This document shows positions 1 to 64,000 of a stretch of DNA of 64,000 nucleotides, one piece after another. The stretch covers positions 1 through 64,000 of the forward strand of contig QPGO01000168.1 of the NCBI GenBank assembly GCA_008632985.1, read 5' to 3'. This DNA comes from Psammoneis japonica. Its lineage: Eukaryota. The notes beneath the pieces are model-generated. The model ran no database searches, had not been told where the DNA came from, and saw only the letters and a list, made by a program, of their open reading frames with translations. Numbering within the stretch: position 1 is the stretch's first letter; the number at the start of each line of letters is the position of its first letter. Made by a program: the position numbers and the translations under genes.

Positions 1-599
1 CTCTCTGCCGGTGTTGTCAACAATGGGAAAAGAGAGCGGCATTGTGTCGTCAGTGACAGAGGGGGCCCACTTGCACTTGTGTGCAAGCATTGCTTGTGAC
101 CCAACAGAGATGATCCCTCTGTCTGTGCAGGGAATTCCAAAACTCTGCCGTTTTGGCAATCTTTTGCTGGGTTTCTTTTCCACCACTGTGAAGACAAGCC
201 ACTTGCCTCCTCTGCATGCTTGCAGTTGCCCTGCTGTTTGAGCTTTCACAAAACTCACAATGGCAAGCCAAACATTTGTGTCACTTGACAGTTTCAAAAC
301 ATGCACGCTGACCAACTTTTTGCTGCTGCCTGCTGTTAAATCTGGCCGCTGCAGCTTCGCCAATGGGGCAGTGTTGTGCTGACCTCATGCTTGATTTTTT
401 GTCAATTTCCAACTGTGGTGGATTGGCCTCATGGCAAAGATGTCTTGCCTCTCAGTGGATCGTGTCATTCCCACTTAGCCACAGGGATCTCTGTCAGGTT
501 GTGAGCAATGCTTGCACAGATGTGCAAGCAGGGCTCCTCTGCCACTGCTGACAACACACAATCCTCCCGTTTTGTTGTCGACAATGCTGGCAAAGAGAG
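1..599. repeat. Degenerate inverted repeat, arms ~1-120 and ~481-599
   Basis: Reverse complement of 1-120 (agagggatca...agcaatgcttgcacacaagtgcaag...ttgacaacaccggcagagag) aligns with 481-599 (acagggatct...agcaatgcttgcacagatgtgcaag...tcgacaatgctggcaaagagag). Confidence 0.7.
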
Positions 600-3500
600 T
601 TTGCATCGCAACCTTTGCCGCTCTGTCAATGACAATGACGACAGTGCACTGGACACTGATTCACGCCATTGCCGTTTGTTTTTGCAGCTGCTTGCATTGG
701 CGTTGGTGTGCCTTCTGTGCACATCATCAAGATCTCCTCAGGGTGTGCACCAAAGAGATCCAACACCTGCTGCCCCTGCGTGGCACAACAATGTCAAAGT
801 TTTGTTTCATCGTCTCTCACCATGGCGCCTGCTGACACCACCCATTCAAAAACGGCGTCCTCTTGGTGGGCCACTTTGTTGTCCCTGCAGGCTGCCATCT
901 CACCAACATTGGCTGAAGGCACTCCTGTCACTGCCACACCTGATGTGACTGCTCCACCATCACATGCTGCTGCAACAGCAGAGGATGCATTGGAACCTCA
1001 CAATGCACCCACAGCAGAGGATGCTGTTAAGGCTGAAGCGACTCCAGAGGCACATGCTGCGGATCCGGATGCCGGTGTGACACCTGCTCTGTTGGTTCCT
1101 GATGCATCCGCCTCGGAGCAACAGGTGCCACCAGTCATGCACCTCCATCAACACCACCACCACCACCCCCCGAGAAACCTCCTGACCCTCCTCACTCCCC
1201 ACCAACCTCTCCCAAGGCTCTCCTCACCATGTTCAAGAATGGCCTCAACTCTGCTGTTGCACAAACAGACAAGCACAAGCAAGCCCTTGACAAATCTGTG
1301 GACGAGGTTTCCAAGCTGTGGCGGGAGATCAGCGAGCTCCTTTCAGTCACGAGCAAAAGTGTTGAGCACAGATTTGACCCATGCTTCCATCTGCATTGTC
1401 CAAAGCATTGGCTGGCAACATGAGTTTGTCCACTTTGCCCAACACACCTGGTTGTCTGCGACATGTCCAAGCAACATTTTTGCTCATGGAGTGTTTCCAA
1501 AGAGTGGCAGTTGGGAAGCATGCAGACAAGCCTCATCTCACAGGACAGCGACTGGTTGTTTGCATGGGAATTGTTGCCATGCACTGTCTTGACTCAAAGT
1601 TGGAGAAAGCTTGGCTTGGCAATTTCCAACCTCCTGATGATGCAACCTTTCTGTTCATGTTTGCCATGGCTCCTTTTTCCAAGTCCTTCCCTTCAGCTCT
1701 TGGGGTGTTTTCTTCCTTGTGATCTCTCCATTGCACTTGGCATCAGAGACGATCAACCATGCATGCTGTGTGCTGTGAAACATCATTGCCAAAATTCTTT
1801 CTGCAACAAAAGACCAGGGCTTTCCACAGAGTTGTTCAGCCCATGTTTTTTGTTCTGCATTGGCAGAAAGTGGGTGGTGTTTGGCAAGAGCCACAGCCAA
1901 CTCTTCTTCACAGGGAGCACCAAGCTCATGATTTCTTTGTGTTTTCTTGCAACTCTGAGGCACTTGTCTCTGGGAGTTTCCTCCTCTTGCTGCTGTCACT
2001 TGCCCTGGTGGTTGCCTCTGTGTCTTGCACACAGCACTTCTGCATCTTTCAACAGGGAGCTGGCTCTGACAATCACTTCATTGGGCCACATTGGCCACTG
2101 ATGACAGAAAGCAACAGTTTTTGAAAAAAGATGTCTGTCTGTGTCAAGGAGTCAAACCATCCACAACCCATGCAGGCCACAGGTTTCTGGGGGCTCTCAT
2201 CTCCACACCTGTGACTGTCCCAACACTCAGCTCAATCTCATGATTTGCTGCTGCTGTGACATTCATTGTGAAGCAAAGAATGGACAGACATGCGTTTGTT
2301 GTCTCAGACCTTTTTTTTTTGTTCTGTCATGAAAGAACAAAGCACCAGCTGCAAAAGACAATCAACAGACAAAAAATTGAACACACACATGCCAACAAAA
2401 TCATTTTTTGTTCAATGATGTCAGCCAGCCAATGATTGGACCTCCACAAGAATGAGGGGCTTGCTGAGTCATTTGGCCGCCATTGTTGAAAAAGCATTTT
2501 CAACTTTTGCAGAGTTCAAGATTGTCGACATCTTTGTCTTTGTGGATTTTTCATGTGCTTTCTCCTGCTCCAATCTCTCTCTCTCTCTCTCTCTCTGCTT
2601 GCTGTCATTGAGTCAAACATTCAAGCAGCTCAACTCTTTGGCTTTGTCACACACAATGTGAGACAGAGTCATTGTGGTCATGCAGCAGACATGCAACCAC
2701 AGCCACTGTGGCAAAGAGCAGAGCAGCAAGCTTGAGAGCCTCGCCAGTGTGGTTGCTTCTGGTGCTGCTGCCAAAAAGGCAAACAATTCTTTTCCTTTGA
2801 GAAGTGCTGCTGCCAGTTGTCACTTGATGCTGTTTTTGTGATGCATCCATCTCTCTCAGTCCATGTGAAAACTTGTGTGTGTGTGTTCTGCACAATCAGC
2901 TGTGTGTCTGTCACAGAGAGACTCTCTGCATTTTTTTGCTGGCAAAACAAACACACCACAACATTTTGCTGCTGTGAGACACCAGCCACACCAGGAGAGC
3001 TCTGCCTCAATCACTGTGAAACATGTGTGCGTGTGCGCTGTGTGGGCAAAGTGCCAACAACATCACACCACCACATCATGACAAGCACATCATCTCTCAA
3101 ACATCATGCTGACAAGCAACAACAGAGTCAAAAAGCCAACAAAAAAATTGCTGAAATTTTTGTGTGTGGGAAAAACTGTGAAAAAAATGACAACAGTGAG
3201 AGAGCTCTCATCATGAGCCACCGGTGCCACACAATGAGAGAACAAGAAAAAAAGCTGCACACACACAAGTGCTGCCAAAACACTGTGAGCGTTGATTTGG
3301 CACACAAATGAAAAAAAAGAGTCTCGCCACACAGCCCTGCTGCAAAGATGACAATGGGCTCTGATGCTGTGTGGTGCAGCACAACTCTCAACAACAACAA
3401 CAAGGCCAAGAGCCACACAGACAGCATCATGTGTGTGTGCCATGAGAAAAATGAGCTGTCTTTTTTTTTTGACAAACACACACACAAGTGTGTGCCGCGC

Positions 3501-3735
3501 GTGTGATGTGTGACTTCTTGGAGAGAGAAGAGAGACACGTGCTGTTGCAGAAAAAAGCAGTGTGCAGCCATCATTGCTGGATGGTGGAGTGTGTGGGTCC
3601 TCTCTCTGGAGGAGAAGAAAACAAGGAGCTCTGCACCAAACAGAGGACCACTGCCAGCAATTCGGCTCTCTTTTTTGTTTTTTGCAGTGAGAGCGGACGG
3701 ATCGAATGACAGACAGACAGACAGAGCCGCAGTGG
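1..3735. other. TpA- and CpG-eroded degenerate repeat/pseudogene block; source element not identifiable
   Basis: By eye only three TA dinucleotides (337 TTAA, 476 TTAG, 1028 TTAA) in 3.7 kb; TG/CA excess; overlapping Tyr-free Cys/His-rich ORFs in all frames; normal TA resumes abruptly at ~3740. Confidence 0.8.
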
Positions 3736-3838
3736 AAATTATGATCATTGAAATTATTCAGTTCTTTAAATAAAAACATGGAACGGTCATTTTCAACGCC
3801 AACAACACAAAAGCATCACAACAGCAACAACAACCACC

Positions 3839-6800
3839 ATGACAACGACAAGCAGAAGCAACGAACTCGAGAGCCTCACTGCTAGTACGGTGGGTTCTGG
3901 TAGTACGAAAAAGACAAACACTAATTCGTCTTCCTCTCTGCTGACTGCTATATTTGACTCGAGCCATTCCAAGCAACGATCATGTTGTGTATTGGGAGTC
4001 GTATGTATTGCTTTCTTATTGATTTGGAATGCTTCTGGCAGTCTAGAAGAGGAAAACAACAATGGAAGTGGAGCAGCAGTAGTACTACCACCCATTGCAG
4101 ATTCTACTACTACTACTACTACTACTACTACCGACGTTGTGGTGCAAGACAACAACAATGACGTTGCTGATACTACTCCATCTACATCAACACCCTCTCC
4201 ACCGTCCAGAAAAAGACGGATTTTCGCATTCCCCCTCTTGCAAATCCCGATCCCTTTCATTTACCAATTGACAATGCCACAAGAGACGCCATTACAAATT
4301 CCTTTGGTCAATGGCATTTTTGGGATGGTGATGCCGCATTGCGTCCTTCTACTGATTTCATGCAAAAGTATCCCAACAATGATGTTCCCGGATCTGCCTT
4401 TCCAAACAATGCATGGCAAGTCGATGCCGTCTATGTCAATCATTTTTTAAACGATGCTGATTTGTTGTTATCCAGAAGTATGGAAGCGATTTTTAGTGAA
4501 TACGGTCATGGTAAACCATTGTCGCCCAAACTCATGATGGAACGCATGCACATGTTTCATGTCGAGGAAATTTCTTCTTCCGAACAAAACCCTCCCGCCA
4601 ACTTTGGACGACGTGGAACACGGGATACCGGTGGTTGGACCACCCAACGAGTCAACAAGGATTGATTCGACGATTGTTGCATGCCATGATGACCAAGGAT
4701 ACATTTACAGTCGTTTTGGCGGGACATTCGGCTGCGGCCGGAGCGGGGTGAGTGTATAGTGAGAGAATGAGGAGATGTATATATTTTGTTGTTTTGTATG
4801 CTTCACTTACTAACACTCACATTCTCTCTTTCTACTACTGCTACTGCAATTTTCTCAAACAGCAATCATTTTCGTCAATCGTACATTCATCAATTTCATA
4901 AAATTATGTTTCCGGTATTTGCACGATTGGGTGTGAAATTGGTGACACGCAACATTAGTCAGGGTGGTCTTGGTACCATTCAAGGCAGCATGGGCTTTGC
5001 CGGTATTTATGGCAATAATGTGGATTTGGTCATTTGGGATTCAGGCATGACGGAAAATAACAATCCCGAACACGTTGATTTGTTTTTACGACAAGCCTTG
5101 TTGAGTGGTAAACGTGTTCCCGTCGTTTGGGGTGGATTGTTTCCACTCTTGAAGAAATTACATGATGAATGTGATGCCGACATTGGTGAACACGGACGAG
5201 GCACCGTGGGACTTGTCGAAACGTGTGAGAATCCGACGAAATTCCATGGGCCGCACGGTACATGAAATGTTGTCCCGATCATGCCGATGTTTGCAAGGAG
5301 GAATCACGCTTTAATTCCGTGTGTTGGTTGGATCGAAAGAATGATAATGTTGAACCACGCGCAACACAATTACCACACCCCAAATCTCAAGTCAAATGGC
5401 ATCCCGGATGGCGTGCACATCAATTGGAGGGACGGGTTCTTGCTTTTTTGTTATTAAAAGCACTCCAATCGGCTGTCAATACATGGAGTGAAGCTACCAT
5501 GAGTGGACAACCACTCGATGATTCGTATTGGCATGTTACGGATTATTATGAGAATATTCGACAAAAAGTACAAGCTTGCAAGAGGGAGAGTGTTTGAAGA
5601 TTGCACCCAAATTACCCAAACGCATGTGCCATGTGCCCATGAATGTGAGTTTATGGTATAATGAGAATTGTATTATTATTGCTAATGTGTGTTTTGATTA
5701 CTTTACATGGCTCTCTCACACACACTCTCTCTCTTGTTTCAAAACAGGGCCGGACACAATACACTCCACGTGCCAATTTTGACGAGTCGGGTATTACCAA
5801 TCTCATCAAACCGGCATCGAATGGATATCTACCCAAAAATGAAAAAGTGGCACTCTATGACGGACCCGATGTGCATTTACCCAGCAATGATGTCCCGGAA
5901 GGACAAGTGAGTTTTGGCCATTGTCATGAATCGAAGACGAAGACGACAATTGGGTAGTGGTGATGAAGACGATAAGGACGACGACGACAAGGATGAAAAC
6001 GAGCAAAAGGAGGACAAAGAGGATGGTAATGGCGGCGACGGAAAAGAAGAAGAAAAGGCACAAGACGACGAGGAGCAAAACGAGGAGAACAAGAAGAACG
6101 ATTCTCCAAAAGCTCAACAATTGCGTGGAAGCAACAGCAATGGTGACGAAAATGATGCGATTGTTCCCGGCTTGGGTTGGCAAGTCTTTGATGAACCTCA
6201 GGGTACGTGTGACGGAGAATACTTGTCGGTTTGTGGTCGTTCCACGGACAATCCGTGTATTTTGGAAGGACGACACGATGCACGGGGTGCCGTGATTGGC
6301 AATTCCTTGTCGGGGTGGCTCGTTTTGAATATCCCTAAAATCCAACACGGTATTGTCGTCATTAAGCTTCACACGTGGCATTATGAATCGGAAAATACAA
6401 TTACCGAGGGATGGGTGGGTGTGAATAATTCTGGTAAACAAGAACAACAAGACAAGGACGTGAAGAAGGAGGAGAAGAATGCCGACAAGCAAGATGACAA
6501 GGAAGATACCGCGAGTGGCGATGGAAAACAAGATGAAAAAGAAAACAAGCCGGAGGAAGCAAAGTCGAACGAGAAGGACAAGGACGGCGTCAAACAGGAA
6601 CAAGTTGAAAGAAAGCAAGATGACGACGACAAGAAGGAAGACGAGCGGCGCCACTTGATGCGCAGCTACGCTACACCCGACTTGCCCGATACCTTTTACT
6701 TTGATTATGCCATTCAGGGACAAATCACCTCCTCAACAAGACTGAGTTTCTAGAGCAAAAGCAGCAAATTCAACGCGTCGTGGAAACCTTGACCTTGATG

Positions 6801-6905
6801 GATGACGAGAATTTTCCAGAAACGGAGAATGTTGAGGTTGCCATTCGTTTGCGTGGATGCGGTCGCAAGTGTGTCTTTGGATTGTCTCATGTGTACTGGT
6901 CGTAG
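3839..6905 (+). CDS. Type II membrane protein with SGNH/GDSL-hydrolase-like domain; two introns (4748-4862, 5645-5747) and about six 1-nt frameshifts
   Basis: N-terminal TM segment (VLGVVCIAFLLIW) and Thr-rich stalk. Splicing restores TVVLAGHSAAAGAG|NHFRQSY and HVPMN|GRTQYTPRAN. DLVIWDSGMTE and WHPGWRAHQ resemble SGNH blocks. Ends LSHVYWS-TAG at 6903-6905. Frame switches near 4210, 4650, 5235, 5582, 5908 and 6730. Confidence 0.7.
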
Positions 6906-7150
6906 TTAGGTATAAGGCGGGCATCTCTTCAAAAGAGGGTTGATTGCTTTTAGAGTTTGTGATGATTACTTAGAAAAAGAGAAATGTGAATGAGGTTTTC
7001 GGTGATATCATGTACTATTTTTCGAGGGTGCAAGCAATGCTAGATGCTGATCAGTGTTATGGCGGGCGTGTATTTGACTAGCACTAGTGTGGCAAACTCG
7101 TTGGGAACGCAAGTGTTAACTACTCTCTAATGATCGAGTCAAAGATCGGC

Positions 7151-8010
7151 CTAAGAAAGGGCTTCTTCTGCTTCTTTCCCGTCTCCTTTTCCGTCAACAA
7201 TGAGGCTTGCGCATTTTTTCAGATTGGCCTTTTCCGACTTGATCAGTTCTTTACAACGATCTTGAATGACCCACAAGTCAGCGTTACCCTCGATGAATTT
7301 CTCCCAGTCAATAACGGCATTCAACCATCCACGGAAACGTTCGTTCTGACAAAAATGATCCAGCACAACTTCACCTTGCTTTAAGTGCTTTTCTCAGCCC
7401 ACGAGTTGCCTTGTGTCATCGTGCACAACAACAAGTGGAACAAGGTCGCAAGCACGTGATTCTGGGCTTAACGATTTAGCGGCCCCACACCACATTTTGT
7501 CAACGCCCCAATCCGTTGGCTGGAACACATGCCAGGGAGTGAGAGCTTGGTCCAACAACCAGTCTGCAAAGTCTCCTCTCAATTGAGCAAAGGACTGTTG
7601 GACATGCATTGTTTGGATCGGTGAAGACAGTGCAAACTCTGGAACGCTGCACCTCTTCCACAACTGTGCTTCGTGGAATTGATGCTGCTCGTTCTTGTCA
7701 TGTTTTTCCCAGTCGAATGCATCAGCATGGCAGGTGCAATCTTGACTCCATTTGGAACAAACTTTCCATTGGCCAAGAGATGTTGGACTTGTCCGACATC
7801 CGTTGCTGGTGCACTGGTCGCTTCAAGATTGTGGGCCTGAGGAGACAAGAGCTGAGATCATTTCCTCCATGGAGGCACGTCGCTCTGTCGATTGGCCCAA
7901 GTTCATCCAGCGAACCGGCAGAGGCTCGGGCTCATGATGCACGTCAGCCTCGCATTGCCCCTCATCCAGAACTTCAGGTCAGAAAGATGGTTCTCCTCCA
8001 AGCCTGACAC
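7151..8010 (-). pseudogene. Internally deleted paralog of the GT25 gene at 20837-23628
   Basis: PLPVRWMNLGQSTERRASMEE matches PLPIYWINLEQSTERRALMEE; QPTDWGVDKMWCGAAKS and WEKFIEGNADL match the C-terminus. Near 7690-7710 the N-terminal part is joined directly to QFHEAQLW, skipping ~320 codons. Confidence 0.85.
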
Positions 8011-8131
8011 CGATGACGGCACTTCGTCATGTGACTCGACAGGTGCAGACGTGCTGACGCGTTCCAGCCCCAGGTGGGAGCTCGCAGTGCTGACGTGTGA
8101 CAAAAACAATTTTTGTCATCCGTCGCATGTT

Positions 8132-8410
8132 TCACACGTAGATTTCTATGTGTGACATTTAAAAAAAATTGTCCAGACTCGCTGTTTTGCAAAGCCCCAG
8201 ACATTTTACATGACAAATTTATAGAAACAACAATGCGCCAGTTGCATTCTTCAATGTCTGAAGAATGTAACTGGCCAAGTAAAAAATGATGTGCTTCAAT
8301 CATGTGCGAGTTTGTGCGTTCGCAAAATTGCCTCATTTTCTGTTGGCGATCATTGACATTTTAATTGCCGTGTGATTTTACTGCGGAGCTCGCACGTAGA
8401 AGTCTACGGG
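8132..8410. repeat. TA-retaining island bounded by two CGTAGA-N2-TCTA(C/T)G palindromes; possible DNA-transposon end
   Basis: tcacacgtagatttctatgtgtga (8132-8155) and cgtagaagtctacg (8395-8408); the interior has normal TA content while both flanks are eroded. Confidence 0.5.
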
Positions 8411-8666
8411 CCCAATGTCACACGGATTCCCACCCACATCTGGAACGCGTCTGCTGCAGAGCCAGGAGCCAGAGCCCGCCATCAATGCCAACACGAGACA
8501 AGCAATTCTGAATGCCGAATCAAATGTCCGACACTGATGATTGCATTTTGAAAATCAGTTGGGTCACATTAATCACGAGGACACAAAAATGTTCGTGTGA
8601 TGGCATTCAACCAGTCCTTTTCAATTTTTCAAATTTTAAATTTTCATCGCGTGCATTGAGTGCAAT

Positions 8667-9105
8667 GTGCAGCTGCTGACAAGAGCCAATGCATCACGGC
8701 GACATGTTGCAGCCTTTAAATGTCACAAAGGGCGTGACAAAATAACCTTTTGTCTGCATGCATGCTGCGTTGTGAATTCACAGCGGAGTGGTTCATCGCA
8801 ACCATTGGGCAGGAGGCCAGGGGCTCGAAACCCTGAGTGGGAGTTGTCTGCAGCAACGTTGATCACTGTCGAACGCGTGAAACTCTGTGCAGTTCTGCAC
8901 GTTCCTTCGCACGTACCCACACTGTTCCGCCAAAACCGTGCAGCGTCAGCACACGTCAGCAAAGAGCCGCATGGACACGCGACACATGGGGAGGAGTGCA
9001 GTGCACAGCTGCTGACAAGAGTCAATGTATCACGGCGACGTGTTGCAGCCTTTAAATGTCACAAAGGGCGTGACAAAATAACCTTTTGTCTGCATGCACA
9101 CTGCA
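8667..9105 (+). repeat. ~100-bp direct repeat (8667-8768 and 9003-9105)
   Basis: Both copies read agctgctgacaagag.caatg.atcacggcgac.tgttgcagcctttaaatgtcacaaagggcgtgacaaaataaccttttgtctgcatgca. Confidence 0.9.
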
Positions 9106-9108
9106 TAA

Positions 9109-9941
9109 GAGCATCTTCGCCAGTGAGTCGTAAACATAAACATAAACATAGGAACACAACCTAAAAGGACAAGCGAACAGACTGCCCCGTATAAGTTTAC
9201 GATTCTGCACGCGACCATCATTTTCAGTCGATCACAATCGTAGCACATTCGGCCGATGGTTGGGCAGACGTTGAGGTAACAACCAACTCCATACACGTAT
9301 ATCCATAACTAGGAACTAACTGATGGTAGGACGGACTTGTTGAATTTTACATGACGCCATGGCGGCTTTGAACGCAGTATACGACACAAATCACAGTCTA
9401 TTCAAAGATATGTCGACGTCTATCAATAGAGAATAATTCATATTATATGTCTATGTGTTACTATGTTGTGAAAGTCATTCTACATCGCGAAAACAAGCGA
9501 AATGTTATCACACGATTTATGCCTTATTCTCTTCTGACCCCATAAACCCCCCATATGTCGGTTCTCCTCCCATATCTCGATGCGGCCGTATGTAAGTTCA
9601 TAAGATACGACAAACTGTTAATTGTTGGGCCTCTGTAAGGTCCTCTCATCAAGAAAGCGTCGATTGTCGTTTCGTCATGGTGACACGCACTTTCTACTGG
9701 ATTTCTACACCCTTTTTGTACCAGAAATTTACGATTTTCGTTTACGATTTTGGAGGTGGATCGTATCCAAGGCCTGATTTGCGATTCACTTTCATGTGAA
9801 TCGTACGTAAATTCGAAAAGGGTTATTAGCGCAAAAAATATGTTTTCGATCCACCAAAATGATGATTTTTTGTGAATCTCATTCGTATCGGAAGACGTAC
9901 GGACATGTGTTTGTGTTTACGACTCACTGGCGAAGATGCTC
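9109..9941. mobile_element. Non-autonomous PIF/Harbinger (Tourist-like) element, 833 bp
   Basis: Perfect 28-bp TIR GAGCATCTTCGCCAGTGAGTCGTAAACA (9109-9136 / 9914-9941); TAA target-site duplication (9106-9108, 9942-9944); a GAGCATCT start with TAA/TTA TSD is typical of PIF/Harbinger; no transposase ORF. Confidence 0.85.
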
Positions 9942-10413
9942 TAAGGGGCGAATCGAGGGAGGATCGAAGCCGCTGCCATTGACGCCACTCGAAACAGCTG
10001 CGCTCTAACCTTGTTTTGAAATTTTCATTGCTGTCCATTTGGGGTTAAGCAAGGGATCGAAGCCGCTCTGACGCCACTCGAAACACCTTTGCTTTGGCTC
10101 TGCTCCATTGGCGGACAGGCACCACCTCCAAAGCACGTGTGCCGTGTTCTTGGAACCAATGCTGTGACCACACAGTGCATCCATGTCGGAGTCAGATTGG
10201 TGTTTTCAAGGCCTTGAAAAAATCTTGACATTGGCAAAATGCAAACCAAAACCGGAGGGATTGAAAGGCATCACCAAAATGACAGGACAATCTTCAAAAG
10301 ATCGCTCTTCTCGACTGATGCTCTCGGCAGCAGAGCAGATGATCAAAATGTCTCCTTTAAAAAAAGACACCTGTGCATTCACACTGTTAAATTTCTGTGT
10401 CAAGCATGTGTTG

Positions 10414-11180
10414 TCAGCTGCAACTTAGTTGCCAATCCTTGTGTGCAAGCGCGCCTTCCATCTGGCCAAAGTCAGGGCGTGTGAGACTGGCTCCAAACTG
10501 ACCATCATGAGCAAGGTGATCAGCTGTTTCAAGCTTGGAAAAAGTTGCACTCATTCCCTTGGCATTTGGATTTTTTAATTTTTCCTGATGCAACTCAACC
10601 AGAATCTGCCCAACCTTGACCACACACCCCATTCTGTTTTTTGCAAAAAGCCCAACTCAAAATTCTTTCACATCCACCTTGAGACAGCATGTGTGAGAAT
10701 GACCAAGCTCCTTCACAACTGTGGCAATGGAGTTGATTGGAAAGTGAGCTGTGCTCAGTTTGTTTTAGCTGCAAAAGCCACAGTCTCCATGACAGATGCC
10801 ACAAATGCCTTCCCATCCACTGGCTCTCTGATGTTTGGATCAAACGCATGAATCTCACATCCTGATCTGACTGGTTGAACTCGTTCCTCAAAGTCAGGTT
10901 CACTGTTTGATCCCACACTGTGTGCAGTGCAGCCATTGCTGCTGCAGTGCTCATTTTTGACTCCACAAACAATCTTGGTGTTTTGGTCTGCTTGTTGCTT
11001 GTGGACTTGAGCAAGGCCACATGCCCACCTGCCTTCAACTGTGTTGAGCAACACAAGGAGATGGTGACTTTTTAAAATCCCAAAAGCAAGGAAGGCTGAA
11101 ACATGCACCAAATGGCTTTGTTCAGCAAGATTCCAAACTGCTGGCCTTCGCTGTGCATGTTTGACAACCATGCCCATCAC
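10414..11180 (-). pseudogene. Eroded Methyltransf_22 (METTL24/FkbM-like) SAM methyltransferase pseudogene
   Basis: KIVCG...CTAHSVGSNSEPDFEE...CEIHAFDP, then LKVDVKEFE and GQILVELH in successive frames; family pattern CxVYSxGS...FE...CEIHxFDP...LKxDxE...QILxExH. Confidence 0.7.
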
Positions 11181-12943
11181 TCTGCTCTGCAGTCTTTTGT
11201 GAGCACTCTCAAGCAGCCAACACAGACAGTCAGGATGTGATGGTGCATGTCTGCTGAGACAAGGTTTCTCCCGCTGACAGCGCCAGCATCATTTGGTTGC
11301 TCAAACCCTGTCTCAGCACACATTGCTGCATTCTGACTTAGAGAACTGGACCTTGCCACACCTGCTGCCTTGTCTGGCCACACAGCATTCCATGCAGTTT
11401 CTCTGATTTGCCTTCACCAAACTCCTGGGTGCACAAAAAGCACCTTTGGATCATTTCTTTGTCCTTTGTCTGTGTTGGCTGCTTCAGCCATGATTTCATT
11501 TTGCAGGTGGCATTGTTTGCCTTGAGGCATTTCAAATGTGCCAAGGCCTGTCTGGGATTTTGGTGTGTCAGAGCAAGCAAAAGCGTCCTTGTCAAAAAAT
11601 GTCAAAAGCCTTTTGTGCCCTCCTCCAAGCCAGCTCAGGTGCTGTCTCTGTCCTTCAATCTGCTGTGGCAATCATGCACTGCAAATTAAAAATGTTGTGC
11701 ATGAAAACAGATCCATGCATTTTCTCCCCACACTGCATTGAACATGTCATGAGGAAGAAATCGTCTGTGCCAAATGCATTGTGAACATGTTTTCCTCCTC
11801 TCTGTGGGCAACGGCCCTGCCCCAAAAGCTGTGCCTGCTGCTCACATCTGCACCCAATGCAAATTTTTTGAGCCCACATCAAAACAAGTGTGGACACTCC
11901 ATTCAGCCAGATTCAATGTGAACTGCCAACAGGGTGGGCTTGCTCTCCAGCTTGAACAGCGACAATTGCAACAATGCCTTTGTGGGTTTTTGAAGATCAG
12001 CAAAGCAATGCGTTGCTGTGATGCAGCATTGTGCAATGTGCTTGGTTGTTTTGAAGTTCATCATGCCAACGGCCATTGCTGCCAGAGGGCATTGAAGCAA
12101 TTGCATGTGTCATCCAAATCTGCATCTTTGCAACTTGATTTTTTCCAACAAGCAGTGCCAAAGCTGTCTCTCATTTCCACACTTCTCCAAAAAAATTTGC
12201 TCTCCATTTGTTGCTGCTTGCAGCACATCTAAAGTGCAGTTTGTTTTGCAAATGAGCTGGCGCTGCAGTGCTTGGTCACAACTGGAGTCATGGCTGCTCT
12301 CAGCGTCATTGCACAGAAATTGTGCAGAAGAAGATTGCCAAAAAAATCATTGTTGGTCTGTCCATCCATCTGTGCTTGAATGGCAACTTCTCAGGAAATC
12401 AACTGAAATGTCATCTGATCAAAAAGGTGTTGCTCTTTGCCACGCAAATCAAGGTGCCTTTGATTGGATGACATTTCAGCCAAGTTTCTGCAAAGTTGTC
12501 AGCTCCAACCACTCTCTTGCATGACACAGTGTGCATTTTCACATGATTTTGCATTTTTCCTCATGCAAAAAAATTGTTGTGATTGATGCGGCATTTTCGA
12601 GTGACTCCTGTTGCACCCACGGAGCCCGCTCTTGTCTGTGGTGACCAGCAGAGCAAATTTCCAGAGATGACACCCCCTTTTCAGCACTCTTTCCAACAGG
12701 AATCATTCGAAAATGTCGCGTGGGTCACAATTGACATTTTGCATGAGGAAAAACACAAAATCGTGCAGAAATGCGCACAATGTCATGCAAGAGAGTGATT
12801 GGAGCCAATGACTTTTCGGGAACTGAACTGAAATGCTGTCTGATTGACGGTGTTGGCCTTCACCATGTGAGTCAAAATGCCATCAATCAGATGGCATTTC
12901 AATTGATTTCCTGAGAAGTTGATGTTCGCACACGGATGGATGG

Positions 12944-13219
12944 TGACAGAAATCGAAGGCAAGTGGCAAGAATTCAAACAATGACTCCTTGCTGCTGTCT
13001 AAACAGCAGATGAGTCTCCGCTCAGAGACCGTCACAGGAGCTGAAAGACGTGCAAGTTGGCACAATCGGGCTGCTGTTGTCATTCTTGTGAGCCTTGTGG
13101 CTCGAAAGCAAACTGCATCGTGCACGAACGCATGGAACTGAAGCACACAAAACTGTGCACGGCAAACTAAACAGCGCGCGACATGTCGCACGCACCTGAA
13201 TCCTGTTCAAATCCTGCCA
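12944..13219 (-). repeat. 3' LTR of the copia element
   Basis: Aligns without gaps to 19730-20005 (~22 substitutions by hand count); preceded on the minus strand by purine tract GGGGAG (13220-13225). Confidence 0.95.
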
Positions 13220-16200
13220 CTCCCCAGTTTGCTTGAGGAGTCACAGAAACAGATTCGACTTCGGATGGAATGAAGTTCCAGAACATGAGGGGGCGGAGAA
13301 GGTCCCAGACTTGGGAGCAACCCCAATGCTTGCTGAGAATGTCAGCAGGGTTGCGGGAGCCTTCGATGAAGTGGAGCTCAAGGCAGCCAAAGGCAATTGC
13401 CTCGTGCACACGGTGGAACGACAGTGCGGTGTGTCGCTTGTGCAACTTGGAGTGCGGGATGGTGGCACTGTCTACAACCAACTTGTTGTCACTGAACATG
13501 CAACTGATGTCACGGATCGGGACGCCAAGGCAGCGCAGGGTGATGCGCAGGTCGACAATTTGCTCGACACAAGTCCTTGCGGCAACAAATTCAGACCCGC
13601 AGGTCACAGTCTCCATGGTGGCTTGCTTCTTAGAGAACCAATCAGCCGGGAATTTGTTGAGGAAGTGGAGCATTCCCATGACAGAGCGTCCGGTGAGCAT
13701 GCAATGGTGCAAGTTTGCATCGACGCAGTGGGTGGCAGTGACGAACTTGCCAAGGGGCGGTGGAGCATCCTTTGGGATCATCTCTTCTGCTTCGCCACAC
13801 ACGGAATGCATCCATTCATGGGCTGGAGCAGGGAGATCCAAACAGTCGGGCTCTTCTGTGCGAACGCGGAGAGTGCCATGTCGCATCTTGGAGAGGCACC
13901 CACAGACACGTTTGGCACGATCCAAGTGGCCTTGACGGGGCACAGCTCGGAAGCTAGAGAGTGACATGACGGCCGTGGCAATGTCAATTCGACCAAGGGA
14001 CACTGCCCATTGGAGTGAACCAACAAGAGACTGGAACTGGTGAATGCCATCGGGCCCCAGCAGTTCGGAAGTGTCCAGTTCGGGGTGGTCACCCTTCTCC
14101 AGAGGTGACAAGGCATTGGTGGCAGGTTTCTCCCCAAACAGTCGTGTGCAGCTGTCGACCATGTGCTCGATGTACTTGCGCGGAGACAGGCACAAGGTGC
14201 CGTCAGGATCCCGGGAAAAGTCACAGCCCAGATGGAACTCAATCGGTCCTGCACCCTTGAGCTTGAACTTGCACTTTTCCGTGAGAGCATCGACGAAAGA
14301 TTGAGGGTCCTTCATGGCAATGGCGAGGTCATCCACACAAACGGCAATGCATTCGCAGTGGTCGCCGTTCCCGCGCATCCAAATGTCGGGTTCGGCGCTG
14401 CAGGGGAAGAAACCTTCAGCTCGCAGGCAGTCGGCAAAGCACTCGTGCCAGCGGAGGCCGGAGCTGCGCAGTCCACACAGGGCCTTGTGGATGACAAGGA
14501 TGTGGCCTTCGAGTTTGCCAAATTCGGGTCCGGCTGCAATGTAGAGCTTCTCCTTGGTGGTGGCTTCAAGGCAGGCATTGCCAATGTCGGTGGCCCATGT
14601 CTCCAACTCGTTGAGTTCGGCCAGGAAAATCATCAGCCGAAGGCCACGGAGGGAGACTGCTCCGGAGCAGACACTGTCGATGGGTACGTCCGTGAGGTGC
14701 CCATCGGCTGTGAGTCGTGCCTTGTGGCAACCGTCGTGTTTCACGTCGTGCACCAGGTGCACTCGGATCTTCTTGTGTCCCGCAGGAGGAGTGGAAGACT
14801 CGGAGGGCCCGCAGTCATGGAAGACTTTGTATTCCTTGAGTTGGTCCATCTCGAGATTAGTTGCGTCTCCCCATTTGTGGTTGCCGTTGCGTTCGTCTAG
14901 TGACATGGCGTGTTTGCAGTTCCGGGGAACTTTGCATCCGCACTTGCAGCGAGGTGCAGTGCGGAAGGAGTGAAGCTTGGCTTGGTTGGCCATGCGGAAT
15001 GGCTTCTTCTGGCGCCTTGCGATGGTGCGGAACCGCTTCCAGCCATCAGTGTCGAGAAGTCTGTTCTCTCGTGCATAGATGGCGCAGGTGACAGGGTTGT
15101 CCATGGCGATGATGGCAAGAGGCTCGGACGTGATCTTCCCACTTTCCCATTCAAGCATGATGTTGTAGCTTGAGCCTTTCCAGGTTGGGTCATGAGGCTT
15201 CAGAGGTCCTTCGTGTGACACAATGCGTCGAAATTTCCAAACAGCAGTGTCTTCATCTTCTTGCTCAATGTGATTCATGATGTCGTTGCAGGCCAGGACT
15301 TCCTCGCATTCGTCGTTGTTGACAGAGCAGACGAACTCAGTGAGCTCGGGATTGCCGTTCACTTTCCATTCGTGGTCTTCGACGGCCTTGACGATGCGAG
15401 CTCTGTGGCGTTGTCCATCCTCTTGTGGCTGCATGAGGAAGGTGCGTCCGATGATGTCTTGCGGATCAAAAACTGGCATCTTGGGTGTCCTGATCTCCCC
15501 ATCAGGTGAATCAATGGGGTTGTCATCATGGCGAGATTTGATGATGGGTTCAGGTGGCTCCCCATCAGGAGGATCAAGATGCAGGTTTCAAACGGCAGGA
15601 TCAGTGGCAGCGGATCGTACGTTGGACCAGCAGAGGATCTTCTGAGTCTCATCAGAGAGAATCTTGAAGGTCATCTGGTGGCCGACGTGCTCAGCAATGC
15701 CAACAAAGCGTCCACACAACTCACGGGATTCGGACGGCCAATCGGAGTCATCGAGGTGGAAGTGCACGGGTTCCCACCAGTGAAAGCGAAGCAATGGGCT
15801 GATGTCCGGGGTGGAGCCAGTGAGAGTCTCGAGGGGCGTGCGCCAGTGGAGACGTGGGGACGCTGTGTGGTTGAGCATGAAGCACACGTGCATGAGCGCC
15901 AGCAGCCATGTGTGGGCAGGCAAACCGAAACAATCCATGACAGTGTTCGCCATGCGCTTCACGGTCTGGCATCAACGTTTGGCAAAGTTTTGGTGTTGCT
16001 GGTGAGGCTCACTTTGCCAGCTGGAGACAAAGAGGGCTCGCAGGATCCCGAGCACCTTGTTGCTGATCTCAACTTGAGCACGGTCGCCGATGAGTTTGGA
16101 TGGAGCACCACGCTCATGGATCTGATCCTCGAGTGTGTTGACAAACTCTTTGTCCGTTTTGGTGCCGTAGACGTCAGTGATGGTAGACTCGGTGCCAACA

Positions 16201-18799
16201 AACAGCTGGGCGCTGGTGCAACCAGAGTCGACGGCTGGGGTGTCAGCACAAACGGTGTCAGTGGCGACAGGCTCGTTGCGGCGGTGCACATTAAGGGTGG
16301 GGTTGGGCGATTTGTGGGCCTTCCCAAGGTGTGCACCGGTGGGCATGCGGGCGCACTGCGTGGTGCAGTCGAAAGTGCGACGAACCGCATCGGCAGGTTG
16401 GAAGCCAAAGTGAGGCCGAAGAGACTCGAAGGGGGGGTCCTTGGGCTGCACAGTGTGCTCCGGGGGCGGAACGTTGTCGTCCTTGGGGTCAATCGCGTGT
16501 GGATGACACTCGTAGAACACGTCGTCGTTCGGAATGAGATGGTCATCGAGGGCGGACACGTGATCGGCAGACAAGGAGGCAGACATGATGGTCTTGTTGA
16601 CAACGACACGATGACGGCAGTTGCCGCATTCGTCAAACAGGTTGGCAGTGGGATCGTCCTGCAGGTCAGAGATCACGTCACACCACTGGTCGTCGTCAGT
16701 GACAGAGTGATCGAGGACGGAAGGATCCCACCATTCGGCGTCAGTGCAAGGTCGCATGGCAACATGAGGCAGGCCGCCCTTGATGTCAATTGGGATGACA
16801 CAGCCATCAGGGGTGGCAATGCATTGCAAGCCGTTGGGCACCTTGACAGAGCGATCATTGACATCCTGTTTGTGCCATTCGAGCTGGCCGCAGGAATGAA
16901 TGGTCTTGCCCTTTCCCATGCATGCATGCTGATGGAGGATGGCGATGACGGGACCACGCTGTGTCTCAATGACGGCACCAGCAGTGACAACAGGTGTGTC
17001 CACCAATTGATGTCGTCAATGCCCTGAACGTCGACTTGGCGAGAGGTGTGTGCAATGACGCGAACATCATCGCCAGCAATGCCGCTGTTGGCCCCACGAT
17101 CAACTGGAGCACCAGTGCATGTGGAGCGATGAGCGGAGGCAGAGCAAATGACATTGTGGTCATTGATGCGGCGGCAAGTGTGGCCGTTAAGTTCTGTGTC
17201 ATCGGTGGGAGCGGGTGAGGTAGAGGGAGTGGCGGATGGCCCCGGTCGACCAGCGTTGGGGGCTTGGTTAGGAGACAACAGGCGTTGCAGATCACCGGGT
17301 GGCAGTGGCTTGCACTTGGTGAGGTGCGCCAGGATGGGATTGTCTGAAGTGGCATCCACATTTGGAGCGGGGTCACCAGAGTCAGCAGGAGTCATGTTGG
17401 ACAAGTTGACATCACCGTCACTCCCAAGGTGTTGGTCATGAAGGTTGGCCGTAATGGACTCATGGCAGTTGCTGGCTCGCGGGTTACGGGGAGGCGGATG
17501 AGAATGCTCAAGGATGATCGCCTTGGAGGAATGGGGCAACGAATCCCAAATCCGTTGGTGGTCGGGAGGGAGACATTTCCATTGGTCACCGGCAAGGCTG
17601 GGACCGCGGGTGCAGGCAGCATCAGCCTGAAGGACGTCAATGTTGATGTCACAGAACACATCATCGGACGGTTCCTCGGAGCAGACGTTGTGTGCGCATG
17701 TGGCGCGTCGGGGAGCTCGAGGTGTCGTCTTGGGTTGAAATGTGCTGTCGCACTGAGCCGCCGCGGAGAGGAGCAAGCCACAACATTGATCGCATGTGAG
17801 GCTCTTGCCACTCTGCGTGCGATGCTGATCAGCTTGGTTCTTGACAGCACGGAGTTCCTCGACAGGATGTGCAGCATTCTCGAGCATGATGCGCTTCTGT
17901 CCTTCAGAGAAGTGGTCACTGGCCGGGATGAGTGCCTCACACTTGCGCAACTGATCTTGCCAATGAAGGATGAACCCGTGGGTCGGACCTTTCCAAGCAC
18001 CATCACCAAGACGTGCGGTGGTGAGGCACGTGAGCAAGGTGGAGGACTCGATGGATGCACGGGTGGAGGCAAGCGCACACTTGGACAAGGCGTGGCAGAC
18101 GGTCTGGGCATCAGAAGACCCCACATTTTCGCGAATGAGAGCCTTGCCCTTGTCGGTGAGAAGGATGCATTCGAAGATGGTGAACATGCACTTTTGCTGT
18201 TCAGCAAAGAGCAGTTTGTCTTCGGGGCTGGTCAGTTTGTACGACGAGTCTAGAATGCACTCGATGTCTTGGGCACGGGCTTGTGCCACAAGTGAGGTGT
18301 GCCAAGTGTGCCACTGCTTGTCAGATTTGAGAGCCGTGAAAGCGGTGGGGTCATGCTTGATGCCTCACTTGAATTCTCGCACCGGGTCGCGTGCCTTGGT
18401 CGGGTTGGTGACATGCGGAGGTGCGAGGGGCGAGCTGCCGATGGACACAGAAGACATGCAGTCGGGGCTGAGGCGGTGGGCAAGGAACTCCTCATGCGCG
18501 AACAACGAGGAGTCATTGGCAACGTCAAGACCTTCATGAGCTTTGACAATGTACAGACTGGTTGGAGCTGCCAACATGTTCTCATGGCCGCGGGGCAAAG
18601 GGATCACATCAGTGCCACCACCGCACTCAAGTGAGTCGATTTGGGACGGTGTGAACGTGAACAGCTCTTGATGCAAGTCCGCACCGTCGTGGGTCAAAGC
18701 CAAACGAAGAGGGCTCCCAGCACCTTGGGCAAGCACGGTTCCAACAACGTGCTCGAAACCATCGGTTTGTTGCTGAAGAGTGAGAACCATGGCAGACAA
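13220..18799 (-). pseudogene. Copia gag-pol pseudogene with stops, frameshifts and systematic Tyr->Cys/His changes
   Basis: Gag FK*GIKHDP...AQARAQD; protease VDRGANSGIAG; integrase VATDTVCADTPAVD...SEPHQQHQN; RT HKARL, DIGNACLEA, KALCGLRSSG, CVDDL; RNaseH CVDANLHHCMLTGRS, ETVTCGSEFVAAR, NPADILSKHW. Confidence 0.93.
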
Positions 18800-19729
18800 A
18801 AGTGGTGTCAGGACAAGCGATTCTTGTTGGGACGCGAAGGTGGACTTGAAACTTGGGTGAGAATAGACTTGACTTGAAGTGGACTTGACTTGAAATCTTG
18901 AACTACCTTAAAATCAGAAGTCGCCGGTCTGTGCTGTCCCGTTCGTTGTCAAGTGCTAAATTTCCTGTCCGGTCCGCAGAGTTGTGCCGGCACGTCCAAA
19001 CTCGCAGCTGGCGGCACTTTGGGTTGCTTGCAAGCGGAGCAGCGGGTTGCAAACCCCTGCAGGTGAGCTGACCAGAGGTGGACAAGACCCCCGAACCGTT
19101 CTTGTTTTGTGTCGGTTGGATTTCCCGATCAGGCTGGCCAGTTGACGCAGGCGTCAGGCACTGTGGACGAATGAACAAACGCGGGAAAAACACCCTTGCC
19201 CCAACGCAGGCTGCAATCACGGCCACTTGCTCTCACAGTCGTCCTCGTGGACCTGGTGGAACTGTGGAGCACCAGCAGTCTGGGGCAGATCAGGTGCAAT
19301 GGACTCGGTGTGCTTGCAGAGTGGCAGCAAAGCCGCAGTCCAAAGAGTGGTTGCAAGTTCTTGGCCGTGAAGATGTGTGCACACTCATGTCTTCAGCGAC
19401 AAAGATCCTTGAATGTGTGGGGTTCTTGACCGTTAACCGTTGAATGGGCACATCAAGGGATGAGGATCAAGGATGGACTTGGACATGACCGTTGAATGCA
19501 TGTCTTCAGTGACAAAAGGCAGTGTGATCAATCCAGACACACAGCAGTGAGGAGACTTGACGGTGACGTTAAATTCCTGCCGATGCCTGGCATTGAATGC
19601 GCGCAGACTTGCCGATGTACATGCAGAATGCACACGGAGGTCCGCGCAGAATTGAAACAGCGTCGTCGGTAAATCAACGACGATGATGGCGGTTGCTCAA
19701 TGGGTTGACAATGAGCAAGACTGTCAATC

Positions 19730-20005
19730 TGACAGAAATTGAAGGCAAATGGCAAGAAGTCAAACAATGACTCCTTGCTGCTGTCTAAACAGCAGATGAG
19801 TCTCCGCTCAGAGACCGTCACAGGAGCCGAAAGACGTGCAAGTCGGCACAATCGGGCAACTGTTGTTGTTCTTGTGAGCCTTGTGGCTCGAAAGCAAACT
19901 GCATCGCACGCGAACGCGCGGAACTAAAGCACACAAAACTGTGCGCGGTAAACTAAATTGCGCGCGACATGTCGCGCGCACCTAAATCCTGTTCAAATCC
20001 TGTCA
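19730..20005 (-). repeat. 5' LTR of the copia element
   Basis: TGACAG...CTGTCA terminal inverted repeats; contains a 22-bp perfect palindrome at 19959-19980. Confidence 0.95.
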
Positions 20006-20836
20006 GATGGACAGACTGATGACAATTGTTTTCAGTGCTCTCCTGCACAATTTCTGCGTGGTGACTCTCAGGACCCGAATGATTCCTGTTGTTTTTGTCA
20101 AATCATTTGACCAAGGGGCTGATGGTGTCACATGCCTCTGCTGGTGAGGTCTTGGGTGCATCCACACTCTGTTGGCCGCAACGGCAACATGCCAGCGTGT
20201 GGGTGAGTTTGTGAGGTGCAAAGAACATGGCTCCTCAAATCAAAATTTTGAGAAGAAATCACTGAACAGTGTCCATCTGCAGCTGGGGACAAGAGAGAAT
20301 GCCACACCCTGATTCCTCCTCAATTGTCAACATTGACCACATCAGAACAGCACACTCACCATGGTCGACGGCTCTTTTTTTTTTTTCACACAGAAAGATC
20401 AGAAAACGCGGATGACGGACGAGCAAAACGCAAAAATATGTAGTCGAGTTATTCTAGCTTGGTGCACAACCCAACAACACGAGATTGTCAAATGCTTCGG
20501 ATTAAAGATGATATATCATTATTCAGAAATATATAGATGATAAATTTTTGTACTACAGTAACAAGATTCAAATTCGTAAGTGTATTTTAATACATATTAC
20601 GGATTAAATGCTTTTTATTCGATGTACAACATACTTAAAATCTGATATAAATCGTTTTTATCTATAATCTAATATTACAGACCATTTAAACATATAAAAT
20701 AAATACTTGTTAAAGATGAATAATGTTATTGGATCTAGCACTTTTTTCAAATTTCAAAAACGCAGATGCACCACAAGACTCCTCCCCCAAACCACACACA
20801 ACGCGAAAAACACCACAGCGATCAACAGGTGTGACG

Positions 20837-23628
20837 ATGAAGGTATCGTTCGGTGCCGTCTGCATCCTGCTAGGGTGGATGGCAGGCTATGGTCTCGCCG
20901 ATGGCGTAGACGCGGCAGCACCATCCTCGGTGTCCGGTCTGGAGGACACCATGACTTCAGCAGAAGAAATCAAAACCAAATCAAGTCTTCGAGGCAAAAC
21001 CATAACTGACTTTCGATCAAATGAAATGATTGATAATTCGGATCAGGAGCACCGAAGGGCTCAAATCGAGGCAGACAAGTTTTGGCGTGGACATCTTAAC
21101 GGGATCTCAGGACCGCCCACCTCATCGCCGACTCCTGCTCCTAAGAAGAAGCTCCATCCCGTCCTACCGAACATTTTCAATAAGAGAGGCTCCAAAAGGA
21201 CAAGAGGAAAGAAGGGACGAGGAGGTAGAGGAGGAAAGCGCAAAGGAAAGCGCAAAAAGAAGCGTAAAGGAAGGCGCGGCAAGAGGAGCGAAGGAGGAAG
21301 GCGTGGCAAGAGGAGCAAAGGCAGTGGCGAGAGCGGAAAGAGCAGTAGCAGGTCTGTTCCCATTCGAGATTTTACCAGAGAGTCCAATCGCAGAAAAGAA
21401 AGAGGAAAGGGTCGAGAGCTTGCTTTCAAGCCAAAGGTCGTTATTGATCTTGGATCTGCGGTTGAACACGAGTCCGTTAATTCCGAGCTCCCGAAACTGA
21501 AGGCCGAAGGAGACAAGTCCGTCGGCGTTTCCACTACTCCCGAAACAAGCTCAGAGACAAAGCTTGATATTGAATCTGCCTTAGAAGCAAGTAACTCACA
21601 AGAGAAGTTGGACAAGAGTATGTTACTTCCGAGCTCTCGAAGCTGAAGGCTGAAGGAGACAAGTCCGTCGAAGTTTTCACGTCTTCCGAAAGCAACTCCG
21701 GCACAAAGCTTGGTCTTGAATCTGAGTTAGAAGCAAGTAACTCACAGGAGAAGGATGAACAAGAGCTGGTTACTGTCGAGCTCTCGAAATTGAAGGCTGA
21801 AGGCGACAAGTCTGTCGAAGTTTCCCCGCTTGCCCAAACAAGCTCAGAGACGATTCTTGAGCCGGCGAAACTCCCTTGGATAACTTCTGAGGAGGCTACG
21901 TCGTCTCCCCTTCCTATATACTGGATCAACCTGGAGCAATCGACAGAGCGACGTGCCTTGATGGAGGAAAGGTTTTCAAATCTAACTTCTTTTGGACACG
22001 AGTTCAAGGCAACTCGCATTCCAGCGGTGAATCAGGAACAAGTTCGGAAACCGTTAGCCACTGGAAGATTCAAGGCAAAAGGGGTTAAATTTGTGCAACC
22101 GAGCGCAGAGACGTTGGACTCGCAGAAGCACCTTCAGAAAGAGTACACAGATATTGAAGCAGCATCTCTTTTGTCACACCTGAATGCAATCTTGACAGCA
22201 TATAGAGCTGGACATGAGTACGCTTTAATTATGGAAGACGATGCTCTCATAAACTCATACTTTCTCTCAAATTGGAAAGATTATATGGAGCTTGCTCCTT
22301 CGGACTGGAACGTTCTCCAGTGGTCTACAAGCAATGAGGCAGTGCAGATGGAGACCAAGAATATGGCTAAGGATCCGTGGGTAGCTTGGGTCCCAGACTA
22401 CTTTGGGTGCACTTGTTACATGATACGTCGTCAAGGAATGCACGAGATACTTAGACATTCTTTCTCTGAAGATATTCATGGAGAGCCATTGTGGCATGTC
22501 AGTGAGTCCGAGTTGGTGGTGGCAGACGAAGTCGTCTACTACCTCGCAAAGCAATCCTACACTTCGACATTCCCGTGGATTGGGACAGGCGCAATGGTCA
22601 GCACTCATGATGATGGACATCAAACATTCGCAATCGATCTTGCAAAACCGATGACACGGCCAGAAAGGGTCTTAGTTGTGACGAGTAGTCGCATAAAAGA
22701 TGAAGCCTCTATCTCCGCAGAATTGAAAAGGTTGACAATGGATGCCGAATCCTTATCCAAGTGGCATCCAACTTCTACGTGGATTGTCAATGCAGTCGTG
22801 GTAAATGAAGATCTTAAAGCAGCATTTGTTGACAAGGCATCCGGGCTGCCCTCTAGCATCCACCTTCGCATCCGTGTCAATGACAAGACGTTCAACAAAT
22901 TTGCACTAATTGAGAATGCTCTCAAAGAAGAATTCATTCTGTACGACTACGTTCTCTTCAAGGACAATGACATGCGATTGGCAGGTTTCCCGTGGAACAC
23001 ATTCATGGAGCGCAAAGGCGACACGATTGTCTCTGGTCCTCTCCATGAAGCTGTCGACGAGTCCCTTATACGACATGATCTTATACCAAAGAGACAGTGG
23101 TATCAGTTCCACGAAGCGCAGTTGTGGAGGAAAGACAAGGTTCCAGAATTTGTGGAAATTTCCCCCATTCCAACTATGTATATCGAGCAGGCCTTTGTGT
23201 TGATGAGGGGAGACTTTGCTCACTGGTACTTTGATCAAATGTTAACGCCGTGGTTTGTGGAGCAGCCAACGGATTGGGGCATTGACAAGATGTGGTGCGG
23301 GGCTGCTAAATCCTTTCGGCCGGAATTACGTGCCTGTGAGATTGTTCCACTTGTCGCTGTACATGAGGATACGAGGCAAATTGCAGTTGGAGAAGAGTAT
23401 TTGATACAAGGTCGATCTGTGATTCAGCGTTTCCGGGAAAATGAGCGTTTCCGTGATTGGCTGGACGCCATCATTGGTTGGGAAACGTTTATTGAGGGCA
23501 ACGCCGACCTCTATGATGTTCAATCTCGATGCAGACGCCTTTTAAAGTCCGATATAGCCAATCTGACAAAGTGCGCTGAGCTTGTCGTCGACGGACAGAT
23601 AGACATGCAGGATCTTGTCTTTACGTAA
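20837..23628 (+). CDS. Secreted glycosyltransferase family 25-like protein with a basic K/R/G segment, 49-aa repeats and an uncharacterised C-terminal domain; one 1-nt frameshift near 21612
   Basis: Signal peptide MKVSFGAVCILLGWMAGYGLA; GT25 motifs IYWINLEQSTERR, ASLLSHLNAI, YALIMEDDA, CYMIRRQG. Repeat unit 1 is 146 nt against 147 nt for unit 2, which locates the frameshift. Confidence 0.8.
21485..21860 (+). repeat. ~2.5 copies of a 147-bp coding repeat (ELxKLKAEGDKSV...)
   Basis: Units start gagctc at 21485, 21631 and 21778. Confidence 0.9.
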
Positions 23629-24350
23629 TTTGAAGCAGGATCCACCTCTGGGGATACACTTATGCCAGTAGCTGTAATGTTGAATGAAGATAATTTGTAA
23701 CTGGTTATAAACATGGTTTGAAGAAAGCTTTCTTTTGATTTCTCTTTTCTCACATGGAGTCAGAATGCTCAGAGAGCAGGACAGGGCTTTTGCTTGTGTG
23801 CCACCACGAAGTACCCACACGGAGCGACCAACATCAATGTTCCGTGTTGCCGTGTTGACTGATGCCGGAGTTATGCACAGAGCTGTCGATAAATTTCTCA
23901 TTACCTTTGCAACAAAGGTGCTTTGCGAAAAGTTAGTTCCATTTTCAACATCTGACATCATGAACAACACCTGCCTTGGACACACTCGCAACACATTGGC
24001 AAATAAATAAGAGCTGCACACCGATGATGCTCCTCTTTCATGTGTGTATTTTTTGCTCTTGCGGGGTCAAAATCTTCTCTACGGTACTCTCTACTCTCTC
24101 TACTTACTCTCTACTTAGCTCTAACTAGAGCTTTAGAGTGTAGTGGCAGCTAATTGTCTTCCGAAACATCGGAGTCGAATGGGTCATGCGGGATTCAAGA
24201 TTCGCGACTCGACGGACGAAGGGAAATTGACCCTTTCGAAACATCCAGAAAATTGACAACAGCAACAAAAAACCCACTCATGTGCTGAGCTCTCCCATCA
24301 GCTGAACGACATTCTCATCTGAGGGAAGAACCAAAATGATGAAGCAGTTG

Positions 24351-24370
24351 CCCCCCCCCCCCCCCCCCNC
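24351..24370. other. Poly-C run containing an N (24369); possible assembly join
   Basis: Direct observation. Confidence 0.7.
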
Positions 24371-27300
24371 TGAGAGCCAAAGCCATGGGTGTGGAGACAC
24401 ATCACCTCCCTCAATGTGCCCTGCCTCTCACTCTGCACCATGCAGGATTTTCACTCAAACCACACAAGTTTTGCATGACAACATCATGAAAAAACATGTG
24501 CTGCTGTCACAGTTGTTGTGGTGTGTCGTTTGAGTCATGTTTTGTTAAAATGCCACCTTTTGCTCAAACATGCCATGTTTGAGAAAATGGGACTTGATGT
24601 TTGAGGAATTGCTCAAACTTTGCACAATTTTCAGCAATTGCTCAAACTTGACAAACATGTGCATTTTGAGCATAAAATTGATGCTGCCAGCAGTGTAAAA
24701 CTGCTGTGTGGTGTTGGCCTGCTCCACAGCACTTGCTGCACATGCTGCTGTTGCTGCTCTTGCACTGCATGCAGGTGTCAGTGCAAAACAAATGCAACAG
24801 ATTCAAGGTGTTTTTTGTCGCCATTGGTGACAAACAACACAGTCACCACCACATTGCAACACGAGTGATTGTTCCTCAATGACAACAATTTCAAGAAACC
24901 CAGCGACAATCCAATGAAAGACATGTGATGCAAACTCAGCCAGCCACACCTGAAAATGTTGAAAGTTCCCATGGAATGGGCTTGTTGGGGGGGCTGTGTG
25001 GACCAACAAGGAACAGTGTCATGTGACAACATTTTGTTGTTTGTTTTGATCAAAAACATTTTTCAAAGCATGCCTTGGCATTGACACGCACTGCAACATT
25101 GTCATTTGTTGTTCCAAGTCAAAAATGTGGCACAAATGGATTTTCGGTGCTGGCACCAGTCATCACTTTCAAATGTTTCTTGGTGTGGTGTTTGCTTGTG
25201 TCCACTGTTGTTGCAAACATGTGCTTGTTTGGGCAGTCTTCTTGCGTGGTGCTGGGGACAATCTGGCCTTTGCTGCACATGGTGGCAGGATCATTCATGT
25301 GGTGGGTGAGCTGCCTGCTTGGGGGCTTGGCATGACACAGCTGGAAAGTGCCTTCTGCAACTTGCAGCTCTTGAGTGCCTCAAGAGTTGTGTGAGTCAGA
25401 CAGTTTTTCAAAAACCATGAGTGTCAAGTGGTGCACACCTGTGCCACAAACTTGGCCACACATCCAGACTCAAGACATGTCAAAGAAAAACACATCTGTC
25501 GCTCACACGCTGACAATTTCTGTGAGCTCACTTCACACTTGGTTCCACCTGCAGCTGGAGTGCATCCAAACACACCACAAATGACACACTGTGGACATGT
25601 GTGCTTGAAGACAATCACAAAAACACCCCTTTTTCCATTGGCGGTCATTGATTTGCTCATTGCCACCTGACAATTTTGCTGCAGAGCTTGCCCGCAGAGA
25701 TCTGTGGGCCCAACATCACATGGCTCCTCACCCAGGGCCAGAGCTCATTGTTTGCAAAATGCAACAAATGAAATGAGGTGCAGCAGAGCAACAAAACTGG
25801 TTGTTTGTTTTTTGGCATTGAAGATGGGCACACATGGATCATGATCCAGCACATGACTTGCAGAGCTTGCAAGCAGAACTCTGTGGGACAAACACCCAAG
25901 AATTTTCCAACCAGAGCTGGAGCATGTTTGCAGCTGTGTTGCAGCAGTTGATGAGCTCAAGATCTGAGTGTGGGGACAACACACAAGGGGAACTGCATGG
26001 CATGTCACATTTTTTGTCATCACCTGAAGTTCGCGCACATGCTTCAGTGCAACTTCACCTGTGTCTTGCAAGCCAGTGCTGCTGATGGGTGCCGTGGTTG
26101 CTTGCAGCTTTTGGCAAAGAGAGGGTGTGGCAAAACAAAATGAAAAATTGGCAAGGGCAAGCCATTCCAAAAAACAATGGCACAGGTGACATCACAGCTG
26201 CATTTTAAATCAAGCACCATGAGACAATGCCTCACATCAATGCAGGCTGTTTGTCAATGATGGATTGTCAAGATGAGGTTGATTTGGTCCAGAGCTTTTG
26301 CTTGAGCAACATCAGCTGTTCAACAGGAGAAAATCTTTGAATGCAGAAGATGACACATTGATCATGCGGTGCAATGGAAAACCTCTCACAGGGCAGCAGA
26401 CCTGGATTTTTCTTGTTTTGCACCACGCACTGCTGCTCACGTTTTAGAGTTTGCCGCCATCCAACATGTCACTGCCAACCACCTCTGGCACCACACATGA
26501 CATTGCAACAAGAATGAAAGGCCTTTTTTCCACCTGCAGAGCAAAGGGAGAAGGATTTCTCATTCTCTTGCTGGCAACATTGCTTCTTCATTCTTTCTCT
26601 TTCCATCATTGAGTTGTTCTCAAGTTGAGAGAATCATCGTGTGCTCAGAAAAAGAGCAAATCAATGGCCATCACAAATCTGCAGTCACACCCAGAAACAT
26701 TTGCAAACCTGCAGCTTTCTCCCACTGGTCACAGCCGGGTGGGTGCAACGTGAGAGTGGTTGATGCCATCGACATTGATGGAGCAACAGCATTGTCATTC
26801 AAAACAATGTCTGCCGGCATCGACAAGGTCGTGCAATGAGCGTTTTGTCATTTCGTAATGTGGTTTGGGGGCCCCGCTTGCACGCAGCTAAGTGAAGCTC
26901 ACAACCTGAGAGTGATCCACTCTCCACATGGGAATGATGCCACTCCACTGCGGCAAGACAATGACTCTCTGGCTCAACGAATCGGCAAAATTGGCAGACT
27001 GCAGTGCCAGCCATCCTCACTCCACAAACCATCTGCTGCTGCAAAAGAAAGAAAGAATGGCCCAACAGCGACTGCGACCACGTGCAACAGCCAGTTGCTG
27101 TTCCTCAAATGTCATCGCCATCTCTGTTGCAGCAAAAAAAGTGATGCCGATTCCTCTTCAGGTCGGTCAATTGCAGCAGCAGCAGGTGTCACAATGTTGG
27201 AGCTTTCTTTTTTGTCTGATCCTTCCATCCCACCACACTGCAGAGCACTTGCAGAGAGACTGTGTTGTTGAGAATTCAGCATTCACATGTGGGGCAAACT

Positions 27301-27380
27301 CGCGAACCGAGACAAAATCAGGGATTGCTGTGGAATTGGCGCTGCAAAACAATGAAATCCACGCCTGCTGCATTTTTTCA

Positions 27381-30010
27381 TCAAGTGCGTGGCTTTGTGC
27401 TTGCCAGACAGAACATCGAAATGCCTGCTGCAATGTTCAGAACAAATGCCACAATGGCGCGCACCTGTCCAACACCCCATGCGCAATCAACCTGGCACTG
27501 GTTTGTGGTCCGGGATGTCAGCATCGAGAGACTCATTGCTCCCACTAAAAAACAGAGACTGGCAACCATCCTCAAAGCCCATCTGGAAAAGCTCCGGCAG
27601 CTGAGGGTTGGGCTCAGCACCAAAGCAGCAACTCCAGTGGCAATGGAAGTGATGGCAATGATTCTTCTGCATTTAAACGGAGCATCCTCATGGTCCGGGG
27701 CCCTGCTCCGCTAAAAAGAAAGGCAACGGCAGCCAAACAGCACGCCCACATCTTCATCGGCAGCATCCAGAAAGCAGGTTGTCAGTGCAAGACAAGTGAG
27801 CAATGCTCCCAGAAAGCCGAAAAAGGGAGGGAATGCAGTTTTGCCACCATGCGGGCAAATTGCACCATTGAGGAGAAGGAGAATTTTACCAGTGAGAACA
27901 GCCAAGCTTGCGACGGGGCAAAAGCACAACATCTTTTAACAACATCATCTCTTCGGCGACGAACACGTGCCATTTGAGCTCGGAAGCTTCGCGTGGCTTT
28001 GCACTTGCCAGACAGAACATCGAAGCACCCGTGGCGACATTCAGAGCCAATGCCACAATGGCATGCACCTGTCCAACACCCCAAATGCAATCACCCTGGC
28101 ACTGGTTTGTGGACCGAGCTGTCAGCATCAAAAGACTCATTGCTCCCACTGCAAAAAAGAGACTTCCGACCAGCCTCAAAGCCCACTTGGGAAAGCTCCG
28201 GCAGCTGAGAGTTAGGCTCAGCACTGACGCAGCAACTCCAGCGGCAATGGAAGTGATGGCAACAATTCTTCCGCATTTGAACAGAGCATCCTCATGGTCC
28301 GGGGCATGGCTGCACTCGAAAGCAAGGCAACGGCAGCCAAACAGCATGCCCACATCTTCATTGGCAGCATCCAGAAAGCAGGTTGTCAGTGCAAGATGAG
28401 TGAACAATGCTCCAAGAAAACCGAAAATGGGAGGGATTGCAGTTTTGTCACCACATGGGCAAATTGTGCCACAACAAGGAGAAGGAGAATTTTGCCAGTG
28501 AGAAGTCAAGCTTGCAACGGGGCGAAAGCACAACATCTTTTGAGCAATGTCATCTCTTTGGCAAAGAACACGTGCTGTTTGAACTCGGAAGCTGTGCGTG
28601 GCTTTGCACTTGCCAGACAGAACATCAAAATGCCTGCTGCAATGTTCAGAACAAATGCCACAACAGCGTGCACCTGTCCAACACCCCAGACGCAATCACC
28701 CTGGCACTGGTTTGTGGTGCAAGCTGTCAGCATCGAAAGACTCATTGCTCCCACTGCACAAAAGAGACTGGCAACCATCCTCAAAGCCCACTTGGGAAAG
28801 CTCCGGCAGCTGAGAGTTAGGCTCAGCACTGACGCAGCAACTCCAGCGGCAATGGAAGTGATGGCAATGATTCTTCCACATTTGAACAGAGCATCCTCAT
28901 GGTCCGGGGCACGGCTGCGCTCGAAAGCAAGGCAACGGCAGCCAAACAGCATGCCCACATCTTCATTGGCGGCATCCAGAAAGCAGGTTGTCAGTGCAAG
29001 ATGAGTGAACAATGCTCCGAGAAAACCGAAAATGGGAGGGATTGCAGTTTTGTCACCACATGGGCAAATTGTGCCACAACAAGGAGAAGGAGAATTTTGC
29101 CAGTGAGAAGTCAAGCTTGCAACGGGGCGAAAGCACAACATCTTTTGAGCAATGTCATCTCTTTGGCAAAGAACATGTGCTGTTTGAACTCGGAAGCTGT
29201 GCGTGGCTTTGCACTTGCCAGACAGAACATCAAAATGCCTGCTGCAATGTTCAGAACAAATGCCACAACAGCGTGCACCTGTCCAACACCCCAGATGCAA
29301 TCACCCTGGCACTGGTTTGTGGTGCAAGCTGTCAGCATCGAAAGACTCATTGCTCCCACTGCACAAAAGAGACTGGCAACCATCCTCAAAGCCCACCCAG
29401 GAAAGCTCCAGCAGCTGAGGGTTGGGCTCAGCACTGACGCAGCAACTCCAGTGGCAATGGAAGTGATGGCAATGATTCTTCTGCGTTTAAACGGAGCATC
29501 CTCACAGTCCGGGGCATGGCTGCACTCGAAAGCAAGGCAACGGCAGCCAAACAGCACACCCACATCTTCATCGGCGGCATCCAGAAAGCAGGTTGTCAGT
29601 GCAAGACAAGTGAACAATGCACCGAGAGAGCCAAAAATGGGAGGGGTTGCAGTTTTGTCACCACATGGGCAAATTGCACTGTGACAGGGAGAAGGAGAAT
29701 CTTGCCAGTGAGAACAGTCAAGCTTGTGACGGGGCAAAAGCACAACATCTTTTGAGCACATCATCTCTTCGGCAAGGAACACGCACCATTTGAGCTCGGA
29801 AGCTGGCACTGTCTTTGGTTCTTCGTCAACAGTTGCTGATTCCAAGTGCCTCGGCCTTGTTTGTCCTTGCTCAATTGTCAGAAGGTCAACATCTTCGAAT
29901 GACTTGCATGCTTGTGGATCCTTTGGCTTCGTTTCTTCTTCATCTGCTTGCGAACTTGTCTGCATTTGTGGTGACGATGCGAGACGGCAGAGCATTTCCT
30001 CATCAGGCAT
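27381..30010 (-). pseudogene. Eroded multi-pass membrane-protein gene whose TM-encoding part forms the 605-bp tandem unit
   Basis: Unique hydrophilic N-terminus (MPDEEML...ATVDEEPKT) followed by repeated hydrophobic segments (PIFGFLGALFT, IIAITSIAAGVAASVLS, ALRMVASLF, AIVAFVLNIAAG) and a CQGDCxWG loop; no Tyr. Confidence 0.5.
27385..29803. repeat. Four tandem copies of a ~605-bp unit
   Basis: tttga(g/a)ctcggaagct recurs near 27973, 28578, 29183 and 29789; ORF pairs 28407/29012 and 28294/28899 are nearly identical. Confidence 0.92.
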
Positions 30011-31494
30011 GTCAGCTGGTGTTGGCTTCTTGTTCGTGGTTTCTGTGAGCAAAAGAAGACGCCAAGGGAACACAGTGTGAAGTTGGTTTTGCCATGTGTG
30101 CAAATTCTGTGTTGGCGTTCGCGATCGCGATCGGCGAGTCTTGGAAATCGCACCCGGACCCATGCACGAGTGCACAACATCATCATGATGTGACTCAGCA
30201 TCGCATCTTTGTTTTGATGCATGCCAGGAATGAAGAAACAAGCCGTGGCAATGGCTTGATGGCCTTGGTCACATGAGAAACGACTCTCTTTTGCGTTGCT
30301 GCAACTGCAGACTCAAGACGAGTTTTGTTTGCTGTTGCGTGCTGTGCATTTCACGGGCAGAACATCAGAGCCGTTTTGAAAAATGAGACCTCGGACTTCG
30401 GACATGATGACGTCATTCGTCCTTGTCAGAATCTTGACAAGCTCACTCACAAGGGTCATCGGAGTGCAGCAGGTTTCTTGGCTCTGTTGACTTTGGTGAC
30501 AACGGTGCATTCTTTGTGAGTTGTGATTTAAAGAGAGGGTCCATGATTCACAAGGGGCTTTTCACAAGCACTGTGGGGCCCACCGCAACGAGGTGCAGCT
30601 TCTGCAACATGCACGTGGACAATGCTTCTGCTGTTGGCACACTGCACAAAGCATTCCTGTGTCTCACTTGCATTTTCCATGGTGCTCCAGTGCCATCTAG
30701 ACGAGTGCTTTCTTCTGTGTCTGCGAGACTTCTTTTGGAACTTGCATCACCGTTGTTCTCCTTGCATGAGTGGACTGCTTCCAACGTGCCTCTGCAGTGC
30801 TGCAGTGCCGTCCTTTTCCCTTGAGTTGCTGAGGAAATGTTTGTTCCCAATCCTTTGAGGAAGCCACCCTTCAGACTCATGTGCTTGATGGCAATTGTGC
30901 TGGAGTTCTTCACCCGCCAGAGCAACAGCGCAGCAGCAAATCCCTTGGCAGTTGTCCACATGAAGGGCAGCTGAATTTGAGGCACCTTGGAGCACAGACA
31001 AGATGTTGGACTCACAAAGTCCCAAAAAGCCACCATGTTTTAGTGCATTCACAATGAGGTCATGATCCACACATGCACCTCCACAGGTGGCCGGAAATGT
31101 GGTGGCAGGAAGCATTGTGGTGTCAGCAATCTTCATGGTTGATTTGCTGTTTTTGTGACGGAAAAAACATCGCGTGTCTGTCATGGTCACGGAGCGGAAG
31201 CAGCTGCGGGCAACATGCAGACTTGCGGGGGGTCCCCGTTAAGTTGCGCGCCGGTGCAACACACAGCACATGTGCGCATCTTGCTTTCTGTTCCATGTCA
31301 CTGCAGGGTCACGCATGTTGGGGTGATTTGTGGTTGTTGTGTCATGACACACTGCTTGCAACACCAGCATTCCCCACATCTTGTTCAAACATCCGGTTTG
31401 ATCCCAGCAGATGCAATTGTGAGGATGAGTGATGCTGCACCCAGCAAGAAGGCCTTTTTTCCATGCAGATGGTGTCCGCGTGCATGCTGCCCCG

Positions 31495-31717
31495 TAAAAA
31501 AGAACTCTGGAGCAACAAATTTGCACAGAAGCAGAGCACCAGAACCCCAGCAGAAATGCCAAGAAAGTCCAGAATGTCATGATTTTTTGACATCGTCCCT
31601 GGCGCTGATTCTGCGCTGGACTCTGCACAATTTCTCGACACTCCAGACTTTTTTGACATTTCTGCTGGGGCGCTGGCACTGCTTCTGCACAGTTTGTTGC
31701 TCCAGACTTCTCTTTTG
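31495..31717. repeat. Hairpin with ~90-bp arms and ~45-bp spacer
   Basis: tctggagcaacaaa...cagaagca...ccccagcagaaatg is matched in reverse complement by catttctgctgggg...tgcttctg...tttgttgctccaga. Confidence 0.8.
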
Positions 31718-33279
31718 CCTGGCAGCCTGTCAAAGCCTGGCTGCACACAGTTTCCAGCACACCAGCCACCTGCTGATGTCATTTGAGACAGGCAAAACAA
31801 AGGCACACATGCTCGAAAAGTTCAGCCAAATTTTTGATTTTTCAGGTGTGGACACACATGGAAAACACACTGTGGAGCTTTCAAATGATGCACTGGTCAT
31901 TGCAAACAGCCGCTTGGTTGGAAAGACACAGCAACAAAGTTCATCACAAGTCAAGCGAGGGGGTTCAGAGAATTTGGTGACTGCATGGTTGCACAAGTCA
32001 GTGCAAATAAACACCAGGCACATTGTTGGAACCCTCATGACGAGGATTTCATGTTGATGAAGACATGTCAATGAAGCCCAACAGTTAAAAATGGCATGGA
32101 CATTTTTGTTGTGATTGCAAGTGATTTCGATTGACTCGCATGGCAACACATGGCACATTTTCTCAGAATGTGCATCCAGCAAAAGGGACCCAGAGCACAT
32201 GCGAGTTTCCATTTCAACTCTCTTGTTTGCAATCTGTCCAAACATTTTTGTTCGATTCTTGTTCCCCATTGCTGCAACAGCAGACAAGCAAATGGCTGGT
32301 TGCAGCTGGGGACAAGCTTTTGCCGTGCCCTCCCTGCCAGCTCCAGAGCCATTTCCTCTCTGTCAATCTTGCCAGCAGATCCTGCACATGAGTTTTGACC
32401 CACAAGTTCACAGCTTTTGCAGTGGTCAGCTCATGTGTGGCTCTTGTGCTTGCCATTTGTTTCCTCACACCCCAAGCAAGCAACAGGCACTTGGTTGTTG
32501 TTGCTGTGTTGAATGATGACTCATGGTGCTTGCCATGCTCGCCACCTGCCTCCTTGCCCTGTCATTTCAAGCAAACACTCTTCCCAAGAACACACTTGCA
32601 TGTGAGCAACATTTCAGCTCTCACATCCTGAAGAGTCAACTGCAGAGTTGATGGTCACCTTTCACATGTTTTGGCACAATGTGGCCAGATCCCAAGTCAT
32701 GAGTTCTCCATCCCTTCCCTTGCCTGGATGAATGGCCCCATGCAAGTTGTGTCATCATGTGCAACTTTGCAGGCTTGGGCACTTCTTTCTGGATGGCTGG
32801 CACTTCAACCAGTGCTGGTGACACAAGCCAGTTGTGCAAATCAAACAGCACCAGTTCCACAAACTTGCAGCAGAAAGCAAGCACCTGACTCAGGGAGCAT
32901 GTTGCAGACAGTCCAGCAGCACACATCTCATTGTCAGCGCGATGTTCTCTGCTTGAGGTTGTGCCCAAAATTGTCAAAACTTGCTGCTGCTTTGTGCTGC
33001 CACCCTCCCCATGAGGAGGGCACAGCATCTTCTCCATGCACTGCCCCTGGTTCTCACCTGGGGTGCTGGACAAGCTGCCATCATCCACTGTGTGACAGCA
33101 GCAATGATCAGGAGGTGCTGCCAGCTGTCGGCTTGTTTCAGCTGCACCATGATCAGGGCAATCTGCTGAAACGCATGACATCTGACATCACATGACTTCA
33201 ACAGAAAATGAGCAAACCCCAATTTTGGCAGTTGTCAATGCCCACAGCTAAAAAGTGAATTTCAGTCTTGCCTTTTCTG

Positions 33280-33460
33280 CATGTCCCAGCAAAAGCTGAG
33301 ACGCGCATCCCCCAAACTGCGTGTTTCAGCAGTTGCCAAAACCTGGCGCTGCATGTTTCAGCGGGTTTGGCTGAAACCTGCCAAGTTTTGGCAACTGCTG
33401 AAACCTGCCATGTTTCAGCAAATGCTGAAACATGCAACAGGCAAAATCATGTTTCAACAC
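33280..33460. repeat. Cluster of alternating GTTTCAGC/GCTGAAAC motifs forming nested palindromes
   Basis: At least six copies in both orientations, e.g. gtttcagcagttgccaaaac and gttttggcaactgctgaaac. Confidence 0.75.
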
Positions 33461-34328
33461 GTGACTTGGCTCCGGAACGAAAAAATGCCACCTGTGTCAC
33501 TGGCGCCAGCTCTGCTTGCAAACACGCAGCATGTTGGAACACAAGCTCGCCACTGCAGTCAGCACCTTTGAGTGCACTTTGGCAAAGCTTGAAGCAAATG
33601 AATGACCGCAAAAGCAAAATGTTTGTGTGGCCCACATTCGAGCCAGTCTGCTGCATCAATGCTGTGTTGTGATGATGCACTTTGATCACCACGCAGTCGA
33701 CGCTGTCTTGGCACGATGAAGAGTCACTGTTGCAAAGTGTTTTTCTGCTTTTTTTGGGTCTTTTGCACCTTGTTCTGCCAAAATCTTTCATGCAGATGCT
33801 GTGTCATTTTGCGCCAATTGATGCGGGCTGCTTCTGCAGCTGTGGAGGTGAAGCATGCATCGAAAAACACAGCGCACGTCAGCCAAGACTTTTCAGAAAA
33901 ATGACGGCCATCAACCGCTTTGCCTGTGGGATTCTGTGTGCCTCTGGCATGTGATGTGCACACCAAACACCAATCTCTGTGATGAAAAACTTTGTTGCTT
34001 GTGTCATGCAGCGCCAGTCTCAGATGCCCGGACGGTTCTGTGGTGCGACCTCTACAGCCAGGCGGAGCATGGTGGGCAACAACAAAATTGCAACATTGAA
34101 GACACACGTGTGAAGGGCAACGGCATTTTTGTCCAATGACTGAAGATGTGGCGGGTGTCAAAAATGGCGGGAAATCCTTCTCGGGAAAGGGAAGGCCAGC
34201 AGCAGGCTCTCATTTCTCATCTTTTGTGCGGGGGTTCAGTGAGGACTGCATGCGCACTGCGACGATGCTTTCACATGTCTTGATTGTTTCGCACGAGTGC
34301 AACCGGCATGAGCACCGTTAAAAACACC

Positions 34329-36682
34329 ATGCTGTTTTCTTCCAAGATGCCCATCAGATGGCCCTTCCTGGCATTCTGTCTCATCCACGAATTCAAAATA
34401 CAAAAGATGGCATGCAGCGCTCAGGAACTGCCTGGTTTCAGAACACCCGCCTTTGACTGCAGCATGTTGCACCGCCAGAATGTGTGTGACCGGCAGCAGG
34501 CGTGGCACAATCGAACAGCTCTGTTGCGTGATGCACTTGAGGGCCTTGAGCTTCACGCTTGGCTCCCCTTTGGTGAGTTTTCGTCGCTTGGTCCTGATGC
34601 GGGTGCGATTGTTCAAGATCAACCCGGGTTCTACGTTGAAACACTTGACGAAGTTGCAAGACGGGGCAGGTTCAAGTGGAGGGATTCCTTTGGCATGACT
34701 GAACACAAGAGTTGAAATGGGAAACAAGAGTGCAGATGAATTGCTCCAATGGACGATTCAAACTTGTGACATTGCTGCGTCACAATGGAGCAAGGACGTT
34801 CGAAGAATCAACTCCGGAGCGAGCTTTCCAGAGGGGGTGTTTGGTGGAAGTGTCGCCATGGTCGGCACTCAGGAGAGCGATTCAAAACTTGACATTTGGC
34901 CCTTCTTGGAGCCTTTTGAATGGAGCGTGTGGGTCATGATTGTTGTGACGTTTCTCGTCGTGGGCTTGACCCACATCCCTGCTCATGCACACGAACCACC
35001 CACCTTGTGTGGTGCGGCAAGGCAAATGACCCACATTTGACCGTTGGGTCGTGCAAGCCGTTTGAACTCAAATTTGAACGTGCTTGCGCGAACTTGGCGA
35101 GCAAATGATGGTTTTTTCTGCTCTTTTCTCGTTTGCTTCACTCATTCTTCCGAAGAGCAACAAAGAGCAAGAAGCCTGGTGGCTCGTGTGCATTTTTGGG
35201 TGCACACGAACCACCTGGTGGTTCGTGTGCACCCTACGCAAAATCCTGCGTAGATTTGTACCGAATTAAATCTGAGTGCCTACATCTGCAGTAGGATCTA
35301 CGTGAAAACGCACTCGAAACGTGTCCACCGAGCCGGCAGTCATGTGCCGGCCGTCGTGTAAAGTATTTTATGTCTGAGAAAGAGTTCGTCAGGGCCGGCG
35401 AACAGCACCCCCTACGTTGCGATTGGTACAAAATCTACGTAAATGCACAGAAACCAGCGTGTGGCTTCTGTGCAAATTAGAGCTCGTGAAAAATAAGCAG
35501 GGATATGTGGAGTGAGTTATTGTTCGCATACGCTGATTGCCCTGGAGCCTTGTAGGTTCGCGTCACTGATACTCCATCTTGTTTCTCATTCACACTATGC
35601 AGTGGAGTGGTTCAATGAGGATTCTGATCGTCAAGAGCCAGGAAACACACCCACAGAAACAGTCTGCTTTGCGGCGCTCAGCTTCACCGGGGATATCAAA
35701 TTTGAGCCGAGTACCGACTATGCCCGGCTTTTTGTTTTTGCCTTGGCCTTCTGGAGTCTCCTCATGGCATCTGCCTACACCGCAAACCTAGCTAGCTTTC
35801 TTGTGGTGGAAAACACTCCGTCTCTCCAAGTGGAAAGCGTCGAACAAGCTGTTCGACTCAAACTTCCAATGTGCGTCCTCGCAGATAGCACTAACGAATT
35901 CGAGGTATTGGACGCCCATCCCGGCGCCAAACTCATACGCTTTCCAGCGAGTGGGGGTGAAGAACCTATTTATCGGGGAGTACCCGTGGAGAGTGTATAT
36001 TGGCATTAACGACAGTCGGTAGCTGGGATAGATACAAAAGAAACAGCGAAGCGAACGGGGATGCCGACTCTCTTGGGTTGGCAGAGTGTTTAGGTTCATC
36101 CAAGGTGGTCTTGCGTCTTGCAACCTTTTCCGACTCTGGAACACTCTGTACCTCTCTCATTCGGGATGTGTTCAACTTGCATCTTCTCGAAATGCATGCA
36201 GATGGTTTTGTTCGCACTGAGTGGAAGAAAGCGATCGAAGCCACTGCGGATATCAACTGCGACATGGCGGCTAGTGATACCGACGGTTCCGGAGGGAGCG
36301 ACTCAAACATAAGGCTATCCCTCACGGACATGGGAGGCTTGTTCATTTTCTTTTATGGTTTAACAGGTATTACCGTCTGCATGGCCCTGTTTCAGAAATG
36401 GAATCATAAACGAAAGCTCAAACAAAACATCGATCAGGAAAGGAGCGCCGGAAAGACGGGGCAACGCCACAAGATTGGCATGGTGGCAGTGAGACTGCCG
36501 ACGAGCCTTTCAATTCCGCACGAGCGCAACTGAAAGAGATGCGTCAGCAACTTAGTGACCAAATGGAGAAACTTAACGACCAAATGGAGACAAATCAAAG
36601 GATGGAACAGCAAATGAGCGATATGCTCCTTATGCGTGATAGTGGCGAACATGAAACGAAAACATCCCCGGACTGTCATTGA
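34329..36682 (+). pseudogene. Ionotropic glutamate receptor-like (GLR) channel gene, disrupted; 5' half eroded, 3' half normal
   Basis: GFYVETLDEVARRGRFKW (S1), FLEPFEWSVWVMIVVTF (M1), FWSLLMASAYTANLASFL (M3, SYTANLA motif), LSLTDMGGLF (M4); insertion at ~34980-35600 and several frameshifts. Confidence 0.85.
34986..35231. mobile_element. Small MITE (34986-35192) plus an adjacent 'empty' TIR pair (35201-35231)
   Basis: tgcacacgaaccacc (34986-35000) pairs with ggtggctcgtgtgca (35178-35192); 35201-35231 is a perfect 15+1+15 palindrome of the same sequence. Confidence 0.6.
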
Positions 36683-37670
36683 GCATGAATACACGACAAA
36701 CGAAGACCTCGTGCTCTTTGTGTTTTTGTAATAACACCATCTACAACACGAGACGAAGTAAGACTACCGACTGCCTTGTTCAAGGATATCGAAGGGCCAT
36801 GTTATGTGCTCTTTGGGAATCCATCAACCAGTGCAGCACACACGCAGGACTCGTACTTTTTGTGATTGCTGAGATGCTACGTTGCCCCCTTTGTTCGTGG
36901 CCTACAGTATTGAAATGTCCACGCGAGTGAAACCACTGTCGGACGCGACGGACGGAGTCTCCTCGGTTGACGCCATTCTATGAAATACTTTTAGACACGA
37001 CATTGACATTGTTTCTAAAACTATTTGGATTTATATAGCGATTCTAAAGGCGAATGCGGCACGCCACCGAGTCTTCTGAAGTACAAAAGGGAATAATAAA
37101 CGATTTGAACACGCCTTTTCTGTCCCATTCCTGGCTTGTGCCTCGCGCCGTATTTCGTTTATTGTCACGAGAACTTTTGAGTTACTTTTTTAGAGACTGT
37201 GACGCCTTCGCGGTCCATCAAGCTAAAGCCGTCAACAGCGAATTTAGTAATGCGCGCCATTACCAAAGCATTTTCAGTGTCTCACGCAAGTTACTGTGTG
37301 ATATCTTGATAGACGATGAAAACTATCCTCGGAAGTTGTGTTTATGCATAAGGGTTGGCGGCCGGATGGTAGCTGGCAATACATACCAGGATTTGGAAAT
37401 AGGACTTTAGTAACATCAATGCTACAAAACCAGAAGGTATCTTTATTCGAGGGAGACATTTTAATCATGTTCACTGAGAGCACTAGAAGAAGGATCTTGA
37501 AGATTGCCTTGGCGTTTCGGCATTGCCTTTTAAAATCCCTCTACTTTGAGTCTATTTGTATGCCGTGTCAAGAGCTTTCGCAATGCCTCATGCTTTCAAC
37601 AGTACGCCCTGTGCGATGAGAATAAAGTACAAAAACTCATTGTAGTATAAACACACAAACTACAGCACTA

Positions 37671-39220
37671 CTACTCTTGTTTAGGTTGTTGTCCCCCTTT
37701 TATTCCCAACACATGCATTTCTTGTGACAAGTCCGACAGGGTCGATTGCACTCCACCGCTATTAAAGGTTCCCAACGACATGGCTGTTCCCGATGACATG
37801 TTTCGTGATCGCAACGGTCCCACGTCGTCCATCATTTCAACGACATTCCATCTCTGTTGATCACTGCTATTCAATACCGATCCCAAATGCTCGACTCCCG
37901 AATGAGGTTCAATCATGGAAAAGGTCAAATCACTCGAACTGGATACATCAAATCCCAACCCACTTAAACGCATGGAATTCCTCATTTCCACATCCACGTT
38001 TGCCAAGTCTTGAAACAAAATACCGGGATCCGCATTCGTCGAATGAATGCTATTGGAACGTATTAGATTTTCCACATCAATTTGAGATGACCGCAGCGAG
38101 TTTCGAGTGTCATCCATAGATGAAGACAAGACGCTGCCGCGAGGATCGATATCCATACCGTCCGCAGGCGTGGTAGCTGTAGAATCAAACGGTTCGGCTG
38201 GACCAATGATCTGTGCCGTGCGATCGAGAGCACTCGATTGGAGACTGTTCTTGGCTGCCATTTCGGCTTGTTGTGTTTCCTTGAGAGTCGCTCGCAGGTT
38301 ACCATCCAAGAGTCGATTCGATCCCGAACTACTCGAATTGCGCAGCTTGGATTCATCCGCGGTAATTCCTGAAATGGACGACACATTGGTGGACGCCGAC
38401 GAGTGCGGTGATGTGTAGGGCCGACCAAACGCATAATGTGGCAGTTCTTTCGAGGATGTCAAATCCAGAGCATCCAAAGCACGGTTGTGACTGTGAAATT
38501 TGGAGGGAATGTTGTTCAAGGCCACGGGAAAATCAAATCGACGTGCTGCAGTAGCAGATGGACTGTTGTTGCCTTGGTACGTGTGATAGACGGGTGTATC
38601 TTCTTGAATGGTTGGATTGTTTGTTGTTGCCGTGCTTCTACTGGATGAAATGTTGGGACTTACAATGTTTGGACTCGACGCCACCGTATTATCATGATCG
38701 TCCTCCAATTCCTCGCGAATTTCTGGAGCATCCTCTCTCAGAGCTGTAATCGTGTTTCCAAGACGGTAAATAAGTGCGTTGTAGAAGAATAAAACAGAAT
38801 GAGACATGATTAAGACTTAATAATCACTAAAACTAGAATCGAACAAAGTAATCACGCATTATTAATTCAAAATTCCCACTCACCTTGCCCCACTTTTTTG
38901 ATTGCCTTGGCATCACCTATATCATACCACATGCCATCGGGATCTTGCAATAAGAAGCGCCCCGGTGGATCCATGGCGCGTATATCCTCTACGAGTTTTG
39001 CGGCAATGTGCGCCTTTTCCAGCTTTTTCGTTTCAGGCGCGAGATATATTTTCTTTCGGCGCTTACAAATATCTCGGAATTGAACGTTGCCCTCATGCGA
39101 ATTTATGCGACCGCCACGACCGCACAAGACATCGTTGCAATTGGGATGCGCTACAGGACCAATGCCGCGGGGTGCAACCTTGAGCTGAGGACGGGGCTGT
39201 GCTGTGGACTTTTTGGGCAT
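37671..39220 (-). CDS. DUF6824-like domain protein with a Ser-rich low-complexity C-terminus; intron 38744-38883
   Basis: NDVLCGRGGRINSHEGNVQFR...PPGRFL...WYDIGDAKAIKKVGQ|ALRE is restored by GT-AG splicing; frame intact. Confidence 0.88.
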
Positions 39221-39852
39221 TGTTATTTTTACTGCGTGCAGAAAAAAATGTGAGGCGAAGCTCGGTGAGACGATTCATTCGACTAAAATAGATAAAGCAC
39301 AGCGAAATTACTTTTCAACCGTTACCGGCTGAATCGCATCACACGCCGTGGATTCTATCATGATGCAAACTAGAAATACACACAGAGACATCGATGCGCT
39401 GCGTTGCAACCGCAAGAGACGTACCATCACCATGTCGACGCACGCAACAACGACAGCAAAACAACAACAACCGAGCGCGATGGGAATTCTTTTGTCGATC
39501 AACACCGGCGGTCTTCCCAATTCCTACGTAAGTTGTTAGTATGTTTCTACGCAGGGTCTCTCAATTTTCAGCGTTCCATTTTATACATATCTACATGACA
39601 ATAGATTGTTTTATATGAAGGTTCGAATTCTCTTTCATGTAAACATATATGTGTATATGGACAAAACGCGATAGTCCGTTGAGAAGGATTTTTCGGCCAC
39701 ATTTTTTTCTCGAAACAACATTTTGAGATCAAGCCGTTGAAGCAACGCGCACCTAAATTGATTTAAAAATTCAAACCAAACGCATGCTGCAGACACAAAT
39801 CACATTCTCTCTCTCTCACGCATAAATAACAAGTGCAACATTTTGGTAAACC

Positions 39853-42800
39853 ATGAAGGTGCATCTTTTTGCATCATCCCTCCTTTTTGCGGTTGGCAAA
39901 GTGCGAGGCCGTGTTTCGCCAACCCCAAGGAGAGCTACGGCGTCCTTCCGGTCGTTTGCTGGAAGTGGCCCCACCGCCACTCCTAGTCCAACTCGAGATG
40001 GAGCCATGCCGTCCTTCCGGTCTTTTGCTGGAAGTGGCCCTACCACCACTCCCAGTCCAACCGCTCAACCTACTTCAAGTGATCCCCCTACCAGTTCCAG
40101 TCCATCCGCTCAACCTTCTTCAAGTCCATCCGCTCAACCTACTTCAAGCCCAACAGATCCTGCAAGGATTGGTCTCGACATTGGCTGCATTGTGTCGTCT
40201 GACACCTTTGATGGTGTCTTGGAAGGCACCCCTTGTCAAGAGATTCCTCCTCTTGTGGATACTCAGTGTGCTCCGGGCAATGATCCGCTCACTCTTGTCA
40301 CCTTTCGGTACAGCTACAGCACCTGTGACACCAGTGACAATAACCAGAGTGGCCTATGCAGTGACGAATTGGAAAACAAAGACGAGTGTGAAGCAGCTGA
40401 CGCGGTTCGAATTGTATGTGTCGGTGATGGCGGCGAGGCCTTGTTTGACGATACGGGCAGTACACAAGATTTCTTTTTTGTTATTGAGGGAACGCCGGTA
40501 TTGCCAAATGCTATTACGTGTGAAATCTCTCTTCCAGGTAATGGTGACCCCTGTCAAAGCATGACAATCGACACAGCAGGGATTGATGGTGCTCTTGATT
40601 TGGGAGACACGTTTGGCAGTTTGGAGTTGCGCCGTTGCAGAGACATCAACAGCAATGGTAAGGCCTGTAGAATCGCCGTGAATTACTTGTATACGGTTGA
40701 CAACACTGGAGGCACCGACTTAAATGTTACGGCACTGGAGGTGATGCGCAACGGCGTTGCACAGGATTTTATAGACCTAGTCAATCCCAAAATCCTATCA
40801 CCTGGAGAAGGCGTTCTTGTGGACGATGCCGCCTTTGTTAACCGTTGCCAAAACCAGTGTTTCAACACCAGTGCAGTCGTTGAAGCAGACAGTGTTCCAG
40901 CAGGCGAGACCGTCCGCGACCGGGATCAATACGAATTTTGCCTCGTGTTTGATCCTGATTTTACAGAGGTACGTTTTCTAGATTCTGCAAAAATATGATT
41001 ATAATCCAAATTGTCATGACTCATGCTTTTGAAAACATTGCTTCATGGAATCCGTCTCTCCAGGTTGAACTTAGCTGCGCCGTATCAAACGACCCCGCCG
41101 AAAACCTTGCAAATGGAATCGAGTGCGATGCCATTCCTCCCCTTTTGGATACTCTATGTACTGGAGACCCAATCACGGATCCCCTCACGTCTCTCACGTT
41201 CGAGTACAACTTTGCCCTCTGCCAAATGGATCTTCCAAGCGCTGGCGGATGCCTTGATACAGCAAATTCTGAAGATGCAGAACTTTGTGGCGACGCTACA
41301 GAATTCACTCTTATTTTTGAGGGTGGCGGTGAGACTTTTTTTGTGACAAGTGGCGATCTACTTCAAATTGGTGATGGGACGACTGCTTTGCCGGAAAGCT
41401 TCGCCTTCCAAATCATGGTTTCCGATAATGGTCCGCTGTGTCAAACCGTGACTTTTGACACCACCGGAGTTGAAGCTGGGCCCATTGAAATCGGAAATGT
41501 ATTTGGTAGTCTCACTACAAAGCAATGTGCGCTGGGAAGCGGAAACATAAAGAGCTGCATCATTGATATTGAATATATTTCGGCGGTTACAAATGTTGCA
41601 GAGACGGACCTGTCTATCAATCAGTTTGTTCTTTCCATTGAGACTGGTAGCGATGGATCAATCGAAATGTTGTCTCCCAATGCTACGACCATCGAACCCG
41701 GTCAGAGCTCTGTTGCGGTCACCCCAACAACATTGGACCGTTGTCAAGATGCGTGCTACGATGCAACGACATCCGTGCAAGTCGAAGACACAAATGGTGT
41801 GATCAAGAATGACAAGGACGACTACAATTTTTGCGTCGCATTCGAGCCTTGCGAAATTGAGGTAAGCTACTGAAAACGAAAAGCAACACAGTTGAGGAGA
41901 GAGTTTGAAAGCCCTTCAAGCATTTTCTAACTATTTGGATATCTGTGCGTTTTGTTATGATAGGTATCGATTGAATGCACCCTTTTTGATGATCCAAGCA
42001 CATTCTGTGACCAAATCGTCCTTCCAGAGTCCAAGAGTTGCTCTACTACACATCCTAATTTTATTGATCAATTGACGGTTTCAATCCAGGATGTTGATTG
42101 TAATGAAAACGTAACAATGCAAGACTTTACTTGTGACGACTTGAATGACATTGCCCTGGATGGAATCTTTCGCGTCGCGTGCTTTAGCGATGGGCGTACG
42201 ATATACGACGAAGACGACGTCGTTCTGGATAAGACATTTCACATTCGAGAGCTGGCGGGTATGCCCTTACCACAAGACCTTGAGTGCAATATCTATGACC
42301 CCAACGATGAGAATCAAATTGTGCAAAAGGTTGTTTTCGACGCGAGCGGTGGATCACCACTTTCTCTCAAGGACAAATATGGAAAGGTACAGATTGAAGG
42401 ATGCAAAGATGAATCGGGTTACAGGGATTCACAGTGTCGCGTGGAGGTTGACTACGCATATACCATGTCAAACATTGGTGATGAGGATGCCCGTATCACT
42501 GAATTGATTGGCACCGTGAATGGAGAAACAAGAAATTTAACTATGCTTCTACCCGCTGACTTTACTCTCTCCCCTAACGAATTCGTCGTAGCTTACAACC
42601 CCGAAGAAATTGATCTTTGCATTGAGGACGATCCGTGCTTTGAAAGCACATTGACTGCCAAGGCTGAAACGAGTGGTGGAGTTCCATGCCAAGCCTTGGC
42701 GGAGAATGAGTTTTGTCCGTCACCACCCGGCATGGACGAGGTAAGTTGTGACTTCATAGAAATGTGCTTGTTTATTCTTGTCCTGGTGAGCTCGAGCTAA

Positions 42801-43008
42801 ACACATTGCCTTTTCTTAGTCTTTTGACGAGTCTGATGACGAGCCTGATGATGGCAAAAATGCCAAGCCAGAGAAAAAAGAAAAGGCAAAGAGCAAGCTT
42901 CGAGGAGAAACAGCAGCAGCAAAGGACATCAAGACAAAAGAGAATAGTAAAAGTAAATCGAGCAAGTCACACAATCCCCGAAGTAAGAGCAAACACATCA
43001 AACTTTAA
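39853..43008 (+). CDS. Secreted protein with a Pro/Ser/Thr stalk and three Cys-containing repeats (DUF7467-like); introns 40969-41063, 41862-41963 and 42741-42819
   Basis: Signal peptide and PTSSPSAQP repeats. Each large exon repeats ...Q.....D.......L...FG.L...C...Y.Y...N.G. GT-AG introns keep the frame to TAA at 43006-43008. Confidence 0.82.
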
Positions 43009-45282
43009 TCAAGTGAAACAAGAGTCGCATGGGAAACAGGCTGTTAGCATGTGCATTTCAACGTTGCACATGTTTGTACTACTGGCCGCTAAATCATAAA
43101 AGTTAACGCAATTGCTTATGCTGCATTTTGATTTTATACGAGGATGCACCATCCATGTGCAAATGGCGTCAGAATCCACTTTCGAAAAGTGTTCTCTCTT
43201 TTCAGAGATCTCTTCTTACACACCCGGTTTGAATCCAGATGCTTGTCTCGACAGGCCACCTCTGACGTTTCCCACCACACTGTACACACCAGTCAGCTTT
43301 TCCCTCCAACTTGAAGCTCTGTGGCTGAAGCCAGTTTTTGCTTGCCTTGCTTGTCATTTGCATCAAGCATTCGGGTGAGCTGACATGAATCCATGAGTCT
43401 TGCTTCACATGCTGCAGCTCTCCTGACTCTAGCTGGTGAGACAGGACTTTCTGGCTGGACTGGAGATGGCTTCACCATCGCTGTGCATTGCCTTCTCTCA
43501 ACCCAATGCCAGATGGCAAGGAGAGAGGCTGGGAGTTGGGGTTGGGTGGGGGGCAGCCACACAATTTTTTGATCCCATGACAGGGCCATTCAGCAGCAGT
43601 TGTTGATGAAAAAAATCATTTGCAGAAGTCATGTGTGCATGACAATGTTGTCATTGTTTTGAAACCCAAGCAACTGGAAAAGGTCTCGCTGGATCACAAA
43701 AAGAGAAAAACACGAGTGGTGCCTTGAGTGTTGCCTCAAGCAACATTGTCATTTCACACACCTTTTGTGGCACCTTGCAACAGACTGGTTGGCAAACACC
43801 AAAGCAGCTCCACAGTTGAGATGGCATCCTTGTGGCTCACTGGCAAATGGTGGGGGGCATGCTCAAAAGTGCAAAGCTTCACAAATGCAAAAATGAGCAC
43901 TGTGGCAGTGTGGGCAACTCGCCATTGCCTTTGAAGGCTGCACCCCATTGTCTCACAAACCAGTGCCAGGCACCCTCAATGGAAAGATGGCACAGGTCTT
44001 TGTCTCTGTGCAACCTCTGGCTCATGTCTGGACACACCCTCCAAGCTTTTCCTGCAGGACTGCCAGGGCCCAGGGCCACTGCAAGGTTGGGCCTGTGGCA
44101 CCAGACTTGGGGCTCAAAAGCCTCACTTGCAAAAAAAACATTTTGCGTGCACAAGGCCCAGCCCTGCACTCTTGCAACTGTGCAAGCCAGCTGTGTGAGT
44201 CCCTTTTTTGCTCTCTTGTTTTGTGTGTGCACAGCTGTGGCTTTAAAAATCTTGTTGAATTGATTCCACCATCAAATGGACAGAGGGCCTGCAAAGCATG
44301 TGCAATTGCTGCAAAGAGGCTTGCTGTGTGGCAAGGAGTGTGAGAGTGTGCACGGAGTCACGCATCGTCATTGTGGCAGGCTGCTGAGTCAAAAAAATTG
44401 CAACAGCATCACAATCTGCAACAAATTCTGAGCCCTTCACAATCACTGGGAGGCAAGTTGAAACACAACCCTTGTTGCCCTCCAAGATCATCTTTGCGGC
44501 ACGGGCAACATCCTCTGCCGGCACAGCTCATGGTGCAGGAGGCGCTCTTTCCACTTTGGTCAAGAAAAGACACAGTGTGCAAGAAATGAGACAAGAAGCC
44601 ATTTTGTTTTCAAAGGAAATTGTGCTTGCAACAAGACAGCAATTCATGCCAATGCATCGCAAGATTTTGTCAAAAATGACCTTTTTGGATGACTGCATCA
44701 CACACCACCTTTTCTCACAAACAAACACAACAACAATGATGACCTGACTGGTGGTCAGTTGTTTTGTGTCACTTGCAGACCTGTGGTTGTCAAAACTGCA
44801 ACATTTGCTTGTCTGAAGCAAAAATGAAGCACTCAGTGCCAGAGACCTCCAGGGTTGGCAGCTTTTGGCAAAGATGGCATGGGGGCACATGTGGACACAT
44901 GAAAACACCTCATGCACTCATTTGTTGGCAGAACAATGTTGCCAAATGTTGTTTTGTCCATGATGTCCTGGTTGCAACCACCACTTTTTGTCATTCCCTC
45001 AAACAATGATGTCAGTCTGAGTTGCACACTGTGACTGCAGTGTGCAACAATCAGGTGCGCACAATTGCATGCTGGCACAGCAAAGTGTCATGGGCAATGT
45101 GAAGGGCAACAAAGTGACATTGTCAATGCTCAACTCTGGCACAGTGTTGTCACATTTAGTCACAACTGTTTTCAAACACAATTTGCTCCTCACAATTCTC
45201 ATCTAAGATGATCTGAGTGTCGTGACATGCCTCATAAAATGCCAATCAAGCCTTGAGTTAAACCAACCATTCATTCGCAACA

Positions 45283-46868
45283 ATGTTTGCCAGCAGATCA
45301 GCTCTCATCCTGCTGGCTGTGGCCTTTAATTTGCAGAGGAGCAATGCCCAACCAGTCTGGATGGATGAGTTGTGTGTGCTTTGCTGAGGATTGCATTGTT
45401 TTTACTTCGTTTTTGATTGCTCACAAGTTTTTTCCAAATGAGCCCATTGCACAAAGGGAGAAAAAAAGACTGTGCTCTAGAAGAACTGTCTGACATGGGC
45501 GTCTGCGGCAAAAAGACAAGTGTGCCAGGCATGGCCACCCCAAGCCCAACATCTGCACCAACTCCTTTCCCTGCCCTGAGTCCAACATTGTCTCCAGCCC
45601 CTGCTCCGACTTTGAGTCCAACACCATCACCTGCACCTGCACCAACACCATCACCCACTGTGAGAAAGGGCACTTGCTGCCCATGAGCGGGACCCAACAC
45701 GGTTTGCTTGAAGGGCACCAAAGAAGAGTGCCTTTGAAATTGTGGACCATGGCAATGAAATGGTGCAACGTGTCAGGATGCAGATTGCCCGACCCTGTTC
45801 CCAACAACTTTTCCTTCCGTGTGCCCTGCCATGACTTCAACGACCCCGGGTCTGACCTCAGCTCCTGCAACCCTGGCTCCCACCAAAGCTCCTGCATTGC
45901 CACCGAGGAAAGTTGAGAGCCCTGGTGCATGCTGCACCTTGTTTCATGGTTGCAAGTTCCTTTCTGAGGAGATGTGCGTTTTGGGCAGAGGCACATTTGC
46001 GAAACCAAAAGTGCAAGGATGCTGAATGCCCCATGAAGGGAGCTTGCTGCTTGGAGGATGGATGCAAGCAAACCTTCAAAAAGAAGTGCACCAACTGAGG
46101 AGGCAAGTTCAAGGAATTTGGTGTGCCATGTAAATCCCGCTTGTGCCCGACCAAAAAGCCAACCCCAGCTCCAACCCCCAACCTCACCATGAAACTCACC
46201 GTCACTCCCCCCCCTCTGACTGGAGCGTGCTGTGATGTCGAGAAGGATGAATGTGAGCAAATAACGGAAGAAGATTGCGACACGGGGGCATTCTTAGGAC
46301 TTGGAATCAAGTGCAAGCGGGGTGTTTGTCCCACAAGAGCGTGTTGCCTCAAATCTGGAAAGTGCCGTCACTGGTCTCAAAAGACTTGCGCTACAAACGG
46401 ATCATCCTTTTCGGGTCCTTGCACTTCCTGTAAAAATGTTGAGTGCCCAGTCAAGACTTTAAGCCCAACCTCTACTCCAACCCCAACCACTGCTCCTGCC
46501 GAGAAACCGCTCGGAGCCTGCTGCTTCAAGAACGGACTTTGCCGCAACCTCATGCCTGCCGTGTGCAGGAAGAAGTGCGACAAGTTCCTGGGTGTTGGTA
46601 CAATGTGCAAGCCTGAAAACACCTGTCCCGATGGCAAGCCCGGTGCGTGTTGCTTGGTTGAAAAAAAGCAATGCACAGAACTCTCGAAGAGAAGAAGTGC
46701 ATCAAGAGGGGCGGACATTTTGCTGGAAAAGGTGTAAAGTGCAGCATGCTGCTTGCCCAATGGATCGTGTTTCGTGATGAAGAAAAATCAGTGCGTCAAG
46801 AAGAAGCACGAAAAGTTTGTCGGATTCGATACCAAGTGCCGCAAAAAGACCTTCCCAAAGAGCCCTGA
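45283..46868 (+). pseudogene. Secreted Cys-rich repeat protein (GACC...C...G.F.G.G..C...CP) with PT linkers; 5' part eroded and broken
   Basis: Signal-like MFASRSALILLAVAF; repeated GTCC/GACC/RACC units; stops and frameshifts upstream of ~46130; ends PKEP-TGA. Confidence 0.7.
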
Positions 46869-47039
46869 TTACTAGTAGTTCGCACCCCGATTAACGATGC
46901 GAAGAACACGAAATGAAAATTCTCAGATTGAATTTGTTGAGATTGTTCGTGCATAGTTTGCCGAATCAGTCGACCGTAGTGCTTGATTAAAAATAGGTTG
47001 CTTGATTCATCATCCATTGAAACGTACAGTTAAACTCGG

Positions 47040-47640
47040 ATGAGTGAGCGTGTGCTTCACAGGCGGGGTGTTGGAATCGCAAAACGGCACTCTGGCTCTT
47101 GCTTGTTTCCTCTATCTTTCTTTTCCTTATTGGCACCCCCTCACAATGTTCGAAGTATCGTGTTGGCGTCAAGCGAAGAGTCAGATTTGGATTCGAGGAT
47201 GACATCTACTACACGGACATTGCAGAATTGGAAAAAGTTGTTGCCACGCCATCATCCATTGACTTTTTGCACCACGATCCGTTGATGCGTTTTGATCCAA
47301 CGTGGTACTATTACAACCAAACCACTCTCGATGCAAAGGGACTATACCAAGTCGAGAACATGTTTCATACTTCTCAAAATGTCTACCGAGTGAGCAAAAA
47401 CCTGTTGACTGCTTTGGAGTGGACGTTTGAACAATTAGATCATGAATGGTACAATGCCGAGGCACCGTATCCGTTCAACATGAATCTAACTTCAGCATTC
47501 CGGACAGAGCTACAAGGAAAGACGCAGTCAAAATACGAGTTTCTGTATCGTCCCTGTTTCTTAAACTCAAACTTTCCGGCTCCCGGGATATATTATCCTG
47601 TGAAATTTCGAAATGGTGCTTTTCAGAGTTGCATTTAGAG
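47040..47640 (+). CDS. Hypothetical protein (partial; possible frameshift near 47100 and a further exon)
   Basis: 179-aa ORF with normal composition (Tyr-rich) and a hydrophobic N-terminal segment; no recognised motif. Confidence 0.4.
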
Positions 47641-48133
47641 GAGAAACTAGAACACTAATTGACGGTTGTCTTTTCATTGCTTAGACTGCGTAGAGTATCT
47701 TTTACGAGATGCTAAACGCTGAAACTCTAGCCGGATACAATGCACAACTATAATGTCTATGCAAAGCGTTGGACCCGGGGAAATGCCACTCCTGCATTGC
47801 AGAGGACCACTCATAAAGAACAACTCGCCGAATTGAAGAAACTCCTTGACGACAGATCCAAGATGCTGATGGCATTTCTTGCATGTAGCATCCGATAGTC
47901 TGTTCACGTTGGAGAGGAAGTGCACGACGTCGGAACCGTCCAGACTCCCCGGGGCAAGACAACAGGTGGATTAATGAGTTGCTCCTTATAAATCTAATTA
48001 CGAGCATAACTAGCTCTAAGGGGCGAGATGAAGCAGCAGCCGCCGTATTACAGTATCAAGACGCACGGCGTAGAATAAATACCAATATGTTCAAGTCTAC
48101 TGTATTTGTCAAAATCGTTTTTCGATACTAGTC

Positions 48134-49600
48134 CTACAATGCAGCTTTTCCGTGTTGGGTGATGCGATTAATTTGATTTGTTGGCTTCACAACTGGATCC
48201 ACAGGAGAACAAGCCGAGATGCTAATGTTCACATTCAAATCGGTGAGCTTTCCTTCTACTCGTTCATTTTGTTTCTCTTCCTCGTGCACTGCCACTTCAG
48301 TGCTCTCTTCCTTCGCCATGGCTTCCTTGACCATGCCATGGTAGGCAGCATCAATGGGACGACTGTCTTGGGCAACGTCCGCCCAACCGATTGGAGAATC
48401 CTTTGGGATATCTTGTAGAAGAACCTTGCCATCGGCGAGGCCAGACGGAAGCAGCTCTTCTTCACGGACAACGGGAGTGTTTTCACAAATCCCGTAATGA
48501 GTGAATCCACCAAGGCCGTCCAATGTCTCTCCAGCTTTGAGGTCTCTCTTGGCAATGGCAATGACTTCAACCTTGAAGTCATCTAGCGCATCGACGGTTC
48601 CGTCATCGTAATCTACCAAACGCGCAATCGAAAATGGCAGCTCTAAAAAAAGCAAGTGGTACGGAACATAGAAGCTGTAAATGGGCCCATTTCCCATTTT
48701 TGCATATGAAAGGAATCTCTTAGAGACCACGTCATCCGTGGTGGCAAAGACGAATACCCCGGGACCGGGCTTTGCTCCGACAACCATCTCAACGATACCA
48801 CCGTGTTTCTTGAGTTCTTCAAAGTCATAGCGGTCTTTCAAATCATCAATGTGTCCTTCGTATTCGAGAGAGATCATTCCTCGCTTGGCAACCTCCATCC
48901 CCGTTGCGTTGGCAGTCGAGGCTTGCTCCAGCGCCACCTTTGTTCCGTCTGTAAAAGACGTAACCATCTCCACGGTAAGACAGTACTTGTCCGCCCAAAC
49001 CTGTTGTTCTTTGGGAGTGCGATGCTTGTTCAAGAAGCCTTTAATGTTTCCACAGACCAAAGGTGTGAACCCCATCGCCTTGACTTGACGATACAAGTTC
49101 AGAGTAACTCCCGGTTGATCTCCATCTCCCAGCGTGTACCTGGTGTTGTACTTGCGAGCGATTTTCTGCAAAAACGGCCCCATGGTAGCATCCAACTCGG
49201 CGCTAAAGGAAACAACCTTCTTACCGGCCTTTAAGGCAGCAAGAGTCCATTCAAAAGCCGCATGGATCGAGCCCGTCATATCCACCACCACGTCAATTTC
49301 GGAACTGATCCAGAGACAATCAGCGGATGTGGCAACACAAGCAACACCGTTTGCAATTGCCTCATCAACTTGCACACCAGCCTCAGCAACGACAATTGTC
49401 TCGTTTTGATAACCCGCTGTCTTGTAACAAACTTCCGCTTTACTCTGAGTGCGATTATAAATTGCCGCCAAGCGCATTCCGGGCACGTGCTTCATTTGGT
49501 TTGCCAAGCCGAGTGCCATTTCTCCAGCACCCAGCATGCCAACCTGGATCAGATTGCCATTGGCTTGTCGCTCTTTTAATTTGGTGTCGATGATGTGCAT
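48134..49600 (-). CDS. NAD(P)-dependent oxidoreductase, homoserine-dehydrogenase-like, with C-terminal SAF domain (COG4091-type); intronless
   Basis: Rossmann VGMLGAGEMALG; GDGDQPG; SFTDGTKVALEQ; FYVPYHL; SAF AKRDLKAGETLDGLGGF...LLPSGLA. Confidence 0.88.
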   Translation of the reverse strand: MHIIDTKLKERQANGNLIQVGMLGAGEMALGLANQMKHVPGMRLAAIYNRTQSKAEVCYKTAGYQNETIVVAEAGVQVDEAIANGVACVATSADCLWISSEIDVVVDMTGSIHAAFEWTLAALKAGKKVVSFSAELDATMGPFLQKIARKYNTRYTLGDGDQPGVTLNLYRQVKAMGFTPLVCGNIKGFLNKHRTPKEQQVWADKYCLTVEMVTSFTDGTKVALEQASTANATGMEVAKRGMISLEYEGHIDDLKDRYDFEELKKHGGIVEMVVGAKPGPGVFVFATTDDVVSKRFLSYAKMGNGPIYSFYVPYHLLFLELPFSIARLVDYDDGTVDALDDFKVEVIAIAKRDLKAGETLDGLGGFTHYGICENTPVVREEELLPSGLADGKVLLQDIPKDSPIGWADVAQDSRPIDAAYHGMVKEAMAKEESTEVAVHEEEKQNERVEGKLTDLNVNISISACSPVDPVVKPTNQINRITQHGKAAL

Positions 49601-52600
49601 GTTTGAGTTGTTTGTTTTGTACGTAGCGTCGCTTCGTGTTGATTGTTGCGGTGCCAGTGTGGTCCTTCGTCTGAATTTGACAAAATTTGAAAATGCGTTT
49701 CACTGCATAAAATTGTGTGTCATGTGTCATGTTGATCTCGGGTGTCGTGTGTGCGCGCGACGTACGAAGACGTTTTGGTTCGGATGCACCCAAATAATCT
49801 CATTTAAAGAAAGCAGACCACGTCACTTAAGACAAACTGTGTCATTTTGTCGACTATCTCAAAATTGTGGTCTAAATGGACTTTTGTTTTTGTCGCCGAA
49901 AATGTCTTGTCCATGTCTCTCTGCTGCGTTCGCAGTCACTGTCACTGCAGGTGGGACTTGCTCACCGCAGTGTTTGATCTTTGTCTTTCGTTTGAGAGAT
50001 GTGTTGACATTTGCTGCAGCCGCAGGCATGGTGAGTTGACATTTGTGATTTTGCCTTTTTCATGACATCATTTGTGCAATGGGTCCATGAAACATCATCT
50101 GATGGACTGAGAGCTCGGCATTTGAAACATCGTTTGCTCTCAGCTTCCTGCTTCTTTTTTTGCAGGTCAGGCGCAAGTGCTTTGTCAAGCTTGACTTTGA
50201 CCTGGCAGTGTTGTTTCTCTCACACTGCCAGCAGCAGTCACAAGCAACAAAAACAAAAGGTTGTGCAATTGGCTTTTTTGAAAGGGGCCATTTTTGGCAC
50301 AGCCACGTTCGTGGCTGCTGTGCTCCACAAAAGCTGGCAAACACTCACCCAAACAACAAATCCAACTTGCAGAAACATGCTGGAGGGGGCACACATCTGA
50401 ATGATCAGAAACTGAGCTGCTGTTTCAAAGCCACAAACTCTGGGAGCTTCCATTTTCTTTGTCTTGCTTTTCTGCTGCTTTGACTCCATTGCTTTGTCTG
50501 TGAGCTCATGACCCATCCAGTGCACTCCACCCTGACAGGCTCATTTTCATTCTGTTGCTTTGACTTGCCAGCTGCACATGACAGCCAGCAACACAGTCAT
50601 TTCAAGGCATGCTGTCAGGCCAAGGGACAATTGCACACCACGGGCCAAACAGGCTTGGAAATGAGGGCAGAGGCCAGACAGATTGGCAACTTGGTCCAAG
50701 GCTTGCAAGCAAAACATGTTGTTGCACAAAGGAGATCTTGCTGGTGCAGCAACCAAACATGTTGTTTTAGCAACATTTGTTGGCTGCTGCAGATGACAAT
50801 GACAATGACGATGATGCGACAATTTGGGTGCGTGTTTGTGAGAATCTGCTCTGCTGCATTTTCACAAACAAGCAAAGCTCGCATTTTCTGGCTGCACAAA
50901 GCAATGACCAGCACTTTGCGCACACTCTTTTTGAGCATTTTCTTTTTGTCATGTTGCCACAAAAAAGAACATGATCTCCCTTGGTGTCTGCTGAAGTGCC
51001 CTTCCCTTGTTCTTCTCACAGCAGCGGTGCTGGAGGCTCTGTTCTCTCCCAGGTGTGGTGGGACAAGGCAACAAGGGTGAGACAACTTGTTGGTTCAGAA
51101 AACTGCCACCCCAAGTCTTGGCAGCTCTGACAAGAGGGAGCATGCCTTTTTCTTTTTCCACAAGGCAGTGCGGTGGGGTGGGCTCTGCTTGAAAGCAAGA
51201 TCATGGTTGCAGCCAAACCCCTGTGTGCCACAAAAAATGACAAAGGCAGCAGTGCTGTGTCAAACAAGCCCATGGCTGTGATGGTCACCTGCCTGACACA
51301 GTCAGAATTTTTAAGACAGATTGCACAAGCAGCTAAGGCAAAAAGTCTTGCTGGCCTTTCTTGGAAAGAAAAATGTGGCAAAACACAAGCTGAGTTGCCA
51401 AGGAATGTTCAAAAAAGCTGGCATTTCTGGAGCTTGCTGTGGCCCTTGTGAAGTTCTTGATGTGGGGGGCCTGAGAGGGCACAATTGACCCCACAGTCAA
51501 GCTGCCACCTGGGGGCTCTGGGCTCAAATGCCAGTGGCCATTTTGGAGCATTTGTCATTGCCTGCATGTCTTGCACAGTGGGAACAAGGGCCACCAGTGG
51601 ATCAAGCACAGGCACAGACAATGCTGACAATCATGGCACAGCCCACGCCAGTGCCTCTAGCCAACATTCTCTCCCAAACTTGTCTGCTCTGGTGCACTGT
51701 GCCATCTGAATGACAAAACTGACAGCTCTCTGTTTTTCTTTTGCAGAGCCTTTGCAGACTCCACAAAGAGCTGTCCTCCTGCACTTGTTGCATGCTGCAT
51801 GATGCCCAGAAGCAAGGTTGTGCTGGGTGAGCCATTCAACAACCTTCACACAGCCACAGCTGAGGAATGACATTTTTAGGCAAAAACAATCTTTGCCAGG
51901 GTTGCAAGGTGTGCTGAAACAGAAAACCATCTTGTGCAGCAGCAGTTTTCTTGAAATGATGTGAAATGGCTCTGGCGCATGTTTTGTGCATTTTGGAGCA
52001 CAAATGTTGCACAAAGCACCAACCTTTGCTGCTCTGGGCGCAAGATGTTTGAGCTTTGTGTTGGTGATTTTCAGCTGTCCCCAATTTTTTGCAGCAAAGG
52101 CAGCAGCAGCACATGCCAAAAGATGCTGCTTTGCCTCTTGCTTGCTGTCCTGAGCACCGCTCCTGATGCAACATTGAAAAAAAAAAACACCCCAAAACAC
52201 AGTTTTTCTTGGTGCTGCTTTTTGTGCATGGCTGCCACTGGGCTCTCAAGCAGATCTCTTCAGGTTGGTCTGCTTTTGTGGCAGTGGAGGCTGAATGTGT
52301 GTGATGAGGCAAGTCAAGTCTTGTTGTTGATGCTTGGCTTCTTCTTGACAGCAGTTGTTTCTTCTTGCAAAAAAATGCCAAACTTGACTTTCAGCCACTT
52401 TTCCAGCCTGCTTTGGAGCTGCTGCTGCTTTGCAAAGAGAGGGCATCAATCTCTCCATTGCTCAAATTGAGGCCCTCTTGTGTCTCTACACTCATCACCT
52501 TGTCGCAACAATGTCATTTTCTAAAAAAAGCAGCCCCACCCCCCACAGAATCAGTTTTTTGCAACATTGGCAGCATTTGAAGCATTGTGCTCTGCTGTGC

Positions 52601-55600
52601 AATTGCAGCTTTCTTGCAATTGCTCATGAAGTGTTTTGGGTCATTCATTGTGTGGACATCTTGTCTCGATGGATCTGGGTGAAATCATCACAATCACTTG
52701 AAAGCATCCAACAAAACAGCACACTGCAGAGCAGGACCTTTGGGGGGGGGGGCTGCAACAGTTTTTGTTTTTTGACATCTCAGCACAAAACTTGTTCACG
52801 CAATTTTGGATTTGCTTGCATTGACAGGCAGCACAGTTGCTGTGCCATCCACTTGACAATTTTTGGTTGTTTGCTGACTGGACTTGCAAGCAATTTCAAC
52901 CATGGGGCTTGAAAGAGAGGAGGGAGCAATGCAGACAGCCATGACAAAAGGACAAAGCACAAAGACATCTGAGGCAATGCCTGGTTTTTCATGCACAATG
53001 ATGCAAACCACATCTGCTGTGGTGGGTTTGAGGGTGCATGTGCTGCGCTGTCTTGCTGGCCAGAAGATGTCAGAAATTGATGAACAAAAAATGTGAGCAA
53101 AGTGTGACACACAAAGACAAAGCACAAGGCATCCAACAAGAGGCTGCTTGTGTTGCATGGACAAGCAACAGCATGGGCCATTTTTGTTGTGAAAATCCCA
53201 GTGGCACAACCTTTGCTGACCAGAAAATGCTCAGTTTTTTTGTTGTGTCAGTTCAACAAAAAACCACAGCACACACAAGGTCCCCAAGCCAAGTCTGAGC
53301 ATGGACCAAAAGCAATGCTGGTGGGTGTGTTCATCCATGTCTCCAACCACAAACCACAATTCGCGCAAACCAAAAATGGCACCATGCCGTCACCATGAAC
53401 TCGTCCATTCTTACACCAACGGATGTTGTGACTGAGAAGGTGAGAATGCCGAGACAGGTCAACAAGACAACGCTCAATGCGATGATGTGGTTGAAAATTT
53501 GATCTTTGTTTTTTGTTGTGCCTTGTGGACAGCCTTTTGACTCATGACATTTTTGATGCCTCTTTCTCTCTTCCTCAGCTTGCAAAGTAGGATTCTCATC
53601 AACGCGCTGATCCATCAACTTGACACCGGATACAGACAACGAAGAATGTTTTTATGACACGTTGCTGTGATTCTTATAATGTATCGTCCGCACTTTGAGT
53701 CGTTATGGACGACGCTTTTGGGTCGCGCGACAACATCAGATTTCAATGCCGACAAGAGAATCGTCATGTGTTCGGTTTTGAGGGTGTTTGAGGGTGAAGA
53801 ATCTCAGACACAAGTGTGATAGTTTCATCATTGTAAAGTAGAACAATGCCATTAGCGACATCCAAGTGTTGCAGCCATTTCATTTTATTCTAAGATAGAA
53901 CTGGTCATTTTGAGCGGTGAAATTTTGTCAACATTTCATCTTTAACTCTGCTTGGGCATGTCAAATCACATGATGGCTGGGCACACATTTAACTTTGATG
54001 CTGCTTTTTCAATCCTATTGTTTTATTCACTCAAGCATCCCACACAGGTCGACAAATCAGTCGATCTCTGAAATGGCCGATCGCACAAAAAAAATCACGT
54101 GCGAAGTCAGTTCCCCCGATTTTTCTCACGCAAATGATGGAGTTAGAACGCCGTTCTTTTTTGGTGTGAGCTCTTTATACAATGAATGATGCGCACATTC
54201 TTTCAAAGTAGTCAGATTCGGTGAAAGAAACAGCAGAACAGTCTCTCCAATGCACCAGAACAACAACAACGAGCAGTTAGCTGTCAGTTTCACTCCAAAA
54301 AATGCCGCTTTCGAGACAGCGCTTTTCTTGTGCGCACCCTTCAACCAATGAGAATAACGGCTGGCTTTTCAAAATAAACATGTCTGTGGAAAGAAGAAAT
54401 GAAAAATCGGGGGAAAGTCCAGTCAGATTTGCTCGCACAAAAAGCACGGCGACGGAAAAGGGACAGACGAAACGTCTCACCTCCGTGTGCGCATTTCTCA
54501 CCTGGGATGAAAACACATCCTCAAAGATGATGCAACAACTGGCTCTTGAGGATCTGCCAGCTGTGGGCACACTTCTCCAGCCCTGGGTGGGACATTGTGT
54601 GAGGACATGGGCCCACAGAGTTCTCTGTGTGAGCTCTGCAGTTGACACATTGGGCAGTGAGCTCATTTGTTTTTGACACTTGAGTGACCAAGTTTGCAGC
54701 ACAGTTGCACCTTTCAACACTCAAAATTTTGAAAATCTGCCTCTGAGATGAGTTGCCACACAAGGTGATGGAAAGTGTGCAGCTTGTCCTGTCAAGTGTG
54801 CACTTGCAAGCCCCACACACAGAAGGTGATGTGCAAATTGTGCAGACTGGACTTCTCAACTGCAGAGTTGGTGATGGCATTTTTGAAAATGACAGCTCTT
54901 GTCTGAGGACATCAGATGAAATGAAATGCTTGAACAGAGCAGTTGAGCAGTGCTGCTCAATCCAATGTGAAAAGCGCCCATTGTGAAAAGTCAACAGCAG
55001 AAAGTCTTCACATTGTGCAGCACTTTCCAGTCTGGGAAAGTTGCAAACAAATGGTGCTGGAGTCACAACTGTGCTGTCCAGCACATTTTTTGTGATGACA
55101 TGATGTCACTCAGCTCTCCTTGTCTGAATCAGAGTTGTTGTCATCCCACAGGCATCATCAAGAGTGCCCAGCTGCAGCTCCTCAAAGAAAGGAGAAAGGG
55201 TGCAGGTTGTCAGGAATGCAGTCATGAAGTTGCCTTCACCAAAAAGCACTGACCTCCTTGACAGCAGAAATGAGGAAGATGACAGCCAGATGACATCATT
55301 CTCAGCACTGTGCAAAAATGGCAAGCATGTTGAATGTGCCCCACCCACTTGCTGCTTTGCACTGCAAAACCCACCACTTTAGTTCAAGGTGGTTCATGTG
55401 GATTTAAAAGATCTGTGAAATCATTGCCTTTCTTGGAAATCTCATGATTGCGTGTTTGAGGGACAAGGGACCTGAGTGCAATGGCAAAGTCCACAATGGG
55501 TTTGAGGTTTGAGAGGCAGCAAACTGATCTGCCTGTGCACACCATCATGACTGCCCAGATGACAGGCTTGGGGCCAAACTCATGTCAAACACTCAGCGGC

Positions 55601-56821
55601 TCTGTTTGCGCTGCAGTTGATTTCAAACGCCATTGTTGCTGTGCTTCACCATGGCAAAAGACACCCAAAATCGACGCCAAAAACAGAAAGGAAGCATGTC
55701 GTTGCAAATTGTGCAATTTGCTGAACACAAAATGTTCCAAATGAATGAAAACGTTGATGTTCTGTTGTCCTGCCTGGTTGAACATCTGAGCCCACACTTT
55801 CCACATCAGAGTGCACGATGTCACAATGTCTGCACACATGATGAAAATGTGTTGCCACATCATAAAATCCACTCATCTGCACATGACGGTTTTTGTCATT
55901 TGGTCAATCATTGATCTCCTGCTGTTCTTCATGTTTGAACACAGATGTTTTTTAATTTTCATGCTCTGCCTTTTTCACAACAACTGACGATCTTTGACGA
56001 CAAGCCAAACATTGCAATTGCATGCAATGAAATTTTCATCATGCAAAGTGTGCGCCAATTGTTCAATCAACAACTGTGCTCCAATTTGCCTGGTCGTCCG
56101 CATCGTCCTCTTCATTCCGTGTGTCTTGTCCACTCTCTTGCAAGAATTTCAAATGTGCCGCTGCCGCGTTGGATGTTTCCTTGTCACCGTTCCAAAAAAG
56201 CCACACTGCATTTCTTGCATTTGGGCGAACATCATCAAGAGGAAGAGGTCCCTTGAAATGCTGAATCGCATCGCTGCTCCCCTCTTGACGTCGTGTCGTC
56301 AGCTTCTTTTTGTCTTTCTTCATTTTGCCCGTCCTGTTTTTCTCTTCCTTCCTCGTCTTGGCCCTGCCTGTTTTCACCATCTCCGGCGCCATCACCTTCA
56401 TCTCTTGTTGTTTTTTTTTTTCTGTTGTGTCACTTTGTTTTGGATCCATGTTTCTGACTTCTCTCCATGCTGTCTCCATTTCCGAATGTTTCTTTGTGAT
56501 TGTTCGCATGCGTCACTTGAAGGCACCCACGTGTTTTTCACGCACCTTAACGCGCATGTAGAAATCCATGTTGTTTTCCAGCACACACACCCTTTCTCCT
56601 GATGCTTTCCACACAATGTTTTCTTCCATCAATTCTACACTCCGCATTGCCCTTTCCCGGCATGATCTCACATCGGATTTCCCTGGGAGAAGTTGCACAC
56701 GCGTCTGGCAGGTTTTTGTGTTTAAAACTCCAAATCGCACCAGGCGCGCATGTAACTTCTCCCACACACCACTCTGGCACATTTCTGCAGAAACCAGATT
56801 TTTGGTGTTGGAACAGCAACC

Positions 56822-59800
56822 ATGGTGCCGCGTGACCCATCGGTCGCCTCTCTGTCGCAATGCAACAATGATTCCTGCCTCAAGGAGGCCGCATTTGAAT
56901 CTCTCTTTGCCAATGGTTTTGGAGTGATCGATGGCAACAAGCAGAGCCGTGTCAAAGCGACAATCGAGACTGTGAAATCCAAGGTTCAGTTTCACCGCGA
57001 CTCCACTTATGATCCCTCTCCGAATTGGATCGCGCTTGCCCATGTGTGGCAAAAGTCGAAGGGCAGACCTCATTTTTTTGTAGAACTGATGGCTGTGAAC
57101 CGCATTGTTGCAAAGGAACTTGGGCACAAGAGCTTGCTGCACTTTCTTTCCGCAAAAGGATGGAGTCATTCCAGTCAAGGCGCCAAACATCCTCATGCGT
57201 TGGAGTGTCGCCGTGCTCCCAAAGCAGAGGATGTGAAAGTCGTCGGCGACAAGGCAAAATCAACAGACATTGCAACCAACATGATGGCAAAGGTTTCCAT
57301 GTTGTGCAAGCTTCTCCATGATCCCGGATTGTGCGACCCAAAGGGAGAGCCACTTGTCAAGCACATCAAGCTGAGAAGTTTTGAAGGAAAGGTTTTGCGT
57401 TGCGCGCAATGCCTTCACATTGGTTTTTTGATTCTTCGTGACAAGATTCTGCCGCATGCACCTGAAAGGAATGGTGATTACGATCATTGGCTGCACTCCC
57501 TGTTCGGCGAATGTGACGAGACATCAACTTGCATCAACTTTTTGGAGAATTTCCTGGCTCTTGGTCACCATGAGATGACCAAAGACGAATGCCCTGTGTC
57601 CTTCCCTGAATTTGTAAAGTCGTTGTTCCACCAACACAAACATTCTTGGGAAAAGCCCATGCGACTGGCGATGCTTGATGTCGAGCGAGAACAAATGCAC
57701 GCAACACATGTTGATGAGACTCTTTTAAGATGTGTGAAAATTGATCGTGTGGTTTCTGCCGCTGACAATTCCGGCAAAAGCAAGGCTGCAAGGGATCATT
57801 TTGAGGCCATGTGGAAAGCCAGGCTTCATGACTTTGCCACTCAGCACAAGAAGAAAGAAATCGGCAATGCAATTCCATCCATTACGAAAAATGCTCGGAA
57901 ACGAAAAAATCCAAATGGTGTGAATCCATCACATTGTTTGATTGATTGTTTGTGCTCCTCTTCTCATCTCCAATTCTTCTGTTCTTCTTGCCACCTCTTT
58001 AGCCACCTCCCTTTGCTCCTCAAGCCCCAGTCTCAAAAACCCCAAAGATGGTGAACCTTCTGATGTTTCTCAGAACGAATCGCTGATTCTCCAAGATGTG
58101 CCGACTCTCAAGGAACAATTTGAATGTTCCCAAACAAAGTGGCCGACCCTCGGTGCAACTTGTCAGTCACCTCCTCCTCCGCCAGACAATTTCACAAAAG
58201 AAGAGCTTGTGAAAGTGTTTCCTGAACCATCTCCATTTGCGATTCCGGGTGAGGTGAAGTCACAACATTCTCACCTTGTCGTCTTTGAGGAAACCCCCAT
58301 TTCCGGCTCCTTCAAGAGGAACTGTGTCAAGCACCAGTTGTTCCACAGCATCTCTGATTTCCACTTGGTGAATCACCTCCGCAAGTTTGTGCATGGATTT
58401 GAAAACGGCACAGCTCCCAATGATCCGACGCAAGAATCGATGGTTGCGATTGCTCACCCGACCCAGTCAACCTCTCATTTTTCCAACGTGGTCACTCATT
58501 TGCAACACACGGACAAGATGCGTCAGAAATGCTTTTTTGGATTGCAACTCAGAGTGTCGTCGATGCTCCGTGCAGTGTTGGAACATGGCGAGCCAAACGA
58601 AAAAAGGGATGGACCAGAATGCAAGTTGCGCTGTTGGATCTGTTTTGGTTGTTGTGGCCAGAATTGCGAAGTCGCAGATGGTGAGTTAGCTGAAGTGGGA
58701 CCTGCTCACAAGCCTGGTGCTGTCTTTGGCAGGGACAAGTGGGAGAAGCTTCCAAAGGATGTGCAGGCAATGACAGCCTCAATCTTGGACGCCACGCAAC
58801 TCTGCGAGGACGAAATTAATCTTGTTGCATTGAAAGAAATGCGCTCCTTCCATGACCCGCACCGCGACAGTCTTTTCGCGGCTGAGCTCCGTAAGATGGT
58901 TGGAGCCAAGCATGTTAGAAGGGAAGGCGTGGAAATTCAAGTTAAGTGCACCTCATCGTCCGGCAAAAAATCCGTTAATTCGAAAACCGAGCTGCACATT
59001 GACAAAGAGGATTGTGACATGGATGGGTGCACCAAGACTGGTGCTCTTTGCTCATCACTGCGAGACGCTGTTGGTCGCTCTTGGTCGTTGAAGGTCATCA
59101 CTGCATCCAAAGGCAATGCTGGAAACTGCGTCAGCTCGGCACATGGGCATGCCGAGTTCCGATCGCGTGTGCATGGTCATTTCGCAAAACTTGATCTGTC
59201 ATGTGCTGCAGAAATGATGAGATGCCGTGGCCCTTGTCGTCCTCCGTCGGGCAAGCTGGCCCACAGAAACATCAAAGATTTTTTCCTTGACCCTCACTCT
59301 GTGTGGGTGGAAGAGGAAATTGGCAAGCCAAATCTTCCGTCCGACACAGTTGAGTGTCCCGTCATTGTCATGCCAAGGAAACGTCTTCCGTTTGCCATCG
59401 TGAAGGACTTTAATTTCTCATGTGGTTGTTCGGCAATCATTGACAACCTCGATGAGGTTGGTGCACACGATTGCTTTTGTTGCACCATTGTGGCTGGGTG
59501 TCAAACCGGATTCTCCCGTTTTTGCCACTTGTTGTGCAACACAGATGCTGTGAAGCGTCCTTTCGTGGCTGGCGATCGTGCCCTTCATTGCTTCAGAGAA
59601 GCTGCGAGGCCATTCGGCAGCATTGCGGGGGATCGCAACAACCGATGCATGCAGAGCCCGGGACTCGATTTCGAGGAGGTTCATGTGGCAGAGTGCGGGA
59701 CAAAACTCAACGGTTTGATGGATTTGCTTGTTGGCGGACTGGTTGTTGTCATCGACTGCATCAATGACAATGTTGGCAAGCCAACGTTCAACCACAAGCT

Positions 59801-60308
59801 GATCGAGGACATGTTTCAAACCGTGGTCCAAACATGGGATCACACAGGTGCTGATCATGGAGAGTTCAGATGCATGAACTCTGCACCGATGTTGATGCTG
59901 TGTGGCACAGGGATCCATCCTCACCCTGACCTTCGTAATCTTGTCCATCCGGCAGCCAAGTTGGGAGCGGCGAAGCAAATGGAGGAAATGAAGGTCCCGG
60001 TGGAGGAGCGCGATTTACTCTTGGAATGGACAGAGGGTGATTTTGATTTGGAAGACTGTGGAAAGAATGGTCCAGAGTCTTCACTGTGTGACCTGAGTGC
60101 AGCTCATGAAAAGATGGGAATCTGCGATGTCTTTTGTTGCGGACAGCATCTGTTGCTCTTGTTCTCTGATGGGCAATCAATGATCAAGCGGTTTGGAAGG
60201 CATGAATGGGAGCCAGCCCCACTCGTGTCGATTGATGAAGTTCGAGCCGAACTGGAACGGCAAAGAGAGGTTGCTTTTTCATGGCAATCACATTTGTTTT
60301 TTGTCTGA
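56822..60308 (+). pseudogene. Large eroded gene(s) of unknown family (410-aa and 788-aa ORFs, possibly joined by an intron at ~57920-58025)
   Basis: Protein-like composition in a single frame; the 788-aa ORF has no Tyr and a Cys/His excess; CpG largely retained. Confidence 0.55.
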
Positions 60309-60379
60309 TTGTGCTGACATTGTCACATTGATTTCTCGTTCTAACAGGAAGAAGGCCACCGGTGATTTGTTGTCATTCG

Positions 60380-61361
60380 CAATGAACAAAGGTGACGATT
60401 GCGAGGAGGAGTCAATTGACGAGAAAACAAGCAAACTTCCAACCACTTACATGGGTGAAGAGGACAAAAGCAAAGAGCCTGTTGACGATGAGCACAACCA
60501 AGTTGCACATTGCTCCGAGGGTGAAGAGGACCACAGCAACTTGGGAGATTGTTTCACAAGTGACGAAACCAACGGGGAAACACACAATGTGCTGTGGTTG
60601 GGGATGACCCGTCCGCTCAATGCAAGGCAACTATCTTCTCAAGAATTGTGCTCTGAGAAGGGGGTGGCCTTAGTGTCATCTGACCAACACAGGTGAGATG
60701 AGGCCCACGCAATGGCATTTGAGGAATCTAACAAAACAATCACAAACGTCGTTCTGACAGTTTCTCTCCAAGATGGACATCCTGATCTGCACTTAAATTG
60801 CAATGTGAAAGCAAGAGATTTCGTCAAGAGAGTCAAGCAGCAGTTTGAGAAACTTGTTGATTTCGACAATCATGGGTTCGACCAAATCATGTTGGACTGC
60901 TGCTGGATGCCAGATGGAGAGTGGTGCAACAGTCATTTGGGACAACTCAATTTTTCCAAAATCTGGCTGATCTTCGGGCCTTGCTCTCCAAAAACGAAGA
61001 AGGGGGGGACATGGTGCTTCCCTTTGCTCTTGCAACCTTCTTCCAGGTTGTCAAACAATGGAAGAAATTGTTGGCTGTGTTCGACATGTGCAAAATGGAC
61101 AAGGATGCTGCAAAGAGCCGTGTGAGCATGTTCTTTGCAAGCAACCTTACAACCCAAGAACAACGAGAACAGTGGTTGGGAAAGCCTTCCAATCAGGAAG
61201 AAGCTCATCTTGGAGTTTCCGAAGAAGACATCAGAATGAAAGCAACGGAAGGTGCTCGTGCCACACTGCTTCACGTGTGCCGCGATGACTTTGCCAATTC
61301 TGAAAGGATCAAATTCATCATGTTTGCAAGAAAGAGTCAGGTGGTCACTGTGAGTGAATGA
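60380..61361 (+). pseudogene. Eroded gene with a possible Rossmann/SAM-MTase-like pattern
   Basis: NVLWLGM ... VLTVS ... FDQIMLDCCWMP (inferred DYYW) ... LLSKNEEGGDMVLPF across a stop and a frameshift. Confidence 0.35.
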
Positions 61362-62064
61362 CAGATTGATGCACGCATCCCATTTTAGAAACAAATCTGA
61401 CCAACACTTCCTTCTGTCCTGTGCAGCCCAAACAAATGGGGCCTTTTCTTGCACTTCTGCTGCTCCCGGACATTGTTCACAAACCAAAACATTGTCCCCA
61501 ATTGCTTCAACAGGGACAACCCGTAACTCAGGTGAGCACTGAGTCTCCTCAGGCGTTGAAAGCCAAGCTGCCAGCGACTGACCAAGTCTGTGTGCTGATG
61601 CCGTTGCCTCACAGTTCTCTGGTCAATGTTGACAGGGCCTTCATCAAGACTCATGCTCGTCGTCCTTGTCTTGTGGATGAGAAGGGAAAAGAAGAACAAC
61701 ACGCAAAAAATGGCAGGAAAATGGCAAACATTGCATTGTCTTCCAGATTTGGATGATTCTTGTGGGTGTGACGTGTCTGCATTTTGATTTTTTGTCTGGC
61801 ATTTACAATGAATGTTGTTCTTTTTATTTGCTGTCAAAACAAAGGACATTGTCTCCGTTGGAACGCAATGACAGCCACATCAAAAAGCAAGTTGGACTGT
61901 TCATTGTTGTGTGCAAACACATTTTCAAATTTCAGTGTTGCTGACAATGATTTGTGCAATGTTGTGGAGAAAAACAGAGTGGCTGGCTGTCTCAACATGA
62001 CCCAGACGATGGTTGCACTGTTGAACAGTGACACTGCTCTCATTGTTGCCGTGCAAAGATCAAG

Positions 62065-63228
62065 ATGTCGTCTCCAGCACCACCGGCAAAGAAGAGAAAG
62101 AAAAATGAGACTGTTGAGCCAATGAGCCCGATGCTTCAGGCAGTGTTGAAGAGAACAGGCACGCAGGCAGCGCATGGTGCATTGAAATCAGAAGCAGAGA
62201 AGGTGGCTAGAAATGATCTCTTTCCACAGGTGAAGTTTCTCAGTCCATCAGAATTGGCAAGCAATGGGAGCGTCTCAATGTTTGTCAAGAAACAGATTGC
62301 TGGTGGCAACATGAACACTTCAAATTGGTCAGGAACTTGGGAGGAATGGGCAAAAAAGGTGGCAAAAAGGCAAATTGACAATCGCAGAAACACGGTGTGT
62401 TCGGCTGTTGGGGCGGAGGCAATGGCCCGTAAGTCAAGTGACCAATGTGTGTGGTTTGAGAGTTGCGCGCATCTCACAAGAAGATGATGGTGATGCTTTG
62501 TCCATGTGGGCATTGTCGCCAAGGAAGAGGGAAAGGAAATCAAGGCGGCAGTCAGGAGGAAAAAGCAAAACAGGAAAAAGTCAAGCCGTGACAAGAATGA
62601 AGAGAATGATGTCCCGTTTGTGCCGACATGGGATCCGTTTGGCCTGGACACTGTCACCGGCGGCAAACGAAGGAACAAGCAGGCGTGCAAGTGGTTCTGT
62701 GATCACATCCCACCTCAAACCAAGCAAAAGCAGGCATGGAGTCGCACCGTCAAAACTGGGAATGCACAGGTCTCACAGTTGTTTGCGGCAGGTGATGAAG
62801 CTTTGGCGCCATTGGCCATGGAGAATTGTTGGCAGGTGTGGGCACACAGGAACAAGGAGGAGACGGTGGAAGAATTGGGTGAGGAAATGGAGCCCGAAGA
62901 AACAAGGCCTGCCCCTCGGCACACGAAGCCAAAGAAACAACGAGAGTCTTGGGGAGACGACGGAATCATTCGGTTCAACGATTTGTGCACAGAGGTGACG
63001 AAAGACAGAGACTCCAAGGAGGGCAAGGAGTTTGAAAAGTGGCATGCGGAGATCAAGAAAAGCGAGTGCGAGAAGTCCGGAGAAGCAAAAAAGAAGAAGA
63101 AGATGGCACCGACCGGTGATGCGGAGAAGGTGAAGGCAATGAACAGCCCAGTGGTGGAGAGCAGCAGGGACGACAATGGTGATGACGATGAGCAGGAGGA
63201 AGGCACAAAAGGAAAAACAAACAACTGA
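62065..63228 (+). pseudogene. Eroded putative DNA-transposon accessory protein
   Basis: NLS-like PAKKRKK, LFPQVKFL, GDEALAPLAMENCW, WGDDGIIRFNDL; putative splice donor gtaagt at 62429; the association with transposons is recalled, not verified. Confidence 0.4.
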
Positions 63229-64000
63229 GGAGACAAATCTGATGAAGACGAGTCCAATGAAAATGAGTCCGATGATGATTGTTGGCTCAGTTTGAGAGAG
63301 TTGCAGCAAGAAAATGTGCACACAGTTGGCACAGCACTCGGTCATTGCACTGCAGATGCAACAAGGAATTGACTTGACCGATGAAATGTTTTTCTCGTTT
63401 AAAATGATGTTTGCAAAAATTGACAAACCAAGGTTTGTGTGGCAATGCAATGACGCATTGGCACATGGCAACAAGGTGGAGGCAGAAATGGTGATGTGGA
63501 CACAGTGAAAAACAGCGCACACAATTCTTGGCAAGTTGTTGCGGCGTTGGTGCACCAAACTTGCAACCAGAGGTTGGCCTGTCATCATGTGACAACAACA
63601 TTTTGCAACATTTTAACAAATTGTCATCACGCAAATCCACACATTTTTGACATTTCGTGCACTCTGATGCGTGTCTTTGTGGCGACTGCATTTGGTGCGT
63701 TTGGCTGGCGGCGACTCAGTTTCTGTGCCTGCGGGGTTTTGAGTGTGTGTCTTCGTTCGAAAAGTGATGCCATGGATTCGGGTGAAGTCTAAAGAAACAA
63801 TTAAGGTGTAGAAATGTGGCACAAACCTACAGCACGACACATGTGTCATCTACCGGCATATGCTGAGGTCAAGAAAACAAAAGAAGAAATGGCGACATAT
63901 TTTTCTCCTATGTGGCAAAACATAGAAATGTGTGACAATAATTGTTTAGATTTAAAGGGCTAAAAGGCGGACGTTGGAGTTGCTCGACAATGTTTAAGTA

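What the first reader, a model, noticed from the sequence alone, without database searches (positions are those of the whole stretch)
1..63790. Domain-wide TpA->TpG/CpA hypermutation of repeats: a candidate 'reverse-RIP' A-to-G genome-defence system
Seen: blocks at about 1-3735, 7480-8130, 8420-9100, 9950-20420, 24160-35230, 43150-46120, 49880-53400 and 54380-63780 almost lack TA (three by eye in the first 3.7 kb), while the gene blocks between them are normal. The eroded blocks hold transposons, foldbacks, tandem duplications and dead genes. Conserved Tyr codons read Cys (TGY) or His (CAY), which fixes the direction as A:T->G:C on both strands. Established: fungal RIP and 5mC deamination are C->T and create or ignore TpA, so neither explains this. 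Inference: a heterochromatin-targeted adenine mutator, either a TadA/ADAT-like DNA deaminase (TadA recognises UAC; derived base editors favour TA) or pol eta-like error-prone repair (A->G at WA). I know of no described eukaryotic system of this kind; novelty needs a literature check.
Basis: partly seen in the sequence, partly recalled or inferred. Interest (0 to 1): 0.95.

Follow-up and report, generated by a model that had tools for sequence, protein, structure and literature searches.

The report
TA-erasing hypermutation of silent DNA
About two-thirds of this 64-kb stretch, mostly dead mobile elements, has had nearly every TA step rewritten to TG or CA by a targeted mutation process of a kind first reported in 2026 in another marine alga, and seen here at much larger scale.

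Summary
Eight sharp-edged blocks (42.2 of 64 kb) have TA obs/exp 0.05, against 0.55 in the gene blocks. TG and CA each rise by 30/kb, matching the loss of TA (-37/kb) plus CG (-21/kb). Accurate reads of run X1 reproduce unique TA-free stretches at the same word depth as the genes, so this is not a base-calling artefact.

Direction and timing were tested three ways. At 33 conserved Tyr columns in two elements, the codons read 18 Cys, 1 Trp, 5 His, 5 Phe and 4 Tyr. An LTR pair had near-normal TA at insertion and lost it independently in each LTR. A 4-copy tandem array has 16 sites split TG/CA.

The process is therefore DNA-level, post-insertional, acts on both strands and is TpA-specific. Surviving TAs reveal a 3' neighbour hierarchy: TAT > TAC > TAG > TAA. 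Single-copy relics are hit, while a young, RNA-covered multi-copy MITE is spared, so the trigger is not RIP-like copy counting.

The kind is already described, in a 2026 preprint on Bigelowiella natans (mutation-accumulation lines). This window probably comes from a different lineage (diatom-like, not proven). The enzyme is unknown, and adenine deamination cannot be told apart from thymine modification here. Verdict: a real new member of a very recently described kind.

The parts
1..3740 (.). TA-poor block 1 (3 TA in 3.7 kb). CpG is also nearly gone at 1501-3000. The block ends about 100 bp upstream of the ATG at 3839.
   Evidence: X1 contigs with 0 other letters lie on 1-509 and 656-1735, and word depth over 1335-3335 is 52-66, like the genes.
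7477..8139 (.). TA-poor block 2 (no TA in 662 bp). It overlaps the upstream part of a diverged GT25-like paralogue fragment.
8405..8914 (.). TA-poor block 3 (5 TA, obs/exp 0.15)
10046..20437 (.). TA-poor block 4: a single-copy, CpG-depleted relic (10046-12900) followed by the Copia element
   Evidence: word depth 45-65 over 10006-12006; an X1 contig on 9915-11140 has 0 differences
12944..20005 (-). Copia-type LTR retrotransposon. LTRs at 12944-13219 and 19730-20005 show 22 differences in 276 bp. The pol frame 16883-13275 has 1203 codons with only two stops, both TGA, and the RT motif reads CVDDL. Internal TA obs/exp is 0.10 and CpG obs/exp about 0.8.
10758..11288 (-). Methyltransf_22-like ORF fragment inside a TA-free, single-copy stretch (a dead or silent gene)
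   Evidence: E 4.6e-05
24151..35235 (.). TA-poor block 5 (11 kb), with unidentified content apart from the tandem array
27385..29805 (.). Tandem array of 4 copies of about 605 bp, 87-90% alike. 16 dinucleotide columns are split TG/CA among the copies.
43430..46131 (.). TA-poor block 6, CpG-depleted
49873..53588 (.). TA-poor block 7, CpG-depleted. It starts about 270 bp upstream of the ATG (49600) of the minus-strand oxidoreductase gene.
54375..63790 (.). TA-poor block 8, holding a second, unclassified element
56756..60305 (+). Two long ORFs (432 and 788 aa) of an unclassified, probably mobile-element family. The 788-aa ORF has no Tyr at all, and its 8 conserved Tyr columns read 3 Cys, 3 His and 2 Phe.
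9108..9942 (.). Contrast case: an 835-bp non-autonomous TIR element (35-nt TIRs, 97% complementary) with normal TA (59 TA, obs/exp 0.82) and CpG obs/exp 1.4. Its summed word depth is about 600-1100, and an RNA-type contig lies on it.
7209..7683 (-). Fragment paralogous (70% identity) to the GT25 gene at 21790-23628. A block edge at 7477 runs through it.

Best explanation
A real, DNA-level, TpA-specific hypermutation has converted nearly every TA step to TG or CA (A:T to G:C on either strand) in discrete domains. These domains hold dead transposons, their relics, a tandem array and gene fragments; the genes between them are left alone. It acts after insertion or duplication, independently in each copy. 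In the LTR pair it runs about 3.5-5 times faster per site than CpG decay, and roughly 50-fold faster per base than other substitutions. It also has a graded preference for the base 3' of the target A: T > C > G > A.

It is the same kind of process as the TpA to TpG/CpA hypermutation of silent integrated viral DNA seen arising de novo in Bigelowiella natans. Shown here: existence, direction, timing, strand symmetry and context. Inferred: that an enzyme is guided by a silent-chromatin or foreign-DNA mark rather than by copy number, and that its chemistry is adenine deamination to inosine by a TadA/ADAT2-like deaminase. I give that chemistry about one chance in three, against a thymine-centred alternative.
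For: Composition: TA -36.8/kb and CG -20.7/kb, against TG +30.0/kb and CA +29.9/kb. TA obs/exp is 0.03 where CpG is gone and 0.095 where CpG is kept, so TA loss does not depend on CpG loss.

Not an artefact: run X1 holds 97% of sampled words. It gives 0-difference contigs on unique TA-free stretches, at word depth 52-66, the same as the gene bins at 45-63.

Direction: relatives of the Copia have a median of 4.2% Tyr and 1.1% Cys, while this copy has 0.65% and 4.7%. Its 25 conserved Tyr columns read 15 TGY, 1 TGG, 2 CAC, 3 TTC and 4 TAY. The second element has 0% Tyr, with 8 columns reading 3 Cys, 3 His and 2 Phe. Control columns for Phe, Trp and Leu are kept.

Timing: the LTRs carried 7-9 TA at insertion (obs/exp 0.44-0.56, like the genes) and now carry 2 and 5, with sites differing as TA/TG, TA/CA and TG/CA. 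In the tandem array, 16 columns are TG/CA mixtures with no CG or TA left, against 3 mixtures that keep a CG. The outcomes total 35 TG to 29 CA.

Specificity: surviving TA fall from TTAA 0.35 to ATAT 0 (0 found, against 67 in the normal blocks). An additive 3'-neighbour model fits with chi2 4.1 on 6 df, against 202 on 9 df for uniform survival.

Precedent: B. natans mutation-accumulation lines.
Against: X1 is marked as a possible source of the assembly and its platform is not on record, so no independent individual or amplified DNA confirms the bases.

I could not build a family consensus. Of the 9 rows shown for the Copia (the best-supported ones, where all other laid copies differ from this one), at least 7 are CpG in the others against TpG/CpA here, and none is a TA site; 1031 rows were not shown. 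Part of the internal TA loss could therefore have been inherited from an already edited source copy.

Polarity rests on 33 Tyr columns, one LTR pair and one tandem array. The Copia shows 16 TG to 2 CA at Tyr codons, where the context model expects 62% TG (P about 0.01). A strand-symmetric DNA process does not predict this, and the second element does not share it.

5 of 29 changed Tyr codons are TTY (A to T), which pure deamination does not give, although Tyr to Phe may also be a tolerated older change.

Chromatin state and the enzyme were not observed. The organism is not established, so if it is B. natans itself the finding is simply already known.
Confidence: 0.8

Rival explanations
1. Same targeted process, but thymine-centred. 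A TET/JBP-like oxidase (or another T-modifying enzyme) marks T in TpA within silent chromatin, and the modified base (5hmU/5fU-like) mispairs with G, giving T to C. The context order is then A > G > C > T for the base 5' of the target T.
For: TA is self-complementary, so every result here fits this equally well. From recall only: thymine hydroxylation in dinoflagellates and base J in kinetoplastids favour T followed by A, and 5-formyluracil gives T to C plus some transversions. That would also allow the TA to TT/AA outcomes seen.
Against: No direct evidence. No modified base was measured. The preprint's authors favour adenine deamination and found an ADAT2-like candidate gene.
Confidence: 0.2
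2. Artefact: the genome really has TA at these sites, but a modified base in silent chromatin is read as G or C by the sequencer or polisher.
For: The blocks are sharp-edged and nearly saturated, as an epigenetic mark would be. The only DNA run that holds the sequence may be the assembly's own source.
Against: X1 contigs match exactly at about 50x word depth. That depth is not halved in TA-free stretches, as it would be if the two strands read differently. TG and CA outcomes are interleaved, and they differ between tandem copies and between the LTRs. The Tyr to Cys/His pattern sits in frames that otherwise stay open and conserved. A base that pairs like G in vitro would also be fixed as G at the next replication (inference).
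Confidence: 0.04
3. RNA-level A-to-I hyperediting (ADAR- or ADAT-like) of retrotransposon transcripts, fixed by reverse transcription.
For: The Copia coding region shows a sense-strand bias: 16 TG to 2 CA at Tyr codons, P about 0.01 after allowing for context.
Against: The LTRs were TA-normal at insertion and diverged afterwards. The tandem array, single-copy relics and gene fragments are hit, and on both strands. G is not the favoured 3' neighbour, unlike ADAR (ADAR preference recalled). At most this contributes to one element.
Confidence: 0.05
4. Error-prone repair synthesis by a pol-eta-like polymerase at WA motifs in silent chromatin.
For: A to G dominates, with some A to T (5 of 29 changed Tyr codons are Phe), as in phase-2 somatic hypermutation (recalled).
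Against: AA, the other WA motif, is not depleted: obs/exp 1.27 inside the blocks vs 1.14 outside. In B. natans 230 of 231 events were transitions at TpA.
Confidence: 0.06
5. No hypermutation: the blocks arrived TA-poor (foreign donor composition) or were shaped by selection against TA.
For: The Copia is also GC-richer (57%) than two metagenomic relatives (40-46%).
Against: The LTRs were TA-normal at insertion. Independent TG/CA outcomes occur among tandem copies. Catalytic and conserved Tyr are destroyed. Unrelated sequence types share the state.
Confidence: 0.03

Closest known systems
TpA to TpG/CpA hypermutation of integrated viral DNA in Bigelowiella natans (Mettrop et al., bioRxiv 10.64898/2026.01.13.699255; I read the abstract, Results and Discussion and ran a term search; its supplements were not open to me)
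   Same: Only TpA is hit and the outcomes are TpG or CpA. The process is confined to discrete regions of foreign or mobile origin. The long-term signature is TpA depletion with CpA+TpG enrichment in clusters enriched for RT and DDE domains. The enzyme is unknown.
   Different: There it was seen de novo in mutation-accumulation lines, at about 6e-7 per site per generation. Its main targets still keep much TpA (Rho 0.45; 3.3% of dinucleotides), and only 124 clusters of at least 3 kb were found in about 95 Mb. Here depletion is near saturation (obs/exp 0.05) over 66% of a 64-kb window and includes a very high-copy Copia family. CpG decay runs alongside it. A 3'-neighbour hierarchy and a spared young MITE are also seen here; the preprint's main text has no occurrence of 'context', 'flanking' or 'trinucleotide'. 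The organism here is probably different: long intron-poor genes, and TA 4.0% in the normal blocks against the 6.0% they report genome-wide.
Repeat-induced point mutation (RIP) of fungi
   Same: Near-saturating, dinucleotide-specific transition mutagenesis that kills mobile elements and leaves a block-wise compositional scar.
   Different: RIP is C to T, mostly at CpA, and it creates TpA; here TpA is destroyed and GC content rises. RIP needs duplicated sequence; here single-copy stretches are hit and a multi-copy MITE is spared. The RIP description is from recall plus abstracts listed.
Editing of retroelements by ADAR (A to G) or APOBEC (C to T) in animals (PMC4866542, seen as a search listing only)
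   Same: Deaminase-type hypermutation of mobile elements. ADAR prefers a 5' U (recalled).
   Different: Those act on RNA or on reverse-transcription intermediates, on one strand, and only on retro-copies. Here resident DNA of any kind is hit after insertion, on both strands.
CpG decay through 5-methylcytosine deamination
   Same: It also yields TG/CA and is present in the same blocks (CG obs/exp 0.49 overall, down to 0.04 in some 500-bp windows). The private CpG to TpG/CpA changes of this Copia copy are of this kind.
   Different: It cannot remove TpA. TA loss is just as deep where CpG is kept.

Membership tests
TpA-targeted A:T to G:C hypermutation of silent foreign DNA (B. natans type) | Mutated sites are TpA, giving TpG or CpA | tested here: met
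   TA -36.8/kb against TG +30.0/kb and CA +29.9/kb, with CG -20.7/kb. Tyr codons read TGY or CAY. TG/CA split columns occur in the tandem copies and the LTRs.
TpA-targeted A:T to G:C hypermutation of silent foreign DNA (B. natans type) | Almost exclusively transitions | tested here: inconclusive
   24 of 29 changed Tyr codons are transitions and 5 are TTY. Two LTR columns pair TG or CA with AA or TT. Tyr to Phe may be an older tolerated change.
TpA-targeted A:T to G:C hypermutation of silent foreign DNA (B. natans type) | Confined to discrete regions of viral or mobile origin, with other DNA at the normal rate | tested here: met
   Eight sharp-edged blocks hold a Copia element, an unclassified element, a tandem array and relics, while the genes between them have TA obs/exp 0.55.
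TpA-targeted A:T to G:C hypermutation of silent foreign DNA (B. natans type) | Arises de novo at about 1e-7 to 1e-6 per site per generation, and in only some lines | not testable with these tools
   This needs mutation-accumulation lines. Only relative rates from one LTR pair are available: 0.69-0.94 per TA site, 0.20 per CpG site and 0.007 per other base.
TpA-targeted A:T to G:C hypermutation of silent foreign DNA (B. natans type) | Targets are transcriptionally silent (true of the NCLDV region, not of the virophage region, in the preprint) | tested here: inconclusive
   RNA-type contigs of X2 lie on the gene blocks and on the spared MITE.
Fungal RIP | C to T at CpA, creating TpA and lowering GC | tested here: not met
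   TpA is removed, and GC is 49.7% in the blocks against 45.8% outside.
Fungal RIP | Triggered by sequence duplication | tested here: not met
   TA-free stretches 1335-3740 and 10006-12006 have single-copy word depth. The multi-copy MITE at 9108-9942 keeps TA at obs/exp 0.82. Caveat: the relics may once have been repeats, and the MITE may be very young.
ADAR-type RNA hyperediting fixed by retrotransposition | Sense-strand A to G only, in retro-copies only, identical in both LTRs | tested here: not met
   Both strands are hit (35 TG to 29 CA; 3 Cys to 3 His). Non-retro sequence is hit, and the LTRs diverged at TA sites after insertion.
Pol-eta WA-motif mutagenesis | Both TA and AA are targeted | tested here: not met
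   AA obs/exp is 1.27 in the blocks against 1.14 outside.
TadA/ADAT2-type adenine deaminase acting on DNA | Target A preceded by T (U33-A34 in tRNA, recalled) | tested here: met
   TA specificity. This fits the family but does not identify it.
TadA/ADAT2-type adenine deaminase acting on DNA | A deaminase gene (extra paralogue or chromatin-reader fusion) in the genome, and inosine intermediates in the DNA | not testable with these tools
   No whole genome is held, and none of the 50 ORFs scanned in the window has a deaminase domain.

The most novel reading that the evidence does not exclude
A chromatin- or foreignness-guided TpA base-editing genome defence is shared by distant algal lineages: Rhizaria (B. 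natans) and, if this window is from a diatom-like stramenopile, Stramenopiles. It would be run by an as yet unidentified enzyme acting on resident double-stranded DNA with a TAT > TAC > TAG > TAA preference. That would make it a natural adenine (or thymine) base editor which, together with CpG methylation decay, drives all silent DNA toward a TG/CA-rich, stop-poor end state.
Probability: 0.4. Interest if true: 0.9.

Novelty: new member of a known kind. Interest (0 to 1): 0.72.

Why it matters
Apart from fungal RIP, genome defences that mutate resident DNA are almost unknown in eukaryotes. The only precedent I found for a TpA-specific A:T to G:C system is one 2026 preprint on one species.

This window shows the end state of such a process at large scale, probably in a second lineage. 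It adds testable specifics: a four-step neighbour hierarchy that any candidate enzyme must reproduce, rates relative to CpG decay, sharp edges at gene promoters, and independence from copy number.

There are also practical consequences:
- TE annotation and homology searches fail on such sequence, because Tyr becomes Cys or His.
- ORF finders over-call in the blocks, because only TGA stops remain.
- Composition-based scans could map the system across protists.
- The enzyme, if found, would be of interest as a natural base editor.

Tried and rejected
- Whole-genome look-up: none is held.
- Earlier findings of this scan: nothing by place, words or sequence.
A protein search with ORF 37674-38816 found nothing, and no paper mentions the two DUF families. 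'Diatom-like' therefore rests on intron-poor genes, an NDVLCGRGG-type DUF6824 domain that I recall from diatoms, and marine-metagenome relatives. It is not tested.
- RNA evidence: no listed holder is on record as RNA. X2 behaves as RNA (a GT..AG joint at 5644 to 5748) but has no contig on TA-poor bins.
- Family consensus from laid contigs: only 41 of 1072 difference rows were shown, so there was no consensus and no polarised family spectrum.
- Metagenome scan for relatives' DNA: only 2 loci came back, enough for a rough composition baseline only.
- GT25 paralogue pair as an internal control: about 70% identity and too few TA sites to say anything.
- Strand-coordinated runs of TG or CA in the tandem copies: none evident.
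- TG versus CA counts per kb as a strand test: balanced, and confounded by base composition.
- The unclassified 788-aa family: no Pfam, PHROG or PDB match.
- A Vsr/MBD4-like biased mismatch repair (recalled from E. coli CTAG rarity) was considered and set aside, because CTAG is among the better-surviving contexts here (0.13).
- UV TA photoproducts were considered and set aside. They are not known to give mainly A to G (recall), and they would not explain sharp-edged domains.

Full report
**Observation.** The window as a whole has TA obs/exp 0.24, with TG 1.54 and CA 1.53. The deficit is not diffuse. There are 1028 TA in all, and 82 gaps of 150 bp or more between them, the longest 2712 bp. Eight blocks (1-3740, 7477-8139, 8405-8914, 10046-20437, 24151-35235, 43430-46131, 49873-53588, 54375-63790) total 42.2 kb, or 66% of the window. 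They hold 138 TA (3.3/kb), against 874 in the remaining 21.8 kb (40.1/kb); the script dropped 16 TA at block edges or window ends. Obs/exp inside the blocks is TA 0.05, CG 0.49, CA 1.71 and TG 1.68. Outside it is 0.55, 0.97, 1.19 and 1.25. The books balance: TA -36.8/kb and CG -20.7/kb, against TG +30.0/kb and CA +29.9/kb. Of the 79 500-bp windows lying fully inside blocks, 29 have CpG obs/exp below 0.3 (mean TA 0.03) and 29 have CpG at 0.6 or above (mean TA 0.095). So TA loss does not ride on CpG loss.

**Not a reading artefact.** One public run (X1) holds 97% of the sampled words of 43001-53000. Laid on 1-20000, it gives contigs with no differences over unique TA-free sequence (1-509, 656-1735, 9915-11140). 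Its word depth there (52-66 over 1335-3335; 45-65 over 10006-12006) equals that of the gene bins (45-63). If the two strands of a modified TA were read differently, depth would be halved, and it is not. X1 may be the assembly's own source and its library type is not on record. This therefore rules out an assembler or long-read base-calling artefact, but it is not an independent individual.

**What the blocks hold.** Block 4 contains a Copia-type LTR retrotransposon on the minus strand, with a 276-bp LTR pair at 12944-13219 and 19730-20005 and an RVT_2 hit at E 5e-23. One reading frame of 1203 codons aligns end to end with 1150-1270-aa relatives at 53-61% identity and has just two stops, both TGA. 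Its RT motif reads CVDDL. Summed word depth over it is a thousand-fold that of unique sequence. The tool warns that this is not a copy number, so I say only that the family is highly repeated. Block 5 holds a 4 x 605-bp tandem array. Block 8 holds two long ORFs of an unclassified family: 114 relatives in 1.8 billion representatives, with no Pfam, PHROG or PDB match. Stretches 1335-3740 and 10006-12006 are single-copy by depth and are the most CpG-depleted, which suggests old relics. Large foldbacks were not found.

**Direction.** 120 relatives of the Copia protein, from marine metagenomes, have a median of 4.2% Tyr and 1.1% Cys; this copy has 0.65% and 4.7%. At 25 columns where at least 75% of 47 long relatives have Tyr, this copy's codons are 12 TGC, 3 TGT, 1 TGG, 2 CAC, 3 TTC, 3 TAC and 1 TAT. 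Conserved Phe, Trp and Leu columns are kept (16 of 17, 12 of 12 and 37 of 39). The 788-aa ORF of the second element has no Tyr at all, where its relatives have 2.5-4.3%. Its 8 conserved Tyr columns read 3 Cys, 3 His and 2 Phe. TA was therefore ancestral and was lost to TG or CA, with TT as a minor outcome.

**Timing and level.** LTRs are identical at insertion. The pair now differs at 22 of 276 positions:
- 8 columns are CG against TG or CA.
- 3 columns are TA against TG or CA.
- 2 columns are TG against CA.
- 2 columns pair TG or CA with AA or TT.
- 3 are other single changes.

Two TA are still shared. That implies 7-9 TA at insertion (obs/exp 0.44-0.56, the level of the genes), against 2 and 5 now. 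It is a lower bound, because identical parallel outcomes are invisible. Per site-copy the loss is 0.69-0.94 for TA, 0.20 for CpG and 0.007 per other base. In the tandem array, 16 dinucleotide columns are TG/CA mixtures with no CG or TA left, against 3 mixtures that keep a CG. Since many CpG survive in that block, most of the 16 must descend from TA. The outcomes are 35 TG to 29 CA, with no runs by strand. An alternative X1 contig over 2279-3353 differs from the window partly by adjacent CA/TG double changes. The process is therefore post-insertional, acts on resident DNA, and hits either strand.

**Specificity beyond the dinucleotide.** Survival of TA in the blocks, relative to the normal blocks, depends strongly on its neighbours:

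| Context | Survival |
|---|---|
| TTAA | 0.35 |
| CTAA | 0.25 |
| CTAG | 0.13 |
| GTAA | 0.10 |
| GTAC | 0.06 |
| CTAC | 0.05 |
| ATAA | 0.025 |
| ATAG | 0.02 |
| ATAC | 0.008 |
| ATAT | 0 (0 found, against 67 in the normal blocks) |

In a four-parameter model, each of the two A's of a TA step is hit at a rate set only by its 3' neighbour. The fitted rates are T 3.13, C 1.72, G 0.97 and A 0.52, and they reproduce all ten classes (chi2 4.1 on 6 df, against 202 on 9 df for uniform survival). Read on the other strand, this is an A > G > C > T preference for the base 5' of a target T. The loss of AT (-16/kb) and gain of GC (+22/kb) in the blocks are what TAT/ATA and TAC/GTA conversions would produce (my inference).

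**What is hit and what is spared.** Block edges are sharp. One lies about 100 bp upstream of the ATG at 3839, and another about 270 bp upstream of the ATG at 49600. An 835-bp TIR element at 9108-9942 (35-nt TIRs) sits between TA-poor sequences yet has 59 TA (obs/exp 0.82) and CpG obs/exp 1.4. It has word depth about 600-1100, and an RNA-type contig lies on it. Single-copy relics are hit and this multi-copy element is spared, so the trigger does not look like copy number. It looks like a state of the DNA: silent, old or marked. That last step is inference.

**Literature.** Seven searches gave one relevant report: Mettrop et al., bioRxiv 10.64898/2026.01.13.699255. I read its abstract, Results and Discussion. 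In B. natans mutation-accumulation lines, 231 of 302 nuclear mutations fell in two integrated viral regions. All but one were A to G or T to C, all the GC-ward ones fell on TpA, the rate was about 6e-7 per site per generation, and only some lines were affected. The genome also has 124 TpA-depleted, CpA+TpG-enriched clusters and a low-TpA gene set enriched for RT and DDE domains. The authors propose an ADAT2-like DNA adenine deaminase. The main text contains none of the words 'context', 'flanking', 'trinucleotide' or 'diatom', and I could not see its supplements.

**Same organism?** I cannot name the organism. Several things argue against B. natans:
- The genes are long and intron-poor: single ORFs of 488 and 612 aa, and two introns in about 3 kb of transcript. 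B. natans is intron-rich (recalled).
- TA is 4.0% of dinucleotides in the normal blocks, against the 6.0% they report genome-wide.
- Their 5% cut-off of Rho 0.43 would catch much ordinary sequence here.
- 66% of this window is depleted, against a small fraction of their genome.

A DUF6824 domain and the Copia relatives suggest a diatom-like stramenopile, but that is recall, not a test.

**Mechanism.**
- Shown: a TpA-specific, A:T to G:C, DNA-level, domain-limited, near-saturating process with a graded neighbour preference, running beside ordinary CpG decay.
- Inferred: an enzyme guided by a chromatin or foreign-DNA mark.
- Open: the chemistry. Adenine deamination to inosine (TadA/ADAT2-like; T before the target A fits U33-A34, recalled) and thymine modification (TET/JBP-like) predict the same sequences.
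- Disfavoured: pol-eta-type WA mutagenesis, because AA is not depleted. ADAR-type RNA editing cannot be the main cause.

**Unexplained.** The Copia shows 16 TG to 2 CA at Tyr codons, where context predicts 62% TG (P about 0.01), and the second element does not share this. TA to TT accounts for up to 5 of 29 changed Tyr codons. Two environmental relatives from other Copia lineages show the same selective damage: P0172 has 9 of 19 conserved Tyr columns as Cys or His, and P0238 has 4 of 19. Their source is unknown.

**Verdict.** The RIP-like 'repeat' trigger and the pol-eta option are weakened. The novelty claim is overtaken by a 2026 preprint. What remains of value is a probable second lineage, the saturated end state, the neighbour hierarchy, the relative rates and the spared MITE.

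Noticed in passing
window 9108-9942: An 835-bp non-autonomous TIR element (35-nt TIRs, 97% complementary; possibly TAA target duplications, read by eye). It has normal TA and high CpG, is moderately multi-copy by word depth, and is covered by an RNA-type contig. It looks like a young, possibly active DNA transposon lying between TA-free stretches.
   Followed up: partly
window 56756-60305 (+): Two long ORFs (432 and 788 aa) of a protein family with 114 relatives in the 1.8-billion-protein library but no Pfam, PHROG or PDB match. Probably an unclassified mobile-element protein.
   Followed up: partly
window 13275-16883 (-): Tyr codons of the Copia went to TGY or TGG 16 times and to CAY only twice, more than the context model predicts (P about 0.01). 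The two His lie together at the 5' end. This may be a transcription-linked or RNA-level bias in this one element.
   Followed up: partly
proteins P0172 and P0238 (relatives): Two environmental Copia proteins from other lineages (61% and 57% identical to this one) have 9 and 4 of 19 conserved Tyr columns replaced by Cys or His, while their Phe, Trp, Leu and Asp columns are kept as usual. The same process seems to act on other elements, in this or another genome.
   Followed up: partly
window 48134-49600 (-): An intron-less DRL-type NAD(P)H oxidoreductase gene. Its named relatives are bacterial (Verrucomicrobiota and Bacteroidota, 50-63% identity), and its closest hits (82%) are unnamed metagenome proteins. 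It looks like a gene acquired from bacteria.
   Followed up: no
window 39853-42797 (+): Three consecutive genes, each with a DUF7467 domain (a tandem gene family).
   Followed up: no
window 24369: The single N of the window follows a run of 18 C, which suggests an unresolved homopolymer length.
   Followed up: no
window 4747-4861 and 5645-5747: Run X2, listed as 'DNA?', carries spliced contigs: a GT..AG joint at 5644 to 5748, and one contig split at 4746/4862. It is therefore in effect a transcriptome, and it shows two introns of about 103-115 nt in the gene at 3839-6750.
   Followed up: partly
window 21460-21860: Direct repeats with a period of about 146 bp (78-83% alike) inside the normal-TA gene region upstream of the GT25 domain, probably a repeated protein segment.
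   Followed up: no
TA-poor blocks in general: With TAA and TAG gone, only TGA stops remain, so long spurious ORFs appear on both strands (for example 15528-17027, antisense to the Copia). ORF-based gene callers will over-predict here.
   Followed up: no

Follow-up and report, generated by a model that had tools for sequence, protein, structure and literature searches.

How does a short transposon come to hold an ordinary complement of TpA dinucleotides when the DNA on either side of it has lost most of its own, and is the process that emptied the surroundings now entering the element? The question is raised by an element of Psammoneis japonica, found in contig QPGO01000168.1 of assembly GCA_008632985.1, of which we analysed positions 1 to 64,000 of the forward strand; this whole stretch of 64,000 nucleotides is called the window throughout. 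A sequence-only reading of it had described a young Harbinger MITE, unedited inside eroded DNA except at one of its terminal inverted repeats, and had proposed that a time-dependent process starts after insertion and creeps in from the flank. It is worth emphasizing that the borders of a transposon are defined independently of base composition, which makes the element a clean internal control for TA erasure.

The element and its ends

The inverted ends of the element (Table 1) leave little to chance: in the window the 28-nt word has exactly two occurrences, one on each strand, with 0 mismatches between them, and there were 0 matches in 100 shuffles. When the two ends are aligned the 28 identical bases are followed by a T/C pair, 5 identical bases, a second T/C pair and 1 further identical base, after which the likeness is lost, so that a terminal inverted repeat extended to 36 nt would contain 2 mismatches. 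The target-site duplication is the 3 bp TAA, a longer one being excluded by the adjoining bases. The longest stop-to-stop frame of the element comes to 130 aa, and the three ORFs of the element that were tested found no match in Pfam at E<=0.1. The TAA duplication, the inverted ends and the lack of a gene together lead to its assignment as a non-autonomous PIF/Harbinger element, with terminal inverted repeats that we take to resemble those of known Harbinger elements. It appears to be an ordinary and recently active MITE, and the assignment made in the sequence-only reading can be kept. Such a cut-and-paste element would have been moved in trans, by a transposase recognising the 28-bp inverted ends and duplicating the TAA target. 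It shares with the Tourist-like MITEs of the PIF/Harbinger class, mPing for example, a short non-coding body, terminal inverted repeats, a 3-bp TAA/TTA duplication and membership of a multi-copy family (PMC2836001, PMC2213677), but differs from them in size, 833 bp lying at the upper limit for a MITE.

Relatives were looked for in several places. A blastn search found no second copy within the window, Rfam gave zero family matches anywhere in it, and scans of genome_contigs and viral_contigs with the terminal inverted repeat returned 0 matches. When 22 nt of the repeat were used to scan metagenomes, a single match came up, in a GC-rich, bacterial-looking contig that has only those 22 bases in common with the element.

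Table 1. Position of the element, of its parts and of the surrounding features in the window
Feature	Coordinates	Strand	Remarks
Non-autonomous PIF/Harbinger-type element (MITE-like)	9109..9941	+	833 bp; TA o/e 0.82, CG o/e 1.40; without coding capacity
Left target-site duplication copy, TAA, 3 bp	9106..9108	.	same as 9942-9944
Right target-site duplication copy, TAA	9942..9944	.	same as 9106-9108
Left terminal inverted repeat, 28 nt, perfect	9109..9136	+	
Right terminal inverted repeat, 28 nt, perfect	9914..9941	-	
Subterminal hexamer TAAACA, three times	9131..9148	+	its TAs at 9137 and 9143 (second and third) correspond, in mirror image, to the two changed right-end sites
TA-to-CA change	9157	+	C (CA) in the window, 48 bp from the left end; T (TA) in family contigs, 590/783 depth units
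Right subterminal cluster	9907..9913	+	9907 G (family A, 776/945); 9908 T (family G, 906/945); 9913 G (family A, 794/1014)
Left flank, very high-copy repeat	8658..9104	.	two 111-bp units, 8658-8768 and 8994-9104 (93% alike); TA-poor, CG-retaining
Right flank	9945..10450	.	single-copy by contig depth (34.5), TA-poor; CG falls to near zero beyond about 10500
TA-erased block	10050..19907	.	44 TA in 9858 bp; Copia-type retroelement inside
Copia LTRs	12944-13219 and 19730-20005		
Copia RVT_2 frame	13167-15479	-	E=5e-23

A sharp contrast in composition

The window as a whole is poor in TA (o/e 0.24) and in CG (0.64) and rich in TG and CA (1.53-1.54), and it is made of alternating blocks, some nearly free of TA (0-7 per kb), others with a TA o/e of 0.4-0.8. 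In this landscape the element, with 58 TA (o/e 0.82) and a CG o/e of 1.40, keeps 4-11 TA per 100 bp, against 0-3 in 8400-9099 and 0-2 in 10000-12099. Its 58 TA for 111 TG+CA are to be set against 8 for 149 in the left flank (8413-9105; P=1.4e-11) and 11 for 674 in the right flank (9945-13000; P=5.9e-34). The description of a TA-rich interior between eroded flanks thus has to be divided: the flanks are indeed depleted, while the interior is TA-normal rather than rich. That the element is essentially unmutated within TA-depleted DNA stands, in view of its TA content and of its normal CG.

The immediate neighbourhood is less extreme, as the flanks directly beside the element are only half eroded. 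Besides the duplicated TAA, the adjoining 80-105 bp have kept 3 TAs to the left of the element and 2 to its right, and a two-state segmentation places 9028-10046 in one single 'normal', that is TA-containing, segment. A protective halo spreading from the element was considered and discarded: the target has 4 other TAs within 100 bp, a number equalled at 16.7% of the 66 TWA sites found over 12.3 kb around it, and the left-flank TAs at 9053 and 9079 recur in the sister unit of the repeat, at 8717 and 8743. No strand bias was seen in the flanks, where TG/(TG+CA) is 0.44-0.52.

Other TA-normal islands exist in the window, and no further element with terminal inverted repeats and a target-site duplication was found at 8139-8405, 53588-54209, 3883-4512, 49410-49873 or 63790-63999. 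An imperfect 27-nt inverted repeat (78%) at 8053-8454 surrounds a 348-bp AT-rich island with 12 TA, lying within TA-poor DNA, and no target duplication was recognised there.

What surrounds the element

The evidence from reads comes from one public sample of three runs, used as contigs with at least 80% likeness to the window; the sample is possibly the assembly's own data, and its library type is not recorded. On the left, the summed contig depth over 8662-9095 reaches 50,000-154,000, against 34.5 for single-copy DNA, which means thousands of copies. These copies are polymorphic for TA/CA at 8743, 8914, 9028, 8957 and 8960 (about 40-60%), and also for CG/TG/CA. The left flank is TA-poor yet not CG-poor, with 36 CG in 693 bp, whereas beyond 10500 TA and CG are both lost; since the left-flank repeat lost its TA while keeping its CG, two decay processes can be separated.

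On the right, depth is flat at 34.5 over 9964-10211, the single-copy reference, and a 1226-nt contig of the same depth matches 9915-10450 (536 bp) with 0 differences. The TA-poor letters are therefore supported outside the assembly, in a sample that may be the assembly's own. The contrast between element and flanks had been held to argue against a purely regional artefact, and this contig agrees with that view, as does the fact that the break falls exactly at the duplicated TAA. At a likeness of at least 80%, 9964-10450 is single-copy yet TA-poor, which would fit either an old repeat diverged past recognition or unique DNA that was also reached by the process.

Further to the right, the Copia-type retroelement provides a record of its own. 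Its two LTRs differ at 22 of 276 sites (92% alike), and these comprise 8 differences of the CG/TG-CA type, 3 of the TA/TG-CA type and 4 in two adjacent CA-versus-TG pairs. LTRs are identical at insertion, and the present differences at CG and TA sites imply that both kinds of decay were at work on the spot once the retroelement had inserted, at 3 kb from the element. Differences other than CpG and TpA number about 7 in 276 for the pair, and the resulting per-LTR divergence is of the same order as the 1-1.5% or so that separates the element from the abundant form of its family. The 3' LTR has kept 5 TA and the 5' LTR 2. Where two adjacent sites read CA in one LTR and TG in the other, the ancestral letters may have been TA or CG, altered on one strand in the first copy and on the opposite strand in the second.

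The recognisable genes lie in TA-normal blocks (GT25, a glycosyltransferase 25; three DUF7467 frames; a DRL-type oxidoreductase), the Copia RVT_2 domain in a TA-poor one. Within the window, then, repeat or foreign DNA is hit and genes are spared, though the right flank, single-copy by depth, is also TA-poor.

The context of TA loss

A total of 153 TAs survive in the TA-poor segments of the window, as compared with 628 in the TA-normal segments, and the survivors are far from a random sample. TTAA is found 43 times against 38, a 4.6-fold enrichment after scaling; TTAG and CTAA are enriched as well, and CTAG persists. At the other extreme ATAT falls to 0 against 54, with ATAC, GTAT and CTAT nearly absent. 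Among the surviving contexts GTAC is an exception, at 9 against 38 (ratio 0.97). A log-linear fit expresses the rule as extra loss per strand relative to TAA, in ln units: 2.26 for TAT, 1.02 for TAC and 0.54 for TAG. TpA being self-complementary, the sequence cannot tell whether the A or the T was altered.

This rule has a consequence for the transposon itself. Of the 74 TAs remaining in 12.3 kb, 66 are TWA sites, so that the TAA/TTA target of Harbinger is a spared context. Elements of this kind can therefore keep colonising erased DNA.

A family of recent copies

Contig depth summed over the element comes to about 820-1700, as compared with 34.5 in the unique right flank, that is, roughly 25-50 copy equivalents. 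The contig of the unique flank ends 27 nt inside the terminal inverted repeat, and this, together with the 25-50-fold depth of the element, bears on whether the copies are dispersed among different flanks. Two contigs, of depths 508 and 532, are each 2 letters off the window, in 193 and 159 nt respectively, and so many near-identical copies imply that the family was recently active. The copy of the window differs from an abundant form (contig 10 of X2) by 6 substitutions in 503 nt, about 1-1.5%. Conversely, some positions have the window as the less altered party: at 9886 C is found in 598 of 1129 depth units, giving CA where the window has TA, and at 9839 the loose-end consensus reads CATG for the TATG of the window.

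At 9615, 9698 and 9846 the letter of the window is present in no contig of the sample, which leaves parts of this copy unconfirmed by it; errors of the assembly consensus, or a copy that the contigs did not resolve, are possible causes. An empty-site allele was also looked for: 0 of the 7 joints listed skip 9109-9944, the flank contig runs unbroken across 9942 and reaches 27 nt into the terminal inverted repeat, fewer than the 31 letters required, and contigs drop rare variants. The result is no evidence of fixation.

Three changes near the ends

The alignment of the two ends places a G at 9913 and another at 9907 where the mirror arm predicts A, as had been noticed in the sequence-only reading. 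A is taken as ancestral at both sites because the family majority has it (Table 1) and because the mirror positions of the left arm, 9137 and 9143, are TA; comparison of sequences thus presents the two G's as derived, by TA-to-TG change in the window copy. The idea of derivation from A is strengthened in this way, and the alternative of a G at both sites in every copy is contradicted by the contig tables of the one sample, where most of the depth is A. A third change, of the TA-to-CA type, lies 48 bp in from the left end, at 9157, and editing was thus not confined to one terminal inverted repeat, as had been supposed. The restriction to TpA-to-TpG/CpA holds for all three changes, just as the flanks combine low TA with raised TG/CA, CpG decay being superimposed in some blocks. 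In each of the three, the A is followed by T on the changed strand, as compared with 45 of the 122 target A's that stand in a TAT context (P=0.048). We can understand them as genuine first hits of the TpA process, in its most sensitive context. The neighbouring 9908 is a different matter: with T in the window against G in the family it is a transversion, for which the TpA process offers no explanation.

Where these changes were acquired is another question, and here the idea of a process creeping in from the present flank was not supported. The TAs nearest to the flank, at 9131 and 9918, are intact, as are both TAA duplicates. Moreover, the two G's and the C are not private to this copy: among the variants listed, alleles of the window type sum to about 193 (C9157), 169 (G9907) and 220 (G9913) depth units, about five times the single-copy depth of 34.5, from which it follows that the changes were likely inherited, not acquired from this flank. 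Two contigs that join G9907 with G9908 make up about 130 depth units (arithmetic on per-contig mean depths of the variants listed), and the combination G-T-G of the window at 9907, 9908 and 9913 accounts for about 39, roughly one copy. The reader should keep in mind that these sums are of per-contig mean depths, not of aligned copies, among the variants listed. They point to a subfamily of about five copies which probably inherited all three changes from an edited source copy, and which would then predate the present insertion.

The position of the changes within the element deserves attention in its own right. All three are among the 9 of 61 ancestral TA sites situated 48 bp or less from an end (P=0.0023); when contexts are weighted, 14.9% of the hazard falls within that distance (P=0.0033, or 0.022 if the right-hand pair is counted as one event). 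This statistic is post hoc and bears on 3 changes, or 2 events. The intact TAs inside the terminal inverted repeats, 9131 (GTAA) and 9918 (TTAC), are in low-hazard contexts, and their survival needs no special explanation. The clustering at the ends is suggestive, an edge effect somewhere being possible, and it is the sole feature predicted by a process moving inwards from the borders that plain youth does not predict. If the changes were inherited, an edge effect would date from the site of the source copy. The changes have a mirror polarity: on the + strand they are T>C near the left end and A>G near the right one, so that either end shows A>G on its 3'-ending strand. This was examined as a sign of editing of single-stranded tails and set aside: it is forced by the symmetry of the terminal inverted repeats together with the TAT preference, 5 of the 6 near-end TAT targets being on the 3'-ending strand (47-bp cut-off, 9157 left out).

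Weighing the explanations

The reading that we prefer, at a probability of roughly 60%, is that a young MITE landed in repeat DNA whose TA had already been erased, bringing with it three first TpA hits inherited via a small subfamily. The newcomer would have come from a recently active family, estimated at roughly 25-50 copy equivalents, and would have inserted into old repeat DNA after a near-total loss of TA, and further out of CG, to TG/CA. The normal TA and CG content of the element may be seen as a time stamp, the erosion predating the insertion. As to the erosion itself, it would not be a constant property of the region: it is better understood as a post-insertional, context-specific mutation of TpA to TpG/CpA, of the type met in Bigelowiella natans, to which ordinary CpG decay was added. 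The order of events, as we infer it, would have had a source copy acquire the changes at 9157, 9907 and 9913 and a small subfamily inherit them on transposition.

A mutator recruited to the surroundings might instead have worked on the element in place, from its borders inwards, after insertion. We regard this as unlikely, even though the three TA-type differences all lie within 48 bp of an end while the other differences listed (9243, 9304, 9377, 9395, 9615, 9698, 9846, 9908) include no TA type, and even though fungal RIP leaks from repeats into adjacent single-copy DNA (PMC9453070), which makes an analogous spread plausible. Against it stand the intact TAs closest to the flanks (9131, 9918, 9106, 9942), the first two of which are also accounted for by their GTAA and TTAC contexts, the presence in other contigs of the same alleles at about five times the single-copy depth, both G's being apparently linked, the small and post hoc statistic, and the half-eroded state of the immediate flanks themselves. 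In a more general form, to which we give the same low credence, the mutator would be aimed by position and not by target sequence, a mark on mutated DNA spreading tens of bases into insertions and causing both borders to be edited inwards. Should this be true, the three end-proximal TAT changes would be its first step, taken here or at the former site of the source copy. It is somewhat more doubtful still that the element is not young at all and that the mutator simply ignores it, as a short, non-coding DNA that is not transcribed or is unmatched by guide RNAs. The only in-situ clock of the element is indeed the 62 bp of terminal inverted repeats and target-site duplication, all unchanged, and its difference of about 1.2% from the abundant form is not below the per-LTR background divergence of the eroded Copia; but an exempted element should hardly show three signature changes, nor should other copies of the family have CA where the window has TA, as they do at 9886 and 9839.

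Two further accounts would dispense with the process altogether, either in the element or in its surroundings. Ordinary substitutions, or slippage or conversion in the subterminal hexamers, with no tie to the TpA process, could be invoked on the ground that 9907, 9908 and 9913, within 7 bp, turn the family sequence into a perfect tandem of two TGTGTT, that 9908 is a transversion beyond the reach of that process, and that 3 TA-type changes among about 12-13 differences are mildly above the one or so estimated for random substitution. We find this improbable, as all three changes are TA to CA/TG in the TAT context and 9157 belongs to the opposite end, away from any tandem unit. Least credible of all is a TA-poor state created by an error of sequencing or assembly, such as miscalled modified bases around an element without the modification. 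The supporting runs have no recorded library type and are possibly the assembly's own data, which speaks in favour of this view; against it, the contig at a k-mer depth of 34.5 agrees letter for letter with 536 bp of TA-poor flank, the break in composition coincides to the base with the target duplication of the transposon, TA/CA polymorphism runs through the thousands of copies of the left-flank repeat, the pair of LTRs differs at such sites, and the TpA-specific mutations of B. natans are real, measured with Illumina reads (bioRxiv 10.64898/2026.01.13.699255).

Known systems and what the locus adds

The closest counterpart is found in Bigelowiella natans, where, in mutation-accumulation lines, two integrated viral regions gathered 231 mutations, of which 230 were A>G or T>C at TpA (Mettrop et al., bioRxiv 10.64898/2026.01.13.699255). 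In that preprint the TpA activity is described as episodic and an ADAT2-like deaminase is proposed, adenine deamination being presented as a hypothesis, while reverse-transcriptase and DDE domains are reported to be enriched in TpA-poor genes (Mettrop et al., bioRxiv 10.64898/2026.01.13.699255). The likeness is considerable: in both organisms TpA goes to TpG/CpA, in foreign or transposon-like blocks lying beside untouched genes, with low TpA and raised CpA+TpG. The differences are no less instructive. Depletion is deeper here, the TA o/e being 0.0-0.1 over 10-kb blocks as against the 0.45 given for the virus region of B. natans; retrotransposons and high-copy repeats are affected, with CpG decay in some blocks. 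To this we may add the effect of the neighbouring base, which ranks the contexts TAT > TAC > TAG > TAA; neither 'trinucleotide' nor 'context' is a word used in the main text of the B. natans preprint (bioRxiv 10.64898/2026.01.13.699255).

Fungal RIP, in ascomycetes, resembles the present process in making permanent, dinucleotide-specific transitions in repeats, likely as a genome defence, and its leakage is the nearest analogue of a creeping front (PMC9453070). The direction is opposite, however: RIP makes TpA from CpA, whereas TpA is destroyed here, and the enzyme would act on A or T, not on C. Instead of the C-to-T change at CpA that raises TpA in repeats, the repeats have a TA o/e of 0.0-0.1 and raised CA/TG. 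Full-text literature searches for TpA erasure in diatoms found no paper on the subject, bringing up only the B. natans preprint and papers on fungal RIP.

In the reading that we prefer, the erasure of TA would be a historical process that struck particular DNA, and that was largely over, or was not aimed at the newcomer, when the element arrived. With its 25-50 copies or so, one such family could decide between a mutator guided by chromatin position, one guided by target sequence and one guided by age, a choice that the B. natans preprint did not settle.

Other features of the window

Several features lie further from the element. On the - strand, 48134-49600 encodes the intron-less DRL-type NAD(P)H oxidoreductase, of 488 aa, the named relatives of which are all bacterial (Verrucomicrobiota, Bacteroidota), with identities of at most 61-63%; the identity rises to 81-82% for three unnamed proteins. 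The gene may have come from bacteria into a eukaryotic context. A three-unit tandem repeat of 146 bp, at 21461-21899, spans the junction of two long frames beside the glycosyltransferase-25 gene, and a single N, at 24369, marks the place where a TA-normal block meets a TA-poor one. Finally, a tandem array of four units, with a period of 604-605 bp, occupies 27330-29443, within a TA-poor block.

Follow-up and report, generated by a model that had tools for sequence, protein, structure and literature searches.

The closest described system is the hypermutation of integrated viral DNA in Bigelowiella natans. Of the 231 de novo mutations reported for two viral regions integrated in that genome, 230 are A->G or T->C; these AT->GC changes are all said to fall on TpA, at about 1000 times the background rate and in some lines only (Mettrop et al., bioRxiv 10.64898/2026.01.13.699255). 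This organism, in a single preprint of 2026, is so far the only one in which TpA-only hypermutation of foreign DNA has been demonstrated. Literature searches on TpA-directed or RIP-like erosion in diatoms and on A-to-G changes at TpA in retrotransposons returned fungal RIP papers and, on TA-destroying erosion, only this preprint.

TadA acts natively on the U-A-C-G loop of tRNA-Arg, the substrates of eukaryotic ADAT2/3 mostly carry a purine 3' of A34, and ADAR prefers a 3' G. Amphioxus BjADAT2 is reported to be the one natural ADAT2 with demonstrated DNA editing; its favoured contexts are GAA when adenine is the target and TCG when it is cytosine (PMC10354150). ADAR also favours a 5' U, and RIP in ascomycete fungi converts CpA to TpA, which yields TA-rich DNA (bioRxiv 10.64898/2026.01.13.699255).

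All of our evidence comes from a single window, the whole 64-kb stretch of DNA that was analysed. This locus shares with B. natans, as described in the preprint, the restriction to A:T->G:C changes at TpA, with TpG or CpA as the product depending on the strand, and their location in foreign-derived segments; for the window, action on both strands, confinement to foreign or mobile-derived segments and conversion of TA to TG/CA were each tested and found. Long-term depletion of TpA with a gain of CpA and TpG, enriched in reverse-transcriptase and DDE frames, is likewise common to both; the process appears episodic in B. natans and may be so here. The lineage is probably a different one, as judged from a diatom-type DUF6824 gene, and about 67% of the window is eroded, whereas 124 clusters in 94.7 Mb are reported for B. 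natans. The targets here are transposons whose erosion is near completion (rho TA 0.01-0.1), in contrast to the value of 0.45 given for the NCLDV region of B. natans; there, integrated NCLDV and virophage DNA carries de novo mutations, while here the footprint is historical only. The main text of the preprint treats neither the +1/+2 context nor CpG.

Eroded and spared segments of the window

The window was cut into eroded and normal blocks by TA density alone, a procedure that is circular for the depletion but not for its context, and the normal-block baseline is mostly coding. The eroded part consists of eight blocks (42.8 kb) with rho TA of 0.00-0.17, six of them at 0.01-0.08, and rho TG/CA of 1.57-1.85; the eight normal blocks (21.2 kb) have rho TA of 0.36-0.77, with the five largest at 0.51-0.59. 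When pooled, rho TA is 0.06 in eroded versus 0.56 in normal blocks and rho CA/TG is 1.69 versus 1.21. A transition-only, dinucleotide-specific erosion of transposons with sharp borders and destroyed coding capacity is also the hallmark of RIP, but chemistry and direction are opposite, as TA is destroyed here and CA/TG is made, and the eroded block between the MITE and the Copia element is single-copy at present (depth 35-75 in run X1, the single-copy level). The features are collected in Table 1.

Table 1. Position and character of the segments and elements discussed in the text.
Feature	Position	Strand	Remarks
Eroded block	1..3700		3 TAs, 3/3 YTAR; CpG rho 0.23
Same eroded host block as 9945..12943, left continuation	8401..9108		From segmentation; cut off by MITE
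Direct repeat, 111 bp	8658-8768 / 8994-9104
Young un-eroded MITE, 833 bp	9109..9941		27-bp perfect terminal inverted repeats 9109-9135 / 9915-9941; target-site duplication TAA 9106-9108 / 9942-9944
Old near-single-copy eroded block	9945..12943		11/11 TAs YTAR; left edge is MITE end, right edge is Copia LTR
Weak Methyltransf_22 remnant	10758-11288	-	E 4.6e-5
Inverted duplication, 250 bp	12362-12613 / 12694-12943
Copia LTR retrotransposon	12944..20005	-	RVT_2 5e-23; LTRs 12944-13219 and 19730-20005, 92% identical
Same eroded host block, right continuation	20006..20436		Zero TA
Normal control block	20437..24200		TA-dense spacer; GT25 glycosyltransferase gene 21595-23628, plus strand
Eroded block, 11 kb	24201..35200		27 TAs, 18 YTAR; tandem repeat of about 605 bp x 4 at 27385-29805
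Normal control block	35201..43300		Lig_chan fragment; DUF6824 gene 38870-39274, minus strand; three tandem DUF7467 genes 39850-42800, plus strand
Eroded block	43301..46800		From segmentation
Normal control block	46801..49900		DRL-type oxidoreductase gene 48134-49699, minus strand
Eroded block, most CpG-poor	49901..53600		CpG rho 0.16; from segmentation
Eroded block retaining CpG	54401..63800		CpG rho 0.60; coding frame 57942-60305, plus strand

The frame in the last eroded block is real, though unnamed, coding sequence and has no Tyr among its 788 residues. For the DRL-type oxidoreductase, the Atlas search returned bacterial-type clusters only, a cluster look-up for relatives of GT25 yielded no names, and an Rfam search of the window gave no match.

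Block edges are sharp to tens of bases. Dense TA starts abruptly at 20437, where a spacer with 39 TAs in 283 bp, many of them ATAT, adjoins the eroded block. The MITE, which from the rule for its target-site duplication we take to be PIF/Harbinger-like, lies inside an eroded block, is untouched by erosion and provides an internal control; it is high-copy in run X1 and has 58 TAs, only five of them YTAR.

Perhaps no dedicated enzyme is involved and TpA is error-prone in compacted, poorly repaired chromatin, through misincorporation or damage at the flexible TA step, so that changes build up in old unconstrained DNA. The eroded blocks are indeed the non-genic, CpG-decayed parts of the window and the young MITE is un-eroded, but several observations make this explanation quite unlikely. 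The TA-dense spacer is itself non-coding and directly adjoins an eroded block, TA loss in the Copia element outruns CpG decay (rho about 0.1 and about 0.8 respectively, with LTRs 92% identical), and the WA signature of pol eta is absent. In addition, the 1000-fold rise in B. natans is local and confined to some of the lines (bioRxiv 10.64898/2026.01.13.699255). Pol eta-type WA mutagenesis, which would deplete AA as well and which the preliminary description would have favoured given an elevated loss of AA, is argued against by the lack of such a loss (symmetrised AA/TT rho 1.26 in eroded versus 1.17 in normal blocks).

CpG rho ranges from 0.16 to 0.86 over the eight eroded blocks (0.49 when pooled). 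Deamination of 5-methylcytosine runs in the same blocks and feeds the same TG/CA products; however, CpG decay is slower than TA loss in the Copia element and occurs elsewhere without TA loss, as in the un-eroded metagenome relative L001 (rho CpG 0.19, rho TA 0.59). The CpG loss is nearly context-free, with observed/expected values of 0.38-0.55 over the ten NCGN classes, and therefore represents a separate process in these blocks. A single enzyme for both TA->TG and TCG->TTG, as BjADAT2 might suggest, was dropped as a candidate, as the CpG loss is without robust 5'-T bias.

Sequence context of the surviving TAs

A preliminary description of this DNA had stated that every TA in 1-3735 and 9950-13200 belongs to a YTAR tetramer. 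A recount agrees for 16 of 16, three in the first stretch (337 TTAA, 476 TTAG and 1028 TTAA) and 13 in the second (eight TTAA/TTAG, five CTAA and no CTAG). By chance, this would arise with a probability of 2e-12 if YTAR were as frequent as in normal blocks, and of 1.6e-4 even at its share among all eroded-block survivors. YTAR accounts for 88 of the 152 surviving TAs in eroded blocks (58%) versus 164 of 875 (19%) in normal blocks (Fisher p 5e-22), the over-representation that had been looked for, and for 13%, 9% and 21% of TAs in an un-eroded Copia relative, the young MITE and an intergenic spacer, respectively. The RTAA/TTAY survivors described between 24.2 and 34.3 kb are also in place (24673 ATAA, 24696 GTAA, 26856 GTAA, 31495 GTAA and 32008 ATAA); in the whole block 24201-35200, eight survivors contain one TAY and one is RTAY, the remainder being YTAR. 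Uniform depletion of NTAN words is rejected under either baseline (LRT 165 or 145, 3 df; p 2e-35).

Survival, taken as the count per kb in eroded blocks divided by that in normal blocks, falls from 0.34 for TTAA through 0.25 for CTAA/TTAG, 0.15 for CTAG, 0.11 for GTAA/TTAC, 0.08 for GTAC, 0.07 for CTAC/GTAG, 0.03 for ATAA/TTAT and 0.02 for ATAG/CTAT to 0.008 for ATAC/GTAT and 0 for ATAT (none observed, 137 expected). YTAR is itself depleted 3- to 7-fold in eroded blocks, and the context effect is a gradient rather than a switch.

An additive two-strand model, in which the hazard of an A varies with its 3' neighbour (A 0.53, G 0.95, C 1.57, T 3.12), fits all ten NTAN classes with a residual deviance of 4.2 on 6 df. 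The proposed VTAY target is not borne out as a separate rule, because targeting of both strands already yields the apparent 'V', for which there is no extra preference. YTAR is what remains because these tetramers are cold on both strands. The +2 base matters as well, T being hot and A cold (TAAA 0.24 versus TAAT 1.37; TACA 1.09 versus TACT 2.63). As precursors of the hot words are plentiful in the sequence, the absence of these words does not stem from a lack of input.

The +1 order T > C > G > A is the same in young-looking and old-looking blocks and also under a mutation-balance model. The size of the preference is model-dependent: in time-integrated hazard, TAT exceeds TAC about 2-fold, a ratio that rises to as much as 4- to 7-fold under mutation balance, and TAT exceeds TAA by 6-fold to about 50-fold. 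The hazard of TAA is alike in young-looking and old-looking blocks (0.49 versus 0.56), and survivors may therefore in part be regenerated TAs at equilibrium.

The survivors thus carry the fingerprint that had been described, a strong and reproducible contrast of hot TAY and cold YTAR that reaches at least two bases 3' of the A. The proposal that it suggests an enzyme stands in so far as such a pattern is far more easily produced by a sequence-reading enzyme than by generic decay; the term 'deaminase' is more conditional, because in sequence an A->G change at T-A-Y looks the same as a T->C change at R-T-A of the opposite strand. The suggested resemblance to the UAC preference of TadA applies only in part. 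An A->I change by TadA or ADAT2-ADAT3 would give A->G, and the 5' T (U33) and 3' pyrimidine of the bacterial tRNA-Arg loop are shared, the 5' T being obligatory and the 3' pyrimidine preferred here, but T beats C and the hot triplet is TAT, not TAC. From BjADAT2, as reported, the footprint differs by its hot spot at TAT rather than GAA and by a CpG loss without TCG bias. The context matches no characterised adenine deaminase with which it was compared (TadA with UAC, ADAR with 3' G, BjADAT2 with GAA).

Alternatively, the lesion could be centred on T. An enzyme such as a TET/JBP-type dioxygenase would modify T in R-T-A to 5-hydroxymethyl- or 5-formyl-uracil, which mispairs with G and leads to T->C, and the context would become a 5' preference of A > G > C > T. 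The double-stranded outcome is identical, so that every context count fits equally on the other strand, and dinoflagellates and kinetoplastids are known to carry modified thymine at TpA. We consider this unlikely, as there is no evidence of such a base or enzyme here and the context of telomeric J, T-T-A, is the coldest in the window. The B. natans preprint favours adenine deamination, likewise without proof (bioRxiv 10.64898/2026.01.13.699255).

Conserved codons, strands and copies of the Copia element

The Copia element, which is intermediate in erosion, shows the TA erosion to be mutational, to act on DNA and to occur at least partly after integration. Its pol frame was aligned with the 120 homologues listed, and 346 of 395 conserved columns are identical; the direction of change is read from such conserved protein columns and describes a historical footprint in which no new mutations were observed. 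The 22 columns of conserved Tyr hold 16 Cys, four Tyr, one Trp and one Phe, and the reverse transcriptase motif YVDD has become CVDD. Tyr makes up 0.6% of the frame versus a homologue median of 4.4%, and Cys 4.5% versus 1.1%. Because conserved Tyr codons of the polymerase became Cys, the erosion is mutational and not compositional.

Native composition, selected avoidance of TA or an artefact of sequencing or base-calling would need no mutation process at all. TA is somewhat under-represented in most genomes, and even the normal blocks of this window reach a rho TA of only 0.56. Such explanations are nevertheless scarcely credible and already largely refuted by the conversion of catalytic Tyr codons, where Tyr is kept in all of the 120 homologues listed, by a 1226-bp contig of a public run (possibly from the same sample and not independent) that equals 9915-11140 with 0 differences, and by the LTR pair of the Copia element, which differs at exactly TA versus TG/CA dinucleotides.

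Both DNA strands are hit about equally, TG and CA counts being about equal per strand in every eroded block. The two LTRs differ at three TA sites (TA versus TG/CA) and by 19 transitions versus three transversions; two CTAA sites are among the places where they differ. As LTR differences at TA sites cannot predate integration, some of the TA change is post-integration.

Editing before integration, whether of transposon RNA by an ADAR-like A-to-I activity or of cDNA, would let copies arrive already mutated. Erosion edges coincide with element ends, and the 16 Tyr changes in Copia pol are all to Cys, which equals sense-strand A->G; with the fitted hazards, the five of these codons that follow a purine would all escape a change to His with a probability of only about 0.04. 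However, Cys is predicted by the context model at the other 11 of the 16 codons, which follow a pyrimidine, and in the frame 57942-60305 the Tyr of the homologue faces His five times and Cys four times (counted on a 29%-identity alignment). The Copia interior has similar numbers of sense and antisense products (TGY 295 versus RCA 325 on the plus strand), as has every block; TA sites differ between the LTRs, and the single-copy host block is eroded as well. Retroelement editing by ADAR and APOBEC also consists of clustered transitions that disable mobile elements, but APOBEC gives C->T, not A->G, and in contrast to ADAR the footprint in this window is symmetric between the strands, arose at least in part after integration and is cold at 3' G, the preferred neighbour of ADAR (0.95 versus 3.12 for T). 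Editing before integration is therefore very unlikely.

Across paralogue sets within the window, 172 columns show transitions and 41 show transversions, with a concentration in the TA/TG/CA/CG network. Discordant CA/TG sites between paralogues have R_Y flanks in 9 of 21 cases versus 25% expected, which is suggestive of some TA origin but not decisive. In the pair 7209-7683 / 23102-23576, at 70% identity too diverged to polarise, TA in the normal copy faces TG/CA in the other eight times and the reverse is found four times.

Run X1 contributed 14,289 contigs on 9000-21000, with by far the highest depth over the Copia element and summed changes of 606 transitions and 90 transversions; contigs that join 12927 to 20006 represent the Copia-less form. 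Among the best 40 of about 700 variant places over this region, 14 best-supported ones lie over the Copia element where other copies differ; eight are CpG-type and none TA-type, and at seven of the eight essentially all depth differs. As no TA-type place is among these 14, the majority of the family may already share the TG state, by parallel saturation or through amplification of an eroded master copy. A protein search for related loci found one relative (64% identity) in 15 candidate stretches and no close copies among them, which leaves the element without a nucleotide-level outgroup.

A putative context-reading enzyme and its possible meaning for genome defence

We regard it as probable that the footprint reflects TpA-specific A:T->G:C hypermutation of transposon-derived segments by a context-reading enzyme, in a process of the B. 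natans type. Discrete transposon-derived segments have undergone TA->TG and, from the other strand, TA->CA; genes, intergenic spacers and the recently inserted MITE were spared. The rate depends on the bases 3' of the hit A, in the order T > C > G > A at +1, and is raised by a T and lowered by an A at +2. The putative enzyme would read about four bases of one strand, T-A-Y-T best, and would most likely be a polynucleotide adenine deaminase acting on DNA, the resulting inosine being read as G. No deaminase-fold Pfam match was found among the 72 window frames scanned. As CpG decay marks the same blocks, the enzyme may be directed to silenced or foreign DNA. It possibly works in bursts or soon after insertion and not at a clock-like pace; the only hints of this, both indirect, are that the MITE is untouched and that young-looking and old-looking blocks have an equal TAA hazard. 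The same kind of process could underlie the de novo TpA-only hypermutation of B. natans.

The comparison suggests that the process is present in a second, unrelated lineage and has been the chief agent of transposon decay there, one that converts every Tyr codon and does away with TAA and TAG stops. For annotation, eroded blocks yield spurious long open reading frames in each of the six frames and mask transposons in homology searches. The newly measured quantitative motif T-A-[T>C>G>A]-[T hot, A cold], additive on both strands, is one that candidate enzymes must reproduce, and it narrows the search for the enzyme by arguing against ADAR-like, pol-eta-like and BjADAT2-like specificities. More tentatively, a silencing-coupled defence by a DNA adenine deaminase, a 'reverse RIP' (TA->TG/CA) with a fixed footprint of T-A-T > T-A-C > T-A-G > T-A-A and +2 T, might exist in at least two distant algal lineages, a rhizarian and a diatom-type stramenopile. 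If so, this would be an old and widespread genome defence of eukaryotes, the enzyme of which would be identifiable from its sequence preference.

Block structure and content of the eroded DNA

Two kinds of DNA alternate along the window in 1-kb dinucleotide profiles. Two-state segmentation on TA counts separated eight eroded blocks (42.8 kb in total), where TA has been rewritten to TG or CA, from eight normal blocks (21.2 kb). The observed/expected ratio (rho) of TA was 0.00-0.17 over the eight eroded blocks and 0.01-0.08 in six of them, with rho(CG) of 0.16-0.86 and rho(TG/CA) of 1.57-1.85. Normal blocks had rho(TA) of 0.36-0.77, and the five largest showed 0.51-0.59 with rho(CG) of about 0.9-1.0. 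Edges of eroded blocks are sharp to tens of bases: 19984-20436 is TA-free, and the following 283 bp carry 39 TAs. The sole N of the window, at 24369, lies just within an eroded block.

Genes of the normal blocks encode a GT25 glycosyltransferase, a DRL-type oxidoreductase, a ligand-gated channel fragment, a DUF6824 protein and three DUF7467 proteins. All 30 Atlas hits of the DUF6824 gene were DUF6824 clusters, with Bacillariophyta the commonest known phylum in the three shown; a diatom or something closely related is thus the probable host. Eroded sequence other than a Copia retrotransposon is unrecognisable.

Features of the window, with rho(TA) and rho(CpG) for the age series
Feature	Position	Strand	Setting	Properties	rho(TA)	rho(CpG)
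Eroded block	1-3700
Eroded block	7501-8100
Eroded block	8401-9000
Eroded block	10101-20400
Eroded block	24201-35200
Eroded block	43301-46800
Eroded block	49901-53600
Eroded block	54401-63800
Three tandem DUF7467-domain genes	39850-42800	same strand	normal	E 6e-10, 6e-6, 3e-9
Young MITE, 833 bp	9109-9941		un-eroded	perfect 27-bp terminal inverted repeats; TAA target duplication (9106-9944 overall)	~0.8	~1.3
Copia retrotransposon	12944-20005	minus	eroded	RVT_2 5e-23; LTRs 92% identical	~0.1	~0.8
Old host block	~8401-9108 + 9945-12943 + 20006-20436		eroded		~0.03	~0.3
Second eroded frame	57942-60305		eroded	788 residues
Foldback	12362-12943			two arms of ~250 bp, ~70% alike
Tandem repeat	27385-29805		eroded	~605 bp, four copies, 87-90% identical
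Inverted paralogous coding-like pair	7209-7683 / 23102-23576			70% identical
Stretch with variant contigs	11193-11960

Overlapping long open frames occur on both strands of all eroded blocks (e.g. 13167-18907, 27886-32362 and 56513-63612) because TAA and TAG have been destroyed. The window holds 210 frames of at least 100 residues, 66 of which reach at least 150 residues in eroded DNA, and such frames are traps for gene callers. The tandem repeat copies differ mainly between CA and TG (15 sites), CG and TG (8) and CG and CA (14), with TA/TG at 4. The foldback, directly left of the Copia LTR, has 75 differences in 250 aligned bases between its arms (58 transitions and 17 transversions, 10 CA-vs-TG doubles included). 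The left copy of the inverted pair carries 6 TAs and extends into TA-free 7501-8100; its partner carries 16.

Contigs matching the window are available from a public sequencing run, possibly of the same sample as the assembly. The only ones over 11193-11960 differ at 9/373 and 9/320 bases, largely at TG/CA/CG dinucleotides, and a neighbouring contig (9915-11140) is identical to the window. Another haplotype, another strain or a close paralogue could account for these variants; should they be alleles, the eroded blocks would be unusually polymorphic.

Runs of at least four TG or CA units number 15 in the 42.8 kb of eroded DNA and 2 in the 21.2 kb of normal DNA, and runs of at least three TA units 0 and 4, respectively. 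AC/GT microsatellites, reported to be unusually common in some rhizarian genomes, Bigelowiella natans included (PMC13746701), could arise where AT/TA microsatellites undergo TA erosion.

Mutational origin and sequence context

TA depletion here is mutational, not compositional. The Copia pol frame, aligned with the best 120 of 1083 homologues at E <= 1e-10, agrees with 346/395 conserved columns, and its reverse transcriptase catalytic motif reads CVDD. At 22 conserved Tyr columns it carries Cys 16 times, Tyr four times, and Trp and Phe once each. Tyr makes up 0.6% of its residues vs a median of 4.4% in these best 120 homologues, and Cys 4.5% vs 1.1%; among the same 120, no comparable Tyr loss was seen save one partial case. 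Tyr codons are TAY by definition, and since a pyrimidine precedes 11/16 of the converted codons, the context rule described below predicts Cys rather than His. The second eroded frame contains no Tyr and lacks a Pfam match; its single database homologue (29% identity, E 1e-42) marks it as a real coding frame, and it probably encodes the protein of a mobile element not described before. By hand count in that 29%-identity alignment, the homologue's Tyr positions correspond to His in five cases and Cys in four.

Erosion works at the DNA level and hits both strands, and at least part of it followed integration. On either strand, TG and CA counts balance in every block and in the Copia interior. 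The LTRs of a pair are identical at integration; those of Copia have since acquired 22 differences, of which 19 are transitions, including three with TA vs TG/CA (two CTAA, one GTAA), eight with CG vs TG/CA and two TG-vs-CA doubles. Four paralogue sets within the window show 172 transition vs 41 transversion columns, and 78 of their variable dinucleotide sites fall in the TA/TG/CA/CG network. The 14,289 public-run contigs on 9000-21000, nearly all over Copia, depart from the window by a transition at 606 places and by a transversion at 90, summed over the listed kinds of difference.

Among the 152 TAs left in eroded blocks, 88 are YTAR (TTAA, TTAG, CTAA or CTAG), 54 contain one TAY and 10 contain two, compared with 164, 466 and 245 of the 875 in normal blocks (YTAR share, Fisher p 5e-22). 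YTAR accounts for 7/53 TAs in an un-eroded metagenomic Copia relative, 5/58 in the un-eroded MITE and 8/39 in an un-eroded intergenic spacer. The preliminary description had held every TA of 1-3735 and 9950-13200 to be YTAR, and TTAA, TTAG or CTAA was indeed found in 3/3 and 13/13; the survivors it placed in 24.2-34.3 kb are also correct, and the start of its region at 9950 is set by the MITE, a normal island. Survival, as density per kb in eroded relative to normal blocks, is highest for TTAA (0.34), followed by classes at 0.25, 0.15, 0.11, 0.08, 0.07, 0.03, 0.02 and 0.008, and is lowest for ATAT, at 0.

An additive two-strand model, in which the hazard of each strand's A depends only on its 3' neighbour, accounts for all ten NTAN classes (residual deviance 4.2 on 6 df), with fitted hazards of 0.53 for A, 0.95 for G, 1.57 for C and 3.12 for T. 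Uniform loss is rejected (LRT 165 on 3 df), as the proposed context dependence had implied, and because the 3' neighbour suffices, the V of the suggested VTAY target reflects a target on the opposite strand and not a preference of its own. The +2 base has an effect as well (hazards of TAAA 0.24 vs TAAT 1.37, TAGA 0.64 vs TAGT 1.45, and TACA 1.09 vs TACT 2.63), TATA half-sites number 0 in eroded and 102 in normal blocks, and no effect of the +3 and +4 bases was found. The hazard order was unchanged with a mononucleotide baseline, T > C > G > A was found in the CpG-retaining (young-looking) blocks and again in the CpG-poor (old-looking) ones, and a mutation-balance model returned the same order with a TAT:TAA ratio raised to 27-54. 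The rank order is thus robust, and the size of the preference is model-dependent.

CpG loss and the timing of erosion

CpG loss is a process separate from TA loss. Observed/expected values span 0.38-0.55 over the ten NCGN classes; TCG is not favoured, and no flank effect holds across baselines. In a Copia relative from elsewhere, rho(CpG) is 0.19 yet rho(TA) is 0.59.

The MITE is TA-rich (58 TAs, ATAT included), high-copy in the public run and itself un-eroded. This young element, inserted in an old eroded block, shows that TA poverty is not inherent to the elements still mobile here. A Copia-less form is also seen in public-run contigs joining 12927 to 20006; the old host block is in three pieces, split by the MITE and Copia insertions. 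Based on the age series of MITE, Copia and host block, TA loss is faster than CpG decay. The TAA hazard does not rise with age (0.56 in old-looking and 0.49 in young-looking blocks), so that a burst, whether early or episodic, or else a back-mutation equilibrium is a better fit than clock-like loss at a steady rate. Of the 14 rows with the best support in which other Copia copies differ from this one, eight are CpG-type and none TA-type, and in seven of those eight essentially all contig depth differs from the Copia here. Given the lack of TA-type rows among these 14, the majority of the family may share the TG state, through parallel saturation or an amplified eroded master copy.

Candidate enzymes and the B. 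natans system

The sequence fingerprint favours an enzyme reading T-A-Y-(T). Likeness to the UAC preference of TadA had been suggested; the enzyme-like character stands, and the hot spot is TAT, not TAC. ADAR favours a 3' G, whereas here a 3' G is cold. BjADAT2 is reported to prefer GAA and TCG on DNA (PMC10354150), unlike the TAT hot spot observed here. On these three comparisons, the fingerprint equals no characterised enzyme. Alternatively, the same sequence outcome may stem from a lesion centred on the T of the other strand.

Polymerase eta was considered separately: raised AA->AG change would have pointed to it, and AA/TT is not depleted (1.26 in eroded vs 1.17 in normal blocks), which argues against it.

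The B. natans preprint aside, TA-destroying erosion was not found for diatoms or elsewhere in the literature searched. According to its main text, two integrated viral regions mutated about 1000x as fast as the rest of the genome in a mutation-accumulation experiment, with A->G or T->C in 230/231 changes, all AT->GC mutations on TpA and hypermutation restricted to some lines; an ADAT2-like DNA adenine deaminase was proposed (10.64898/2026.01.13.699255). B. natans has 124 clusters in 94.7 Mb (10.64898/2026.01.13.699255), whereas about two-thirds of the window here is eroded. This window also differs in carrying a diatom-type domain family, and on these two grounds B. natans is an improbable source of it. 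As the main text of that preprint contains no trinucleotide, flanking-base or CpG analysis, the context measured here is new relative to it (10.64898/2026.01.13.699255). The window is best filed with this recently described TpA hypermutation, with transposons as targets and probably in a different lineage.

Follow-up and report, generated by a model that had tools for sequence, protein, structure and literature searches.

Why should a copia-type polyprotein that has kept most of its conserved residues contain almost no tyrosine? A first-pass annotation of this locus had placed a copia pol gene at positions 13220–18799 of the window (the whole 64-kb stretch of DNA analyzed here) and proposed that its invariant tyrosines had been systematically rewritten. 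We found that the element is larger, occupying 12944–20005 on the minus strand, and that it is a Ty1/copia LTR retrotransposon as annotated, with TG..CA LTR termini, a 5-bp target duplication, and an RVT_2 domain (82.3 bits versus a cut-off of 31.6). The integrase-part frame could be aligned with 24 long homologs, over their N-terminal part; a Pfam search of this frame returned no match at E ≤ 0.01. The element shares its LTR ends, 5-bp target duplication, RVT_2 domain, and probably the order of integrase before RT with CoDi elements, reportedly the Ty1/copia LTR retrotransposons of diatoms. In contrast to CoDi, the copy in the window is dead: in-frame TGA codons stand at three places (15588, 15972, and 18365), the frame changes near 17012, and YVDD has become CVDD. 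Some other copies of the family carry an extra single base near 17011–17012, and position 18367 is G in all other copies compared, giving CGA instead of TGA. With 12,671 contigs in the comparison, the copy number of the family is very high, and the closest relatives among the 120 matches listed are metagenome proteins with 55–66% identity.

Table 1. Positions in the window of the retrotransposon, its parts, the surrounding TpA-free domain, and a second hypermutated ORF.
Feature	Coordinates	Strand	Remarks
TpA-free domain: element plus the repeat that received it, which is older and CpG-poor	10251..20436	.	TA counts per 500 bp, TA positions
Target-site duplication GATGG, left	12939..12943	.	Same 5 bases abut the outer ends of both LTRs
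3' LTR, 276 bp, termini TGACAG..CTGTCA	12944..13219	-	92% identity to 19730–20005; 2 TA, 15 CG
RT/RNase H ORF, 806 aa, Tyr 0.62%, stop is a retained TAG	13167..15587	-	
RVT_2 domain (residues 268–479)	14151..14786	-	Pfam PF07727, E 5.4e-23
RT active-site box CVDD, YVDD in homologs; TGT at 14337–14339	14328..14339	-	Tyr at this column in 98% of homologs
Integrase-part frame, in frame with RT; interrupted by TGA stops at 15588–15590 and 15972–15974	15588..17015	-	
Gag-side frame, 563 aa, 1 Tyr; overlaps pol frame	16673..18364	-	
N-terminal gag-side ORF, terminated by private TGA 18365–18367	18365..18907	-	
5' LTR	19730..20005	-	5 TA, 21 CG
Target-site duplication GATGG, right	20006..20010	.	Same 5 bases beside both LTRs
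Unrelated hypermutated ORF, 788 aa, 0 Tyr	57942..60305	+	Inside another TpA-free domain (54501–63500)

Tyrosine accounts for 5 of the 806 residues of the pol ORF, compared with 4.22% in the reference set of 41 aligned homologs picked from the 120 matches listed, whereas cysteine is raised (4.47% versus 1.13%). At alignment columns with a majority residue (≥50%), the 31 Tyr columns now hold 21 Cys, 5 Tyr, 3 Phe, 1 Trp, and 1 His, whereas 478 of 561 non-Tyr columns are kept (Tyr versus other columns, Fisher p = 4e-16). Columns conserved to at least 80% gave the same picture: only 4 of 21 Tyr were kept (15 Cys, 1 Trp, and 1 Phe) versus 351 of 387 other residues. The annotation was therefore right that tyrosine has been systematically rewritten in an otherwise conserved protein, and its CVDD box lies at the coordinates it gave, where the homologs have YVDD. 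Most of the other motifs that it cited also contain a Tyr-to-Cys column (KALCGL, DIGNACLEA, DSVCSG, RCKCGCKV, TCGSEF, and LRCLGVP). HCVDANLHH contains such a column too, but its His residues are conserved His rather than former Tyr, and LVHDVK corresponds to the consensus LVFDVK, so that its His replaces Phe.

The annotation had also pointed to both Cys and His outcomes. His outcomes are present in the integrase part, where 12 Tyr columns hold 5 Cys, 4 His, 2 Phe, and 1 Tyr, but the RT part provides a single case, and the examples originally quoted are mostly not derived from Tyr. When the three ORFs (RT, integrase part, and 57942–60305) were pooled, 32 Cys and 9 His were counted; both strands have thus been changed, which supports the earlier argument against one-strand RNA editing. 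The Cys:His bias is stronger in the RT part (21:1) than in the remaining parts (11:8; Fisher p 0.006), and in the RT part it exceeds the approximately 70% Cys that we estimated by hand from the fitted context exponents given below, a point against the explanation favoured here. The companion changes that had been predicted occur as well: of 33 Val columns, 4 now hold Ala (GTA to GCA in two cases), and Ile to Thr or Ala is present as ACA or GCA codons. Sense-strand T-to-C events in the pol ORF include V310A and V600A (GCA), L196P (CCA), and V293T (ACA), and sense-strand A-to-G events after T include three Ile to Val, K84E, and T446A.

Tyrosine is, however, not the target as such, and the element is not a special case; the target is TpA. 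In the element, the observed/expected ratio (o/e) is 0.10 to 0.11 for TA, 1.00 for AA, 1.11 for GA, and 0.78 to 0.79 for CG, and the GC content is 0.56 versus approximately 0.47 around it. TpA-free repeat blocks, which include non-coding repeats and the unrelated ORF, cover about 39 of the 64 kb (~61% of the window), and all repeat blocks are depleted. We counted 133 TA in 39,000 bp of these blocks versus 817 TA in 20,550 bp of gene blocks, where TpA o/e is 0.5 to 0.7 and Tyr is normal; within the window, Tyr makes up 1.3 to 3.3% of host ORFs versus 0 to 0.6% of ORFs in TpA-free blocks. The host genes are long, apparently uninterrupted ORFs, one of which has a best database match of 46% identity. 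The TA distribution along the window is bimodal rather than graded, and block borders are sharp: at one of them, 430 bp free of TA give way at 20437 to a 500-bp stretch with 43 TA. Within the 64-kb window, TpA loss is limited to repeat domains, and host genes are spared. TpA lies in both Tyr codons (TAY), which leaves no TpA-free synonym, so Tyr is wiped out; TAA and TAG stops are lost too, so the frames stay open and the remaining protein looks conserved.

The ORF at 57942–60305, in which retroelement domains were not found, has 114 homologs carrying 2.5 to 4.3% Tyr, and its 14 Tyr-majority columns hold 6 Cys, 4 His, 4 Phe, and no Tyr. How much TA is lost depends on which base follows the adenine (T > C > G > A). 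All 16 NTAN classes are fitted by a two-strand multiplicative model, whose loss exponents are 3.15 (T), 1.70 (C), 0.91 (G), and 0.48 (A) and whose baseline is the gene blocks rather than the true ancestral repeats. TTAA survives best, and ATAT is at 0. CA and TG are in excess, as are the products TGC/TGT and CAA/CAG. These footprints, with directions of change taken from composition and from proteins at 55–66% identity rather than from observed new mutations, suggest a TpA-specific change giving TpG or CpA.

The two LTRs, identical at insertion, now differ in 20 events: 8 CG versus TG/CA, 3 TA versus TG/CA, 2 double TG/CA differences, 4 transitions of other kinds, and 3 transversions. The differences at three TA sites mean that loss continued after integration. 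Among the 40 best-supported variable sites of the family (478 further sites lie outside this count), the window copy has TG/CA where other copies have TA at 4, a Tyr codon is restored at none, and 22 are CpG-bound changes of the C-to-T type. Some TA loss therefore took place after integration. The two LTRs nevertheless share 2 TA, and TA has fallen to 0.11 while CpG stands at 0.79, so by a rough hand estimate post-insertion loss may be too small to account for the loss of more than 95% of TAT; much of the TA loss may have been inherited from source copies.

We consider it probable that a host process hypermutates silenced mobile DNA on the chromosome by TpA-directed A:T-to-G:C change, to near saturation. 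Such a process would turn TpA into TpG or CpA by transitions, converting TAY mostly to TGY (Cys) and sometimes to CAY (His); either strand would be attacked, with a chance set by the base 3' of the adenine. Ordinary decay of CpG to TpG or CpA would proceed in parallel, and this decay appears to have supplied at least one, and probably two, of the in-frame TGA stops of the window copy. The agent would be an enzyme with DNA as its substrate, for which an adenine deaminase resembling TadA/ADAT2 is the most plausible candidate, and may serve genome defence. The TadA/ADAT2 tRNA adenosine deaminases act on A34, which always follows U33, and the TadA substrate is U-A-C-G. The required 5' T/U and the acceptance of C 3' of the adenine resemble the T-A-Y footprint in the window, which differs in that a 3' T is preferred to a 3' C. 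Because TpA is its own complement, TET/JBP-like oxidation of T would leave the same footprint.

A comparable process has been described in Bigelowiella natans, for which TadA/ADAT2 is the named candidate (Mettrop et al., bioRxiv 10.64898/2026.01.13.699255, 2026). Mutation-accumulation lines yielded 231 new mutations in two integrated viral regions; 230 of them were A to G or T to C, and each of the 230 fell on TpA. A low-TpA subset of the genes shows an enrichment of reverse transcriptase and DDE domains (bioRxiv 10.64898/2026.01.13.699255). A locally raised de novo mutation rate (about 1000-fold) is a further characteristic of this type of hypermutation. Both there and in the window, foreign or mobile DNA is affected (in the window, in part after integration), TpA alone is changed, the strand determining whether TpG or CpA results, host genes are spared, and the long-term footprints are TpA-poor clusters rich in CpA and TpG. 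TpA loss in the window is saturated (o/e 0.0 to 0.1 over ~61% of 64 kb), compared with 0.45 in the B. natans NCLDV region. Judging by the long, apparently uninterrupted genes and the 46% database match, the host is probably not B. natans. The window adds a high-copy LTR retrotransposon as a target, the 3'-neighbour rule, the erasure of Tyr, and co-located CpG decay; the preprint text contains none of the words retrotransposon, LTR, copia, tyrosine, diatom, or context (bioRxiv 10.64898/2026.01.13.699255).

The depletion could instead have arisen within the retrotransposition cycle, by an adenine deaminase editing genomic RNA and/or minus-strand cDNA, so that insertions arrive TpA-poor while an intact master stays unedited. 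The very high copy number, a TA level already near zero at a CpG o/e of 0.79 and an LTR identity of 92%, and the lack of any Tyr-restoring difference at the 40 best-supported sites fit such a cycle, and finding only 2 TG/CA doubles in the LTRs agrees slightly better with pre-insertion loss (a rough expectation of ~1 versus ~5). We nevertheless regard it as unlikely, since TA was lost after integration at three LTR sites and 4 family-majority sites, and TpA is just as absent from the older flanking repeat, from the other repeat blocks, and from an unrelated ORF that has no retroelement domains; the B. natans process, moreover, acts on integrated, single-copy, silent viral DNA. Still less probable is long adaptation of a lineage that faced TpA-directed attack, or a nuclease specific for TA/UA, and yet remained active, in which selection purged TpA by largely silent changes and Cys for Tyr was perhaps tolerated in a still functional protein. 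Raw codon-position counts versus 64 relatives (T3|A1 −65 and C3|A1 +60 per 1000 codons; NTA −36 and NTG +21) point that way, but they are confounded by the general C3 richness of the element (0.44 versus a median of 0.28), and after normalization by position-specific base frequencies TG and CA rise about equally at the 3|1 junction. Amino acid changes from first-position A to G and second-position T to C reach about half of a rough unselected expectation, and the frames look intact except for private CpG-type stops. On the other hand, an enzyme with 21 of 31 conserved RT tyrosines replaced, including that of YVDD, is unlikely to be active, and non-coding repeats are likewise TpA-free.

Two further explanations seem highly improbable to us. 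A modified T or A at TpA in heterochromatin, miscalled as C or G in sequencing or assembly, would produce near-total, domain-wise loss, as expected of a chromatin-bound modification. However, 2,458 contigs matched the element at ≥99% with 30 of 30 depth bins covered (run X1, from a single sample that may also have provided the data for the assembly), TA sites distinguish the two LTRs inside one assembly, partial versions occur in three relatives from other metagenome assemblies, and Illumina mutation-accumulation data from B. natans show the same spectrum. A neutral genome-wide bias that removes TpA everywhere except where selection retains it, that is, in genes, is hard to credit for other reasons: TpA is indeed already low in gene blocks, but gene-adjacent non-coding DNA is TA-rich (43 TA in 20501–21000 beside the 430-bp TA-free stretch), and the pattern is bimodal and sharp-edged rather than graded.

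Several known editing systems were considered and rejected. Fungal RIP resembles the TpA-directed process in being a dinucleotide-specific, transition-only, saturating hypermutation of mobile or repeated DNA that leaves dead but recognizable elements; its direction is opposite, since RIP changes C:G to T:A at CpA and yields AT-rich, stop-rich repeats with a gain of TpA, whereas in the window TpA is lost, the GC content goes up, TAA/TAG disappear, and there is an excess of CA and TG. APOBEC3 likewise leaves deaminase-like, context-dependent edits that kill retroelements and are fossilized in the genome, but it acts on C in minus-strand cDNA and gives one-strand G to A, whereas both strands in the window show A:T-to-G:C changes at TpA, at least some of them post-integration. 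The C-to-T-type changes present are CpG-bound (8 of 20 LTR events in addition to the family sites), and TC o/e is 1.23 in the element, so APOBEC-type editing was discarded. ADAR hyperediting of repeat-derived dsRNA likewise changes A to G and favours a 5' U, but its neighbour preference is loose, and adenines in many contexts are edited. By contrast, TpA alone is affected in the window, and AA, GA, and CA are untouched. Sense-strand T-to-C changes (9 Tyr to His, Val to Ala as GCA, and Leu to Pro as CCA), and the post-integration LTR differences cannot result from editing of copied RNA, and ADAR hyperediting fixed by retrotransposition was rejected.

Three unrelated environmental relatives show partial footprints: P0096 has 13 Tyr, 5 Cys, and 5 His at 29 columns, P0058 has 12 Tyr, 7 Cys, and 4 His at 26, and L051, with a TA o/e of ~0.3, has 9 Tyr, no Cys, and 5 His at 17. 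We tentatively extend the TpA-directed reading to a RIP-like defence of opposite chemical direction, in which a DNA adenine deaminase preferring T-A-Y would have driven essentially every repeat of the genome, probably that of a diatom or some other marine protist poor in introns, free of TpA, Tyr, and TAA/TAG. The partial footprints would then suggest a spread over several protist lineages, and elements might be copied already Tyr-less, with families born dead or evolving TA-free as an escape.

If TpA-directed hypermutation is indeed responsible, it extends beyond two viral inserts in one chlorarachniophyte and would be a major force shaping the repeats of at least one further eukaryote, where it would have saturated LTR retrotransposons. 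Nature would then also have an A-to-G editor that works on DNA and leaves a defined T-A-Y footprint, which is relevant to how genome defences evolve and to the enzymology of base editing. Conserved-looking Tyr-less proteins can mislead gene callers and estimates of transposable element activity. Because TpA-free repeats lose TAA and TAG, long false ORFs arise in all six frames; ORFs of at least 80 aa number 43 in 8 kb.

We searched 5.8 billion proteins for homologs of the reverse transcriptase (RT) part of the Ty1/copia element, scored 6,747 candidates, and accepted 1,061 of them as relatives at E ≤ 0.001. Identity was 55–66% among the 120 best, which were derived almost throughout from metagenomes; 41 of the 120 were aligned. 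Tyrosine accounts for 0.62% of the window ORF versus 4.22% of the aligned homologs, and cysteine for 4.47% versus 1.13%; residues other than these two showed normal scatter relative to the 41 homologs. At columns with at least 80% conservation, only 4 of 21 tyrosines were kept, the others being replaced by Cys (15), Trp (1), or Phe (1), whereas 351 of 387 other residues were kept. The 31 columns with a Tyr majority of at least 50% contained 21 Cys, 5 Tyr, 3 Phe, 1 Trp, and 1 His, against 478 of 561 residues kept in the other columns (Fisher p = 4e-16). The YVDD motif reads CVDD (14328-14339), where 98% of the homologs have Tyr. These results uphold the substance of the first-pass annotation, which had described a copia pol with its invariant tyrosines systematically rewritten (YVDD to CVDD) by something other than one-strand RNA editing, but its scope was too narrow: the effect is wider than pol, with TpA lost over approximately 39 kb of the window.

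Coordinates of the element, the repeat blocks, and other features of the window
Feature	Coordinates	Strand	Remarks
LTRs, 276 bp each	12944-13219 and 19730-20005	-	92% identical; termini TGACAG..CTGTCA
Target duplication GATGG (5 bases)			flanks both LTRs
806-aa ORF (RT part)	13167-15587	-	carries RVT_2 (E 5.4e-23)
Integrase part		-	in frame with and upstream of RT ORF; frame broken by TGA at 15588-15590 and 15972-15974
Gag-side frame		-	upstream of integrase part; frame change near 17012; TGA at 18365-18367
788-aa ORF	57942-60305	+	0 Tyr; separate TpA-free block
432-aa ORF	56756-58051	+	0.46% Tyr; adjoins 788-aa ORF
TpA-free blocks	1-3500, 10251-20436, 24501-35000, 43501-46000, 50001-53500, 54501-63500		~39 of 64 kb
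Older repeat blocks	1-3500, 10251-12900, 24501-27000, 43501-46000, 50001-53500, 54501-56000		
Tandem array	27385-29805		four units of ~605 bp, 87-90% alike; within TpA-free block
GT25 gene fragment	7190-7700		diverged; 359/523 identical to 23102-23576, on opposite strands
Three ORFs in a row, each DUF7467	39850-42797	+	Cys-rich (3.7-5.4%); TA-normal gene block
DRL-type NAD(P)-dependent oxidoreductase	48137-49699	-	DRL_cat, SAF

The effect targets the dinucleotide TpA, not tyrosine. The element contains 39 TA versus 346 predicted from its base composition (observed/expected ratio [o/e] 0.11); the o/e values of CG, AA, and GA are 0.79, 1.00, and 1.11, respectively, and CA and TG are in excess. 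Its GC content is 0.56 versus approximately 0.47 nearby. Counted in six frames, the element has 24 TAA, 26 TAG, and 302 TGA triplets; the corresponding counts in a comparably sized gene block are 142, 132, and 301. Because TAA and TAG are nearly absent from all six frames, 43 overlapping ORFs of at least 80 amino acids occur in an 8-kb stretch. Across the window, 133 TA were counted in 39,000 bp of TpA-free blocks and 817 in 20,550 bp of gene blocks, and the border past the right LTR is sharp, with 430 bp lacking TA followed by 43 TA within the next 500 bp. In a Pfam scan of the 47 ORFs of at least 180 amino acids outside the element, matches were confined to gene blocks, and no match fell in any TpA-free block. 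Recognizable host genes (a GT25 glycosyltransferase, three DUF7467 genes, and a DRL-type oxidoreductase) were found only in TA-normal blocks, and their Tyr content of 1.3–3.3% rules out an odd genetic code.

The older repeat blocks have TpA o/e values of 0.00–0.05, CpG values of 0.06–0.4, and CA/TG at approximately twice the expectation; the retention of CGC there is approximately double that of CGA, CGG, and CGT. A single N lies at 24369, approximately 130 bp ahead of a TpA-free, CpG-poor block. In the tandem array, which Tandem Repeats Finder missed at a longest period of 500, the first unit has five TA and each other unit one, and the mutation spectrum is ambiguous. False long ORFs arise in the TpA-free repeats because TAA and TAG have been erased; they occupy all six frames of 12000-20000, for example, a 505-amino acid ORF (15510-17027, plus strand) antisense to the integrase. 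Such repeats are a trap for gene callers.

The 788-aa ORF, which is unrelated to the element, is an independent replicate of the tyrosine loss. A search of 1.84 billion proteins at E ≤ 0.001 yielded 114 relatives, with identities of up to 36%. Tyr makes up 2.5–4.3% of the 15 relatives aligned, and at the 14 Tyr-majority columns the window ORF has 6 Cys, 4 His, 4 Phe, and neither Tyr nor Trp. For the family of this ORF, no Pfam family was detected in eight homologs scanned at E ≤ 0.001, a scan of 16 members up to E 1 gave scattered weak matches, each in a single member, and no relative of solved structure was found. Assignment as a phage 5-hmdU DNA kinase or amino-acid:DNA transferase was rejected, as the Atlas score of 0.84 was below the trust level and Pfam gave no support.

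Both strands were hit. The integrase part has 12 Tyr columns, now 5 Cys, 4 His, 2 Phe, 1 Tyr, and no Trp, and pooling the three ORFs gives 32 Cys versus 9 His. At conserved columns, sense-strand T-to-C changes are represented by V310A and V600A (both GCA), L196P (CCA), and V293T (ACA), and A-to-G changes following T by three of five I-to-V replacements, K84E, and T446A. One-strand RNA editing cannot apply because these two kinds of change coexist. ADAR enzymes have a loose neighbor preference. ADAR-type editing failed its defining tests, the changes here being confined to TpA, and APOBEC-type editing failed its own.

Survival of TA in TpA-free relative to gene blocks depended on both neighbors, with values of 0.37 for TTAA, 0.33 for TTAG, and 0.25 for CTAA; it was 0 for ATAT and approximately 0.01 for both ATAC and GTAT. 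A model in which the per-strand loss of adenine is set by its 3′ base fitted all 16 classes, with loss exponents of 3.15 (T), 1.70 (C), 0.91 (G), and 0.48 (A), which are rough because the baseline is genic DNA and not the true ancestors. Among the triplet products, TGC/TGT and CAA/CAG are overrepresented. Since the loss rate follows the 3′ base of the adenine, TAY codons mostly become TGY; a hand estimate from the fitted exponents gives a Cys share of approximately 70% versus the pooled 78% observed. The Cys:His ratio was 21:1 in the RT part versus 11:8 elsewhere (Fisher p 0.006).

The LTRs were identical at insertion, and their differences therefore postdate it. The pair differs at 22 positions, representing 20 events: 8 of CG versus TG/CA, 3 of TA versus TG/CA, 2 TG/CA doubles, 4 other transitions, and 3 transversions. 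Five TA are kept in the 5′ LTR and two in the 3′ LTR. We also compared copies using contigs of public runs X1–X4, all from one sample. In X1, 12,671 contigs match the element, which indicates a very abundant family. The copies differ from one another mostly by transitions, with 132 A>G, 110 T>C, 99 C>T, 99 G>A, and 60 transversions. Among the best 40 of 518 variable sites, 22 are TG/CA in the window copy and CG in the others, four (13198, 13443, 19065, and 19475) are TG/CA in the window copy and TA in the others, and none restores a Tyr codon. The three LTR and four among-copy TA sites indicate that TpA loss continued on the chromosome. The TGA in the gag-side frame is a private CGA-to-TGA change, since position 18367 is G in all other copies among the aligned contigs; some other copies have an extra base at 17011-17012. 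The copy at 12944-20005 is dead, mainly as a result of CpG-type damage and a single indel. Its insertion target was an older repeat, TpA-free and nearly CpG-free on either side of the GATGG duplication.

Going by the counts, the pace of TpA loss per site would be comparable to that of CpG decay. The element is nearly TA-free, yet its CpG o/e is still 0.79, and the two TA common to both LTRs are in slow contexts. By rough scaling of the fitted rates, we infer that post-insertion loss would fall short of the observed TAT loss of more than 95%. Because this estimate is too small and CpG is so well retained, much of the TA loss may have been inherited from source copies, through repeated cycles or editing during retrotransposition. 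Raw codon-position counts against 64 relatives favored silent routes, but position-normalized ratios did not, and the native C3-richness of the element confounds this comparison.

In the pol region of 80 related metagenome loci, TA o/e ranged from 0.31 to 1.07 (median 0.71). None approached the window element, in a set biased against mutated copies because YVD was a fixed part of one of its two search patterns. Partial tyrosine loss was seen in three relatives of the pol, all from other sources: P0096 (13 Tyr, 5 Cys, and 5 His at 29 Tyr columns), P0058 (12 Tyr, 7 Cys, and 4 His at 26), and L051, a 2561-bp metagenome contig with TA o/e of approximately 0.3 (9 Tyr, 0 Cys, and 5 His at 17). The next nine lowest-Tyr homologs had no Cys at Tyr columns. 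With only the His outcome in L051 and both outcomes in P0096 and P0058, the bias seems to differ between copies, which hints at strand-coordinated episodes.

Our literature searches returned a single report of TpA hypermutation, a preprint on Bigelowiella natans, and none for diatoms. In mutation-accumulation lines of that species, two integrated viral regions accounted for 231 of the 302 nuclear single-nucleotide mutations, and 230 of the 231 were A-to-G or T-to-C changes, all on TpA; RT and DDE domains were enriched in a low-TpA gene subset, and the authors proposed that an ADAT2-like deaminase is responsible (Mettrop et al., bioRxiv 10.64898/2026.01.13.699255). The main text of the preprint does not mention retrotransposons, LTRs, copia, tyrosine, diatoms, or sequence context. 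The window element bears the same footprint, whereas its loss is saturated, affects a high-copy LTR retrotransposon and all neighboring repeats, follows a 3′-neighbor rule, and is accompanied by CpG decay. The host is probably not B. natans: the genes in the window are long ORFs without interruptions, and the GT25 ORF shares 46% identity with its best match in the database. The window case is a new and extreme example of a form of hypermutation that was described only very recently. Its closest functional parallel is fungal RIP, which runs in the opposite direction to this TpA loss.

Enzyme-driven adenine deamination in chromosomal DNA is the favored, moderately probable cause: a deaminase would act on the A of T-A-Y in silenced mobile elements. 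The substrate of TadA/ADAT2 is U33-A34, which matches the requirement of the window footprint for a 5′ T. A possible alternative is oxidation of T on the opposite strand; since TpA is self-complementary, this would leave an identical footprint.

The GT25 gene fragment adjoins 660 bp that lack TA (7478-8138), although the rest of the surrounding block is TA-normal. It keeps 1 of the 18 TA of the GT25 gene and has TG/CA at 9, and the reverse comparison is proportionally similar; the fragment may be a hypermutated gene duplicate, although this is suggestive only. The Atlas neighbors of the DRL-type oxidoreductase are nearly all bacterial, and a gene transfer into the eukaryote is therefore possible.

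Follow-up and report, generated by a model that had tools for sequence, protein, structure and literature searches.

How can one gene be almost free of the dinucleotide TA in its first half and carry it at normal density in its second? The question is raised by a glutamate-receptor-like gene at 34329-36682 of contig QPGO01000168.1 of Psammoneis japonica (assembly GCA_008632985.1), of which the first 64,000 nucleotides, here called the window, were analysed as a whole. The original prediction, made from the letters alone, described a gene cut in half by an erosion front, with mutated and control halves of the same age that meet at an inserted MITE/palindrome cluster. This interpretation was largely right and is partly supported, with corrections that are given below. 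The pattern is probably best explained by a TpA-to-TpG/CpA hypermutation that is confined to a chromosomal domain, with the gene lying across the right-hand edge of that domain.

The step itself is abrupt. The 5' half was said to hold only a couple of TA, and it holds exactly two in 34329-35229 (at 34399 and 34632), compared with 58 in 35230-36682. Expressed per T, this is 2/238 on the left versus 58/347 on the right (Fisher p 4.2e-12). A TA-free run extends over 34633-35234, after which 35235-35299 carries 10 TA, and to the right of 35235 the dinucleotide recurs every ~10-30 bases. The ratio of observed to expected TA (o/e) is accordingly 0.05 in 34329-34974 and 0.00 in 34975-35234, and then 0.89 in 35235-35504 and 0.55 in 35505-36682. 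The T at 35228 and the T at 35235 bracket the edge called by a two-state hidden Markov model (HMM); the best estimate of the change point falls in the same interval, and its 95% set is 35148-35251.

The TA steps lost from the left side are balanced by other dinucleotides. Per base, the left side differs from the right by -0.038 for TA, -0.012 for CG and +0.047 for TG and CA together; since the gain in TG and CA (0.047) is about equal to the summed loss of TA and CG (0.049), the mass balance fits conversion. The loss of CG is graded, with an o/e of 0.13 at 33000, ~0.75 in the 5' half of the gene and ~1.0 past 35200. Within the 5' half, TA loss is thus complete while the o/e of CG is still ~0.75, suggesting that TA loss runs ahead of CpG decay there.

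The gene is one small part of a larger mosaic. Thirteen domain edges were called by the two-state HMM in the 64 kb, delimiting seven TA-depleted blocks with abrupt edges. The depleted blocks have a TA o/e of 0.00-0.17 with TG and CA nearly doubled (CA/TG o/e is 1.5-2.0 where TA o/e is 0.00-0.05), and the other blocks have a TA o/e of 0.45-0.78. Host genes recognisable by Pfam sit in normal blocks, while a copia reverse transcriptase sits in a depleted one. The depleted domain that ends in the gene contains a 605-bp tandem repeat at ~27330-29800, and its open reading frames between 24.3 and 34.3 kb match no Pfam family at E 1e-5, with chance-level matches only at 0.05. By comparison, the reading frames of the TA-normal domain to the right include a DUF6824 and three DUF7467 domains. 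The coordinates of these domains and of the features discussed below are collected in the table.

Features of the two domains, the predicted pseudogene and its insert (positions in the window; o/e, observed over expected; a point in the strand column means that no strand applies)
Feature	Position	Strand	Details
TpA-depleted domain	24154..35228 (11,075 bp)	.	27 TA on 2728 T; P(A after T) 0.010; CG o/e 0.44
TA-normal domain	35235..43137 (7,903 bp)	.	329 TA on 2095 T; P(A after T) 0.157; CG o/e 1.02
5' half of predicted pseudogene	34329..34974	+	start ATG, N-terminal lobe, first membrane helix; TA o/e 0.05
Match to P0002 residues 1-91	34428-34700		frame 3
Frame change (+1)	34697-34706 (near)	+	tblastn to P0002
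Match to P0002 residues 92-182	34702-34974		frame 1
MITE-type insert, 530 bp including one target-site copy	34975..35504	.	in coding sequence
Hairpin A	34986..35193	.	arms TGCACACGAACCACC (34986-35000) and GGTGGCTCGTGTGCA (35178-35193), 177-nt loop
Perfect palindrome, 37 bp	35198..35234	.	18-nt stem, 1-nt loop; longest perfect hairpin in the window
Right part of insert	35235..35504	.	16 TA, o/e 0.89; intact right terminal repeat
Related, diverged hairpin	35444..35474	.	module built on TGCACACGAACCACC
Exon remnant, 5' of splice donor	35505..35511	+	codons M, W and first base of M; fits WWMEW of relatives
Intron, 91 nt	35512..35602	+	GTGAGT...CAG
3' half of predicted pseudogene	35603..36682	+	pore region, SAYTANLASF helix, second lobe, last membrane helix, coiled-coil tail, stop TGA; TA o/e 0.55-0.60
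Match to P0002 residues 186-311	35605-35982
Base missing relative to relatives and some contigs	35980..35981	+	frame 1 to frame 3; T behind 35980 in 2 contigs, depth 107/175
Match to P0002 residues 313-457	about 35985-36425
Apparent 1-base deletion	36061	+	an otherwise identical contig carries an extra G
Perfect 7-bp tandem duplication, frame-shifting	36108..36121	+	GTCTTGC twice
Apparent 1-base deletion	36455	+	extra A in all 3 contigs over the site; frame reopened to the stop at 36682

The assignment of the gene to the glutamate receptors holds. The Pfam family PF00060 (Lig_chan) matches 35497-36009 at 41.6 bits, above its cut-off of 30.8 (E 1.4e-10), and the translation of this segment contains SAYTANLASF, which we take to be the SYTANLAAF-type motif of the gating helix; YTANLASF was the conserved pattern chosen in the search for metagenome relatives. 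The peptides quoted in the original prediction, QTCDIAA, GLTHI, DYARL and AYTANLA, are all present in the translations. A protein search with the 3' exon returned 18 proteins with Lig_chan, the best being P0001 and P0002 at 75-76% identity, and P0002, P0003 and P0006 themselves score 58-64 bits with this model. Among the ligand-binding models of Pfam, none matches the 5' pieces. P0002 (568 aa) is collinear with both halves, its residues 1-457 lying in order on 34428-36425 by tblastn (residues 1-182 on the left, 186-457 on the right), so that the two halves form one gene of a short glutamate-receptor-like type. The most conserved motifs of the family sit in the 3' half. Neither half has a second copy in the 64-kb window, and neither the 3' half nor the insert has a look-alike in the index of scanned DNA. 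Several divergent copies of the gene are present in public read contigs of one sample. A paper on diatom glutamate receptors (GLRs) reports large differences in copy number between diatoms, some species having expanded sets (PMC11085791). The gene described here resembles those receptors in its Lig_chan channel with a SYTANLA-type helix, and the copies in the reads fit a variable number; it differs from them in being a pseudogene.

The scarcity of TA in the 5' half could in principle be an old property of the family, and metagenome relatives provide a control for this. Out of 80 such relatives, 49 were used, the other 31 having been dropped because less than 300 nt of the N-terminal part or less than 450 nt of the C-terminal part was aligned. 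The N-terminal part has a mean TA o/e of 0.68 in the 49 relatives, with a minimum of 0.31, compared with 0.03 here (one TA where 30.7 are expected). The C-terminal part has a mean of 0.63 in the same relatives and 0.60 here. Identity to these relatives does not exceed 45% in any best segment, or 42% for the top full-length matches, which makes them a control for density and too distant for a spectrum at the DNA level. Judged by their composition, the TA poverty of the 5' half is no trait of the gene family.

The place at which the two halves meet is occupied by inserted DNA. The original prediction had located the switch at an inserted MITE/palindrome cluster, and the 95% set of the change point does lie within the 530-bp insert, with TA returning at the right end of its 37-bp palindrome. 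The ends of the insert are 10-nt terminal inverted repeats, CCCTGCTCAT on the left and CCCTGCTTAT (in reverse complement) on the right, and the loose end of another copy of the element, among the read contigs listed, reads CCCTGCTT. The two repeats differ once, the left having CTCAT and the right CTTAT, which sets a C against a T at a TA. Relatives read GL(V/T)Y-WWMEW unbroken, whereas here GLTH stops at 34974, MW resumes at 35505 and EWFNEDSDRQ follows past the intron. Because the relatives are unbroken and the codons of GLTH and MWMEWF flank the segment, the 530 bp are an insertion into coding sequence rather than an intron. An empty site supports this, as a contig that is ~10% divergent joins 34974 to 35505 and skips exactly 530 bases. 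With its terminal inverted repeats (10 nt, one mismatch) and an empty site in a related sequence, the element is like known MITEs. Its flanks, ACAT and ATAT, are compatible with a target-site duplication of TA, of AT or of 4 bp; a 4-bp duplication with a TA-to-CA change in the left copy was a first reading of these flanks and has been dropped as unproven.

The insert is rich in secondary structure, with a single-strand fold at z -9.8 relative to shuffles. All of its hairpin modules are built on TGCACACGAACCACC. Of 10 matches to this TIR-like 15-mer, the 4 with at most one mismatch all lie inside the insert, and the others have two or three mismatches. No second copy of the insert was found within the 64-kb window, and look-alikes of it occur in many read contigs, where the summed word depth of 1,092-4,679 is 20-100 times that of single exact contigs (26-58), although word depth is not copy number. 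The TA step runs through the element itself: its left 260 bp contain no TA, and its right 270 bp contain 16. The loop of hairpin A alone has 51 T and no TA (P ~1.6e-4 at the normal rate). As the left terminal repeat and the left 260 bp are eroded and the right part is not, the insertion predates the erosion, which stops within the element, at its perfect palindrome or shortly before it.

The element also bears on the most direct objection, namely that the two halves derive from different genes that were joined by rearrangement or misassembly. The switch is flanked by the two terminal repeats, and the divergent copy joins 34974 to 35505 exactly; the halves were therefore adjacent before the insertion. 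In the specific form of an assembly mis-join within the repeated insert, which would have fused two loci, this objection seems to us very improbable. Such a join would be helped by the abundance of insert look-alikes in the reads, and at least two single-base errors in the assembled window are probable (at 36061 and 36455). None of the contig pieces listed (16 of 266) crosses 35235, and the join is carried by the assembly together with the logic of repeats and skipped bases. Even so, a repeat of 530 bp is short for a long-read assembler to confuse, both loci would need an insert at the same codon, and a single insertion would account for the terminal repeats and for the skip of exactly 530 bp.

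On the evidence of its reading frames, the gene is a dead paralogue, a pseudogene that is broken in both halves. No open reading frame is able to give a channel, given the 530-bp insert in the exon, the 7-bp duplication and the frame changes near 34700 and 35980. The 7-bp duplication is retained in a short-read contig that is otherwise the same as the window (35999-36359, with no other letters and one gap). The 3' half also includes an open reading frame at 36410-36682. The contigs that oppose the frameshifts at 36061 and 36455 are otherwise the same as the window or differ by one further letter, and these two frameshifts are probably assembly errors. The public contigs belong to a single sample, which may be the one the assembly was made from, and statements about single contigs or single differences refer to the 16 of 266 pieces and 40 of 356 differences that were listed. 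Among the sequencing runs listed as holders, none was of RNA, which has no bearing on whether the gene is expressed.

With the gene dead on both sides, neither half is held by selection, which helps the argument that one half can serve as a control of the same age for the other. It also speaks to the idea that selection or codon usage kept TA in the 3' half and disfavoured it in the 5' half. The location of the family's most conserved motifs in the 3' half would suit such a history. Against it, the 7-bp duplication and the loss of one base have broken the 3' half too, and the relatives have normal TA in their N-terminal part. Sequence without coding function, moreover, has TA at normal density on the right (the insert's right part, the intron, and the spacer as far as 37670) and lacks TA to the left of the gene. 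We consider an explanation by selection scarcely credible. The broken 3' half and the normal non-coding DNA beyond it imply that the position of the edge reflects where the process is active rather than selection.

The direction of the change can be read from other copies of the gene. Among the differences listed (40 of 356), the window has TG or CA where other copies have TA at 34766, 34852, 34857 and 34866, and the reverse never occurs in the 5' half. At 34766, for example, TAT has become TGT in a column that is Tyr in 10 of 13 relatives. Changes at 34844 and 34855-34856 strike invariant Asp and Ile codons, which places them on the branch of the window copy. The window also has TG where other copies have CG at 34408, 34538, 34941 and 35109, a type of difference that is confined to the left side among those listed. 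Where the window has G or C and other copies have A or T in the 5' half, the context is TpA in 4 of 10 listed cases. From these letters, either the process may not be strictly TpA-specific at this locus, or ordinary divergence may be mixed in. Over the 4 kb compared, the window has G or C against A or T in the reads at 120 places, and the reverse holds at 113. Many of the look-alike copies may therefore be eroded too.

The right half is a less clean control than had been proposed. The left is eroded and the right has normal TA density, as predicted, but in 35505-36682 four of the ten best-supported differences are TA elsewhere and TG or CA here (35539, 35639, 35646 and 35666). Conservation suggests that three of these four arose on the branch of the window, since Leu197 shows no variation, and Lys and Tyr are the preferred residues of columns 200 and 206. 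The right half thus probably took a few TA hits despite its normal TA density. A comparison of the spectra of the two halves with relatives, which the prediction had proposed as a check, goes in the expected direction without reaching significance. At the protein level, AT>GC accounts for 8 of 16 single-step changes along the lineage of the window in the 5' half (4 of them in TpA), compared with 3 of 14 for the 3' half (one of them in TpA), which is not significant. Tyr columns are kept in 0 of 5 cases in the 5' half versus 3 of 5 in the 3' half (p 0.17), and identity to P0002 is 58% in the 5' half versus 70% in the 3' half.

Taken in order, the likely history that accompanies a domain-confined hypermutation would begin with a duplication of the glutamate-receptor-like gene. 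A MITE-type element of ~530 bp would then have landed in its exon, just past the first membrane helix. Subsequently, the mutation process would have covered everything to the left of ~35200, including the left end of the element. Inside this repeat-rich domain of 11 kb, nearly every TpA would have become TpG or CpA, and part of the CpG would have become TpG or CpA. Normal TA density would have persisted in the right part of the element, in the intron, and in the 3' half with the spacer downstream of it. The positional target may have been a silenced or methylated chromatin domain. The chemistry could be an adenine deamination at TpA steps of either strand, which would be read as A-to-G, and a thymine-directed change would be expected to give the same pattern.

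The coincidence of the step with a perfect 37-bp palindrome invites two other readings. Palindromes are known sites of breakage and template switching, and the step could be the junction of a chimera, in which an eroded and an uneroded copy with the same insert swapped sequence inside it by recombination or gene conversion, with the palindrome as the break or template-switch point. The presence of several divergent gene copies in the reads would supply the partners, the step is located at the palindrome, and the palindrome is still perfect within otherwise aged DNA. This history would, however, require two copies with the same insertion, and the one junction-spanning copy listed is without the insert. 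Furthermore, 12 of the 13 edges in the window are equally abrupt and have no hairpin of at least 10 perfect pairs within 200 bp. On balance, such a chimera is unlikely.

A second reading, to which we would give about the same low probability, is that the palindrome is itself the stop. A hairpin or cruciform at 35198-35234 would halt a mutator that moves outward from the repeat island, following the DNA or an intermediate of transcription or replication, and the sparse hits at 35539-35666 would be those that get past. Were this true, the mutator would not passively reflect chromatin but would be a tracking enzyme that depends on single strands, and neighbouring genes would be shielded by MITE hairpins acting as natural insulators. 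Palindromes as general markers of domain edges are ruled out in the window, where one of 13 edges has a hairpin of at least 10 perfect pairs within 200 bp. The other 12 do without, so a palindrome is not needed for an edge.

Comparison with known systems helps to delimit the process. Repeat-induced point mutation (RIP), found in Neurospora and other ascomycetes, is a regional hypermutation that kills repeated DNA and can spill into neighbouring sequence. It acts by C-to-T changes at CpA, giving an excess of TpA, and it covers the duplicated segment. The process at this locus is like RIP in being a regional hypermutation of repeated DNA. However, the direction is the opposite, with TpA removed here (TA o/e 0.00-0.05) whereas RIP makes TpA from CpA. 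A further difference is that the other copies of the gene cover both halves, yet the left half alone is depleted. The existence of other copies, with half of one copy affected, indicates an aim by position rather than by sequence likeness. In methylated repeats, CpG decays by deamination of 5-methylcytosine. A comparable change of CG to TG or CA occurs in the same domain here, graded towards the gene, but CpG decay cannot account for the loss of TA.

The closest parallel comes from another lineage. In Bigelowiella natans, integrated DNA of giant viruses and virophages mutates ~1000-fold faster, at TpA only, according to the part of the report available (Mettrop et al., bioRxiv 10.64898/2026.01.13.699255). 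This hypermutation consists of A>G/T>C changes in chosen regions and was measured in mutation-accumulation lines, and an adenosine deaminase is proposed by the authors (10.64898/2026.01.13.699255, available part). A literature search for TpA hypermutation in diatoms found none, and this preprint was the sole relevant report; its available part makes no mention of diatoms or of edges (searched as 'boundar'). Compared with that part, the locus described here is alike in the change of TpA to TpG or CpA on both strands, in the matching gain of TpG and CpA and in the arrangement of affected DNA in blocks. It differs in its lineage and in that a copy of a host gene is affected, up to the edge of the step. 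TA loss is also nearly complete here (o/e 0.03-0.05), in contrast to a Rho of 0.45 given there for B. natans' NCLDV region, and CpG decay occurs alongside. Finally, strict TpA specificity is, in the same source, a feature of B. natans, while only the 4 of 10 listed AT>GC differences noted above fall in TpA in the 5' half.

The locus is thus a small natural experiment, in which a gene, its intron and an insert span an edge of a mutation process that was first reported in 2026 in one unrelated alga. Within ~100 bases, near-complete TA loss gives way to normal density in a gene that is dead on both sides, and this points to neither selection nor sequence likeness, but to targeting by position. 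With a transposon inside it as a marker and a palindrome placed exactly at the edge, it is a compact site at which the aim of the mutator can be tested. It provides an order of events, with insertion first and erosion later, as well as a concrete place for maps of methylation, histone marks and small RNAs.

The eroded half of the dead glutamate-receptor-like gene, that is, the 5' half of the pseudogene together with the left part of its insert (34329-35234), carries more TG than CA on the plus strand (98 and 73, respectively). This excess may reflect a local strand bias of mutational hits; the TA-depleted domain as a whole (24154-35228) is without a TG-over-CA bias, at 0.106 TG and 0.115 CA per base. 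The sole N in the window, at 24369, lies about 215 bp inward of the left edge of this domain (24151/24154).

TA-poor DNA is also found elsewhere in the window. For instance, the block at 13-20 kb, which contains a copia-type reverse transcriptase frame and has a GC content of 0.55-0.58, has observed/expected dinucleotide ratios of about 0.1 for TA and about 0.8 for CG, and has thus lost TA with little CpG decay. A 638-bp islet at 7495-8132 contains no TA among its 162 T, while the surrounding DNA is TA-normal.

Features within the TA-poor DNA and to the right of the pseudogene
Feature	Position	Strand	Setting	Details
Copia-type reverse transcriptase (RVT_2)	13170-15587	-		E 5e-23; 806-codon long frame
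Tandem repeat, 605-bp unit	27330-29800		TA-depleted domain, left of the gene	at least 4 copies, 73-87% identity
DUF6824	38870-39274	-	TA-normal block right of the pseudogene	one reading frame
DUF7467	39850-42797	+	TA-normal block right of the pseudogene	three successive reading frames

In the 3' half of the pseudogene, short-read contigs assembled from public reads of one sample carry an extra G at 36061 and an extra A at 36455, being otherwise identical to the window or different at one other letter. Judged by this sequence comparison, both sites are probably single-base assembly errors of the window that mimic frameshifts. Over 34320-34915, the 5' half is covered by several contigs that diverge from the window by 9-11%, indicating that the gene is multi-copy in this sample. 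One or more of these divergent copies may have the same state as the window at 34706.
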